From the NCBI GenBank assembly GCA_002104905.1, contig MCFE01000542.1, positions 1 through 60,406 of the forward strand: DNA of 60,406 nt, written 5' to 3'. The DNA is from Basidiobolus meristosporus CBS 931.73. Its lineage: Eukaryota; Fungi; Basidiobolomycota. The notes beneath the pieces were generated by a model, which was not told the DNA's origin, searched no databases, and saw only the letters and a program-made list of their open reading frames with translations. The position numbers and the translations under genes are program-made. Every line of letters begins with the position of its first letter. The first letter of the stretch is position 1. Positions 1-60,406 of the stretch are shown here, piece after piece.

Positions 1-42
1 ACGTAAATGACTGTTGTTTTTCGAGAAAGGAAGAGCAAAAAT

Positions 43-124
43 TGATGAGAGTGGGGTTCGAACCCACGCCTCCGGAGAGACTGCGACCTGAACGCAGCGC
101 CTTAGACCACTCGGCCATCTCACC
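43..124 (-). tRNA. tRNA-Leu(CAG)
   Basis: Reverse complement GGTGAGATGGCCGAGTGGTCTAAGGCGCTGCGTTCAGGTCGCAGTCTCTCCGGAGGCGTGGGTTCGAACCCCACTCTCATCA folds as an 82-nt cloverleaf with long variable arm. Anticodon arm CTGCG-TTCAGGT-CGCAG; T-run terminator follows. Confidence 0.97.
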
Positions 125-133
125 AATTATTAG

Positions 134-461
134 TGATATAGAGTAAAGAGTCACTCGATGTTAAGTGACATCAACGCATACAAAGACGACTTAGTAGCCA
201 GGGAAAAGCAAATCAAAGACAAATCACCAGACTCACAATAAGGTATAAATACCAAACAAGCAACTAAATAAAAAGGGAGTTTTTGGTTATAGGCAGAAGA
301 GCGTAGTAGGAACGAATATTAGCTTGAATATATTTCTACAAAGTCACCACCCTAACCTTTTAAAGAGATATTCTTACACTACCCCGTCGAATCTACAAGA
401 TAACATACACGTTGTCCCTTTTCGTACTCTCTAAAGGACATTACTCTTTAAGTACGTAACA
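134..461 (+). mobile_element. Solo LTR, gypsy family A (copy A1)
   Basis: About 96% identical by eye to the LTRs at 6450-6776 and 11225-11551; ends GTAACA; flanks TTAG/TTTG. Confidence 0.93.
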
Positions 462-469
462 TTTGTGTT

Positions 470-659
470 TGTTACGGAATTGTTTATTGAGGTCAAGTCA
501 GGTGTTCCGGGATTCTCAAGAGTCAAGAGGGTTGTTCTGGGTTTCTGGGCCTCTGTCCTAACGGTACCTTGAGTTGATTAATAAATACTGTGTTACTTGG
601 CTGAGGCTTGATCCTAATCTGGCTTGCATGCTAAGCCCTTAATGGGCGAAATTGTAACA
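470..659. mobile_element. Short solo-LTR-like element (family D), 190 bp
   Basis: TGTTAC...GTAACA inverted termini, flanked by TGTT on both sides (466-469 and 660-663). Confidence 0.65.
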
Positions 660-966
660 TGTTACAAAGTAAGGAGTTACTCATACATACAAAGACGACT
701 TAGTAGCCAGGGAAACGCAAAACAAGACAAATCACCAGACTCACAATAAGGTATAAATACCAAACAAACAATCAAATAAAAGGGAGTTTTGGTTATAAGC
801 AGAAAAGCGTAGTAGAAACGAATATTAGCTTGAATTTATTTCTACAAAGTCACCACCCTAACCTTTTAAGAGATATTCTTACACTACCCCGTCGAATCTA
901 CGAGATAACATACATGTTATCCATTTTCGTACTCTCTAAAGGACATTACTCTTTAAGTACGTAACA
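660..966 (+). mobile_element. Solo LTR, family A (copy A2)
   Basis: Homologous to the family A LTR with a ~20-bp internal deletion near the 5' end; ends GTAACA. Confidence 0.92.
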
Positions 967-970
967 TTAT

Positions 971-1284
971 TCTTTCAGAGTAAGGAGTCACTTGATGTTA
1001 AGTGACATCAACGCATACAAAGACGACTTAGTAGCCGGGGAAAAGTAAAACAAGACAGATCATCAGACTCACAATAAGGTATAAATACCAATCAAATAAA
1101 GGATAAGTTTGGTTAGAAGTAGGAAGAGCGGTAGAAACGAGTATTATTTTGAATATATTTCTACAAGTCACCATCCTAACCTTTTAAGAGATATTCTTAC
1201 ACTACCCTGTCGAATCTACGAGATAACATACACGTTATCTAATTCCGTACTCTTTAAAGGACATTACTCTTTATGTACGTAACA
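971..1284 (+). mobile_element. Solo LTR, family A (copy A3, most diverged)
   Basis: Homologous to family A with a degenerate 5' end (TCTTTCAGAG); exact 4-bp TSD TTAT at 967-970 and 1285-1288. Confidence 0.9.
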
Positions 1285-1623
1285 TTATATTGTTCAAAGA
1301 TAAACACGGATCAAAGCTAAGAAGCGAAAAATGCACGGATCACATGAAGGATAATCTGAGACAACACCATATGAGCATCTAGATAAGGGTCCAGTACCAC
1401 ACAAATTTAGCACTACCACGACTCGAGAAGAATAACAAAGTCGCACTGCTTTAGGATAAAATAATATGACTATCAAACATGTCAAAAGCATAAATGAACA
1501 AGTAACTTGCAATAAACACGCCCCTTGTGGATATTTGACGGACCAGAATACAACATTGGTAGAGGACCTCAAGAACCAAGAAGAAAAAAACAACTTGCAA
1601 CACTCAAGAAAGAAAGAATCTAA

Positions 1624-2620
1624 ATGGAGGCACTCCAGCAACAAGTTGCAGAACTCTCCTTATTGGTAGCCCAACTGCGTTATAATAGAACGGTTGAGTG
1701 CAAAGCAAAAATACGAAAACCAAGCGAATACACAGGAAAACGGGATGCCGAGATGGTTGAATCTTGGTTATTCGCAATGCATCGGTATCTAGCACTTAAC
1801 CAAGTACTAGAAACAGACATGCATGTTTATGCTGCCACCTTTCTAACAGACGACGCACTGATATGGTATCGAGCCTATCAGCAGGGAGTGGATGAGGGAA
1901 CAGCTATGCAATTTGTCAATTTTGACCAATTTGCAATTGCAGTAAGAGATGCATTTAAACCTCATAACTCAGCTAAACGAGCCCGGGATAAACTTGCATC
2001 CTTACGGCAAACGGGATCAGCCGAAAAATTCACTAAGAAATTCTTACGTTGACAATTACTCAGCCTACACACTCATTAACTACAAGACAAATTTCGTACG
2101 GTAACAGAGCCTTGAACATAACGTCAAATCCATTCCCCAAATAACACTTTACCAGTCTTGGACCGAGAACGCATTTATTAATGGGCAGTAAACGTAACAT
2201 TTCGGTAGCAGTGAACTTACAAATCCGTGACACAGGCCCAGACCTAAACCACGAACCCCAACATGTCCCGCTTAAAGTCTGGATCCATCGAAGATATGAA
2301 AAACTATATTGACCAACTGGGGAACCAACTTTCTACAACACCAACAAACCATTCTCAACACGCGCCTTTAATCAAAACGTACACTAAACCTCATTTACCA
2401 GCCTCATCCTTGACCACTAGCAAGTGAGACTATGAATGTCCCCAACACCCCTACTACCACATTTTAAATACTCACAGTAAACCGTATGGATCTTAATTCC
2501 ATAACCTCCCACATGCAGCACCTTATATCAAAGGAAGAGTATTCACGGAGAGGACTTTGTTTCTATTGATATAAATGAATTTGGATACCTAGCTACTAAT
2601 TACCTCACAGAAGGTGCGAA
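1624..2620 (+). pseudogene. Decayed Ty3/gypsy gag (different family from A)
   Basis: ORF 1624-2052 has retrotransposon-gag motifs (KPSEYTGKRD..VESWL..AATFLTDDALIWY..ARDKLASLRQTGS). Downstream broken frames retain PMDL-like and RGLCFY (zinc-knuckle start) remnants; the 3' limit is approximate. Confidence 0.8.
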
Positions 2621-2809
2621 ATCATCAAGCAGGTATCCAGTCCAAATGGTAGAACAAAAAGTGCATACATTAATGACCAGTGTCTCAAAATCCTAGCATA
2701 TAACAACTTTTGGCCTACATTGCTAACGACCCGAAATTGCATTCCTTGCCTTTCCTATGGCAGGTGTATTATCTTGTTTATATTGCTGAGGAACTAACGT
2801 TTCGTCGTG

Positions 2810-2839
<30 letters not shown>
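2810..2839. repeat. (TA)n microsatellite
   Basis: Near-perfect TA run with one G interruption. Confidence 0.9.
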
Positions 2840-2840
<1 letters not shown>

Positions 2841-3148
2841 CCACACTAGAACGATTTCACTACGCTTTGGTCATTTAATTTATGTACTGATGTAAGATTA
2901 TTATAAGTGAAATTCAGCAACGGCAATATAGAGCAACTAACCTACCTAATGATTCAAAATCATTCCACGCACCCGATGTTGCATTGATAGTGTATCGAAA
3001 TTCTCTCCGGTGAGCACTCCTGAGAAGCTGGGTGGGGGATGCTTGTGGTAGGCATTATCGATTTTTGACTCTTCCAGAATAAGTCTCTGGAAATTATCTA
3101 GTTATATAACATCAATTCTCTAAAAATCAATGGCACAAAAGAATGCTA

Positions 3149-3221
3149 CGACCCAGGTGGGGGTCGAACCCACGACTTTCTCCTCCGGAGGGAGACACTC
3201 TTTCCACTGAGCTACAGGGCC
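3149..3221 (-). tRNA. tRNA-Arg(CCG)
   Basis: 73-nt cloverleaf GGCCCTG...CTGGGTCG; anticodon arm TCTCC-CTCCGGA-GGAGA; T loop TTCGACC. Confidence 0.93.
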
Positions 3222-3425
3222 ATTTCTTGGTAACGAGCACTCGTCAGCCTTCTAGTAATATTCATTGTGTTAACAATTGAATATTCAAGCTATTACGCTT
3301 TTGAATTGCCAAATGATTGTGGTCAATAATAAGAGAGTCAAAAGGCAATAAAAATCTAACCCACGAGTCGCTTAAATCACGACTAGCTAAAATGTCGGTT
3401 ATCTTTTAATAAAGAAAAAGCATAG

Positions 3426-3507
3426 TGATGAGAGTGGGGTTCGAACCCACGCCTCCGGAGAGACTGCGACCTGAACGCAGCGCCTTGGACCACTCGGCCA
3501 TCTCACC
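3426..3507 (-). tRNA. tRNA-Leu(CAG)
   Basis: Same as 43-124 except one D-loop substitution (GGTCCAAGG vs GGTCTAAGG). Confidence 0.96.
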
Positions 3508-3517
3508 GTGCTGATTT

Positions 3518-3832
3518 TTTTGCAGGGTAAAGTATAGCTGTAGAATAAGTGGTAGGTACTCCGTAAAGGACAATTATCTGTACTAATACAAGACCAGTTA
3601 TGCCGAACTGCACCCAAATAGATTTACTCTGACAAAAACCCTATCTATCACTAATTTATCACTAAAATCTAATTTCGCATACAGTATATAAAGCACACCA
3701 TGAATAACTATTGCAGACAGACTCGTACACGAATAAAGCATCTTCTCCCTTGCATCCTGGATCAACTCTTACTCTCACCGGAATCCCAAGAGATTTATTG
3801 TTTAGCCGGGATTTCCCACTACGAGCGTAACA
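3518..3832 (+). mobile_element. Probable solo LTR (family C)
   Basis: Start TTTTGCAGGGTAAAG matches the family A start TGTTACAGAGTAAAG at 12/15; ends CGTAACA; internal TATATAAA and AATAAA; 315 bp; begins 10 bp from the tRNA 5' end. Confidence 0.55.
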
Positions 3833-3835
3833 TTT

Positions 3836-4157
3836 TGTTATATAGTTAAATACGATCTAACATAAAAGAAGGAAAGGCTGACCAAAATCCTACATAGGAA
3901 AGCATAATTAGCCCACACAACATACCGTGGTCATATATATACCTATCTCTATTTCCACGAGTCGGCAGTTGGTTTGGATATAGATCCTGAGCTAGAAGGA
4001 AGAATATCATTCCAGCACTGACGGACTTGACTGTTTCCTCTATCCATTATACTCTAAATAAATACCCGTCTTCTTATTAAAGGCCCCTTCCCCCTTGGCG
4101 AACATACCACTACCCTACATCTTTATTCTTTACTACGTGGCCTCTAACTCCGTAGCA
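3836..4157 (+). mobile_element. Solo LTR (family B)
   Basis: TGTTA...CGTAGCA; clear homolog of 5577-5897; flanks ATTT/GTTT. Confidence 0.8.
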
Positions 4158-4751
4158 GTTTATAGAGTTTATATCTCCTATCAATACAGATAGGGAGACA
4201 TATTAACGTACCCACATGAATTTTTAAAAGGACTGCCTTTATTATATCAGTCTCGTACGGTTTATATCTCCTCGCTGTACCTTGTTCTGGGTACACTATT
4301 TATTCATTCCATGTGACCTTGCCATTAGTTAGAAACTCGATTCAAAAAGCCTAACACTTGTGTTGTATTAAATATTGTTGCATACCACTGTTGTGGTACC
4401 AGGGCCTCTCGGCCCTCCATCATCCTGCTGATACTTGTCACTTCTTACCGCAATATTTTTGAGTGCTCGAAACTACGAGAGGTGCACTTGAATTACTATC
4501 TCTGCCATTTCAGAAACCCAGGTATTTTGTATCTATCTAGTGTGCAGTACTGGTGAATCAGTAACCCCAGTGTTTATCTAGCGCTGGCTTCACGTATTTA
4601 ATGGTGTTGACTAATGACCGGATTACAAGCTAATGTTGCTGATTAATTTCTGCGTACATAGGTTCATTGGGCAGATTCACACACGTTTATGAAATATTCC
4701 AGATGAAATTAATTATTGAATTTTAGTTGATGGAAAATGGGGATAATAACA

Positions 4752-4977
4752 AGCTGTCAGAATGTGCAAACCGTCCTCGCCAGGCTGTTGGAATAATCAA
4801 CCGGCAAGTTCATCAACTGAGTAGGTCCTATGGTCCCGAAGGTCCGATCGGTCACTACTCACACTTCCCTTTACGGACAGCGCACTACATCTCATCTACC
4901 AGCTTGGTATTAGTGTCTTTGTTGGGAAACAAAGACTGGGAATGTACTATATACATAATCCTGTAAAGTACAGTCGT
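4752..4977 (-). ncRNA. U3 snoRNA (copy 1)
   Basis: Minus strand reads ACGACTGTACTTT (box A') ACAGGATTAT (box A-like) ... GATGAGA (C') ... AGTGTGA (B) ... TTGATGA (C) ... CTGA (D). Terminal stem AGCTG/CAGCT closes C'/D; ~226 nt, the typical U3 layout. Ends are +/- a few nt. Confidence 0.85.
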
Positions 4978-5003
4978 GAAGAACAATCGATACACTTGCT
5001 CCC

Positions 5004-5011
5004 TATTTATA
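5004..5011 (-). promoter_or_regulatory. TATA box upstream of U3 copy 1
   Basis: TATAAATA 27-34 bp upstream of the inferred U3 start, conserved in copy 2. Confidence 0.65.
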
Positions 5012-5493
5012 CTTTTCTCTCTATAAGAAAATTTCTGGCAGATGGGGGAAAAATCGAATATTCGACTGCAAATATTTCGTATCCCACACTAATTCGATCC
5101 TGACACATAACAAAATGACTCCCAATTTCAAACTGAAATACCAATATAATAATGATATATTTGTGCGAATAGAGGTTAGTTTAATTAGAACTATATCACA
5201 TACCTTCACATTTCGAGTGGAAAGTGATGTGGATTTGAAAGTATACACTGCCTCAATGTGCTGGCTGATCGATCTATAACGAGAGGCTATCCATTATTAT
5301 TTTCTCAGACACCGCCAGCCTACTCGGCCATTTCAGAACCCTCTTTTGCTAATAACGAGGGATGGAGCTCCATCAAAATTGCAGGCCACCTCTTTGTTCC
5401 TGGTATTAACTACTTGGTAGTATATCAAAGGGAACTCATTACCGTGGAAATTCCAAATTAGGGCTAGTATGTGTGTAGGCAAAAAAGATACAA

Positions 5494-5566
5494 CGACCCA
5501 GGTGGGGGTCGAACCCACGACTTTCTCCTCCGGAGGGAGACACTCTTTCCACTGAGCTACAGGGCC
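5494..5566 (-). tRNA. tRNA-Arg(CCG)
   Basis: Identical to 3149-3221. Confidence 0.93.
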
Positions 5567-5576
5567 ACTTATTTAT

Positions 5577-5897
5577 TGTTACACAGTTAAACACGATCTA
5601 ACGTAAAAGAAGGAAAGGCTGAGACAAATCCTAAATAGGAAAACATAATTATCCCACACAACAGACCGAAGCCATATATATACCTAGCCCTATTTCTATG
5701 AGTCGGCAGTTGGTTTTGGATATAGATCCTGAGCTAGAAGGAAGAATATCATCCCAACATTGACCTTGACTATTCCCACTATCCCCAATATTCTAAATAA
5801 ACCGCTGTCTTTTATTTAGTCACCTTCCCCCTTGGCATACCCACCACTACCTATTGAACTCTATTCTTTACTACGTGGCCCCGTTAGCCCCGTAGCA
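5577..5897 (+). mobile_element. Solo LTR (family B)
   Basis: TGTTACA...TAGCA, 321 bp, exact TSD TTAT (5573-5576 and 5898-5901); begins 10 bp from the tRNA 5' end. Confidence 0.85.
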
Positions 5898-6356
5898 TTA
5901 TTTTTGTTTTACGCAACGTATTTCTCTAGTCACTAGGGCCGAACAAATTTAGAACCTAAGTAGAAGTGCTAGTTCTCATGTGGATATAAATGATGGGTTT
6001 CTGGCTCGAAAAAACGTACCATTGGACTCAGACCTCTTGTACGTGAGTAGTATTTTATTTCCATGTGAAAAAAGACCACATACATTTCGTGCTTTGTCTC
6101 CTCTATTACATAGACTAATAGGTTGACTCACCGATGTACATTTGGTAATAGAAGTGGGGCGTGCGCTGAGTAACTACCCAACCCAAAATACTTCACTTGA
6201 ATATTCACCCGTGCTGATAATCAACACCGGTTCAATATATCAGCTATCCACTTGGTACACTAGCCACTATCACAGTTGAGCGCAAATGGTGAAGAGCATG
6301 AATCACAATTCATGTGCAGACGAAAAATGTCTACTGTCTTTCGAGAAGAAAATGTT

Positions 6357-6438
6357 TGATGAGAGTGGGGTTCGAACCCACGCCTCCGGAGAGACTGCGA
6401 CCTGAACGCAGCGCCTTAGACCACTCGGCCATCTCACC
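6357..6438 (-). tRNA. tRNA-Leu(CAG)
   Basis: Identical to 43-124. Confidence 0.97.
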
Positions 6439-6780
6439 CATTGATATTATGTTACAGAGTAAAGAGTCACTCGATGCTAAGTGACATCAACGCATACAAA
6501 GACGACTTAGTAGCCAGGGAAAAACAAATCAAAGACAAATCACCAGACTCACAACAAGGTATAAATACCAAACAAGTAACTAAATAAAAAGGGAGTTTTG
6601 GTTATAGGCAGAAGAGCGTAGTAGGAACGAATATTAGTTTGAATATATTTCTACGAAGTCACCACCCTAACCTTTTTAAGAGATATTCTTACACTACCCC
6701 GTCAAATCTACAAGATAACATATAGGTTATCCCTTTTCGTACTCTCTAAAGGACATTACTCTTTAAGTACGTAACAGAAT

Positions 6781-6797
6781 TGGTGCTCACAGCAGGG
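6781..6797 (+). promoter_or_regulatory. Primer-binding site of the gypsy element
   Basis: TGGTGCTCACAGCAGGG, 4 nt after the 5' LTR, is complementary to a tRNA 3' end (...CCTGCTGTGAGCACCA); the cognate tRNA was not identified. Confidence 0.75.
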
Positions 6798-6844
6798 GGT
6801 AGTATTAAACAAAAGGAATCTATCTCTTACTAAAAGAACGGAAG

Positions 6845-7981
6845 ATGACCACGCTACAACGGGAACGAAGACTGGTCACAATTAGCGATTTCTCGGGATA
6901 TCAGACCGAAGATCCTATTGCTTGGCTACGGGAATGTGAAGTAAGTCAAAAAGCAAATCGATGGGATCTAGCAGATCTTCCAACGATTGCAGGTGCTTAC
7001 ATGAAGGAACTGGCAGCTACTTGGTATGAAGAAAATGAAGGGCTTTTGACAGATTGGGAAACCTTTAAGCAAAGATTCAAGGAAAAATACGTTACAATGG
7101 CAAGAATGGATGCATGGCGTCAAAACCTGAAGAATTTACGACAGAAAGATGAATCAGTAGCGGAAATTGCCGCAAAAGTATTAAGATTATTTGCAAGGTT
7201 GGGATACTCCCTGGAGGAAGATAAGATCGAAGTGTTTCTTGATGTTCTTCACTCTAAGATCCGAATGGAGGTCAGAAAACGTAGACCCACAACTCTGGGT
7301 GAAGCAATTGCTTTTGCTGAGGAGGAGGAACAATGTCTAGGAGGCCAGACAAAGGAAAATATCAATGAGAAAACACATGCAACATTATCAACTCCGCCAA
7401 CAACGTCATGGGATAGTCAACTGGATAAACTGGCAGCTAAATTTGATCGAATGGAACTTAATTTGTTAGCCAGTCAGAAGACAAATTCTAGTTCTATCCC
7501 CAGTTCAAACCACAACTCTCCAAGAAGGGAACGAAGATGCTTTGGTTGTGGAGAACCCGGACATATGTTGAGGGACTGTCCTTATTTCAAGTTAGTACCA
7601 ACTGCAGGAACAAATACACAAAGAGAAGGAAATACCTCGCAAGAGGAAGGCAAATATCGGGGCCATTCAGAGGTCAACGTAGTAGAAGACATGACAGATT
7701 CTATATATATGTCGGAAAAAAGACAACGGATACAAAGGGATGAATCCCCAAAAACAGAACGCATGATAATAGAAACTGGAGGGGGAACGATAAAACCATC
7801 TGGCGTAACAACATCAATGGATGTCACCCAAGTCGCAAACCAAATAAGGAATCAGGAAATCCCTGTTCCAATTCGAAGTCTTTTAAAGTGGCCTATGTTG
7901 AAACGAGAGTTAAACCACACGGAACAACATATGAATCATATACAAGAAAAGGCTGAGGAACAACCGCAAGAGGATATTTGA
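6845..7981 (+). CDS. gag: Gypsy Gag (capsid domain + CCHC zinc knuckle)
   Basis: 378-aa ORF; FSGYQTEDPIAWL capsid motif; CFGCGEPGHMLRDC knuckle. Confidence 0.93.
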   Translation: MTTLQRERRLVTISDFSGYQTEDPIAWLRECEVSQKANRWDLADLPTIAGAYMKELAATWYEENEGLLTDWETFKQRFKEKYVTMARMDAWRQNLKNLRQKDESVAEIAAKVLRLFARLGYSLEEDKIEVFLDVLHSKIRMEVRKRRPTTLGEAIAFAEEEEQCLGGQTKENINEKTHATLSTPPTTSWDSQLDKLAAKFDRMELNLLASQKTNSSSIPSSNHNSPRRERRCFGCGEPGHMLRDCPYFKLVPTAGTNTQREGNTSQEEGKYRGHSEVNVVEDMTDSIYMSEKRQRIQRDESPKTERMIIETGGGTIKPSGVTTSMDVTQVANQIRNQEIPVPIRSLLKWPMLKRELNHTEQHMNHIQEKAEEQPQEDI

Positions 7982-10900
7982 GTAGCACGAATACTTATAA
8001 GTATCAATGAGAAGCAATATCCGGTTGTTATAGACACTGGGGCAAACTGTAGTATTATTTCGGCAGACTTGCAACAAAAGTTACAGCTGAAAACTCAGGA
8101 TACTTGCCCACGACAGGTGCGTAACTTTGGAGGACAACTACTTTTAAGCAAGCGCATAGTGCCAAATGTTCCTCTTTCAATTGACCACTATGTATTACCA
8201 AATTCTTTGGTAGTTATCGATCAACCCACATGCAACTTGCTATTAGGGATGGATTGGATCGAAAAATACCAAATTCAACTGGACTTTGCGATGAAGGAGT
8301 TATCGTTTGGAACCCCAGAAGGAAGATGTAAGATACCAATTATTACTAGACGCAAGGGGACGGAGCAGGAAGAGGAACAAATCTCGCTTATCATGATTAG
8401 ACCAATGGAAAAAAAGGAAAAAACTCCAAAAGTCTTAGTAGAAGAAAAGGAACAAATAGGTACCTTATTAAGGAAATTTGCTAACATATTTGCCGAGGAC
8501 ATCAAAGATCTAGGTCAACTACGAGGTGTAAGACACGAAATAAATACAAAGTTGGCGGCTCCGATAAGACAAACATATTACCGAGTATCAAAGAAAGAAA
8601 ATGAATACATACAAGATGAAATCTTGAAGATGCTAAGAAACAATATCATTGAACCATCGCAATCACCATGGGCAGCCCCAGTAGCGCTGGTGCGAAAGAA
8701 GGATGGAACATTCCGTTTCTGTGTGGATTATCGAAAACTAAATGCTGTTACTCAAAGAGATGCGTACCCACTCCCTCGAATAGAAGAATTATGGGATGCA
8801 TTGATAAATGCAAAATACTATTCAACCCTAGATGCAGCATCAGGATACTGGCAAGTTTTAATGGATCCGGGAAGCCAAGAGAAGACAGCATTTGTTACAA
8901 GATATGGGTTATACGAATTTAAAGTTATGCCCTTCGGACTAACAAACGCTCCAGCCACTTTCCAACGCGCAATGAACCAAGCCTTCCAGGATATTTTATG
9001 GAAATACGTGTTAATTTTCTTGGATGATATAATAATATATTCCAAGACGATTGAGGAACACCTTACACATCTGGAATCCGTACTTACAATCTTGGAAGAA
9101 AAAGGGCTCAAATTAAAAGAGAAGAAATGCCAATTTTTGCAGCAACAGCTACGGTACTTGGGCCATATAATAACATTCAATGGCCTAGAAACAGACCCAG
9201 AAAAAGTAGAAAAATATTTATCTATGCGACCACCTCAAAACAAAAACGAAGTCTTATCATTTCTCCAATCCGTGGGATACTTCCGAATGTTTATTCAAAA
9301 CTTTGCAGTAGTAGCACAACCACTATTTCAATTAACTCGAAGGGACAATCCATTCACGTGGACGGAAAAAGAGCAACAAACATTCGAAAAATTGAAGAAA
9401 TTATTATGCAATACACCAATTCTAGCATATCCAAATTACGAGCAAGAATTTATAGTCACAACGGATGCGTCAAAACAAGGACTAGGTGCAATATTATCGC
9501 AGTTGGATGAGCAAGGAAAGGAACGCGTAATACGTTTTGCAAGTCGCTCTACACAAGGAGCAGAAAAAAACTATTCAAGTTCCCATCTAGAAGGACTTGC
9601 AGTAGTATGGGCGGTGAAGCATTTTCGACATTATTTATTGGGACGGAAATTCCAAATATATACTGACCACAAGGCCCTAATAAGTATATTTAATATGCCA
9701 AATCCAATTGGCAGAATAGCCCGCTGGAGTATGATATTAATGGAATACGATTTCTCAATTCACCATCGAAGAGGAAAGAACAACCCAGCCGATCCTTTGT
9801 CAAGGTTATGTCAAGGGGATGAAGAAACCGCTACGAAAATATGCACTATGGTTCAGAAAAAAAGTAGAAAAAGGAACATCAGAGGATTGCTACTACCTTA
9901 TTACCACGCAGTCCTACTGTTTTTACAAACAGGAAAATTGGTAGAAAATTGCACAAAAGAAATTAGATGCACGATAAGAAGACTTAGTCGAAAATTTATA
10001 GAAAGAAATGGCAAATTATACCTACAAGGACAACCTACCCGGGAGGTGTTGCCAGAAGGGCGGGGAAAAGAAGAGGTGCAAGAGATTCATCAGCAATGCC
10101 ATTTGGGAGTTGCACGTACCTGGGACCTGGTAAAGCAAAAATACAGCGCACCTCAACTGTACGAAACAGTACGAGAAGTAGTTCAAGAATGTCCACTATG
10201 TATTAGATATCAGAATAAGCCTCCCCCTGCTTACCTGGAACAAGAACACATTGCATGTAATCGGCCATTTGAAGTCATAGGCATTGACTTTATGGGACCA
10301 ATCAAGCAAACAAACCGCGGAAATCAATATATTCTGGTATGTGTGGACTACGTTACTCGCTGGCCATTAGCAAGAGCTTGTAAAGAAAGTACAACGGAAA
10401 CAGTAGTAGATTTCCTACTTACAGAGATTGTTCCCACTTTTGGATGTCCAAGCCATCTGGTCAGTGACCAAGGAACACAGTTTACCAGCATTATCTTCAC
10501 AACCTTATTAGAGAAACTAAGGATAAGAGCTCATGTCAGTACAGCTTACCGACCAAAAAGTAACGGTCGAGTAGAACGATTGAATCAGAGTATCAAACGA
10601 TTATTGGGAAAGTTTACACAGGAAATTGCTAACTGGGACTTGGAACTGACCAAAGTTCTATTAATATACCGGTCCACGCGACACGAGGAAACAGGATACT
10701 CACCAGCATACTTACTATTCGGATACAACCTAACTCTTCCGGATAATTGGCAACCGCAAGAACCGCAATTAGTAGAAGATTCATGGAAAATTCGACTTCA
10801 AGAAATACAACATACGTTACAAGAAGTAAGAATCACTGCGATGACAACAGAAAAAGAAAGAAGACAAAAAAGAATATTGCGATCCATACAACAACCCCAG

Positions 10901-11164
10901 CCACGGATCTTCAATGAAGGAGATAGAGTCCTAAGGTATATAGTGAGCAATAGAAGAGCGGACAAATTTGCACAACGATGGGAGGGACCATACACAATAA
11001 GAAGAAAGCTACAAAAAGGAGGATACTTACTACAAGATGATCAAGGAGAAGTCCTACAATTTGCAGTAAACATCGATCACTTACGGCCCTATAAAGACTC
11101 CGAGAAGCTGATACCCGAAATAAGCAAGAAAAGCACACATTGCGTACGAATATGGCATAATTAA
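7982..11164 (+). CDS. pol: Gypsy Pol: protease, RT, RNase H, integrase (no chromodomain)
   Basis: Open frame starts right after the gag TGA and contains IDTGANCS (protease, 8033), FLDDII (RT), TTDASKQG (RNase H), HHCC and DDE integrase motifs and a GPY motif. It has no ATG upstream of the protease site. Confidence 0.95.
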   Translation, partial: VARILISINEKQYPVVIDTGANCSIISADLQQKLQLKTQDTCPRQVRNFGGQLLLSKRIVPNVPLSIDHYVLPNSLVVIDQPTCNLLLGMDWIEKYQIQLDFAMKELSFGTPEGRCKIPIITRRKGTEQEEEQISLIMIRPMEKKEKTPKVLVEEKEQIGTLLRKFANIFAEDIKDLGQLRGVRHEINTKLAAPIRQTYYRVSKKENEYIQDEILKMLRNNIIEPSQSPWAAPVALVRKKDGTFRFCVDYRKLNAVTQRDAYPLPRIEELWDALINAKYYSTLDAASGYWQVLMDPGSQEKTAFVTRYGLYEFKVMPFGLTNAPATFQRAMNQAFQDILWKYVLIFLDDIIIYSKTIEEHLTHLESVLTILEEKGLKLKEKKCQFLQQQLRYLGHIITFNGLETDPEKVEKYLSMRPPQNKNEVLSFLQSVGYFRMFIQNFAVVAQPLFQLTRRDNPFTWTEKEQQTFEKLKKLLCNTPILAYPNYEQEFIVTTDASKQGLGAILSQLDEQGKERVIRFASRSTQGAEKNYSSSHLEGLAVVWAVKHFRHYLLGRKFQIYTDHKALISIFNMPNPIGRIARWSMILMEYDFSIHHRRGKNNPADPLSRLCQGDEETATKICTMVQKKSRKRNIRGLLLPYYHAVLLFLQTGKLVENCTKEIRCTIRRLSRKFIERNGKLYLQGQPTREVLPEGRGKEEVQEIHQQCHLGVARTWDLVKQKYSAPQLYETVREVVQECPLCIRYQNKPPPAYLEQEHIACNRPFEVIGIDFMGPIKQTNRGNQYILVCVDYVTRWPLARACKESTTETVVDFLLTEIVPTFGCPSHLVSDQGTQFTSIIFTTLLEKLRIRAHVSTAYRPKSNGRVERLNQSIKRLLGKFTQEIANWDLELTKVLLIYRSTRHEETGYSPAYLLFGYNLTLPDNWQPQEPQLVEDSWKIRLQEIQHTLQEVRITAMTTEKERRQKRILRSIQQPQPRIFNEGDRVLRYIVSNRRADKFAQRWEGPYTIRRKLQKGGYLLQDDQGEVLQFAVNIDHLRPYKDSEKLIPEISKKSTHCVRIWHN

Positions 11165-11878
11165 CGGAAGGAAGTCTCAAAAAGAAAATCTACGTGGAAG
11201 TAGATTAAGAAAGAGCCGGCCATCTGTTACAGAGTAAAGAGTCACTCGATGCTAAGTGACATCAACGCATACAAAGACGACTTAGTAGCCAGGGAAAAAC
11301 AAATCAAAGACAAATCACCAGACTCACAACAAGGTATAAATACCAAACAAGTAACTAAATAAAAAGGGAGTTTTGGTTATAGGCAGAAGAGCGTAGTAGG
11401 AACGAATATTAGTTTGAATATATTTCTACGAAGTCACCACCCTAACCTTTTTAAGAGATATTCTTACACTACCCCGTCAAATCTACAAGATAACATATAG
11501 GTTATCCCTTTTCGTACTCTCTAAAGGACATTACTCTTTAAGTACGTAACAATTAGAAACATTCAAATTTCTGTCACGAATATTTATAATTTTATCTCAA
11601 CAATTTTGCAAAGTATTTGTGCTCTGCTTCTATTCAATGTGCAATAATGGTGAATCCTTGGGCCCATACTACTACTGGTAAAAACGAAGCAACATTAACC
11701 CTGTATAAGTTCAGCATAAGCTTTTTTATATTTATCGTGCTGATTATTGGCCCCGTTATCCATCATGCGCACGTATAGGTGAGCATTCATGGTAGCTAAT
11801 GCATAGGTATTCCAATTGAACATTTAGTCAAAATTCTTGCAATTTGATTTGTTTGTTGAATAAAAAAGGGTAATAACA

Positions 11879-12104
11879 AGCTGTCAGAATGTGCAAACCG
11901 TCCTCGCCAGGCTGTTGGAATAATCAACCGGCAAGTTCATCAACTGAGTAGGTCCTATGGCCCCGAAGGTCCGATCGGTCACTACTCACACTTCCCTTTA
12001 CGGACAGCGCACTACATCTCATCTACCAGCTTGGTATTAGTGTCTTTGTTGGGAAACAAAGACTGGGAATGTACTATATACATAATCCTGTAAAGTACAG
12101 TCGT
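11879..12104 (-). ncRNA. U3 snoRNA (copy 2)
   Basis: Same sequence as 4752-4977 with one substitution seen; same boxes. Confidence 0.85.
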
Positions 12105-12130
12105 GAAGAACAATCGATACACTTGCTCCG

Positions 12131-12138
12131 TATTTATA
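12131..12138 (-). promoter_or_regulatory. TATA box upstream of U3 copy 2
   Basis: TATAAATA at the same offset as in copy 1. Confidence 0.65.
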
Positions 12139-12424
12139 CTTTCTTTCCAAAAATTTTTGCAAGGTCGTTTAGTGAAAAAAAAAAGGATCGATAGAAAACA
12201 TTTTTCATCCCACACATTGTTCTATGAAATGGTAGATTTGAACGAGTTCCACTGCATATTTACGGTCACAGATTCAAGCATGGTTAGGAAATCAATGAAA
12301 AAGTAAGGTGTTTATTTCAAAACGAGTATCTATTATTACTACAAACAAATACATATAAGTGAAGTAGATTATTCAGTGAATCAAGAAATGGTCAGTATAT
12401 GTCTAATATTTGCGACGGTGGTCT

Positions 12425-13319
12425 TTAAAATTCCTTGAACTCTCCGTTAGTCCATGCACACTTCAATTGAACTTGGAATTCGGCCATTTGGACGTAGAAC
12501 AATTTCAAGAGCTGTGCTTGATGTGGGGTCAAAGTATCGCCAACCTTGCAGATGGTGTAATCGACAGGGAGTGTGACGATTCCATTTTTCAAAATGGTTG
12601 GCATACCGAGGCCACGAAGTTGAGGCTCCATGTTATGGGGGAATGGATCGGCACCTCGCTTAACTGGTCCACCTGGAATGACCACCTCGTCAGTAGCAAC
12701 ATAGCCGGAGCGTGGGTAATCTTGCTGCTTATACTCTTGGAAGAACCTAAGCACATGGTTAGAAATCTGGATTCTTGCATATCGCCGGGTAAATTGGTTC
12801 TTACTTTTCAACTTCTTCGACAGATTTGTTGGTGAACAAGAGACCAACGTCTCCGATCAAAGCGTCGGCGATATGGTGGATGTTCTCCTTGTATTCCTCT
12901 TCTTCAGTGTTACCCAAAGCCTTGGCCATAACCTTATTTTTGCCAAAGAAGAATCTACTGGTCTTCCATTCGTTACGAATATCCTTCAGGTAATAGTTTC
13001 TCATGTTCTCCACTGAGAAAACGAAGATATTGTTGTACTCATCCGCGCAAGAACGAATCTGTTGATTGGAGAAGAGACAAAGAACCATCAGTATCTGTGT
13101 CTCGGATATTGTCCAGCTTGTGCAGCTATCGACTCTACACATATTGAAAGCTCAGAGGGTCCAATTACCTGCTCAAAGAGGGCCTCTTTTTCAGCACGAC
13201 CTTTACTTTCGGTCTTGGTCAAGGATACTAAGCAAAAGTAAAGGTTTAGTTTTCTTGGGGCGAATAGTAGCAAGTAGAATCGAGGCTTTACCAATCTTCT
13301 GTCTCTTTGATTTAGGCAT
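12425..13319 (-). CDS. MRT4: Ribosome assembly factor Mrt4 (uL10/P0 paralog), 4 exons
   Basis: Exons MPKSKRQKI / VSLTKT..LFEQ / IRSCADEY..FSVENMRN..FFFGKNKVM..GDVGLLFTN / FFQEY..RSG..LRGLGMPT..LLKLF, joined by GT-AG introns. Confidence 0.95.
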
Positions 13320-13587
13320 GTTAGTTACAAAGGCAGTAGGGAAGGGCCAGTAACAATGGAGTCGAATGTGGATGTATATCTAGTGTCCGAATTTTTTTTC
13401 TGGAAAAAAAATGAATGTCAGTTAACTAGTTGTTACATTAGCCACAATTTGAAGCATCATTATTTTGGCTAGGTCCTCGATTAGAATAATCAGAGTTTGA
13501 GTACTCATTCGTTGATTGTGTCAGTATCCTGAGCACTTGTGTTTCCAGTGTTAGTTTCAAGGATTATCAGAACATAGACGTTACGTT

Positions 13588-14673
13588 ATGAGTCCCAAGA
13601 TATCGGAAATAAGTGGTTAGTTCTAATACACTGCGTCATATCAACAATTATTGCCAGAATTCAAATTATTGTTAGAATAGATTCAGAGGAAGAAGAGTTC
13701 TACGAGTCGTTGGAATATGCAGATGAGCCCAATACAGTGCTAAAAGAGACTCAATTGAAGGAGGTCTCTTCAGAGGACCCCACTGTTGTAGCTGAGAATT
13801 CTACACATGCGATTCCAAAGACAGTGGCCAGCGTCGAAGCTTCTGAGATAAATATAATACCGCCGACGCCGCTCACAGAGGAGGAAATCGAAGTAATTCC
13901 GGTATACAGGAAATACCTTTTCAACAGCTTTTGTCTGACTACTGCTATAGGAACGTGTTCAAGAAGTAGAGAGCTACAAGGCAGTTGGAAACCAGCTTTT
14001 TGGGAGCGGCGAATATGAGAGTGCAGTTGAAAAATACAATCAGGCACTTGAAATATGCCCAAAAGAAAAGCCCTCACTCTTGGCGCTACTTCACGGAAAC
14101 ATCGCTGCTTGCTATATCAAATTGGTACAGTGTGCTATTGGCCTCTGAGCTTCGTAAGCCAGCTCTCTAAATAGATATTCAGGAACGTTTGGAGGACGCA
14201 GTTAGCGCGTGTGATAGTGCACTGGCGCTCGAACCAACCTATGTCAAAGCACTAGTACGAAGAGCCCAAGCAAATGAAAAAATCGGCAAATATTTAGCTT
14301 TGAGCTCAGCTCTAGAAGGTGAAGTCATAGTTCGAATATCCTCATTGTGGCCAATATCTAGGATATCTAACGCAATGGGTAGATTACAAGAAGTTGCTTG
14401 ACATAGCACCCAACTATCGTCGCGAATGTGAACGTGCACTTGTGCGCCTACCACCACGGATAGAAGAGCAGCAAGAGATCGAAAAAGCCGAAATGCTCGG
14501 TAAGCATGGTTTAGTTCATACTATGACTTGAACACGAACTAACACGACGGACTACAGAAAAAGTCAAGGACCTGGGAAATCGGTTTCTGGGCATGTTTGG
14601 CCTTTCAACCGACAACTTTCAAATGCAGAAAGATCCATCCACTGGAAACTACTCTATGCAATTCAAGCGTTAG
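13588..14673 (+). CDS. TTC1-like tetratricopeptide repeat protein (6 exons inferred)
   Basis: TPR exons ([27 protein letters not shown]; [21 protein letters not shown]) and the TTC1-type C-terminus [33 protein letters not shown]. Confidence 0.85.
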
Positions 14674-14807
14674 ACACTTCCAGTCAAGTAATCGCATGTA
14701 ATTGCTCAATTGCCACTAATGCGGGCTAGATTTTAAACGAATAAAAATTGTCTAGTCACATTAATTTCAGTTGGGTGAAATTTCTGCTTGTTGGAACACA
14801 AGTCAGT

Positions 14808-17800
14808 ATGATAGCCACGTTTCGGGCTCCTTGTATCAGGTCCACAGCTGGTCTCTCACAAAGAGTGCTTTTACGCCCAGTTCGAAATTATGCCCAAGTA
14901 AGCAAGCCTAAAAGACCCTTGAATGGGAAGTATCAACCCGTAAGTACGTTATACCTTGAATGGAGGACCGGAAGCTTCTTTTAACTCCTCCCAAATCAGG
15001 CCGAAGTAGAAAAAGGCTGGTATGAATGGTGGGAAAAGCAAGGTTGGTTTGAATCCCTCTGCACCGATGGAGTTCGATTTATTTAGGCGTTTTCTTTGAA
15101 GGGTACTTTTCCCCCACGCACCGGCACTCTCGAGCTGGTGAGCAGAAAATCACCACCGTTTTGACACCTCCTCCGAACGTAACTGGAAATTTGCACATCG
15201 GACATGCGTTAACCTTCAGTGTGCAGGTATATCCCGACCTTTCTGAGTAGGTCGACGCCTTACTCATCGAGATATATGTAGGACTCACTCGTCCGGTGGC
15301 GTCGTATGTGTGGCGAGGCAGTATCCTGGATCCCTGGGACAGATCACGCCGGGATAGGAACCCAGTCGGTGGTAGAAAAGCAATTGATGAAGCAGCACAA
15401 AGTACAAACGATTTCAACCACTAATGGATACTTGCGGTTATTAAAGCTACCCATGTTTGTCTATCCTAGCTCACTAGACACGATTTGGGCCGAGACAAGT
15501 TTATTTCGGAGGTGTGGAAGTGGAAGGAGCTTCATGGGAATAAGATCATTGAGCAAATGAGGAAGATGGGCTCGAGTTTGGATTGGAAAAACGAATTCTT
15601 CACCATGGACGCGCCTCGTACCGAAGCAGTAACCAACGCCTTTATACAGTTCTTCAAAGATGGGCTGCTATATCGCGACACAAGGATAGTGAATTGGTGT
15701 TGTCATTTAGAAACTGCTATTTCTGATATCGAGGTAAGAGCTATGCAGCTCTCGTTCGTGATGCCAAATGCTGATACATCGTGGGTAGGTCGACTATGAG
15801 ACAGTGCAAGGGCAAACTTTCCTTACATTGCCCGGAAGAGAGGACAAGTACGTCGCCTTATAGATGAGTATATGGATAGAGCCTAACAGCATGTTACATA
15901 GAGTGGAAGTAGGTGTACTGCATAAACTTGCCTACAAAGTAGTCGATCCTGTTGGCGATATTGAAGAGTTGGTGGTAGCCACAACTCGTATCGAGACGAT
16001 TTTGGGGGATTGCGCCCTTGCTATCCATCCAGAAGACCCTCGATATAAGGTATGTAGGTGCTAACATCCCAGGAAAGTGGGAAAAATCTAAATCCTATAC
16101 CACAATTAGACATTGCACGGCAAATTTGTGTTGCATCCGGTTCTCAATCAGAAGATTCCTATCATTTGTGACCCTGAGCTCGTTGACCCGGATTTTGGGA
16201 CAGGTGTAGTTAAGGTAGAAGAGTAAATTGACGCCTTGCCTTTTTCTCAAGGCTCATTCACTTCCCCCCAGGTAACTCCCGGACACGATCCTAACGATTA
16301 TGCCTGTGGTCGCAGACACAACCTTCCGCTTACCAGCATCATGGATAAAACCGGAACATTCAACGAACTGTGTGGAGTCCGGAAGTATCAGGTATTTTAA
16401 AATATCGGCGGTCTTCTCGAGTACAAGAATTCACGAGCCCACTTTCACCAGAACAAGGATAGATACATTGTTCGAAACGAGATAGTGGAGGACTTAATCA
16501 GCTCAGGCGCGTATCGTGGAAAGGATGTCAATCACGAGATGAGGATTTCGCGATGCTCTCGCTCGGGAGACATAATCGAGCCCATGGTTCAGCCGCAGTG
16601 GTATGTTTGTTGAAGCAATCGGGTGTGGATATGCGATAGAAAGATTTGGTCGAGTAACGTATTTAAATAAGGTTCTTAAATTGCCAAGAGATGGCCAAGA
16701 CTGCAATCAAGAATATGGATAACGGCTCCATGAATATCACTCCCGGTCATCATAAGCCTGATTGGTATCGCTGGCTGGGTAAGGCAGTGGTCGAGAGCTT
16801 CACTTCTGGGATTTTCAACTCATCAGGGTTTAGAGAATATTCAGGACTGGTGTGTGTCGCGGCAACTTTGGTGGGGCCACCGGATACCTGCATACAGACT
16901 CATCTTCAATGACCCAGAGATTCGCAAGGTTATTCAAGGCTCCGCCTCATCGAACGAACTCTGGTTTGTTGCTGAATCAAAAGAAAAAGCCGTTGAACAA
17001 GTGTCAGATTTCCTGAACCAGCACAAGATCTCGAACCAAACCGATTATTCGCTTGAACAAGTGAGTTCATGCAGTCCAAACGCTCATGATCAGACAGACA
17101 TTAATTACACTTGAGTTTAGGACGACGATGTGTTGGACACTTGGTTTTCATCCGCATTGCTTCCCCTTTCGGCACTCGGTTGGGATGGAAAGTCCAAATC
17201 TTTGGTAGAGTTATTCAAGATAGCGGTTGTTATCGAGTGGATATTCAAATAGTATTTTGCGAGTAGGAAAATTATCCCACCGCGTTTATTGAAACAGGAT
17301 TCGATATTCTCTTCTTTTGGGTGGCTCGTATGGCTATGTTATCGACCTACTTCTCGGGCTCTCCTCCTTTCAAGGACATTTATTTGCACGCTATGGTACC
17401 GTTGACTGTGATGCATCGATTCCAGCATTTATTTACTGGTGAATATTAGATACGCGATTCGCAGGGAAGAAAAATGTCCAAGTCGTTAGGGAATGTAATT
17501 GACCCTCTGCACGTTATCAATGGGATATCCTTAAATGAGCTAAGACAAGCACTACACAGCGGGAATCTTGCATCCGAAGAGATAAAGAGGTAATTTAGAT
17601 GTTGTGTTGGTGTAATCTCATTCCTGACCCATTAATGAAATCCAGGAGTGAGTCGGTGATGGAGAAGGAGTTTCCGGACGGGATTCCAGCTTGTGGGACT
17701 GATGCGTTGAGGTTTTCACTTGTCTCTTACACACAACAGGTTTGGCCAACCCATAATACCATATCAGACTGCCTGCTCACCATTTCTTCCAGACGAGACA

Positions 17801-19038
17801 GATAAACATGGACATATCCAATGTTACATCCGCCCTTCATTTTGGAAACAAGCTTTGGAATTTATGCAGATTCTCGTTTGGCCGATTTGACACCTTACGC
17901 GAATATGTGCCGCCAATCTCGGACTCGTTGGCGGTCCCTTCGATTACCAAGCTTGAGGAGCAACCGTTGGTGAACAAGTATATCCTTTCTAGGCTAGCCG
18001 ACACCGTTCGAAAAACCCATTCGGCCATGTCCGAATACCAGTTGCACCAAGCGACCGATTCGATCCGCAGATTCGTAGTCAACGATTTATGCGATGTGTA
18101 CCTAGAATTTAGTAAACCGACGTTGTACGGTAAATCCACTATCGAGGTACACTGCTGTCCGGTGCTATTGGCTGTCCTTCCTTTTGCTAACCCCAAATCT
18201 AGGAGCAACGCTCTGCGACCTTAATCCTGACCACGTGCCTGGACACATCATTACGGTTACTTCATCCATTCATGCCATTTGTAACAGAGGAGCTGTGGCA
18301 AAATCTGATAGCACACACCAATCCTGAGTCCTCGACCCAGCCCGAATCATTAATGGTTACTGAATTCCCCGCACCAGAGAAGTTCGGGGCATTCTATGAT
18401 GAGCAAGTAGAGTCCGAAATGCAGGTAAAGCAGCCCCTCTTAAACACAGCTAGGTGATTTCCCAGCTAACCCGAATGTGTCGGTGCAGATCATATTGTCG
18501 TTGATCCATGCGTCGCGCTCGTTAAGGCAGACCCAACATGTTTCCATCTCCCAGGAATTACCCTTCTCCGTCTGGACCGACCAGCCCGATTTGCTAGGCC
18601 CACTTCGGAGATATTCCTCGGAGCTCCAGAATTTCGTCAAAGCGACCTCTCTGGAGATCGTTCATGGCCAAGAGGCCGAGATACCTAGCGATGTGGCCGT
18701 CTCCACGATCTCGCCCAACCTGAAGGTGTTCGTGCCTGTGAGCGCATTGAAATCCGTGGGAAGTAACTCGAAGGTCCAAGGGGAGATCGATCGAATCAAA
18801 CGGAAAATGGCCAAGATCACCAAGGAGATCGAGGACCTAGAGGATAAGATCAACAAGCCTGAATACGAGGTCAGAGTACCAGAACGTGTCAAACTCAGCA
18901 ACAGGTAAGTGGCACACTGTCTGATTATTACCAGCATGCCCGAGCTGAAACATCTTTCTCTCACCCAGCAAACGACTAGCCATGTTCAAAGAGCAGCTGA
19001 CCAGTTTCCAAACGAACCTGGGACTATTAGAGAAGTAG
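14808..19038 (+). CDS. Valyl-tRNA synthetase, probably mitochondrial; many introns
   Basis: [60 protein letters not shown] and KMSKS motifs; Arg/Ser-rich N-terminal presequence; C-terminal coiled coil. Exon borders were not all verified. Confidence 0.93.
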
Positions 19039-19236
19039 ACGGACTGAGTGGTCTCCAAGTGGTAGATGTTGCTCCATTCATTTCATACCAAGTTGGTATT
19101 GCATTCAGGTCGAAAATCAAGCCATGAATAATATTCAATCCTCCACAATCACGTTTAGCAATCACGTTTATTTCTACCTCAATTCTATTTCCAAAATCAT
19201 TGGTTGTTCATGAGTTCAGGGTTGTGTAGCGGTGGC

Positions 19237-22200
19237 TTAAGCCCAGTCACAGATGATGGAGCCCTCGAAACTCTTGCATACAGTGCCAACTGCACAGGTG
19301 TTTCTAAGTAGCTCGCCGTTCGCACAAACCGTGAAGAGTCTGGATTTACCAGAGTCAACACATTCGTAGGTGCCATTGATGCAGCTGGCTTCAGTGGGCT
19401 TGGGGGAGTGAGAGTGGGGAGTTACCGTCACTGTGGTAGTAATGGTGATAGTGTTGGGATTAGGGATGCAGGAGGGTGGTGCGATGGAGGTGGTAGGATG
19501 AGAGGTGGCGCTACCAGACTTGGATTCGTCAGTAGTGTGGGCAGTGATATGAGAATCCTTGTGAGCTTCAGTGGTTGCAGAGGCCTTGTGGGTTTCTTTG
19601 GGTACAGTTGCTTCGGAAGTCTCAGTGACCTTGTGAGACTCGGATGATTTGGTACCCGTTTGAACCACGGTAGACTTGGGGGACTCGTGAGTCTCAGAAG
19701 CCTTAGGAACGCTGATAGTCTCATGTTCCTCGTGAGATTTGACAGTCTCGGTAGTCTCAGTTGGCTTATGGGTCTCATGACTCTCGGTGGTTTCCATCGA
19801 TCTGTGGGCAACGGAGGTCTCAGTGGATTTGTTGGATTCCGAGACTGCCTTGGCCTTGCTGGAAACAGAAGTCTCAAAGGATCTGTGAGAGTCGGGAGTC
19901 TCGGTTGACTTATGGGCGGTGTGGTGTTCAGTATCCTTGTGAGACTCGGCAGTCTCAGTTGGCTTGTGAATGTTACCAGTCTCAACGGTCTTGGAGGTTT
20001 GGTGGGATTCAGAAGTCACGGTAGGTTGGTGAGATTCCACAGTGTCCACTGGTCTATGGGTGTTGCTGGTCTCTGAGGTCATGTGGGATTGGGTAGTCTC
20101 AGTGGCCTTGTGCGATGAAGTGATCGCATTTGACTTGTGAGCGCTGCTGATCTCAGAGGCTTTGTGAGCCTCGGATGTAGGGACTGATCTGCGGGACTCC
20201 AAAGTATCAGTTGATTTATGGGCATCACTAGTCTCCGAGGTCATATGAGACTCAGTGGCCTTGTGAGATCCAGAAACCACTGTTGGCTTATGAGATTCTA
20301 CGTTTGCGGTGGATTTGTGTGCTTTCGTTGAGTCGGTTGACTGGTGAACAGTCTTGGGCTCAGTATCCTTGTGAGATTCGGTGGAATGGTGCTTTCCTGT
20401 GGTCTGAGCAGTATGTTGTGATTCAGTTGCTTTAGTGGAGCCATGGGGTTTCGTAGTCACCACAGAGCTGGAGGAAGCGGAGCTATCAGTAGCTTTGCGA
20501 GACTCGGTTGCCTTGGATTTACCAGTAGAGCTATGGGAGCTAGATGTTCCGGAAACCAAGTGGGATTCGGTTGGTTTTGGTGCCTCATGGGATGTGGTGT
20601 CACTGGGAGTGTTGTGAGCAGTAGAACGTTCATCTGACTTGGAATGCTCATCTGAGGCTGATTGACTGGGAGTAGACTTGGATTCAATGATCTCAGACGT
20701 GCTAGCCGTAGACTTCAAAGCCTCACTAGAGCTATGCGAAATGGGTGTTTCAATAGCCTTGTGGGACTCGGTTGATTTGAGGGTCTTGTGGGATGCGGAG
20801 TTGTGAGTGGTGCTATGAACACTCGAAAGTTCACTTGACTCGGAATGCACACTTGGAATATTGGATTTGGGGGTCTCGCTTCCGGAATGAGATTCAGTAT
20901 GTTGATGAGTGTAGGACGTGGCGCTCCCATTGCTCGATGGGGTTGCCTGGCTCGAGTTAACCTTACTGGACATGGAAGTCTCAAGGTGCTTATGACTGTC
21001 TGAATGAGATTCAGTGTGATGCTGACTCGCCGACTCGATGCTCTTGGCAGATGAGTGAAGTGCGTAACTTGAAGTAGCCTTGCTGGACACAGAGGTCTCG
21101 ACATGCTTCTGGCTCTTTGATTCACTGCTCTTAATCGGTGTAGAGCTTTCATGACCAGTCTTCGACTCGGACTTTGCTGTCGCAATTGTGCTAGACTCGG
21201 ATTTCGAAGTGTCACTAGAACTATGCGACACGGTTGACACGGCTGACACGGTAGCCTTATGGGTCTCTGTTGCCTTTGTGCTCTCATTGGTTGTGGAGTC
21301 GTGAGTGGGGCTGTGTGTAGTCAAGCTACTAGTAGCGTGGCTTGAGGATGGCTTGCTGGATTTCTCGATGGTACTATGTGACACGGATGTGATGGTTGCC
21401 TTGTGAGACTCAGTAGATTTGGTTGTCTCGTGGGATGCGGAGCTGTTCGCGACGCTGCGAGCACTCGAATGATCAGTTGATTCTGAATGAGCACTTGATG
21501 CAGTGGACTTGGGTGCTTCAGTACTAGAATGGCTTTCTGTTGGCTTGACTACCTTCTTGTGCTCGTTGTACCACTTACAGATCTCGGCTTGCTGTCCTTC
21601 TGCCTCCATCATGGCAAAGAATCCACAGTCGTTGCTTACAATACACTCCAAGTTGTCTTTGAGGAACTGACCATGGCCAGGATTGCTATCATCACAGAGA
21701 CATGAGAACGAGTCAACAAAGTTGGGGCTGTGAATGTCCTGAGTGTACTTGGACCAGCACTTCTTGCCCGCCTTGAGCGAGCAGTCAGTAATGCACTTGT
21801 TGGGAGGTGGGAAGGGGAAGTAGTTGGATGGTCTGGGAATCCAGGTAGGCTGAGCATCAGTGGTTGTTGGGGCTTCTGAAGTCTCGGAGCTCGCTGAGGA
21901 GCCATGCGCTGCAGAGGTGGTTGTGGTGCTGTGAGATACGGGGGCCTTGCTCTCTGAGTGAGACTCGGTGTGATGCTGACTCGCCGCCTCGATGCTCTTG
22001 GCAGATGAATGAGGTGCGTAACTTGAAGTAGCCTTGCTGGACACGGAGGTCTCGACATGCTTCTGGCTCTTTGATTCACTGCTCTTAGTCGGTGTAGAGC
22101 TTTCATGACCAGTCTTCGACTCGGACTTTGCTGTCGCAATTGTGCCAGACTCGGATTTCGAAGTCTCACTAGAACTATGCGACACGGTAGCCTTATGGGT

Positions 22201-23559
22201 CTCTGTTGCCTTTGTGCTCTCATTGGTTGTGGAGTCGTGAGTGGGGCTGTGAGTAGTCAAGCTACTAGTAGCGTGGCTTGCGGATGGCTTGCTGGATTCA
22301 GAAGTCTCAACATGCTTCTGGCTCTCTGAATCACCACTCTTAACTGGTGTGGAGGTTACTTGGCTAGAGGCAGACTTGGACTTGAGGGTTTCAGTGGTGC
22401 TTGGTTCGGACTTCGATTTCTCGATGGTACTATGTGATACGGATGTGTTGGTGGCCTTGTGAGACTCAGTGGATTTGGTTGTCTCGTGAGACGCGGAGCT
22501 GTTCGCGACACTGCGAGCACTCGAATGATCAGTTGGTTCTGAATGAGCACTTAATGCACTGGACTTGTGTGCTTCAGTACTAGAATGGCTTTCTGTTGGC
22601 TTGACTACCTTCTTGTGCTCGTTGTACCACTTACAGATCTCGGCTTCCTGTCCTTCTGCCTCCATCATGGCAAAGAATCCACAGTCGTTGCTAATAATAC
22701 ACTCCAAGTTGTCTTTGAGGAACTGACCATGGCCAGGATTGCTATCATCACAGAGACATGAGAACGAGTCAACAAAGTTGGGGCTGTGGATGTCCTGAGT
22801 GTACTTGGACCAGCACTTCTTGCCCGCCTTGAGCGAGCAGTCAGTAATGCACTTGTTGGGAGATGGGAAGGGGAAGTAGTTGGATGGTCTGGGAATCCAG
22901 GTAGGCTGAGCATCAGTGGTTGTTGGGGCCTCTGAAGTCTCATTGCCCCCCGAGGAGTGATGGGATGTCGGAGTGGTAGCACTTCTATGGGGTACAGAGG
23001 TCTCACCCACTGAGCGAGATTCCGAGTGATGAGGACTCTTTGGCTGGGAACTCTCAATGGATGAGAGGGTTGCATGACTGGAGGTAACATTGCTCGGCTC
23101 GGAGGCCACTGAACTACTGTGTGTCGATGAATCGATCGATTTGGTACTAGCTGTAGGTTGAGAGATTTGACTTGTAGTGCTTCGTACTGACACTATAGTT
23201 GAGGACAACGTATGTGGTTTTACCGTGGGCCTGTGCTCTTGGTACCAATCACATACAGTGCTGTTATTGCTTTGGTAGTCGGACCAATCAATCCAATGCC
23301 AAAAGCAATTGTTGGAATAACAGTTTGACACTTCATTGGTGTACTCGGTAGTTTTGTAGCTACTGCCGCATTGGCAGGACAAGGATTCGATAAAGTGTGG
23401 ATTGCTTGGATCAAGCGTGTAATCAGGCAGACACTTCTGACCGGCTTGCATAAAACACTGTTCAAGACAACTGCCGAAGTTCATGTTGGGAGGGTTGGCG
23501 GATGCTGAAACGACAGCAGCCATTGTAAGGCCAGTGACGGCCTTGGTAGTAATATGCAT
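19237..23559 (-). CDS. Gene A: secreted mucin-like protein with 3 Cys-rich (CFEM-like) domains and C-terminal CBM19-like module, 1440 aa
   Basis: Intronless ORF with hydrophobic signal peptide, 8-Cys domains, S/T/H/E/K-rich linkers and C-terminus SCINGTYECVDSG..FTVCANG..CAVGTVC..IICDWA. TATAAATA at 23615-23622. Confidence 0.88.
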   Translation of the reverse strand: MHITTKAVTGLTMAAVVSASANPPNMNFGSCLEQCFMQAGQKCLPDYTLDPSNPHFIESLSCQCGSSYKTTEYTNEVSNCYSNNCFWHWIDWSDYQSNNSTVCDWYQEHRPTVKPHTLSSTIVSVRSTTSQISQPTASTKSIDSSTHSSSVASEPSNVTSSHATLSSIESSQPKSPHHSESRSVGETSVPHRSATTPTSHHSSGGNETSEAPTTTDAQPTWIPRPSNYFPFPSPNKCITDCSLKAGKKCWSKYTQDIHSPNFVDSFSCLCDDSNPGHGQFLKDNLECIISNDCGFFAMMEAEGQEAEICKWYNEHKKVVKPTESHSSTEAHKSSALSAHSEPTDHSSARSVANSSASHETTKSTESHKATNTSVSHSTIEKSKSEPSTTETLKSKSASSQVTSTPVKSGDSESQKHVETSESSKPSASHATSSLTTHSPTHDSTTNESTKATETHKATVSHSSSETSKSESGTIATAKSESKTGHESSTPTKSSESKSQKHVETSVSSKATSSYAPHSSAKSIEAASQHHTESHSESKAPVSHSTTTTSAAHGSSASSETSEAPTTTDAQPTWIPRPSNYFPFPPPNKCITDCSLKAGKKCWSKYTQDIHSPNFVDSFSCLCDDSNPGHGQFLKDNLECIVSNDCGFFAMMEAEGQQAEICKWYNEHKKVVKPTESHSSTEAPKSTASSAHSESTDHSSARSVANSSASHETTKSTESHKATITSVSHSTIEKSSKPSSSHATSSLTTHSPTHDSTTNESTKATETHKATVSAVSTVSHSSSDTSKSESSTIATAKSESKTGHESSTPIKSSESKSQKHVETSVSSKATSSYALHSSAKSIESASQHHTESHSDSHKHLETSMSSKVNSSQATPSSNGSATSYTHQHTESHSGSETPKSNIPSVHSESSELSSVHSTTHNSASHKTLKSTESHKAIETPISHSSSEALKSTASTSEIIESKSTPSQSASDEHSKSDERSTAHNTPSDTTSHEAPKPTESHLVSGTSSSHSSTGKSKATESRKATDSSASSSSVVTTKPHGSTKATESQHTAQTTGKHHSTESHKDTEPKTVHQSTDSTKAHKSTANVESHKPTVVSGSHKATESHMTSETSDAHKSTDTLESRRSVPTSEAHKASEISSAHKSNAITSSHKATETTQSHMTSETSNTHRPVDTVESHQPTVTSESHQTSKTVETGNIHKPTETAESHKDTEHHTAHKSTETPDSHRSFETSVSSKAKAVSESNKSTETSVAHRSMETTESHETHKPTETTETVKSHEEHETISVPKASETHESPKSTVVQTGTKSSESHKVTETSEATVPKETHKASATTEAHKDSHITAHTTDESKSGSATSHPTTSIAPPSCIPNPNTITITTTVTVTPHSHSPKPTEASCINGTYECVDSGKSRLFTVCANGELLRNTCAVGTVCKSFEGSIICDWA

Positions 23560-24417
23560 TTTGCGGGTTACTCTCCGGGCCTTCGCAAACTCACAACTGG
23601 CAAGTGATATTTGATATTTATATGATTTTGCTTTTCAATACAATTACCATAAAAATAGCTTGGCACTCTCATCATTCATAATCTCCCATCATTGTTTTGT
23701 TTACAACCGCTGCTCTCCTACCTGACTTCGATATCCTTTTATTGAAAACCTCACACATTGTGGCATTGTGTGATTGACCATATAGGAAATTCTAACATAT
23801 CAAGTGCTTATCAATTACCATTTGGGTAAAATACCAGTGCTCTAGATATCACCAAATGTTTTCCATTGAGCTATAATGAAGATTTTATCATGGTTTTTGC
23901 CACACTTGATGATTAGGTAAGCCAGTAAAATGGGATTGTGTACTATACACAGTTATTGGAGTGCTCTAAACGTTGGTTAGTGTTGATCAGTGCGTAAACT
24001 ACTTATTTACACAAGCTGGAACTCTTCAAAATGATGTTGACGGCAGTCAATTTCGCTGTTATCCGAATTCATTGCACTCCTTGGGGCTTCAACGATTGCT
24101 ACTTCATCTACAAACTACTCGTCCGCAGCTAATTTTCAGCCAAAAATTAATTCCTAACAGGATTTTGAGCTTATAAATCGGACAGCTGTATAGTCTAGCA
24201 TTGAATGCGCATATAGCAGCATAAACACCATTACGAATGTGAAATACATTGTGACTTTCTTATATAGTATAGGTCTATTGACAGTAGTCTCAGATATCTC
24301 GGCGAAGATGATCTCAGTAGCCTGGTTATTGGAGCTTGGTCTTTCGTATTGAGGCCTGTAAGATTATATCAGTGTAGAGCTGTGAAATATAAAATCAAAT
24401 AAGCAAGCATAGTGTAT

Positions 24418-24675
24418 AACGACTAGCTGTGTTCAAAGCACAGATGGCAAGTTTCCAAACGAAACCTGGGACTGTTAAAAAAGCAGTTGGCTCGAGTGAT
24501 CTCCGCATGGTAAATGTTGTTCCATTCATTTTAACTTCGTACTAAGTTAGTATTGTATATTCACTGGAAATCAAACCATATAATATCAATTACTCTGCAA
24601 TCCCGTTTATTTCTATAACAATTCTATTTCCAAGAACATGGATTGTTCGTGAATTCGGGGTTGTATAGCAGTGGC
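24418..24675 (+). pseudogene. Duplicated fragment of the ValRS last exon plus downstream intergenic DNA
   Basis: Aligns with 18971-19236 (AACGACTAGC..GTTCAAAG..AGTTTCCAAACGAA..CCTGGGACT); carries a 1-nt insertion. Confidence 0.8.
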
Positions 24676-27600
24676 TTAAGCCCAGTCGCAAATGATGGAG
24701 CCTTGGAAGTTCATGCATACAGTACCAGCTGCGCAGGTATTTCTAATTTGCTTACCGTTCGCACAAACTGTGAAGACTGGGGAATATCCAGAATCAACAC
24801 ATTCGTATGTGCCATTGATGCAACTGGCTTCAGTGGGCTTGGGGGATTGAGAATGGGAGGCGAGTGTCTCCACTGGAGTTACCGTCACTGTAGTGGTGAT
24901 GGTGACAGTGTTGGGATTAGGGATGCAGGAGGGTGGTGCGATGAAGGTGGTAGGATGAGAGGTGGCGCTACCAGACTTGGATTCGTCAGTAGTGTGGGCA
25001 GTGATATGAGAATCCTTGTGAGCTTCAGTGGTTGCAGAGGCCTTGTGGGTTTCTTTGGGTACAGTTGCTTCGGAAGTCTCAGTGACCTTGTGAGACTCGG
25101 ATGATTTGGTACCCGTTTGAACCACGGTAGACTTAGGGGACTCGTGAGTCTCAGTAGCCTTGGGAACGCTGATAGTCTCATGTTCCTCGTGAGATTTGAC
25201 AGTCTCGGTAGTCTCAGTTGGCCTATGGGTCTCATGACTCTCGGTGGTTTCCATCGATCTGTGGGCAACGGAGGTCTCAGTGGATTTGTTGGATTCCGAG
25301 ACTGCCTTGGCCTTGCTGGAAACAGAAGTCTCAAAGGATCTGTGAGAATCGGGGGTCTCGGTTGACTTGTGGGCGGTGTGGTGTTCAGTATCCTTGTGAG
25401 ACTCGGCAGTCTCAGTTGGCTTGTGAATGTTACCAGTCTCAACAGTCTTGGGGGTTTGGCGGGGTTCAGAAGTCACGGTAGGTTGGTGAGATTCCACAGT
25501 GTCCACTGGTCTATGGGTGTTGCTGGTCTCTGAGGTCATGTGGGATTCGGTAGTCTCAGTGGCCTTGTGCGATGAAGTGATCGCATTTGACTTGTGAGCG
25601 CTGCTGATCTCAGAGGCTTTGTGAGCCTCGGATGTAGGGACTGATCTGCGGGACTCCAAAGTATCAGTTGATTTATGGGCATCACTAGTTTCTGAGGTCA
25701 TATGAGACTCAGTGGCCTTGTGAGATCCAGAAACCACTGTTGGCTTATGAGATTCTACGTTTGCGGTGGATTTGTGTGCTTTCGTAGAGTCGGTTGACTG
25801 GTGAACAGTCTTGGGCTCAGTATCCTTGTGAGATTCGGTTGCCTCTGTTGGTTTGACATGGCTGCTGCTCTCCAGGCTCTTGGAGGATTCAGCAGTCATG
25901 TTGGGCTTGTGAGACTCTGGTGCAACAGTTTGTTGATGGGACTTGATGGTCTCAGTTGGCTCGAGAGTGTCGCTGGCCTTGACGGTGGTGGCCTTGGGAG
26001 ATTCGGTGGAATGGTACTTTCCTGTGGTCTGAGCAGTATGTTGTGATTCAGTTGCTTTAGTGGAGCCATGGGGTTTCGTAGTCACCACGGAGCTGGAGGA
26101 AGCGGAGCTATCAGTAGGTTTATGGGTCTCAGTTGATTCTGATTTAATAGATGTTTGGGAAACCAAATGGGATTCGGTTGATTTGGCTGTCTCATGGGAT
26201 GTGGAGACATGTGCGATGCTGTGAACAGTCGAGTGTTCAGCTGACTTGGAATGCTCGCCTGAGATGGATTGACTAGCAGTAGACTTAGATTCAATGGTCT
26301 CAGTTGTGCTAACCGCAGGCCTCAAAGCCCCACTAGAGCTATGTGAAATGGGTGTTTCAATAGCCTCGTGGGACTCGGTTGATTTGAGAGACTCATGAGA
26401 TGCGGAGTGTGTGGTGGCACTATGAATAGATGAACGTCCAGTGGGCACTGAATGAACATTTGGAACACTGGACTTGCGGTTCTCGTTTTCGGAATGAGAT
26501 TCAGTATGTTGCTGAGTATTAAACTTGGTGCTCTTGTTGCTTGATGTGGTTGCCTGACTCGAGATAACCTTACTGGTCATGGAGGTCACAACATGCTTAT
26601 AACTCTTTGATGCACTACTCTTCATGGTTCTGATGGTGGTTTGACTAGCAACAGACCTGGACTCTGTGGCCTTATGGGACTCGGTTACTTTGGTTGTCTC
26701 ATGAGATGCAGAGTCGTGAGTGACATTGCCAACAGTCGAATGTTCAGTCGACTTTGGATGCACGCTTGAGGCACTAGACTTGGGTTTTTCAGTACTAGAA
26801 TGGCTTTCGGTTGGCTTGACTACCTTCTTGTGCTCATTGTACCACTTGCAGATCTCGGCTTCCTGTCCTTCTGCCTCCATCATGGCAAAGAACCCACAGT
26901 CGTTGCTTACAATACACTCCAAATTGTCTTTGAGGAACTGACCATGGCCAGGATTGCTATCATCACAGAGACATGAGAACGAGTCAACAAAGTTGGGGCT
27001 GTGGATGTCCTGAGTGTACTTGGACCAGCACTTCTTGCCCGCCTTGAGCGAGCAGTCAGTTATGCACTTGTTGGGAGATGGGAAGGGGAAGTAGTTGGAT
27101 GGTCTGGGAATCCAGGTAGGCTGAGCATCAGTGGTTGTTGGGGCTTCTGAAGTCTCGGAGCTCACTGAGGAGCCATGCGCTGCAGAGGTGGTTGTGGTGC
27201 TGTGAGATACGGGGCCTTGCTCTCTGAGCGAGATTCGGTGTGATGCTGACTCGCCGACTCGGTGCTCTTGGCAGATGAATGAGGTGCGTAACTTGAAGTA
27301 GCCTTGCTGGACACGGAAGTCTCAACATGCTTCTGGCTCTTTGATTCACTGCTCTTAATCGGTGTATAGCTTTCATGACCAGTCTTCGACTCGGACTTTG
27401 CAGTCGCAATTGTGCTAGACTCGGATTTCGAAGTCTCACTAGAACTATGCGACACGGTTGACACGGCTGACACGGTAGCCTTATGGGTCTCTGTTGCCTT
27501 TGTGTTCTCATTGGTTGTGGAGTCGTGAGTGGGGCTGTGAGTAGTCAAGCTACTAGTAGCGTGGCGTGCGGATGGCTTGCTGGATTCAGAAGACTCAACA

Positions 27601-30600
27601 TGCTTCTGGCTCTCTGAATCACCACTCTTAACTGGTGCGGAGGTTACTTGGCTAGACGCAGACTTGGACTTGGGGGTCTCAGTGGTGCTTGGTTCGGACT
27701 TCGATTTCTCGGTGGTACTATGTGACACGGATGTGTTGGTGGCCTTGTGAGACTCAGTGGATTTGGTTGTCTCGTGAGATACGGAGCTGTTCGCGACGCT
27801 GCGAGCACTCGAATGATCAGTTGATTCTGAATGAGCACTTGATGCAGTGGACTTGTGTGCTTCAGTACTAGAATGGCTTTCTGTTGGCTTGACTACCTTC
27901 TTGTGCTCGTTGTACCACTTGCAGATCTCGGCTTCCTGTCCTTCTGCCTCCATCATGGCAAAGAATCCACAGTCGTTGCTAATAATACACTCCAAATTGT
28001 CTTTGAGGAACTGACCATGGCCAGGATTGCTATCATCACAGAGACATGAGAACGAGTCAACAAAGTTGGGGCTGTGGATGTCCTGAGTGTACTTGGACCA
28101 GCACTTCTTGCCCGCCTTGAGCGAGCAGTCAGTAATGCACTTGTTGGGAGATGGGAAGGGGAAGTAGTTGGATGGTCTGGGAATCCAGGTAGGCTGAGCA
28201 TCAGTGGTTGTTGGGGCTTCTGAAGTCTCGGAGCTCACTGAGGAGCCATGCGCTGCAGAGGTGGTTGTGGTGCTGTGAGATACGGCGGCCTTGCTCTCTG
28301 AGCGAGATTCGGTGTGATGCTGACTCGCCGACTCAGTGCTCTCGGTAGATGAGTGAGGTGCGTAACTTGAAGTAGCCTTGCTGGACACGGAGGTCTCAAC
28401 ATGCTTCTGGCTCTTTGATTCACTGCTCTTAATCGGTGTATAGCTTTCATGACCAGTCTTCGACTCGGACTTTGCAGTCGCAATTGTGCTAGACTCGGAT
28501 TTCGAAGTCTCGTTAGAACTATGCGACACGGTTGGCACGGTTGACACGGTAGCCTTATGGGTCTCTGTTGCCTTTGTGTTCTCATTGGTTGTGGAGTCGT
28601 GAGTGGAGCTGTGAGTAGTCAAGCTGCCAGTAGCGTGGCTTGCGGATGGCTTGCTGGATTCAGAAGACTCAACATGCTTCTGGCTCTTTGAATCACCACT
28701 CTTAACTGGTGTGGAGGTTACTTGGCTAGACGCAGACTTGGACTTGAGGGTTTCAGTGGTGCTTGGTTCGGACTTCGATTTCTCGATGGTACTATGTGAC
28801 ACAGATGTGTTGGTGGCCTTGTGAGACTCTGTGGATTTGGTTGTCTCGTGAGACGCGGAGCTGTTCGCGACACTGCGAGCACTCGAATGATGAGTTGATT
28901 CTGAATGAGCACTTGATGCACTAGATTTGCGTGCTTCAGTACTAGAATGGCTTTCGGTTGGCTTGACTACCTTCTTGTGCTCGTTGTACCACTTACAGAT
29001 CTCGGCTTCCTGTCCTTCTGCCTTCATCATGGCAAAGAATCCACAGTCGTTGCTAATAATACACTCCAAGTTGTCTTTGAGGAACTGACCATGGCCAGGA
29101 TTGCTATCATCACAGAGACATGAGAACGAGTCAACAAAGTTGGGGCTGTGGATGTCCTGAGTGTACTTGGACCAGCACTTCTTGCCCGCCTTTAGCGAGC
29201 AGTCTGTAATGCACTTGTTGGGAGATGGGAAGGGGAAGTAGTTGGATGGTCTGGGAATCCAGGTAGGCTGAGCATCAGTGGTTGTTGGGGTTTCTGAAGT
29301 CTGGGAGCTCACTGAGGAGCCATGCGCTGCAGAGGTGGTTGTGGTGCTGTGAGATACGGCGGCCTTGCTCTCTGAGTGAGACTCGGTGTGATGCTGACTC
29401 GCCGACTCGGTGCTCTCGGTAGATGAATGAGGTGCGTAACTTGAAGTAGCCTTGCTGGACACGGAGGTCTCAACATGCTTCTGGCTCTTTGATTCACTGC
29501 TCTTAATCGGTGTAGAGCTTTCATGATCAGTCTTCGACTCGGACATTGCAGTCGCAATTGTGCTAGACTCGGATTTCGAAGTCTCACTAGAACTATGCGA
29601 CACGGTTGACACGGCTGACACGGTAGCCTTATGGGTCTCTGTTGCCTTTGTGTTCTCATTGGTTGTGGAGTCGTGAGTGGGGCTGTGAGTAGTCAAGCTA
29701 CTAGTAGCGTGGCTTGCGGATGACTTGCTGGATTCAGAAGTCTCAACATGCTTCTGGCTCTCTGAATCACCACTCTTAACTGGTGTGGAGGTTACTTGGC
29801 TAGATGCAGACTTGGGCTTGAGGGTCTCAGTGGTACTTGGTTCGGACTTCGATTTCTCGATGGTACTATGTGACACGGATGTGTTGGTGGCCTTGTGAGA
29901 CTCAGTGGATTTGGTTGTCTCGTGAGACGCGGAGCTGTTCGCGACACTGCGAGCACTCGAATGATCAGTTGATTCTGAATGAGCACTTGATGCAGTGGAC
30001 TTGTGTGCTTCAGTACTAGAATGGCTTTCGGTTGGCTTGACTACCTTCTTGTGCTCATTGTACCACTTGCAGATCTCGGCTTCCTGTCCTTCTGCCTCCA
30101 TCATGGCAAAGAACCCACAGTCGTTGCTTACAATACACTCCAAGTTGTCTTTGAGGAACTGGCCATGGCCAGGATTGCTATCATCACAGAGACATGAGAA
30201 CGAGTCAACAAAGTTGGGGCTGTGGATGTCCTGAGTGTACTTGGACCAGCACTTCTTGCCCGCCTTGAGCGAGCAGTCAGTAATGCACTTGTTGGGAGAT
30301 GGGAAGGGGAAGTAGTTGGATGGTCTGGGAATCCAGGTAGGCTGAGAATCAGTGGTTGTTGGGGCTTCTGAAGTCTCGGAGCTCACTGAGGAGCCATGCG
30401 CTGCAGAGGTGGTTGTGGTGCTGTGAGACTCGGTGTGATGCTCACTCGTCGACTCGATGCTCTTGGTTAATGAATGAGGTGCGTAACTTGAAGTAGCCTT
30501 GCTGGACACGGAGGTCTCAACATGCTTCTGGCTCTTTGAGTCACTGCTCTCAATAGGCTTAGAGGGCATTTGGCTACCCATAGACGCGGGTTTCAAAGTC

Positions 30601-31295
30601 GTACTAGAGCTATCTGATATAGTAATGTGGTGAGTTTGTGTTGATTTGATTGTCTCGTTAGCTGTGGAGTCATGGGCATCACTGTGTTTAGTTGAGCTTT
30701 CAGTTGCAGGAATCGAAGTAGTCGTACTGATAGATTCGGCTTTTGAAGCTACCATAGAACTTTGTGCTCTTAGTGATGAAGTACCATCTTCGGACTTCAC
30801 ACTTTTAACTGTACTAGTAGAGTCGATTGATGACTCGGAGGCTGCTGAACTACTGTGGGTCGATGAATCGATCGATTTGCTACTAGCTGTAGGCTGAGAG
30901 ATCCGACTTGTAGTGCTTCGTACAGACTCGATAGTTGAGGACAACGTATGTGGTTTTACCGTGGGCTTGTGCTCTTGGTACCAATCACATACAGTGCTGT
31001 TATTGCTTTGGTAGTCGGACCAATCAATCCAATGCCAATAGCAATTGTTGGAATAACAGTTTGACACTTGATTGGTGTACTCGGTAGTTTTGTAGCTACT
31101 GCCGCATTGGCAGGACAAGGATTCGATAAAGTGCGGATTGCTTGGATCAAGCGTGTAATCAGGCAGACACTTCTGACCGGCTTGCATAAAACACTGTTCC
31201 AGACAACTGCCGAAGTTCATGTTGGGAGGGTTGGCGGATGCTGAAACGACAGCAGCCATTGTAAGACCAGTGACGGCCTTGGTAGTAATATGCAT
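24676..31295 (-). CDS. Gene B: paralog of A with 5 Cys-rich domains; ~2206 aa if the 1-nt deletion at 27211-27214 is restored
   Basis: Same signal peptide and C-terminus as A. ORFs 27162-31343 and 24676-27165 join if GGGG is read as GGGGG, as in the homologous repeat unit at ~21960. TATAAATA at 31349-31356. Confidence 0.85.
26810..30400 (-). repeat. 1074-bp (358-aa) intragenic tandem repeat in gene B
   Basis: Marker TTGTTGGG recurs at 27068, 28141, 29215 and 30289 (spacings 1073, 1074, 1074); array edges are approximate. Confidence 0.92.
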
Positions 31296-33270
31296 TTTGC
31301 GGGTTACTCTCCGGGCCTTCGCTAACTTACAAGTAGTCAGCAATGTGGTATTTATATGATTTGGCTTTTAAATTCAAACGTTGCATAAATATCTTGGCAT
31401 TTTCGTCGTATGCGATCTGGAACCAACGTTATGTTGACAGTATTTCAAATGTTGATAATATTTGCTCTGTTCCCTGACCTCGAAGTCACTCCCAGACTGC
31501 ACCTTACCTGTACTAGATTCTATTGAAATCAACACACATGGATGTCCCAAATCGATTAACCCATTAGGGAAATCTCAGCATAATTGTGATGAATGAGGAA
31601 TTAGACAAAGTCAGTTAAAACTGCTCGTTTGCTCGTAATAACCATGGATTGTTCTTTAAATTTCTTGTACGTGTTTGTGAATTGTATATAATCTACTAGT
31701 ACAACAGGATGGCATTTACTCTTACTATTCAAGTCACAACAAAATGATACGACATCACGATTTATGTCGGCTTGCCTAGTCTAACAAAGAGAAGATAGGC
31801 TGGTGTAGAACAGATGGCCCAGATTTCGGTATCCAACCATGGAATGGCTCTGTGTTACACCCAGAACGCCTACTTGGGACTGATTTTTTTTCCAAGGATC
31901 GGATGACGAATATATCAATCACATTGCAAATTCCCATGGGATCAGATGGAAGGTATCATATTATAGGAATGCTGAACAGTAACGAAGTGAATGGCGTGAT
32001 ATTACAAAGTAACCGAAATGTCAATAATTCCGTTTATGCGAGGTAACTGATCAGCAGTCAAAAAGACAATATCACAAAGTCACAGGCCGAATCTACTCTA
32101 ACGGCTACCAAGTTAGCGGTACTTGGTGATGCAGAGCAATGATATTTATATAAGTGCATCATCCTTCCCCAGCAACTTTATTAAGGCGATCCGTTTGTTT
32201 ACATCAGCCCACTTTGCTTCAAATAGTGCAAATGCTTATTCTTTGAACATTTACGTTTGTTGCACCAAGTTTTCGCAAGTACACTTTCGGAAGGATCATA
32301 TGAACAATCCGAGTTTCTGGAGTAACTTTGATTATTTCAAGTATGATGTTTAAATTTCATCAATTTGCTTGTTGTTTATTTCTCTTATCTCTAGAAGTTT
32401 CTTTGGTACAACCACCAATACCCCTTTATCGCTATCTTACCTATACCCAGTCCTAGACTTCCCTTATATTCGGCTATCACCAATAGGTACTCAATATGGC
32501 TGTCGAAGTCAAGAGCTGATGTTCACCAGGCCACTCATTACCAATGATGGAACGAAACGTGCTCATGAGCTAACTGTCTAGAGTTTAAGAGCCAGTGAAC
32601 AGCGTTGAGATACCCAAGTTTAGCATACACCGATGTACATCAGATTAGCATACATAGATGTACCATCATTTATTACAAATTGTATGGGCTCCGTATTGTA
32701 ATTAGTCATGCAGCTTGCTACTTTGTACTGGGTGCTTTGTCATATACCAGATAAACCAAAGTCGTAACATTTTCCCTATTAGGCATTGAGGTCTACCTGT
32801 ATTCTGCATGCAAAATGCCCGATTTTGTTTGTTTTGAATTAGACACCGATCCGAGCTAATTCTATTGGTGGTGTCGATCGATCTGATGGATCGGGATGAC
32901 TTAGCCGAGATCATGCACCTAACTATTTCAGGAAGCTACAGAAGTGAGGTACTACAGAATTTGGAATGTTCATCCTATGACAATGGTGCTTCTAATTTTA
33001 TCTTCCGAATGATCCTTCTAGGCCTCCACCTATTCATAGCAACTCGTCCTCTAAGCATAAATTCAATAAGAGCACTTCGCCTCATACGGAGTGTGCATAA
33101 TTTACACTTGATTGCCAACCGAGGTTAAATATGACGTATAAGCTGATGGGAATTTAGGATAGAATCCATGCTTTTGGATTTTATTTCAAAAAGATGACCA
33201 ATATTCTATGAGTGCTAGCTCAAAAAATCAATTATTTTACAAGAAAGGCAAAGACGTTATTCCAGATCGC

Positions 33271-34830
33271 TTAAGCCCAGTCACAGATGATGGAGCCTTG
33301 GAAGGGCTTGCACACGGTACCTGGGGCACAGGCTTGGGTGAAAACTCTACCGTTGGCGCAGACAGTGAATTTGTCGGATTTACCACCGTCAACGCACTTG
33401 TAGGTGCCGTTAACACAGGAGCCTTCAGTTGGCTTGGGGTGGGATCCAGCAGCAACGGTGACGGTCTTGGTCTTGGTCACAGTGACTGGAACACATGGCT
33501 TAGTGGGCTTGGGAGTCTCAACAGGCTTGTGGGTCTCAGTAACTTTGTGAGTCTCGGTAGTTTTGTGGGTTTCAACAGGCTTGTGAGTCTCAGTGTCCTT
33601 GTGAGCTTCGGTGGTCTTGTGAGCCTCGGTATCCTTGTGGGTTTCGGTGGTCTTGTGAGCCTCGGTATCCTTGTGGGCTTCGGTGGTCTTGTGAGCCTCA
33701 GTATCCTTGTGGGTTTCGGTGGCCTTGTGAGTCTCGGAAGCCTTGTCAGTGGCGGTGGTCTTGACAGTTTCAGTAGCCTTGGTAGTAGATTCAGACTTGA
33801 CGCTTTCGGTGGATTTATGGCTCTCGGTCTTCTCGGTAGAGGTGGTCTCCTTGGACTCGGTGGTCTTATGAGATTCAGTAGTCTTGGGGGTCTCAGTAGA
33901 TTTATGAGATTCAGTGGACTTGTGAGTCTCGGTGGACTTCTCAGTCTCAGTGGACTTGTGGGTCTCGGTGGACTTCTCGGTCTCAGTAGATTTGGGAGAC
34001 TCGGTAGACTTCTCAGTCTCAGTGGACTTGTGGGTCTCGGTGGACTTCTCGGTCTCGGTAGACTTGTGAGACTCGGTGGACTTCTCGGTCTCGGTAGACT
34101 TAGGAGACTCAGTGGACTTCTCGGTCTCAGTAGACTTGGGAGACTCGGTGGACTTCTCAGTCTCAGTGGACTTGTGGGTCTCGGTGGACTTGTGGGTCTC
34201 GGTGGACTTCTCGGTCTCGGTAGACTTGTGGGTCTCAGTGGACTTAGGAGACTCGGTGGACTTGTGGGTCTCGGTGGTTTCGGTGGACTTCTCGGTCTCG
34301 GTAGACTTGGGAGACTCAGTGGACTTCTCAGTCTCGGTAGACTTGTGGGTCTCAGTGGACTTCTCGGTCTCGGTAGACTTGTGGGTCTCAGTGGACTTCT
34401 CAGTCTCAGTGGACTTGTGGGTCTCAGTAGACTTCTCGGTCTCAGTAGGCTTATGGGTCTCGGTAGACTTCTCGGTCTCAGTGGACTTGTGGGTCTCGGT
34501 AACACTAGGTTGGGGTACCCAGGAGCTATAGACACTGCAGGTCATAGGAGCGAGTGCCTTGTAAGAAGCAACAGCGTTAGCATTACACTTGGAGTCAATG
34601 AAGCATTGGTCTCTGTCGTTAATGAAAGTCTTCTGGGCTGGATTGCTGTCATCGCAAAGGCAGCCTAGAGATTCATTATAGTTGGCACTGTTTTGATCCA
34701 TAGTGTATTTAGGAGTGCACTTGAGGCCAGCCTTCTCTACACACTTGTTGATACAGATATCAGGGTTTTCCCAAGCAGTGGCAACAGTTGCGGCAGCAAG
34801 GCCGGCAAGAACTTTGAGAGAGAAATGCAT
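33271..34830 (-). CDS. Gene C: secreted protein with one 8-Cys domain, xxKSTE hexapeptide repeats and CBM19-like C-terminus, 519 aa
   Basis: Signal peptide MHFSLKVLAGLAAATVATA; CINKCVEKAGLKC..YTMD..GCLC; ends IICDWA. Confidence 0.9.
   Translation of the reverse strand: MHFSLKVLAGLAAATVATAWENPDICINKCVEKAGLKCTPKYTMDQNSANYNESLGCLCDDSNPAQKTFINDRDQCFIDSKCNANAVASYKALAPMTCSVYSSWVPQPSVTETHKSTETEKSTETHKPTETEKSTETHKSTETEKSTETHKSTETEKSTETHKSTETEKSTESPKSTETEKSTETTETHKSTESPKSTETHKSTETEKSTETHKSTETHKSTETEKSTESPKSTETEKSTESPKSTETEKSTESHKSTETEKSTETHKSTETEKSTESPKSTETEKSTETHKSTETEKSTETHKSTESHKSTETPKTTESHKTTESKETTSTEKTESHKSTESVKSESTTKATETVKTTATDKASETHKATETHKDTEAHKTTEAHKDTEAHKTTETHKDTEAHKTTEAHKDTETHKPVETHKTTETHKVTETHKPVETPKPTKPCVPVTVTKTKTVTVAAGSHPKPTEGSCVNGTYKCVDGGKSDKFTVCANGRVFTQACAPGTVCKPFQGSIICDWA
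33910..34500 (-). repeat. 18-bp coding minisatellite (THKSTE/TEKSTE/SPKSTE)
   Basis: Units such as GAGACCCACAAGTCCACT, GAGACCGAGAAGTCTACC and GAGTCTCCCAAGTCTACC. Confidence 0.92.
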
Positions 34831-36219
34831 GATTGCAGCGTCGGTTAATGCCCTACAATAGGATCCAAGGCAGTGCTTATATAGCTGTAGGCTCCTCTAT
34901 ATTCTGGGACTTATTTAGGAAACCCGTTCACTCGCCGTTGGTGGAAAACATCTCATAACAAACGGAGGGAAGAAGTCCAAATAGACTCTCTCAACTAAAA
35001 GATTGAAATTCAATCGATTAAATTAATCGGTATACTAATGGAATAATACTAGTCCGTGGTTTCTAACTTTTACATGCCGTTAAGCATTCGACTGCCTTGC
35101 GCCACTTCCGCACAAGAAAGGAATTTGTTGGATCACCTTAGGATCCCCATACTTGGATGATAGAGTTTCGAATTTAATTATTTGGATATCCAATGAGCTT
35201 CCCTGAATCAGTGCCGTTTGGCAAGTTGGTAGAAGATTGAACCCTGGTTTAAGATAAGGAGGAGAATTGCTGTTGTCTCTGGTTGGCTTTTGGTTGCTCA
35301 GTTCTTGGGTTTGCTTGCTTTTTTTAGGTTCGGGACTGGCTTGATATATTATTCATAATGTAATCGGATAACACAAAAGTGGTGAAAGTTTCGATTTCTA
35401 TCAAAAATACATGGGCCTCTAAGCCATTTGATCAATATCGTTCTATTCTCATTGTTGCTACCGTAGTGGAATGCAATTGTAAACGCCATAAAACAAGAAT
35501 GCCATGCCTCCCGACTATCAGGCAATGTTTAGTACTTTTTTTGACAGCGTAATGACTCAGCACACATTTTTATCGAAGCAAATATAATTTGCTGTCAGTT
35601 TAAACCTGAAGTTAGATATGATCGCTATGGTGATTTGATAACACATGAGTTACAGCGATATAATGCTAAAATCGTACCTTTTTGTACATAATTTGAAACT
35701 ATAAATAACTGTTGACCTTACACAGGAGATGTATTCAAGTATATCACAATTTGAGTCATCTTTAGTAGATGGCAGTTTTACTCCGATATCCAATATGGTG
35801 CTTAATATACATTTCAAGAGCAGGCTAATCGGTCCTGCGCTGTGTATTTACGTCTGAGTGTTAAGAAGGCATTATGCTTCGTATAGTTAGAATTGGAAAT
35901 AAGCTCTTATTTTTGAAGCAATTAAAATGCGAAATTCATAACATTTAAAATACCCACTAGACAATATCCCTAATATATGGGCGATTAGAAGGTCAATTGC
36001 AACAACCTCCATCAGTGATCCAAGTGCTCAAAATCATACACATTCATTGTGATTTGCAGTGTTTGGATGAACGTGTAACACCTCGCTGGTACCGTATTTG
36101 TGGTAAACCTTGTACTTAAGCCTAACTACTTATTTCGAATTGCTCACTTAGGTCATACTATATAAAGCCAACATTTTGTGACCAAATTATATGACAATTT
36201 GACTACCATTACTAAATAT

Positions 36220-36900
36220 TGTAACTCTGGTGGTTACACCTAAATATTCACTGGTCTTACTTGCTTGGCTTATAGCCTACAAATATTGAAGTATTTCACT
36301 CATATTCCTTGTTGAGATTTACTGATTATACTTTGCCAAAATATCATATACCATGGACACATAATCTCAAGGTTGTCCAAAGTGCTCAACTTTGTTAGAG
36401 TTTGGGGATATTGGAAGTGATTGGGAGAACAGGTAGATTACATGGATTTCACTTAATGATTTATTGAGTGTAAAAGGGGTATTTTTACTTTCATATAGTC
36501 TTGGCAATACAAACATGCTGAGTATGTTTAGAAAGATCCTAAGAGTATTTGTGCAAAGTTTTGAGCAGTTTGAACAACTGTGAGAACTCTCATGTTCTGA
36601 GTACCTGATGTTTTGGTAAAAAGATCTCAGGTAAATCCCTTCAAGGAAATTGGTCAGTAATTTATAAGATTTGTAGGTAATGTTCCAAATGACTAAATTA
36701 GGTGGATATTCAGGTGGAATTGCAGACTTCTATAACACCAAAGGCTTTGCACACATGTTTTTTAGATTTTCCTGAGCATATTTTATGTGTTTCCCTTGCC
36801 AAGACTTTGCAAAAGTACAAATGTCACTTTGTAACTGTTAACCACCAAGCAAAATCCTCATTATCCATTTGCACTCCTGATTACATCCAATACCTCCAAG
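36220..36900 (+). mobile_element. Old, highly degenerate copia-family LTR interrupted by the LTR at 36393-36737
   Basis: Pieces on both sides align to successive parts of the family LTR (CACCTAAATATTCAC.., GGTTGTCCAAA.. | CTTTGCACACATG.., GCCAAGAC); limits approximate. Confidence 0.55.
36393..36737 (-). mobile_element. Diverged copia LTR
   Basis: Colinear homology to 37999-38347. Confidence 0.8.
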
Positions 36901-37014
36901 TTCTTACTGTGGATTATAAGTCTCAAGATGTCACTCTCTGGAATTTATACTACTGCTGCCACTTGAGATTTCTGTTTTAGGAGTCTTGGAGATATTGGAA
37001 GTGATTGGGAAAAT

Positions 37015-37998
37015 TGTTGTAAGAGTCTTGGAGATACTGGAAGTGATTTGGGAGGACAAGTAGATTATGAGGTTTTCACTTAATGATTGATTGAATGTAA
37101 AAGTAGTATTTATGCTTTTACATGGTCTTGGCATTACAAACATGTAGAATGGGTTAAGGAAGGTCCCAAAAACCTGTGTGCAAAGTTTGGGGCTGTTTGG
37201 ACAACTTTGAGAACTTTTCTTATTCTGGGTACCTGATATTATGGTGAGAATATTCTAAGTAAATCCAAACAAAGAATTTGGTCAGTATTCCCTAGGATTT
37301 GAAGGTGACAATCTAAGTGACTAAGTTAGGTGAATATTCAGGTGGACTTACAAATTTTGACAACACTCACACTCAGGTCAGAATCAGGACCAGTCAATAT
37401 AAACATTTAGCTAAGATATTCAAACTTGTCTCTAGCTAATGGTTTGGTAAATATGTCTGCAATCATTTCATATGAAGGACAGTAAGCTAAGCTAACTAAG
37501 TTATTCTCTAAAGCTTCACGTATGAAATGATGTCTAATATCTGTGTTCTTAGTTCTAACATGAAAAGTTGGATTTCTACTTAATAGTATACATCCTTGAT
37601 TATCTTGAAATAAAGTAATGGTGTTTTTTGACATAGGCCTATATCCATAAAAGGCTTTCTTAACCACACTGCTTCTTTTGTAGCTTCACAGGCTGCCATA
37701 TACTCTGCCTCTGTGGTGGAAAGTGCTATGGTTGGTTGCTTTCTTGAATTCCATGAAATTACTCCTTGACAGTATTGATAGGTTTATCCCGTTGTGGATC
37801 TTCTGACTTCTAAATTTTGTCCCCAATCAGAATCAGAGTATCCCACAAGATTCTGCTCTGAATCCTTATAAGTGTATCTTAAGCAGACATCAGCAGTTCC
37901 TTTTAGATATCTAAAAATCTGCTAAACTGCTGCAATATGATCAGATCCATAGTTCTGATTATGCTGGCTGACACCTCCCACTGAATATGAGTTATCTG
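37015..37998 (-). mobile_element. 3' LTR (37015-37365) and RNase H/RT tail of an older, decayed copia copy
   Basis: LTR followed by PPT variant CTCACACTCAG; broken HVRTKNTDIRHHFIRE coding remnant. Confidence 0.88.
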
Positions 37999-38358
37999 TG
38001 TTGTAAGAGTCTTGGAGATATTGGAAGTGATTTGGAGAACAAGTAGATTATGTGGTTTTCACTTAATGATTTATTGAATGTAAAAGTGGTATTTATACTT
38101 TTACCTGGTCTTGGCATTACAAACACGTAGAATAGGTTAAGGAAGGTCCCAAGAACATGTGTGCAAAGTTTGGGGCTGTTTGGACAACTTTGAGAATTTT
38201 CATGTTCTGGGTACCTGGCATTTTGGTGAAAATATTCTAAGTAAATCCCGACAAGGAATTTGGTCAGTATTCTCTAGGATTTGAGGGTAATGATCTAAGT
38301 GACTAAGTTAGGTGAATATTTAGGTGGAAATTACGAATTTTACAACACTCCCACTCAG

Positions 38359-41300
38359 CTAAATGTTCATACTGACTAGTCCTAATTTTGACCTAAGATA
38401 TTCAAACTTGTCTCTAGCTAATGGTTTGGTAAATATGTCTGCAATCATTTCATCTGTAGGACAGTAAACTAAGCTAACTAAGTTATTCTCTATAGCTTCA
38501 CGTATGAAATGATGTCTAATATCTATGTGCTTGGTTCTAGCATGAAAAGTTGGATTTCTACCTAATTGTATACATCCTTGATTATCTTGAAATAAAGTAA
38601 TAGGCGTTTTTTGACATAGGCCTAAATCTGTAAAGAGCTTTCTTAACCACATTGCTTCTTTTGTAGCTTCACAGGCTGCCATATACTCTGCCTCTGTGGT
38701 AGAAAGTGCTACGGTTGGTTGCTTTCTTGAATTCCATGAAATTGCTCCTTGACAGTAAAGAAAGGTGTATCCTGTGGTGGATCTTCTGTCTTCTAAATTT
38801 CGTCCCCAATCTGCATCAGAGTATCCCACAAGATCTTGTTCTGAGTCCTTATAAGTGTATCTTAAGCAGATATCAGCAGTTCCTTTTAGGTATCTAAAAA
38901 TCCGCTTAACTGCTGCAATATGATCAGATCCATAATTCTGATTATGTTGGCTGACAACTCCCACTGAATATGAGATATCTGGACGTGTTCCAAGCATGAT
39001 ATACATCAGACTGCCGACCATAGATTGATAAGGAAAGTCAGGGCTTTCAGATGGCACCAAGCTCTCTTGATTTGGTTGAGTTTTGACCAAGTTAAGGTTT
39101 GTCTCCATTGGGGTGGCTGCCGGTTTACAGTCTTCCATTTTGTACTTCTTTAGTATATCTTGAATATACTTGGATTGGCTTAGGGTAATAGTCTGGGTAC
39201 TTCTGTCTATGGAGAACTTAATCCCTAAGTAGTAACTAAGTTCTCCTAGATCGGACATCTTGAACTCCTTAGATAGGCTGGATTTAGTCTCTTCCAATGT
39301 TTCTAGGTTATTGGCGGCTATAATAAGATCATCCACATATAGAGCTAATAGAACTGGATTTGCTCTATCTGGCTTATAGTATATACTATAGTCAGCATTA
39401 CTTCTTTTGAAACTCAAAGATTCCAAATAAGAATCTATCTTGCAATTCCAGGCTCTCGGTGATTGTTTGAGACCATATAGTGACTTTTTAAGCTTGCAGA
39501 CCAAATGGGGGTTATTTTGGTCAACAAACCCATCAGGCTGGTCCATATACACGTCCTCATCAAGTTCTCCATTCAAAAATGCAGTTTTTACATCCATTTG
39601 ATGAATAAAAAACTTATATTTGGCTGCAATAGCCAATATTAATCTGATGGAATTAAACTTGGCTACCGGTGCAAAGGTCTCAGTATAGTCAAGTCCTTTT
39701 GTTTGAGAGTATCCTTTGGCTACAAGTCTTGCTTTGTATCTTTCAATTGTACCATCAGCCTTGTATTTTGTCTTGAAGACCCATCTGCATCCAATTGATT
39801 TTCGGTTGGTTGGTAATTTGACTAAGTCCCAAGTTTGATTTTCCATCAGTGCCTGATATTCCTCAGTCATTGCAGATCTCCAAAACTTCGTCTGAGGGCT
39901 ATTTAGGGCCTCTTTTACAGTCTGGGGTTCATCAACATGGACTGAATAGGCATAGGCTAAGTTTGTACCCTCATTGATATAGTAATTTGGGCTATTTCTT
40001 GTCCGATTGGATCTCCGGGCATTTGATACTGGAATGATCACTTCTGGGATATTCCTGGGCACTGATTCTGGCTGAACCACGGTTGTAGAGTCCTCTGGAG
40101 TGAAAAAATTTTCATTGTTTTGCTCTGATTCAATCCTGACAATTGGTGGACTTGAGATCAAATTTTCGTCATCATCTGATGTCATTTTTTGTGAAAATTT
40201 TGAATTTTCATCAAACAACACATCCCTGGACTTGATCAGCTTCTTTGCTTCGGTATTGTAGAGTCTGTATGCCTTACTCTCATTGCAGTAGCCCAAAAAT
40301 ATGCATTTTACACTTTTTGGCTCAAATTTTGACTGATTTCCGGCCAGTTTTTTGGCATATGCTGTACACCCAAATATTCTTAGATGTTCTGCACTTGGTC
40401 TGTATCCATACCATGTTTCAAATGGAGTAGAATCACGAAGTATTCTGTTATAACTCCTATTTTTAAGATATACAGCAGTGGCAACTGATTCCGCCCAAAA
40501 ATCATAGGATAATTTTTGATCATGGATCATAGATCTTGCCATATCAATTATTGATCTGTTAGCTCGTTCTGCTACTCCATTTTGCTGTGGGGAGTATGGT
40601 ACAGTAGTCTCTTGCTTTATCCCATGAATTTTGCAGAAGTGGATGAAGAGTTTTGAGGTATATTCTCCACCATTGTCAGAGCGTATTTTCTTGATTTTTT
40701 CACCAGTTTCTCTCTCCACCATGGCTTTAAACTCCCTGAACTTAGACAGAGCTTCTTCCTTTCTCTCCATGAAGTAGACCCATGTGTATCTTGTATAATC
40801 ATCAATAAAAGTGATTAAATACTTCATCCCGCCTAAGGATAAATTTTGCATAGGTCCACACAGATCTGAGTGAATTAGATCTAATTTTTTCTTAGTTTTG
40901 ATTAACCCAGAGCTCTTGAACGGTTGTCTGGCTTGTTTCCCATATATGCAGGCTTCACAGTGCTCCAAATTAGCTGGGGGATCAATTTTCACTCCAGAAA
41001 TTAGCTGATCTTTGATCATTTTACGCAAATAATCAAAATTGATGTGTCCAAATCTCCTGTGCCAAAGCATTGGTGTTTCTTCATTTAAGTTACTTATATT
41101 GGCTTCCAGATATGATGGAATATAAGTCAACTTGTATAGATTCTGATCTCTGATGCCCGAAGCAATATGAGCACCATTTTGATCAGTGATCCTGCATCCA
41201 GAATTGTCAAAACTGAAACTGAGTCCTTCTGCTGTGGCCTTGCTTACAGAGAGTAGGTTCTTGGCTATTTCTGGTACATAGAGTACTTCTTTAAAGGTCA

Positions 41301-42329
41301 GTGTATGGCTTCCTTTGCTGCTTCTAAGGTTTACTTGGATAGTTCCTTCTCCCACTGCATCAAGTGTTCTATCGTCACCCATGAAAACCTTCTTAATTGG
41401 AATTTCTTGATATTGGGTAAAAAGTTCTTTTTGGTGTGTAAAGTGTTGAGAAGCTCCAGAGTCAATATACCACGTCTGAGAATCCTTGTTTGTGGTCATA
41501 TTTAGTGCAGATATGAATAGTCTATCTTCAGTTGTTGCAGCATTTCCATATTCAGGCTTCTTTTGCTGATAATCTCTCTTTTTGAAACACCGGTCTGATG
41601 TGTGTCCTTTCCTTTTGCAGTAGTTGCAAAATAGGTTGCTGTTGCCTTTGTAGGGTCTTGGGTACCTCCTTTGTTGGTTATCATTGCTTATTAAAGCATT
41701 TTCTTCTTCCTTCTTATTGGTGCTTGATTTTCTTAATTCTTCATCCAGGAGCCTTCCATATACGTAATTTAAGGTCAAATCTTCAGTTCTGGACTCTAGG
41801 CTGATACAAGGCCCTGAAACTCGTCTGTCAGGCTATTCAGGATGGTAACTATCACATCCTCATCAGTAGTTGGTACGCCCACAGATTCCATCTCATCTAC
41901 CAGCAGGGTAATTCTGTTAATTAGATTTTTCATTTCTTCTCCTGGCAGCATCTTTGTAGTAAAGAATTTTCTTCTCAGATACATTTTCTTGGCAGCTGAA
42001 CATGACTGGTAGGTGTCTTCTAATGCCTTCCAGGCATTCTTTGCCGTTTTTGCTCTTGAGCATTGAATTAGCAATTTGTCCTTGACATTAAGGCAAATGC
42101 AGTTAAAGGCACTTTGTTCTTTCTTCTGGTACTTTAAGGCTTCCTCTCCCACGTTTTTAGGAGGGCATTCTTCTCCCATGACAATATCCCAAAGGCCTCT
42201 TTCTTGCAGCAGCATCTTCATCTTCACCTTCCACACTTGGTAGTTAGATCCATCCAACTTTTCAGCAGAGGGAAAAATTCCAGTAATAGCAGTAGTAGAC
42301 ATTGCAGAGAGTGACAGCTCGGGGCTCAT
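38359..42329 (-). CDS. Copia Gag-Pol polyprotein (~1323 aa if the 1-nt deletion at ~41799 is restored)
   Basis: KLDGSNYQVW gag; CNYCKRKGHTSDRC; WYIDSGAS protease; HSDLCGP / RSDNGGEY / NGVAER integrase; QMDVKTAFLNG and LYVDDL RT; YSDADW RNase H, in copia order. Confidence 0.93.
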
Positions 42330-42333
42330 AACC
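42320..42333 (-). promoter_or_regulatory. Copia PBS complementary to the initiator-tRNA(Met) anticodon arm
   Basis: GGTTATGAGCCC directly after the 5' LTR pairs with GGGCTCATAACC of fungal tRNAi-Met. Confidence 0.8.
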
Positions 42334-42697
42334 TGTTGTAAGAGTCTTGGAGATATTGGAAGTGATTTGGAGAACAAGTAGATTATGTGGTTTTCACTTA
42401 ATGATTTATTGAATGTAAAAGTGGTATTTATACTTTTACCTGGTCTTGGCATTACAAACACGTAGAATAGGTTAAGGAAGGTCCCAAGAACATGTGTGCA
42501 AAGTTTGGGGCTGTTTGGACAACTTTGAGAATTTTCATGTTCTGGGTACCTGGCATTTTGGTGAAAATATTCTAAGTAAATCCCGACAAGGAATTTGGTC
42601 AGTATTCTCTAGGATTTGAGGGTAATGATCTAAGTGACTAAGTTAGGTGAATATTTAGGTGGAAATTACGAATTTTACAACAATCTGGACATGTTCC

Positions 42698-43046
42698 TGT
42701 TGTAAAAATTCAGAATTCCACCTAAATATTCACCTAACTTAGGCACTTAGATCATCACCTTCAAATCCTAGAGAGTACTGAACAAATTTCTTGTTTGGAT
42801 TTACTTAGAATATTTTCACTAAAATACCAGGTACCCAGAACATCAAAATTCTCAAAGTTGTCCAAACAGCCCCAAACTTTGCAAGCATGTTCTTGGGATC
42901 TTCCTTAACCTATCCTACGTGTTGGTAATGCCAAGACCAGGTAAAAGTATAAATACTACTTTTACATTCAATAAATCATTAAGTGAAAGCCACATAATCT
43001 ACTTGTTCTCCCAATCACTTCCAATATCTCCAAGACTCTTACAACA
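42698..43046 (+). mobile_element. Copia LTR, opposite orientation
   Basis: 349 bp, TGTTGTAA...TTACAACA. Confidence 0.92.
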
Positions 43047-43339
43047 GTTTTCACTTAATGATTTACTGAATGTAAAAGTAGTATTTATACTTTTACCTGG
43101 TCTTGGCATTACAAACACGTAGGATAGGTTAAGGAAGGTCCCAAGAACATGTGTGCAAAGTTTGGGGCTGTTTGGACAACTTTGAGAATTTTGATGTTCT
43201 GGGTACCTGGTAGTTTGGTGAAAGTATTCTAAGTAAGTCCCAACAAGAAATTTGGTCAGTATTCTCTAGGATTTGAAGGTGATGATCTAAGTGACTAAGT
43301 TAGGTGAATATTTAGGTGGAATTACAAATTTTTACAACA
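43047..43339 (-). mobile_element. Truncated copia LTR
   Basis: Lacks the ~56 bp of the low-coordinate end; the rest is colinear. Confidence 0.9.
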
Positions 43340-43570
43340 ACCTGATCATGTGACTAAGACATGTGGCCTGGTATTTCCATATATGGTACTGGACTATGAA
43401 AAATATGTTGGGAAGCTTCCATGGAATGTTCCATTGTGTAACAATGGTTTGGAATGGTCAGGAACTTTCTGGAAGGTAGTAGAAGGTTCCAGAAGGAATC
43501 TCTTAGAAATTGAGCTAGGAAGCTGAAACTTGGCGTGGGTGTTCATGGTTGTCATGTTATCATGACAATT

Positions 43571-45903
43571 GGCATCAATTGATTTTTGATTGATTGGTAA
43601 TTTGATAAAGTCCCAAGTTTGATTTTCCATCAGGGCCTGATACTCCTCAGTCATTGCAGATCTCCAAAACTTTGTCTGAGGGCTATTTAGGGCCTCTTTT
43701 ACAGTCTGGGGCTCATCAATATGGACTGAATAGGCATAGGCTAATCTTGTACCCTCATTGATATTGTAATTAGGACAATTTCTGGTCTGGTTGGACCTTC
43801 TGGTTTTAATACCAAAATGATCACTTCCAGGATATTCCTGGGCACTTATTCAGGCTGAACCACAGTTGTTGAGTCCTCTGAAGTAAAAAATTCTCATGGT
43901 TTTGCTCTGATAAAAACCTAACAATTGGTGAATTTGAGATCAGATTTTCATCATCATCTGATGTCATTTGTTGTGAAAATCTTGAATTTTCATCAAACAA
44001 CACATCCCTGGACTTAATCAGCTACTTTGCTTTGGTATTGTAGAGTCTGTATGCCATACTCCCATTGCAGCAGCCCAAAAATATGTATTTTGACTTTTAG
44101 GCTCAAATTTTGACAGATTTCCAGGCAGTTTCTTGGCATATGCTGTACACCTAAATATCCTTAGATGTTCTGACTTGGCCTGTATCCATACCATGCTTCA
44201 AGTGGAGTAGAATCACAAACTATTCTGCTATAACTCTTACTTTTGAGATATACAGCTGTAGCAGTTAATTCTGCTCAAAAATCATAAGATAATTTTTAAT
44301 CATGGATCATAGATCTTGCCATATCAATTATTGATCTGTTTGCATGTTCTGTCTCTCCATCTTGCTGTGGGGAGAATGGTGCAGTAGTCTCTTGCTTTAT
44401 CCCATGAATTCTGCAATAGTGGATGAAGAGTTTTGAGGTATATTCTGTTTTAAAAATTTGTAATTCCACCTAAATATTCACCTAACTTAGTCACTTAGAT
44501 TATTATCCTCAAATCCTAGAGAATACTGACCAAATTCCTTGTTGGCATTTACTTAGAATATTTTCACCAAAATACCAGGTACCCAGAACATGAAAATTCT
44601 CAAAGTTGTCCAAACAGCCCCAAACTTTGCACACATGTTCTTGGGACCTTCCTTAACCTATTTATGTGTATGTAATGCCAAGACTATATATAAGTGTAAA
44701 TACTACTTTTACATTAAACAAATCATTAAGTGAAACCCACATAATCTACTTGTCCTCCCAATCACTTCCTATGTCTCCAAGACTCTTATAACATATTCTC
44801 CACCATTGTCAGAGCGTATTTTCTTGTTTTTTTCACCAGTTTCTCTCTCCACCATGGTTTTAAACTCCCTAAACTTGGACAGAGCTTCTTCCTTTCTTTG
44901 CATGAAGTAGACCCAAGTGTATCTTGTACAATCATCAATAAAAGTGATTAAATACTTCATCCTGCCTAAGGATAAGTTTTGATAAATTTTGCATAGGTCC
45001 ACACATATCAGAGTGGATTAGATCCAATTTTTTCTTAGTTTTGATTAACCCTGAGCTCTTGAACAGCTGTCTGGCTTGTTGTCCATATATGCAGGCTTCA
45101 CAATGCTCCAAATTAGCTGGGGGATCAGTCTTTACTCTGGAAATTAGCTGATCTTTGATCATTTTGCGCAAATAATCAAAATTGATGTGTCCAAATCTCC
45201 TGTGCCAAAGCATTGGTGTTTCTTCATTTAAGTTACTTATATTAGATTCTAGATATGATGGAATATAAGTCAACTGGTATAGATTCTGATCTCTGATACC
45301 CAAAGCAATATGGGCATTATTTTCATCAGTGATCCTGCATCCAGAATTCTCAATACTGAAACTTAGTCCTTTGGCTGTGGCCTTGCTTACAGATAGTAGG
45401 TTCTTGGCTATTTCTGGTACATAGAGTACTTCTATGAAGGTGAGTGTGTGGCTTCTGTCACTGCTTCTGAGGTTTACTTGGATAGTTCCTTCTCCAACAG
45501 CATCAAGTGTTCTATCATCACCCATGAAAACCTTTGTAATTGGAATTTCTTTATATTCGATAAAAAGTTCTTTTAGGTGTGTGAAGTGTTGATATGCTCC
45601 AGAGTCAACATACCATGTCTGAGAATCCTTGTTTGTGGTCATATTCAGTGTAGATATGTATAGTCTATCTTCAGTTGTTGCAGTGTTTCCACATTCAGTC
45701 TTTTTCTGCTGATTATCTCTCTTTTTGAGGCACCAATCTGATGTGTATCCTTTCCGTTTGCAGTAGTGGCAAAACAGGTTGCTGTTGCCCTTAAAGGGTC
45801 TTGGGTACCTTGTTTGTTGGTTATCATTGCTTATTAAAGCAATTTCTTCCTCCTTTTTATTGGCACTTGATTTTCTTAATTCTTCATCCAGGAGCCTTCC
45901 ATA
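43571..45903 (-). pseudogene. Decayed internal region (gag knuckle, protease, integrase, RT start) of the older copia copy
   Basis: High similarity to 39780-41760 with stops and frameshifts; split by the LTR at 44446-44793. Confidence 0.9.
44446..44793 (+). mobile_element. Copia solo LTR inserted in the older integrase
   Basis: TSD TATTC at 44441-44445 and 44794-44798. Confidence 0.93.
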
Positions 45904-46248
45904 TGTTGTAAAAGTCTTGGAGATATTGGAAGTGATTTGGAAGGACAAGTAGATTATGTGGTTCTCACTTAATGATTTATTGAATGTAAAAGTAGTATTT
46001 ATACTTTTACATTGTCCTGGCATTTCTAACACAAAGAATAGGTTAAGAAAGGTCCCAAAACATGTGTGCAAAGTTTGGGGCTGTTTGGACAACTTTGAGA
46101 ATTTTCTTGTTCTGAGTACCTGGTATTTTGGTAATAATATTCCAAGTCCCAACAAGGAATTTGGTCAGTATTCTCCAGGATTTGAAGGTAATGATCTAAG
46201 TGACTAAGTTAGGTGAATATTTAGGTGGAATTATGAATTTTTACAGCA
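45904..46248 (-). mobile_element. Copia LTR
   Basis: TGTTGTAA...TTACAGCA, colinear with the family LTR. Confidence 0.88.
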
Positions 46249-46252
46249 TTTG

Positions 46253-46630
46253 TTGTGCCAAGACCATGCAAAAGTATAAATAATACTTTGACACTAAATA
46301 AATCATTAAGTGAATACCACATAATCTACTTGTCCTCCCAATCACTTCCAATATCTCCAAGACTCTTACAACAAAAACCGCATAATCTCCCTGCTGACCT
46401 AATCTCTTCTGATTTGCACAAAACTTTTGCAATGCCCAGAGCTTGAGAACTTTCAGACTGGTCTAAAAGCTACTAAGCTTTGCACACATGCTCTTATGAC
46501 CTGATATTTTGATAATATATTCCAAGTCCCAACAAAGAATTTAGACACGATATTACAAGATTCATATGCTATGATCCAAGTTTAGCAAGTTAATGTAGTA
46601 CATAGGTGCAATTACAAATATATAACAAAA
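46253..46630 (+). mobile_element. Partial and degenerate copia LTR pieces
   Basis: 46253-46373 is an LTR end (..GACTCTTACAACA); downstream are weaker matches (CTTTGCACACATG, AAGTCCCAACAAAGAATTT). Confidence 0.6.
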
Positions 46631-47708
46631 TACAGGTGCAAAGCTTGGTGATTGTAAAGACATTGCAGCTTCAGGACTTTAAGAGTCACTGAATTGGTTG
46701 ACAGGATACAACTTTCAGGCTGACTTCTAACAAGTTTCTGCTTACGCATGAATATTAGGGATTGGTAGTAGCTATTTCTGGACAAGAGTACAGCCAATAC
46801 GCAATTTAACTAAGCACTGTATTGAAATTGCGGAGCAAATGTACGTATTGGTGATCGCTAGGACCTAGGACCATTTTCCCGCCATATGCGCTGTGATTCC
46901 ATATTTTATATAGAGGGTCGATGAGCACAGGTATATTTCGGCTGACGATAAGCCACGATGTCTCACAGAACCTTTTAAAGGTTGAAAGGTTAATGACTAA
47001 CATTAAACGGTAAAGAAAACTCTATTGAACACTGGCTATAGGCCAAGGTGAAGCTCACTTCAAATGGGGATAGTTATTCTTGGCTCCAGAAATGGCCATT
47101 TCCGGTCTAGAGTTCAACATCCCGTGGAGATAAAGTACGAGAAGATTGGAAATAGAGTGGAAATGAACGAAGGTATTTTAGTACCACCATAACCTCAATA
47201 CCATTATAGACCAAAAACCCTCAAATCAGGACGAAGTCGAACTAACAAAAGCATATTCAGCCATTTTCTTACTGCAAAGAAGATTGGGACATGGACCAAA
47301 ATAGTCGCCATGGCAATCAACCCGCAATCGAAACACCTCCATCCGATTTCACAGACCCAAATCGGAACACACGAAGGAAACAACGTGTTGCAATTTTCGA
47401 TTAAAATAGACAGTCGGATACCCAAAATACCAAATCGGAACCTAGTTCCAGATATGCCTAATTGATCAGCAGGACAAATCTGGCCAGATAAGGGCCAGAA
47501 ATTCCCCATCTTCCCGGATGATGTTTTTCGAATTCCAAACAAAACCCAACGTAAACACTAGTCCGTAACTGGAACGAGGAGAACGTTCGATGTAGTACCA
47601 TGTAATCTTATTATTTATTCATTACCGATAATTTAATATTCACTCTATGTCGAAGGGTGGGATGGTACCATATCCCCCTACGAACAGTTAAATGCCTAGA
47701 AAGATAGC

Positions 47709-49083
47709 TTAGGCCCAGTCACAGATGATGGAACCTTCGAAGGTCTTGCAGACAGTACCAGGGGCGCAGACTTGCTCAATGGCCTTACCGTTAGCGCAAA
47801 CAGTGAACTTAGCAGATTTGCCTGAATCAACGCATTGGTAGGTACCATTGGAGCAAGAGGCTTCAGTGGGCTTGGCAGAGTGACCAACAGTTACGGTCTT
47901 GGTGACAGTGAGGGTAACTGGTGCGCAAGTTTCAGCAGGCTTGTGAGCCTCAGTAGTCTTGTGGGTTTCAGTAGTGTGGTGGGTCTCGGTAGGCTTGTGA
48001 GCTTCAGTAGTCTTGTGGGTCTCAGTAGTGTGGTGAGTCTCGGTAGGCTTGTGAGTCTCGGTGGTCTTGTGGGTTTCGGTGGTCTTGTGAGCCTCAGTAG
48101 ACTTCTCGGTCTCAGTGGACTTGTGGGTCTCGGTAGACTTCTCGGTCTCGGTGGACTTGTGGGTCTCGGTAGACTTCTCGGTCTCGGTGGACTTGTGGGT
48201 CTCGGTAGACTTCTCGGTCTCGGTGGACTTGTGGGTCTCGGTAGACTTCTCGGTCTCGGTGGACTTGTGGGTCTCGGTAGACTTCTCGGTCTCAGTGGAC
48301 TTGGGAGACTCGGTGGACTTCTCGGTCTCAGTGGACTTGTGAGTCTCGGTAGACTTCTCGGTCTCAGTGGACTTGTGAGTCTCGGTGGACTTCTCGGTCT
48401 CAGTGGACTTGTGAGTCTCGGTAGACTTCTCGGTCTCAGTGGACTTGGGAGACTCGGTGGACTTCTCGGTCTCAGTGGACTTGGGAGACTCGGTAGACTT
48501 CTCGGTCTCAGTGGACTTGTGAGTCTCGGTAGACTTCTCGGTCAGTGACTTGGAGACTCGGTACTCTCGTCGTAGACTTGTGAGTCTCGGTGGACTTCTC
48601 GGTCTCAGTGGACTTGTGGGTCTCGGTGGACTTCTCGGTCTCAGTGGACTTGTGGGTCTCGGTGGACTTCTCGGTCTCGGTAGACTTGGGAGTCTCGGTA
48701 GACTTCTCGGTCTCAGTGGACTTGTGAGCCTCGGTGGACTTCTCGGTCTCAGTGGGTTTGACGCTGTTTTCTTTATACCAGGCGCAAATCTGACTTTGCA
48801 AAGTCGTCAACTCGGTGATATGTGACAATGTGTAGGGGCAATTCAATGCGCACATGGCAGTATCATCGGTGAATTTGGCTTTCGAGGGATTTTCACAGAT
48901 TAGTTCGATGGATTTCATAAAGTTAGGACTGCTTGGATCCTGAGTGTAATCCGTCATCAGTTTCTTGCCAGCGTTCAAGGCGCAGTCAGTAATGCATGGA
49001 GTAGGATATTTGAATGGGAAGTCGACAGCAGAGACAACAACTGAAGCGGCAAGAACCGCAAGGGTCTTAGAGGCAAAATGCAT
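47709..49083 (-). CDS. Gene D: secreted protein with 6-Cys domain, xxKSTE repeats and CBM19-like C-terminus; frame garbled at ~48541-48580
   Basis: Signal peptide MHFASKTLAVLAASVVVSA; FPFKYPTPCITDC..YTQDPSSPNF; 3' part reads ..SCSNGTYQCVDSGKSAKFTVCANG..CAPGTVCKTFEGSIICDWA*. Confidence 0.85.
47950..48755 (-). repeat. 18/36-bp coding minisatellite in gene D
   Basis: Alternating TEKSTE/THKSTE units, the same unit set as in gene C. Confidence 0.9.
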
Positions 49084-51132
49084 GATAACACTATAAGTTA
49101 TGACTTATAACTTTACTACTGAGCTGAACAAACTGGGTATTTATAAGATTACTCTACCCATGCTATTCATAGCCTATTACAGACTAGACTCGCAGTATCT
49201 CTGAGGTAATTCTGGAATTTTCATGAGATAAACATATCGAGAGTAAAAGAGAACTAATGTTCACTCTGCTATATTTGGAGGATTTATTTTTGGCAGACAA
49301 AAAAGAACACCCTAAATGGATTGGTCAACGGGGTTATTCTAATCCGAGTTGTATTGTGAAAAATCGCATGAATCCAAAGTCTAAATCTAGAATTATATTG
49401 AATGTAGTCGAGACTTACTGGCACGTACTGGTAATCGCGGACTTATCATGCTACAAATCTTCCCACTCCAGCGTGGCTGAGAGAGTGGTGACTAGATTGG
49501 CGTGATGGAATCCGAATGTATACTGCTGTCCTAATTATAGATACATGAACAAAGAAACAAACGCGACTTTACGATTAGAAACTACAAGAACCAAGTGACC
49601 ATATCGAATAGTTGTTTTTATATCCAAGCTAACCTGCTCCTCAGGCTTAATCCTGTGGAATATACGATGCCCTTGGCTAAAGATAGATTGAGGGAATGTC
49701 TAAATATGTTGATGCTGAAACCGATAGTAGAATCGCCCATTCTACGTTGTTCTCAAACAGTATCTCAGGTGGCTTTGAAGGGAAATAATGTCAAAGCCAA
49801 TAGCGATAATCCGTGCGAATTATGAGCACTACATGATTGCAAAACTATACTGGAAAGGCATATTTTAGGAATAGCATCTGACCAACCGAAAAAACTTGGT
49901 TTTAGGCTTATTTCCACATACATCATGTGTTGGGCATTCTTGGTACAGATGCCAAACTAAAACTCGAGAATGTATTGCCAGTACATACTTTTCTTGAGCT
50001 TGATTATATGCCGGAAACGCTACCCGTGTTGGAATCATGCCTGTGAAGGAGCATCTGTGCATAGAATCCGCCAGCTATTGGCAAACAGATAGCTACGAGT
50101 GATTGATATTAACCTGAGCGTTTAGAAGGACTATTCAAGCATCATTCTGGTCCAAGGGATCATGATTAGGTGCTCTTTTCAGAAGCACAATCGAAGATCT
50201 CATCAATGATAGGCTTGATCGAGATGGTGAACCACAAATAGCTAAATTAACATATTGGCATATTCCATGGCTCGGGTATCTGGTCTTGGCATTATGAAAC
50301 AAACAACCTTGGATTCTCGGACTTGCATTGATTTCTGTGTTCTCCGATCATGATCTGATATGAGGTTGGAAATATGAATTTGGCACGACAAATTGAAACA
50401 CCAATAATTGGCTTTCGAGGGGTTTTTGGATTCCACTTTGGCAAGAGCTAGCTCAAGATGGTATTCCGCAACCATGTGGCCCTCGAGTGCTTGGAAATGT
50501 GAAAGCCACCCACGTGTGACGGGGATGTCCGGTTAAGAGGTTACATTGTCGATCTATTTAATAACATTGGTGGTGAATTCGCATTGTTAGGCGCAGTTAG
50601 TGCAGGAAGTTTCAGTGAATTATGATGAATCAGCTCGAATACCACCATAGAATTGGGGACTCTTCGAAAGGCCTCGGGTCGTATCTTTGCCAATTTCATC
50701 TATTTAAGCATCTGGGTAGCTTACAGTGCAGCCTACACTACACTCTAATCCTGCACTTGTCTGCCAAGAAAGCTATGCAAGGAAATCGGTTGATTGAGTA
50801 ATGTGCTTACTGTGCTCCATTTAAGGCGTGATTAGTAACGCTAGGGTTTGAAGATAGTATCAATCGAAGTGGAGGTAAAACTGAGGGCTAAGGGAGTCGG
50901 CGGTTGTATTACAGAGTGCATATTTAAATATAGTCTCTATAAGGAAGATTCAATTAAATAAAACCGTTACTATTATATGACATGGCCCAAACAAAACCAT
51001 CAGTCTGTGCGGTATTACCAAAAATCTCATATATCAAACAGAATTGAGAGAATCTTAACTCGATTTATTTCCTGGGCTATTAGGAACTCTACGCGCCCAC
51101 TACAGATCGGTCACTTGTCATCTATGGTCATG

Positions 51133-51738
51133 TTAAGCCCAGTCGCATATGATGGAATTTCTAACCGTCTTGCAGACAGTGCCAGCTGAACAGGCTTGGG
51201 TCACGAGTTTGCCATTGTTACAGATAGTGAATTGACCAGATTTTCCTGAATCGACGCATTGGTAAGCACCATTAATACAAGAAGCTTTAGCTGGTTTGGA
51301 AGTTTGCGTTTTGGTCACAGGAATGGCTACACTCGTTTTAGTTACAGTTGGAGTTTGGACGGGAGTAAACATGGTGGTGAAGGCACTGTTCATTGCATTT
51401 TGGGGCTCATCAAAATTCTCAAGCGTATTGAAAAGGTTACAAAAGGTTTCAGCCAATACCGGTAACTCAGGCATGGTAGTATTACACCTCTCAGCCAGAC
51501 AATACTTGCCTTGTTTTAGATAAACGTTTACTAGAGGAGAATCTTCGACACAAAGTAATTCGAGTGATTCCTGGACGGAAGGATTAGATTGAACCTGCTC
51601 ATATTGGTACCAGATTCTTAGACCGGCTTCCATCACACAATTCAAAACACAGTCGAGCCGTTGTTGGGTTTGAGGCTCGGAGGCAGAGACTAGGACAGAA
51701 GTGAAGAGTCCAGCAAGAATTGTGGTGGAGAAACGCAT
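51133..51738 (-). CDS. Gene E: small secreted protein, 6-Cys domain + short linker + CBM19-like module, 201 aa
   Basis: Signal peptide; CVLNCVMEAG..Y..S..LC..C..C..C; ends IICDWA. Confidence 0.88.
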   Translation of the reverse strand: MRFSTTILAGLFTSVLVSASEPQTQQRLDCVLNCVMEAGLRIWYQYEQVQSNPSVQESLELLCVEDSPLVNVYLKQGKYCLAERCNTTMPELPVLAETFCNLFNTLENFDEPQNAMNSAFTTMFTPVQTPTVTKTSVAIPVTKTQTSKPAKASCINGAYQCVDSGKSGQFTICNNGKLVTQACSAGTVCKTVRNSIICDWA

Positions 51739-53319
51739 GACTATATTGCCTAAACAGATTGCATCTTAGAGTGAACCAGGTACAGTATTTATGCAGTCCT
51801 TGTTCCACGATAACGTATCATTAAAGGAAATATTAAATGGTAAATATGATTAGGCTGAGCTATCTCTACCCAACGGTTGAATGATGACCAGAGAAATTAT
51901 ACGCTATATTATCTTGTTGATTTCCACAAGGCCATTATATACAAGATCTTGAGTGTTGTATTGATAGCCATTCCAGATATATGCGACCTTAGATGGGTCA
52001 ATTCTCTACAGTAAGGGAAGATTGGTGGACACAAGCCCAATTAGTAAACAAAAACTGGCGGCTCCAGTAAAAGCGTAAAGTATGAACTGACACTCTTATG
52101 TATAATCCTAACTGCTGACTCTGAGGTATCTGGTGCTAGATTTCGGTTTGTTTCAAATACGGTTGTTCAAATATCCATGTTAACCTAGTCCTCAAGCTCC
52201 ATTTGGCGACATACGATATCTTGTGAATTATATTTGGTGGGAGTTTGTAGATTTATATACTCTAAAGTTGATGCCAAGGTTTAGAAAAGTCTTAAGTAGA
52301 AATAGTCGTCCTACAGTACTCTATGCAATTGCTCTCGAATAAAACCTCGGGTTTTACTGAAGGATAATGACAGAACTATCATTGATAACTCTTGCGAATT
52401 ACGAATACAGAGTGCCGTATTGCTTGATAAAATATTTGGGTGATCGTAATTCCTTTCAGACATAACATTTTATTTTCGTACCCTCTGGCCTCTAAACCTC
52501 AGCGTCAAGCTTTTGAAAAGACACATCATTGTTGATATAGATGTTAAACCAGATCCGTGAACATTATGTTAGTTTATACTTTCTCTGAGCTTGAATACAT
52601 AGCAGAAAGTCCGAAGGTGTAAAAAGCAATAGATGGGCAAGATAGTAAACCATATATAGACAGTCCACATTCTGTCATATTCCGTGACTCGGGTGTCTTG
52701 TCTTAGCATTTCGAACCAAAGGAATAGTCGGAGTGATTTCTCCGAATAGCATAATCATTCGTGATCTGGGGTGGAAATATGGATTTGGCATGGCAAATTG
52801 AAACATTCACGATGTTCGAGGGGTTTTTGAATTCCACCTCGGCAAGTGCCAGCTCAAGATGGTATCCGGCTAACATGTGGCTATCAGGTGCCCCAAAACG
52901 TGCCTGATCATTGACATGCGACGAGTGAGGAGGCTGGATGGTCGATGTGATGATTGACACCGGCAGTGAATTCCGCAGATCAACCAGGGTCCACACATTA
53001 TGTGTTGTAGTGAATTAAGATGGCACAGCAGCCACGGGCTTCAATTCAAATCCTCTCTGATTGTACCTTTATCAATCTCGCTTTCCATTTTGGTGGTTTG
53101 AGGCATAACTGGCACCTCGATCCATCTACTTATACTTCAACCAATCTACCCCATGAACCGATTGCCAGGAAGCGTAACCAGCAACACATAGTATTTCAAA
53201 GGAGTATCAAAAAGAGAAGACAAAACTGAGGGAAAGAGAGTTAGTACTAGTTTATTTTCAAATCATTTAGAAATTCTATGTGTTCTCAGACACCCGTTGT
53301 ACTTGGGCATCTATAGTAG

Positions 53320-53924
53320 TTAAGCCCAGTCACAGAGGATGGAATCCTTAACAGTCTTGCAGACAGTACCAGGTGCACAGGCTTCGGTTACGAGTTTGCC
53401 ATTATTACAAACAGTGAATTCGACAGATTTTCCGGAGTCGACGCATTGGTAGGTGCCGTCGACACAAGAGGCTTGGTAGGTTTAGGAGCTTGTGTTTCGG
53501 CAACAGGAATGACTGTACTCGCTACAGTTACAATAGGGGTTTGGACGGGAGTAAACATGGTGGTGAAGGCACTGTTCATTGCATTTTGGGGCTCCTCAAC
53601 ATTCATGAGCTCGCTGAACAAGCCACAGACGGCTTCAGGTATGGCAGGCAACTCAGCCAAGGTAATATTGCAATTTCTAGCCAAGCACACTGTGCTTTGT
53701 TTTACGAAAGTGGTTGATAGTGGAGAGTCTGGTGCACAAAACATTTCAATAGATTCTAGGATGGAAGGATTGGCTTGGCCTTGATCATACTGGAACCAGG
53801 TCCTTAAACCAGCCTCCATCGCACAACCAGCTAAGCATTCGAATCGTTGTTCGATTTGATATTCGGAGGCGGAGGCTAGGACGGTGGTAAAGAGTCCAGC
53901 AAGTACTGTGGTAGAAAAGCGCAT
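53320..53924 (-). CDS. Gene F: tandem duplicate of E; 201 aa if a 1-nt deletion at ~53470 is restored
   Basis: AAGCC vs expected AAGGCC; restoring the G gives KASCVDGTYQCVDSGK..ILCDWA* and the same length as E. Confidence 0.82.
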
Positions 53925-54975
53925 GATTGTATTGAATAAATTGACCGTATGCTCGAGGTTTGGTATTTATGCTCATCATGCAGCATGATTACGCATCATT
54001 GTAGGATATTCAAAATGGCGGATAAGATTAGGCCGAGCTATCTCTTCTAAATGGCTCAACATTGATCAGAATTCCTACATATGCCTTATCACCCTATCGA
54101 TCATGCTAACGATTGTTACTTCCCTTCAAATTAAGCGACATAAGATAGGGTCGATTTATATGAGGATGTCATGACTATGGTACATTAGGGACTATTGGAA
54201 ATTTAGTGCGATGGACGATCGGTATCAACAACATTCACGTCCAACTCCTGCAACAAAGTTTGCATTTCTTTGCGGAGCACGGTGACTACTTGGGCCCACG
54301 AGCTAAACTCCTTCTCCTCCCCATATACTGAGCGTCGGTAAGGGAGGTTGGTGGTGGCGATTCCCGAGCTGGCCAGGTAATGGAACTGTCGACGAAGGCC
54401 AGCTTGAATATCCTTGAAAGATGGCCATAGATAAGGTGGATAAGGTGTCAGTACGTGGAGTTGGAACGCTGACCTGACGAGAAAATAGAGATTCACTAAC
54501 GTTCAGTAACTCCATGTATTGCGCCACGTAATGTTCGAAGGTTTGCCGCTTGTCTCCGAACTCCGAGCCCAGATCACTGTCGTCTGAAAGAATGGCTACG
54601 GTACGTCCAGCGGTTTCTAACAAACGGACAATTCTCTACAGTGAGGGAAGTTTGGGACGCACAAGCTCGATCAGTAAACGAATGTCGGTGGTCCCTCATA
54701 AAGTTTAAAGTACCGTTTCTATGACATGAAGATCAGCGATCCTGACTGCTGATTCTGATGTGTCTGGTGCTAGATCTTGATTGTTAATATTTTGGGCTTC
54801 CATTGTGTATCGAAGGTGGTCTATGGGATGGTCCGAAGTCCAAGAATACGGGGGGGGGAAGTGAGTTAACGAAATGATTAAAATTAAAGCTTGATCAGGT
54901 GCAGATTGACTAGGAAATTCATTGATTTGTTGGGCAAAAAGTCTTTTATTCTACACACAATCTTGGTGGTACTTC

Positions 54976-55380
54976 ATGGAGCTCTTGGGCGGTTTGTCGG
55001 GAGAGAAGGGAGTGGGGGTGGATATTCAGCTACTGTCCGAACTGAATATCGAGAACGAGACCTTTTTGGAGCGGAACTTCACTCCCGCAGAATTGAACGA
55101 AGCTCAAGGTTCGCTCACGAAATTATGCGAAAAGTGGTGTGCCAAAGAGGCCACTATTAAGGCAGTTTCCAGCTTCTCCTTAGACACCGAGCCAGTTTGG
55201 GATCAAGGAGTAGGTGCTCCTCTCATTGGGATCGAGGTCCTTGCTGATGAAAGCGGGGTTTTGCAAGTGGACTTTTACGGGGATGCCAAAGAGGCCGTGA
55301 ATAAAGCCGGAGTAAGCCAGGTTTCGGTATCAGTGCAAAGCAATAATGAATACTCCATGGCAATAGCTACGGCTCAGTAG
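54976..55380 (+). CDS. Stand-alone 4'-phosphopantetheinyl transferase (AcpS fold) resembling the fungal FAS-alpha C-terminal PPT domain, 134 aa
   Basis: GVGVDI..NETFLERNFTPAE..W.AKEA..GAPL..IEV..GDAKEA..AGV..V.VS matches the Fas2 PPT pattern. Confidence 0.85.
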   Translation: MELLGGLSGEKGVGVDIQLLSELNIENETFLERNFTPAELNEAQGSLTKLCEKWCAKEATIKAVSSFSLDTEPVWDQGVGAPLIGIEVLADESGVLQVDFYGDAKEAVNKAGVSQVSVSVQSNNEYSMAIATAQ

Positions 55381-55457
55381 AAGTTTATTATAATAAAATG
55401 GATTTACAAGACAATGAAAAAGTATATGAACCACAATATACAAGCGTTTGGAAGAGC

Positions 55458-55949
55458 TCAATGTCTGGAGACCTTCACGGCAATGGGGACTAAACAGATC
55501 CGGTTAATCACATGTATACGCAGACAAACCACGAGTTGACTTACCAACAATCACAATCAATATCACCAAGAATATCACGAACATGATCACTCGCATCTTC
55601 AAACTCTTCAACCACATTTGCTTGCGAACCTGATTGGCTCTTCGGTGGAATCGTCTCGATCCTGACTCCAGCTCATCTAACATCAACATGATCTTAGTAA
55701 GGGTTGACTAGAGGCTTAGCATTGTGCCATTGTTTACCTGCTCTGTAGTTTAGATGCTCCAGTTTCTCGCCACGGTCCATAACATTGCTGACGTTTTCTT
55801 GCATGATATTCACTACCTCGTCCACCTGTTGATGAACCATGGCAGCGTGATCATTTGAAGACCCTTTGTTGAGGGGAACTGCTTCGTAAGTCCTGGGCGA
55901 CTGTAAGCAAATATGACAATGGCAATAACAATAGAGAAGTAGCTTACAT
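55458..55949 (-). CDS. Synaptobrevin/VAMP R-SNARE (Snc1/2-like)
   Basis: QVDEVVNIMQENVSNVMDRGEKLEHL..SRRFHRRANQVRKQMW, a TM helix and C-terminus VPIAVKVSRH*; GT-AG introns. Start position uncertain (see findings). Confidence 0.88.
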
Positions 55950-56155
55950 TGTGTGCAAGGGTGGTACAGATTTGCTGGCACCAAAAGTTCTTTGGGCATC
56001 TTTATATTAGTTGAAAACTGGATAAATCTTTAATCCATTTGTAGGTTTACAACACGACTCAATCAAAACGATCAACAATGACGCAATGAAATGAAACAGA
56101 TTATATATTGTATGGTTTGATGAATAATGAACTTCTATAATATACAGCGACGGGA

Positions 56156-59100
56156 TTACTGATAGTCGGAAATAGGCGGGCACGAGCAGACTAGGTTACG
56201 GTCACCATATGCATCATCGATTCTCGAGACGCTAGGCCAGAACTTCCGTTCTCTCAACCAGCCCTTGGGATAGGCAGCTTGCTCGCGAGAGTACGGTTGC
56301 TTCCACTCATCAGCCATTAGGCGATCAAGTGTGTGGGGTGAATTCTTTAGAATGTTCTGCTGCTTGGGTTGTTTGCCCTCTTCAATTTCTCGGATTTCCT
56401 CCCGGATGGATATCATGGCATCGCAGAAGCGATCGAGCTCTGCCTTGGATTCGGACTCGGTGGGTTCGATCATAAGTGTGTTGGCAACAGGCCAGGACAT
56501 TGTCGGTGAATGGAAGCCGTAATCCTGGAGACGTTTGGCCACATCGATCGCCTCAACTCCTGCGGTGGCGCCGAAGGGACGGATGTCGAGGATAAACTCG
56601 TGAGCACACATGCCATTTTCGTTGGTGTAGAGAACCTTGTAGTGATCCTGGAGACGACTTCTCATGTAGTTGGCATTGAGGATGGCTTGTTGCGTGGCCT
56701 CAGTAATTCCCTTTCCACCCATCATCTTGATGTAGGCCCAAGAAATCGGGAGGATACTGGCTGAGCCAAAAGGTGCGGCCGAAATTGGGCCAATGGCCTT
56801 TTCCCCGCCAGTCTTGACCAAGGGATGGCCAGGAAGGAAGGGAGCCAGGTGTGCCTTGACACCAATGGGGCCCATACCTGGTCCACCTCCTCCATGTGGG
56901 ATACAGAAGGTCTTGTGCAAGTTCAAATGGCACACATCCGCTCCGATCTCCCCTGGGGAGCAAAGTCCGATCTGAGCATTCATGTTCGCTCCATCCATGT
57001 ACACTTGGCCACCGTTGTTGTGAATGATGTCACAGAGATCCTTGATGCCGTCTTCGAATACACCAAAGGTGGAGGGGTAAGTAACCATCACAGCCGAGAG
57101 TTGATCCTTGTGCTTCTCAGCCTTCGCCTTCAGATCGTCGAGATCCAAGTTTCCGTTAGGCTTGCAGTTGACAATCACGACCTTCATACCAGCCATGGCA
57201 GCTGAGGCTGGGTTGGTACCGTGTGCCGAGATGGGAATCAGACATACGTTACGCTGGCCCTCGCCACGCGACTCGTGGAAGGCCTTGATGGTACGTAGAC
57301 CAGCATACTCACCCTGAGCACCACTATTGGGTTGAAGGGAAACCTCGTCAAATCCAGTGACCACGGCCAAATCTTGGGCCAGCTCGTCGAGCATGATTTT
57401 GTAACCTTCAACTTGGTCAGCAGGAGCAAAAGGATGGATGTTCCCGAATTCGGGCCAAGTGACTGGAACCATCTCAGTGGTCGCATTCAACTTCATGGTG
57501 CACGATCCGAGTGGAATCATGGAGTGGGTGAGGGAGAGATCCTTCGACTGCAGGTGGTGGATGTACCGGAGCATCTCAGTTTCCGAGTGATAGCTATGGA
57601 AGACCTGGTGTTCTAGGTACTTCGAGGTACGAGCCAAGTTGCTTGGGAAGCTTTGTGCTGGCTTGCTCTCGCTCACTCCGAGTTCAGATGCGAGAACAGA
57701 GACATCTGGAACTGACCCATCCTTGCTGAAAACCTTCAGAAGGTCTTCCAGATCCCTACGAGTAACGGTCTCATCCAGAGTGATACCAACGGTAGATTCA
57801 TCGATGTGACGGAAGTTGATTCCGTTGTCCGCTGCCTTCTTGATCACAGACTCAGAGCCACCGGTGACATTGATAGTGAGAGTATCGAAGAAGGTGTCGT
57901 TCTGGATGGTATGGCCAGCCTTGCGGATACCTTCAGAGAGGATGGTGGTGAGGTTGTGAATTCTCTGGGCGATCTGCTTGATCCCTTCTGGACCATGGTA
58001 TACAGCATACATAGCTGCCATGTTAGCCAACAGCGCCTGAGCTGTACAGATGTTTGAGGTGGCCTTCTCGCGACGAATATGTTGCTCACGTGTTTGAAGA
58101 GCTAGTCGAAGCGCCTTCTTACCGGCAGCATCCTTCGAGACGCCCACGATACGGCCTGGCATTCTTCTGGCGTTATCTTTGGTGCAGGCAAAGAAAGCGG
58201 CATGGGGCCCACCATAGCCGAGTGGAACCCCGAAACGCTGACTGTTACCGAGAACAATATCTGCTCCGAATTCACCAGGTGGCTTGAGCATGGTCAAGGC
58301 GAGTAGGTCGGTAGCACAGACCACTTGGCCACCCAATTGGTGAATCCTATCGGTGAATCCTTGGTAATCAATAACGATACCGTCGTTGGCAGGATACTGA
58401 ATCAGCACACCGGAGAGATCCTTCTGAGCCCCTTCGAAGTCGTAGGTCTTGTAGTTACCAACGACAACGTTGATTCCAAATCCTTCGGCGCGAGTTTTCA
58501 ACACCTCGATGGTCTGTGGATGACAGTTTTCGTCTACGAAGAAGGTCTTCTTTTTGTTTCGGCTAGCGGTGTAGCACATGACCATGGCTTCGCCGGCAGC
58601 AGTGCCTTCATCGAGCAAAGAGGCATTAGCGATCTCCATGCCAGTCAAGTCAGCGACCATGGTTTGATAATTGAGAAGGGATTCCAGTCGACCCTGGGAA
58701 ATCTCGGCTTGATACGGGGTGTACTGAGTATACCACGCGGGGTTTTCCATCACGTTTCTAAGGATAACGTTAGGAACCACAGTGTCAGTGTATCCCATAC
58801 CGATGTATGAGCGATAGACCTTATTCTTGGAAGCAATATCCTTCAAGCGCTTGAGAAGCTCTCTTTCCGGGTACCCGTTATCCAAAGCGAGCGCCTTGGC
58901 GGCACGGATAGAGGAAGGAACAGTCTTTGCAATAAGGTCATCCACTGATTTGACACCAATGGTCTTCAACATGGAGTCCACGGCCTTCTCACCCGACCCA
59001 TTGTGGCGGCGAGGGAAAGAGTCCAAAGGAGCAAACACATCCTTGGCGGGTGGTTTGGCGGTGTGTAAAAATCGGGTGGCAAAACGAGGGGCAACGGAGG

Positions 59101-59203
59101 GCTTCGGAAGTGCTCTAACGACCAAGGGAGTTGCAAAGGACTTCAAAGTGACGGTGGTCCTGGACGTCAGCAAGCGAGCGGCTACACGGACGCTACAAGC
59201 CAT
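56156..59203 (-). CDS. GCV2: Glycine dehydrogenase (glycine cleavage P protein), mitochondrial, 1015 aa
   Basis: [45 protein letters not shown] and [18 protein letters not shown] (PLP lysine); N-terminal presequence. Confidence 0.98.
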
Positions 59204-60001
59204 TTTCCTAAAATCAGGGTGATTGGATTAATCCTGGACCGAAGATAAGTGATAATCAGTAGATTACTTACGAGATAAAAGGTTGCTACGGGCTTGGGGG
59301 CTCCTCCCCCTTAGACGCACACAATAAATACAATCTTAATTCCACTGAGTAAAAGTACCAAGAATTTTTATTTATCTTTTGTTATTAAATCTCGACTTTA
59401 CATCCTTTTGAGTCACACCTGTAACATCAATCAACCGAATGCATTCAGGCATCATCATTGGTTGTGAGTGTTAAGCCAGCCAGTAATAGTTAATACTCCC
59501 ATATCTGGACCAGTGTCAGGATTATCTTCGTGTCATCTCGTAGAAGTAATCTCTCTTACTATAAGGAACTCCGAGAGACAGCCACAATCGTCAGTTTATA
59601 CATGGAGTTTTGTCGAGCACCACCGGAATTCTGAAAGTTGCCGATTTGGTGTAACTTTCCCACCTTCTGTCAAACCAATTCTTCGTTTTTCAGCAGATTC
59701 CTTATTGCTTGTAAGAGTGGATTTAGCAAGTCCTGTTTCACCACTTAAACGGGAAGTTAAACTTATCTGCATAGACTGTGCATAGCCAATCTCCATCGAA
59801 ATGTAAACAAATTTTGAAGTCAACACAGATGCTGTTTATTGGACGTGGATGTTTTTGGGTAAAAATCAGGTAGTGCTCAATGTTGATACGGGTGTAGTTC
59901 TTCAACGCGCAGCCACAACATTGTAGTATACTTTCGCGTTCTACTAGTCAACATTCGTATCTCCCAATCCACACAAGATCTTCTTCCCTCACGGCCTATA
60001 G

Positions 60002-60406
60002 ATGGGGAAACTAATACGTTTGGAGTTGGAGAACTTTAAATCCTACAAAGGACGCCAGTTGATTGGCCCCTTTTACACCTTCACCTCGGTCATCGGTCCT
60101 AATGGAGCAGGTAAACTTTTCCTTTCTTCTTCCTCCCAAGTATCAACGCTGATTTATCCTCCTTTTCTTTCCCTTGATCCAGGTAAATCCAACCTTATGG
60201 ATGCCATCAGTTTCGTGCTTTGGTGTGAAGTCGTCCCAGCTTCGTTCTTCTCAACTCAAAGACCTGATTTACAGAGGAAGAACGCTAAGAAAGGATGAAT
60301 CGATGGAAGAGTCTACCCAGGAGGAGGGTCCATGCCCACAAAAGCTTTCGTCACCGCCGTCTACGAGGATGACAGCAAGCAAGAGATCAGGTTCACTCGT
60401 ACCATC
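60002..60406 (+). CDS. SMC1: Cohesin subunit SMC1, 5' part (runs off the window); two apparent 1-nt indels
   Basis: [17 protein letters not shown]|[12 protein letters not shown] (Walker A; 72-nt intron 60111-60182), then [20 protein letters not shown] in a shifted frame and [11 protein letters not shown] back in the start frame. Confidence 0.9.

Follow-up and report, generated by a model that had tools for sequence, protein, structure and literature searches.

Six paralogous genes, arranged in tandem at positions 19237-53924 of a Basidiobolus meristosporus contig, probably encode secreted, wall-associated glycoproteins in which CFEM-like head domains are carried on a Ser/Thr-rich stalk that ends in a CBM tail holding chitin in the wall of the fungus itself. 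These heads are members of an unnamed family found in early-diverging fungi, for which CFEM is the nearest named fold. The window referred to throughout is the whole stretch of 60,406 nucleotides that was analysed.

Gene Organization

The six genes, here A to F, all lie on the minus strand, bearing out the co-orientation claimed in the first-pass annotation. An HMM scan of the six-frame translation of the window recovers 12 head domains and six tails and no others. The counts per gene (three in A, five in B and one each in C, D, E and F) agree with the one to five Cys-rich domains per protein seen earlier, and the N-termini of all six, also said to be signal peptides, look signal-peptide-like in a judgement made by eye only. 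Uninterrupted ORFs are found in the assembly for A, C and E only; B, D and F are frame-broken, a point that the first-pass annotation does not mention.

Gene A (19237..23559, minus strand) is an intact 1440-aa ORF with a predicted signal peptide, three heads (23469-23242, 22851-22624 and 21795-21568), a final stalk of 728 aa and a CBM tail at 19383-19240. The broken frame of gene B (24676..31295, minus) holds five heads (31205-30978, 30287-30060, 29213-28986, 28139-27912 and 27066-26839), a final stalk of 672 aa and a CBM tail at 24822-24679; this gene starts at the ATG at 31295 and not at the TTG at 31343. Gene C (33271..34830, minus), intact at 519 aa, carries a single 8-Cys head (34755-34528); TEKSTETHKS-type repeats make up its 370-aa stalk, and its CBM tail is at 33417-33274. 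Gene D (47709..49083, minus) is frame-broken; behind its single 6-Cys head (48996-48775) come ~306 aa of stalk encoded by 36-nt repeats and a CBM tail at 47855-47712. A TATAAATA box is present ~50 nt upstream of the gene D ATG. The two shortest genes each have one 6-Cys head and a 50-aa stalk: E (51133..51738, minus) is an intact 201-aa ORF with its head at 51651-51430 and CBM tail at 51279-51136, and F (53320..53924, minus) has its head at 53837-53616 and CBM tail at 53466-53323. The gag and pol ORFs of a Ty1/copia retrotransposon (38359..42461, minus) lie between C and D, and a truncated second copy is found at 44935-46155. Two Leu/Gly-rich plus-strand ORFs (33208-34668 and 47835-48548) were dismissed as genes, being antisense images of the stalk repeats.

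The first-pass annotation placed this DNA in an early-diverging fungus. That placement is correct, as the fungus is Basidiobolus and gene E is 99% identical to the B. meristosporus protein K493DRAFT_312040. An intact orthologue of gene F is present in B. ranarum (P0002), and the window heads pair with heads of B. ranarum and B. meristosporus, with strong support for two of the pairings. Genes A and B share 91%–95% DNA identity, and the four internal heads of gene B follow one another at intervals of 1074, 1074 and 1073 nt. To judge from these sequences, the array has grown by tandem gene duplication together with unequal crossing-over of ~1.07-kb head-plus-stalk units.

The Head Domain and Its Relation to CFEM

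The 8-Cys heads of A, B and C follow the spacing C-x3-C-x7-C-x18-C-x-C-x15/16-C-x4/5-C-x15-17-C that had been proposed for the whole array; the heads of D, E and F do not, as they lack Cys3 and Cys4. In a 66-sequence family alignment such losses occur only in pairs, Cys3 and Cys4 being jointly absent from 58 of the 66 heads and Cys5 and Cys8 from 17. These joint losses suggest Cys3-Cys4 and Cys5-Cys8 disulfides, with Cys1 and Cys2 paired, in either order, with Cys6 and Cys7. Canonical CFEMs, too, are reported to lose Cys3 and Cys4 as a pair (PMC9684206). The AG and Y-T-x-D motifs picked out in the window extend to the wider alignment: G15 is kept in 63/66 heads, A14 in 49/66 and D25 in 60/66, position 22 is aromatic (Y, W or F) in all 66, and position 23 is T or S in 61.

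The CFEM consensus reads C-x3-C-x8-12-C-...-C-x-C-x9-14-C-x3-4-C-x15-16-C. The 8-Cys window heads fit it in the order of the cysteines, in C-x3-C, in C-x-C and in the last spacing; their C2-C3 spacing is x7, C3-C4 is x18 (much longer than in CFEM), C5-C6 is x15-16 and C6-C7 is x4-5. Compared with this consensus, some 8-10 additional residues, bearing a DPxSPxFxxSL motif, separate the conserved Asp from the CxC, the distance from D25 to the CxC being 11-12 residues here versus 2-5 in CFEM. D25 stands at a roughly matching distance from the domain start, a comparison drawn from the superposition range only (model 1-84 against Csa2 chain 57-124). In Csa2, Asp80 ligates the haem iron, and this Asp is conserved in hemophore-type CFEMs. 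The region of Csa2 that matches the insertion lies near the haem platform, which suggests that the ligand surface of the head may differ from that of Csa2.

An AlphaFold model of the head (pLDDT 91.8) is all-helical, with five helical segments. Among AFDB clusters the matches ranked 1-7 are unnamed proteins (TM 0.73-0.91) from organisms that we take, by accession, to be Basidiobolus and Mucoromycota; 17 of the following 23 are named CFEM (TM 0.38-0.66, probability at most 0.98). Effector CFEM1 is matched at TM 0.68 and rmsd 2.2 among Swiss-Prot models, and two GPI-anchored hemophores at TM 0.60-0.61. A shape search of the ESM Atlas scores the family itself at TM 0.85, CFEM at 0.67 and all others at 0.49 or less, and in a language-model feature search CFEM is the dominant name (22 of 100 matches). 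An all-helical, CFEM-like fold is thus what the fold check suggested in the first-pass annotation returned. With CFEM as the nearest named fold in three model libraries, the head most likely belongs, on these models, to the CFEM superfamily, as a divergent member.

Other comparisons tie the head less closely to known CFEM domains. Csa2 (4y7s) ranks fourth of 48,161 PDB chains with a Z of 4.5, which is within the noise range that the VIA tool states for helical folds, and a Foldseek search of the head against PDB gave noise only and did not retrieve Csa2. The window heads have no match to Pfam CFEM (PF05730 / IPR008427) at E<=1. When Pfam was run on 66 family heads at E<=10, CFEM came up weakly in three, no better than Defensin_big or Fer4_10. 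Profiles built from eight and from 66 heads find nothing among PDB sequences at E<=10, and no CFEM protein is retrieved at the same threshold by word-indexed searches that start from the family profile or from the P0007 head. The link runs instead through a close relative: B. ranarum P0007 has a second head that shares 58% identity with the internal heads of A and B (E 1e-36) and scores 23.0-23.1 bits on Pfam CFEM, where the gathering cut-off is 22. It is by way of P0007, and not by a direct Pfam match, that the window heads are tied to CFEM. The earlier idea of a divergent CFEM-like family is supported by fold and by this bridge, and falls short in that the window heads themselves miss Pfam CFEM. 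Its further premise, that the family bore no domain name as yet, holds only in part: UniRef labels the Basidiobolus paralogues P0005, P0018 and P0095 CFEM domain-containing proteins, which agrees with the CFEM idea and lowers its novelty.

A Wider Family

A search with the family profile returned 76 cluster representatives at E<=0.001. Three were judged spurious (P0026 and P0063, both bacterial, and P0057, a repeat protein, with many partial matches of 2-9 bits at profile positions 20-71), leaving 73, with taxa sampled from Basidiobolus, Mortierellomycotina and Mucoromycotina. The window heads are members of this unnamed family, with profile E-values down to 1e-76. In 33 of the 73 representatives a signal peptide, head and spacer are followed by an uncharged hydrophobic C-terminus, as identified by a simple hydropathy rule. 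The notion that CBM19 takes the place of GPI fits this family picture, the GPI-like ends being found at other loci, and the CBM-tailed form is a Basidiobolus variant of the head family.

Stalk and Tail

The stalks measure 50, 50, ~306, 370, 672 and 728 aa and consist of 20%–27% S, 15%–32% T, 7%–10% H and 8%–21% K and E; the S/T/H/K/E-rich linkers of graded length described in the first pass are thus confirmed. All six proteins end in CDWA followed by the stop codon. None has a hydrophobic GPI-type C-terminus, each ending instead in the polar CBM tail, exactly as first described.

The tail is ~48 residues long, with six cysteines and conserved aromatics, and those of A-D and F are 54%–72% identical to that of E. 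A scan against Pfam CBM_19 (PF03427, cut-off 20.1 bits), proposed at the outset, places E (27.0), F (26.7) and C (20.8) above the cut-off, along with P0003 (21.7), and D (18.6), B (17.1) and A (14.5) below it; these last three are 61%–66% identical to the E tail. CBM_14 is the second Pfam match in all tails. The tail model (pLDDT 79.8) has five strands, and its best PDB match is the CBM14 of CHIT1 (probability 0.97, TM 0.60-0.64), with further matches to Blo t 12, Avr4 with chitin hexasaccharide, Der p 23 and tachycitin. Its top Atlas match is to Zoopagomycota GH18 chitinases with CBM_19 (TM 0.78). By Pfam and by fold, then, the tail is a predicted chitin-binding module of the CBM19/CBM14 type.

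Proposed Architecture and Alternative Readings

The signal peptide would direct each protein into the secretory pathway. Behind it come one to five heads, each modelled as a compact basket in which three or four disulfides would brace four to five helices. The Ser/Thr-rich stalk has an unusually high content of His, Lys and Glu; it is probably O-mannosylated and stretched out. The tail would fix the protein non-covalently to the chitin layer in the wall of the fungus itself, so that stalk length, from 50 to more than 700 residues, would set how far outward the heads reach. Such proteins would retain the polarity of GPI-anchored CFEM wall proteins, with the anchor at the C-terminus and the head at the N-terminus. 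Capture of haem, a metal or another ligand by the heads, with relay between stalk heights, is conjecture.

Two alternatives bear on what the modules are and where they act. The proteins might be released and coat chitin that is not covalently theirs, either as an Avr4-like shield of its own hyphae against gut or host chitinases or as a glue that sticks to foreign chitin, for example insect cuticle or the remains of arthropods, with stalk and heads forming a protective or adhesive layer. Avr4 shields fungal hyphae against host chitinases, and the tail fold matches both peritrophin-type domains and Avr4 in complex with chitin hexasaccharide; the window proteins also lack a covalent wall-linking signal, as they have no GPI-like end. 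A released coat would suit the described life of Basidiobolus as an insect-dispersed gut symbiont of herptiles (PMC9391592). Avr4-type shields, however, are small and single-domain, whereas up to five heads and stalk lengths of 300-700 residues are what displayed wall proteins typically have, and the GPI-like ends on relatives with the same head point to a role at the cell surface. We consider release rather unlikely. The head, for its part, might be an independent, small, helical, disulfide-rich zygomycete domain whose bundle has converged on that of CFEM. Chance matches are frequent for small helical bundles, two middle loops exceed the lengths given by the CFEM consensus, the Z to Csa2 is just 4.5 and the TM to CFEM models 0.4-0.68, and neither Pfam CFEM on the window heads nor the profiles against PDB sequences gave a match. 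Against convergence, CFEM is far ahead among named matches in three independent model libraries and dominates the feature search as well, one close family member clears Pfam's curated cut-off, the eight cysteines occur in CFEM order with the same paired loss of Cys3 and Cys4, and the domain shares with CFEM proteins its position after the signal peptide, its S/T stalk and its GPI-like end. Convergence is accordingly improbable in our view.

A third alternative concerns the array itself, which might be partly decaying, with B, D and F as pseudogenes left by recent duplication and transposon insertion and the graded set of stalks an accident of duplication. These three genes are indeed frame-broken in the assembly, by a 1-nt contraction (C5 to C4) near 27212 in B, by a cluster of small indels at ~48535-48577 within the repeats of D, and by one base missing after 53474 in F; the array is split by the copia element and the copia fragment, and the duplication that gave A and B is very recent. 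But the base missing from gene F is present in contigs of all three public runs, where the frame is intact, and at least 12 small indels listed between the window and these runs (with 11 more) over 5.2 kb suggest an assembly or strain artefact. In one run, X3, coverage is confined to D, E and F within their gene bodies, and by this coverage pattern alone X3 may be a cDNA-like run; its depth is very high, and at its top value, at the head region of gene D. The architecture has also been kept in B. ranarum, by its F and A/B-type orthologues. Decay is thus very improbable, and we favor a set of wall-associated, chitin-anchored glycoproteins.

Origin of CFEM

If the homology is true, the origin of CFEM predates the split between zygomycetes and Dikarya, and a whole set of unannotated wall proteins gain a name, among them those of the mucormycosis-causing order Mucorales. 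The CFEM-like family of ~73 clusters in Basidiobolus, Mortierellomycotina and Mucoromycotina would amount to CFEM-type domains outside Dikarya. Reviews up to 2026 confine CFEM to Ascomycota and Basidiomycota, with an origin in their common ancestor, and report it absent from Zoopagomycota (PMC4530338, PMC13586796); in our search of the literature, no paper was found that describes such domains from early-diverging fungi. The CBM19 tail would represent a fourth placement of the CFEM head, after free secretion, GPI anchoring and seven-helix membrane receptors, and a fungus with a chitin-rich wall displaying heads at set distances is a simple and testable model.

A bolder reading is that a pre-Dikarya CFEM, ancestrally a GPI-anchored wall protein of Zoopagomycota, Mucoromycota and Dikarya, was rebuilt in Basidiobolus as a chitin-anchored, height-graded ligand relay. 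Csa2, Rbt5 and Pga7 pass haem inward through the Candida wall. By the same logic the short E and F, the medium C and D and the long multi-head A and B would hand a ligand (haem, iron, another metal or a lipid) across the wall towards the cell, and the His-rich stalks might contribute metal binding. We regard this full scenario as distinctly unlikely.

Comparison with Known Systems

The closest named counterparts are the GPI-anchored CFEM proteins of Dikarya, such as Rbt5, Pga7 and Csa2 of Candida albicans, CfmA-C of Aspergillus fumigatus and Ccw14 of S. cerevisiae. The window proteins resemble them in their order of parts (signal peptide, 8-Cys helical domain at the N-terminus, S/T-rich stalk, anchor at the C-terminus), in carrying multiple domain copies that arise by unequal crossing-over, in the paired loss of Cys3 and Cys4, and in fold (TM 0.6-0.68). 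They differ in their longer Cys3-Cys4 and Cys5-Cys6 loops, in an anchor that is CBM19 and not GPI, in a stalk rich in His, Lys and Glu, and in lineage, which here is Zoopagomycota. The unnamed 4-, 6- or 8-Cys helical family of Mucoromycota and Basidiobolus (A0A077WI00, S2JQ59, P0006, P0024, P0061) has the same domain (TM 0.73-0.91). Its members mostly have six or four cysteines and one head, with a GPI-like end by hydropathy in 33/73, whereas the window genes have the CBM19 tail, up to five heads and, in A, B and C, eight cysteines. For the tail, the comparators are the C-termini of Zoopagomycota GH18 proteins, the CBM14 of human chitotriosidase, Avr4 of Cladosporium fulvum and tachycitin, with which it shares six cysteines, five strands and a length of ~48 residues. 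Unlike these modules, the tail of the window proteins is part of neither a chitinase nor a stand-alone effector, and is joined to a CFEM-like head by a mucin stalk.

Architecture of the Array

ORF listing and translation bear out the earlier claim of six co-oriented genes: six paralogues, A to F, lie on the minus strand between 19237 and 53924. An initial regular-expression scan recovered 11 of 12 heads (Cys-rich, CFEM-like domains) and all six tails (CBM19-like C-termini), and two HMMs from our own alignments, run on the six-frame translation, found exactly 12 heads and six tails, all on the minus strand, with no others in the 60 kb. Gene A (19237–23559) has three heads and a last stalk of 728 aa, and gene B (24676–31295) has five heads and a last stalk of 672 aa. 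Genes C (33271–34830), D (47709–49083), E (51133–51738), and F (53320–53924) have one head each, with last stalks of 370, about 306, 50, and 50 aa; the linkers had been put at ~50 to >700 aa. All six N-termini look by eye like signal peptides (short basic start, hydrophobic stretch, and an SAS, ATA, or SAV end), and every protein closes with the same 48-residue six-Cys block ending in CDWA and the stop. As claimed, there is no GPI signal, a hydrophobic C-terminus being present in none of the six window proteins. The Cys spacing given in the first-pass annotation fits the heads of A, B, and C exactly; Cys3 and Cys4 are missing from those of D, E, and F. The protein of gene E shares 99% identity with K493DRAFT_312040 of B. 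meristosporus CBS 931.73 and 58% with a protein from B. ranarum. Basidiobolus being a member of the Zoopagomycota (Entomophthoromycotina), the description of the organism as an early-diverging fungus was right.

The stalks contain 20%–27% Ser, 15%–32% Thr, 7%–10% His, and 8%–21% Lys and Glu. In C and D they are built of 18-, 36-, and 72-nt tandem repeats coding for TEKSTETHKS-type units; these decapeptide repeats occupy 33526–34500 (C) and 47940–48755 (D) and are 8%–10% His. Gene C scores 39 bits against the Pfam Plasmodium histidine-rich protein profile, below its cut-off of 45.8. Such His/Lys/Glu-rich stalks are unusual among fungal wall mucins, and they might bind metals. Long Leu/Gly/Ser-rich ORFs on the plus strand (33208–34668 and 47835–48548) were rejected as genes, being antisense images of the stalk repeats.

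Two Ty1/copia copies between C and D split the array: an element with gag and pol (38359–42461, minus strand) and a truncated copy in array orientation (44935–46155). Both share a common leader peptide region and the orientation of the array. The flanks hold a Ty3-type element (6845–11164) and an intact, apparently intronless minus-strand gene for glycine dehydrogenase, the glycine cleavage P-protein (56156–59203, 1015 aa).

The Head Domain

None of the window heads matches the Pfam CFEM profile (PF05730) at E ≤ 1, and among the 66 aligned heads of the unnamed family to which they belong only three match, weakly; direct membership in the Pfam family is therefore not supported. A bridge is provided by the B. 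ranarum homologue P0007. Its second head shares 58% identity with the internal heads of A and B (E = 1e-36) and reaches 23.0–23.1 bits on PF05730 (E = 8e-5, profile positions 9–66, cut-off 22); the first reaches 12.3 bits. Across the 66 heads, cysteines disappear in pairs only, Cys3 and Cys4 both being absent in 58 and Cys5 and Cys8 in 17, and Cys1, 2, 6, and 7 are present in all, save one row in which Cys7 is unaligned. Among canonical CFEMs, members without precisely Cys3 and Cys4 have been reported, as has one without Cys1 and Cys7 (PMC9684206). The losses in the family and in canonical CFEMs are compatible with one disulfide map.

The AlphaFold model of the head, made from an eight-sequence alignment, is all helical (pLDDT 91.8, pTM 0.80). 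Its seven top-ranked AlphaFold Database clusters are unnamed proteins (TM 0.73–0.91), which by accession we take to be from Basidiobolus, Syncephalastrum, Lichtheimia, Linnemannia, Mucor, Absidia, and Podila. Seventeen of the next 23 matches are named CFEM (TM 0.38–0.66, probability up to 0.98). Among Swiss-Prot models, Effector CFEM1 aligns with TM 0.68 and rmsd 2.2, and two GPI-anchored hemophores with 0.60–0.61. A shape search of the ESM Atlas gave 0.85 for the family itself, 0.67 for CFEM, and at most 0.49 for all other families, and a language-model feature search, to be taken as a lead only, returned CFEM in 22 of 100 matches (score 0.72). Candida Csa2 (4Y7S), to our knowledge the only solved CFEM, was not retrieved by Foldseek of the head model against the PDB. 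An independent scan of 48,161 PDB representatives did place Csa2 fourth, at a Z score (4.5) within that tool's noise for helical folds. Among these model comparisons, the closest fold to the predicted head is clearly CFEM.

The Tail Domain

Scanned alone, the tails of E (27.0 bits), F (26.7), and C (20.8) exceed the Pfam CBM_19 cut-off of 20.1, and those of D (18.6), B (17.1), and A (14.5) fall just below it. The tail of B. ranarum P0003 also passes (21.7 bits), and CBM_14 is the runner-up for every tail scanned. In an alignment of nine tails, 18 positions are invariant, the six Cys and one Tyr among them. The AlphaFold model (pLDDT 79.8) has five strands; its best PDB match is the CBM14 of human chitotriosidase (probability 0.97), with further best matches to the Blo t 12 chitin-binding domain, Avr4 with chitin hexasaccharide, Der p 23, and tachycitin. 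In the ESM Atlas the best match is a Zoopagomycota GH18 chitinase cluster with CBM_19 (TM 0.78). Profile and model together identify a CBM19/CBM14-type module, predicted to bind chitin.

Distribution and Phylogeny

A profile search of 1.84 billion representatives returned 76 clusters at E ≤ 0.001, of which three were judged spurious, leaving 73. Two large, bacterial-looking sequences (P0026 and P0063) were rejected as members, their matches being 8–10 repeated weak partial hits of 2–9 bits each in mid-profile. Sampled members come from Basidiobolus, from Mortierellomycotina (Linnemannia, Mortierella, Actinomortierella, Lobosporangium, and Lunasporangiospora), and from Mucoromycotina (Zychaea, Umbelopsis, Cunninghamella, Gilbertella, Sporodiniella, and Backusella). 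Scored with a simple hydropathy rule, 33 of the 73 combine a signal peptide, head, S/T spacer, and uncharged hydrophobic C-terminus, as GPI-anchored CFEM proteins classically do; nine are short secreted proteins consisting of the head alone, and the CBM tail occurs in Basidiobolus proteins only. P0033 has a GPI-like end and a record labelled Malassezia pachydermatis, a basidiomycete, and falls among metagenome sequences in the tree; the assembly may be mislabelled or contaminated, or P0033 may be a first family member from the Dikarya. Five head-only secreted paralogues of 113–124 aa (P0014, P0092, P0094, P0095, and P0096) lie on one 79,838-base contig of B. meristosporus CBS 931.73 with neighbouring locus tags (K493DRAFT_305331–305333, 340303, and 63792), and are probably another tandem array of the head domain, without stalk or tail.

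A maximum likelihood tree of the heads, weak because the alignment has only 84 columns, places every head of the window in a 15-row group made up of Basidiobolus rows only (one row was not looked up). Support of 96/85 separates it from a 51-row group, which is of mixed origin and includes the Mucoromycota heads. The partner of each window head is a head from B. ranarum or B. meristosporus: E and F form a clade with P0002, the partner of F (100/99), A1, the first head of gene A, joins the first head of P0005 (99/94), and D joins P0014 (91/90); the second head, A2, has P0003 as nearest row at an unresolved fork. From these pairings across species, at least the strongly supported head subtypes, and the layout with a distinct first head ahead of the internal ones, appear to be older than the split between the two Basidiobolus species. 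The CBM-tailed P0012 is placed in the 51-row group, and by this topology the tail is joined to more than one head subtype.

Reviews describe CFEM as absent from zygomycetes (PMC4530338, PMC13586796), and it goes unmentioned in a secretome survey covering 132 zygomycete genomes (PMC9391592). Whether the family was already annotated has a divided answer. Sampled members are named only "hypothetical," "uncharacterized," or "secreted protein," but a few Basidiobolus proteins, the paralogues P0005, P0018, and P0095, carry the automatic UniRef name [quoted passage not shown] so a bare "CFEM-like in Basidiobolus" is not new. What appears to be new is how large and how widely spread the reduced-cysteine family is in Mucoromycota, that its architecture is GPI-like, and that CFEM and CBM19 are combined with graded stalks.

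Frame Breaks and Expression

The ORFs of A, C, and E alone run uninterrupted; the breaks in B, D, and F were absent from the first-pass annotation. The internal heads of B follow one another at intervals of 1074, 1074, and 1073 nt, the last shortened by a one-base contraction near 27212 that splits the gene (four C, versus five in gene A and GCC-GCC in B's preceding unit). In D, a ~45-nt stretch (about 48535–48577) has several small deletions relative to its own repeat unit. F lacks one base after 53474, and contigs from three public sequencing runs (X1, X2, and X3) carry the extra base at full depth, restoring the frame through the tail. These contigs differ from the window by at least 12 small indels in 5.2 kb (48760–54000, the stretch compared), so the breaks in B and D may likewise be assembly or strain artefacts. 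The same stretch differs from the X1 and X2 contigs by many full-depth substitutions, with many other sites at about 40% depth, as if from two haplotypes or paralogous copies. The contig either comes from a different strain or haplotype or contains indel errors.

X3, provisionally taken for DNA, covers gene bodies only, with near-zero depth between genes, and thus behaves like cDNA. Its word depth is about 26,000 on the D head, about 160–190 on the E head region, and 300–1000 on F, a pattern suggestive of expression of all three genes, with D very abundant. One X3 contig (depth about 6300) runs from the D coding start at 49086 straight into D's 3' UTR (junction with 47615–47720, exact over 47615–47644), giving, in gene orientation, 3' UTR and then the ATG region directly. 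It may reflect a head-to-tail copy of D that the assembly lacks, chimerism in the cDNA contig of so abundant a transcript, or a back-splice.

Origin and Function

The internal heads of B are almost evenly spaced, its two aligned units are nearly identical, and the blocks of A and B share 91%–95% identity; the array has grown by recent tandem duplication together with unequal crossing-over. The same mechanism has been proposed for multi-CFEM proteins in Dikarya (PMC4530338).

The head is very probably homologous to CFEM, a divergent form with two lengthened loops. That it is a convergent helical domain would fit the silence of Pfam on the window heads and the Csa2 score, and is improbable given the P0007 match and the model comparisons. 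Partial decay of the array could be read from the three broken frames, and is likewise improbable, with F intact in the reads.

We think it likely that the products are secreted wall glycoproteins, in which the CBM19 tail would hold the protein on the chitin layer and stalk length would set the outward reach of the one to five CFEM-like heads. Release of the proteins, to coat chitin or adhere to it, would fit the tail and the lack of a GPI signal; we consider this unlikely, long stalks and several heads being typical of displayed wall proteins. A haem relay through wall-held heads is an attractive conjecture. It draws on the three height classes of the window array, which recall Csa2, Rbt5, and Pga7, and on an Asp kept in 60 of 66 family heads; against it, an insertion of 8–10 residues in the heads adjoins the region of the Csa2 haem platform.
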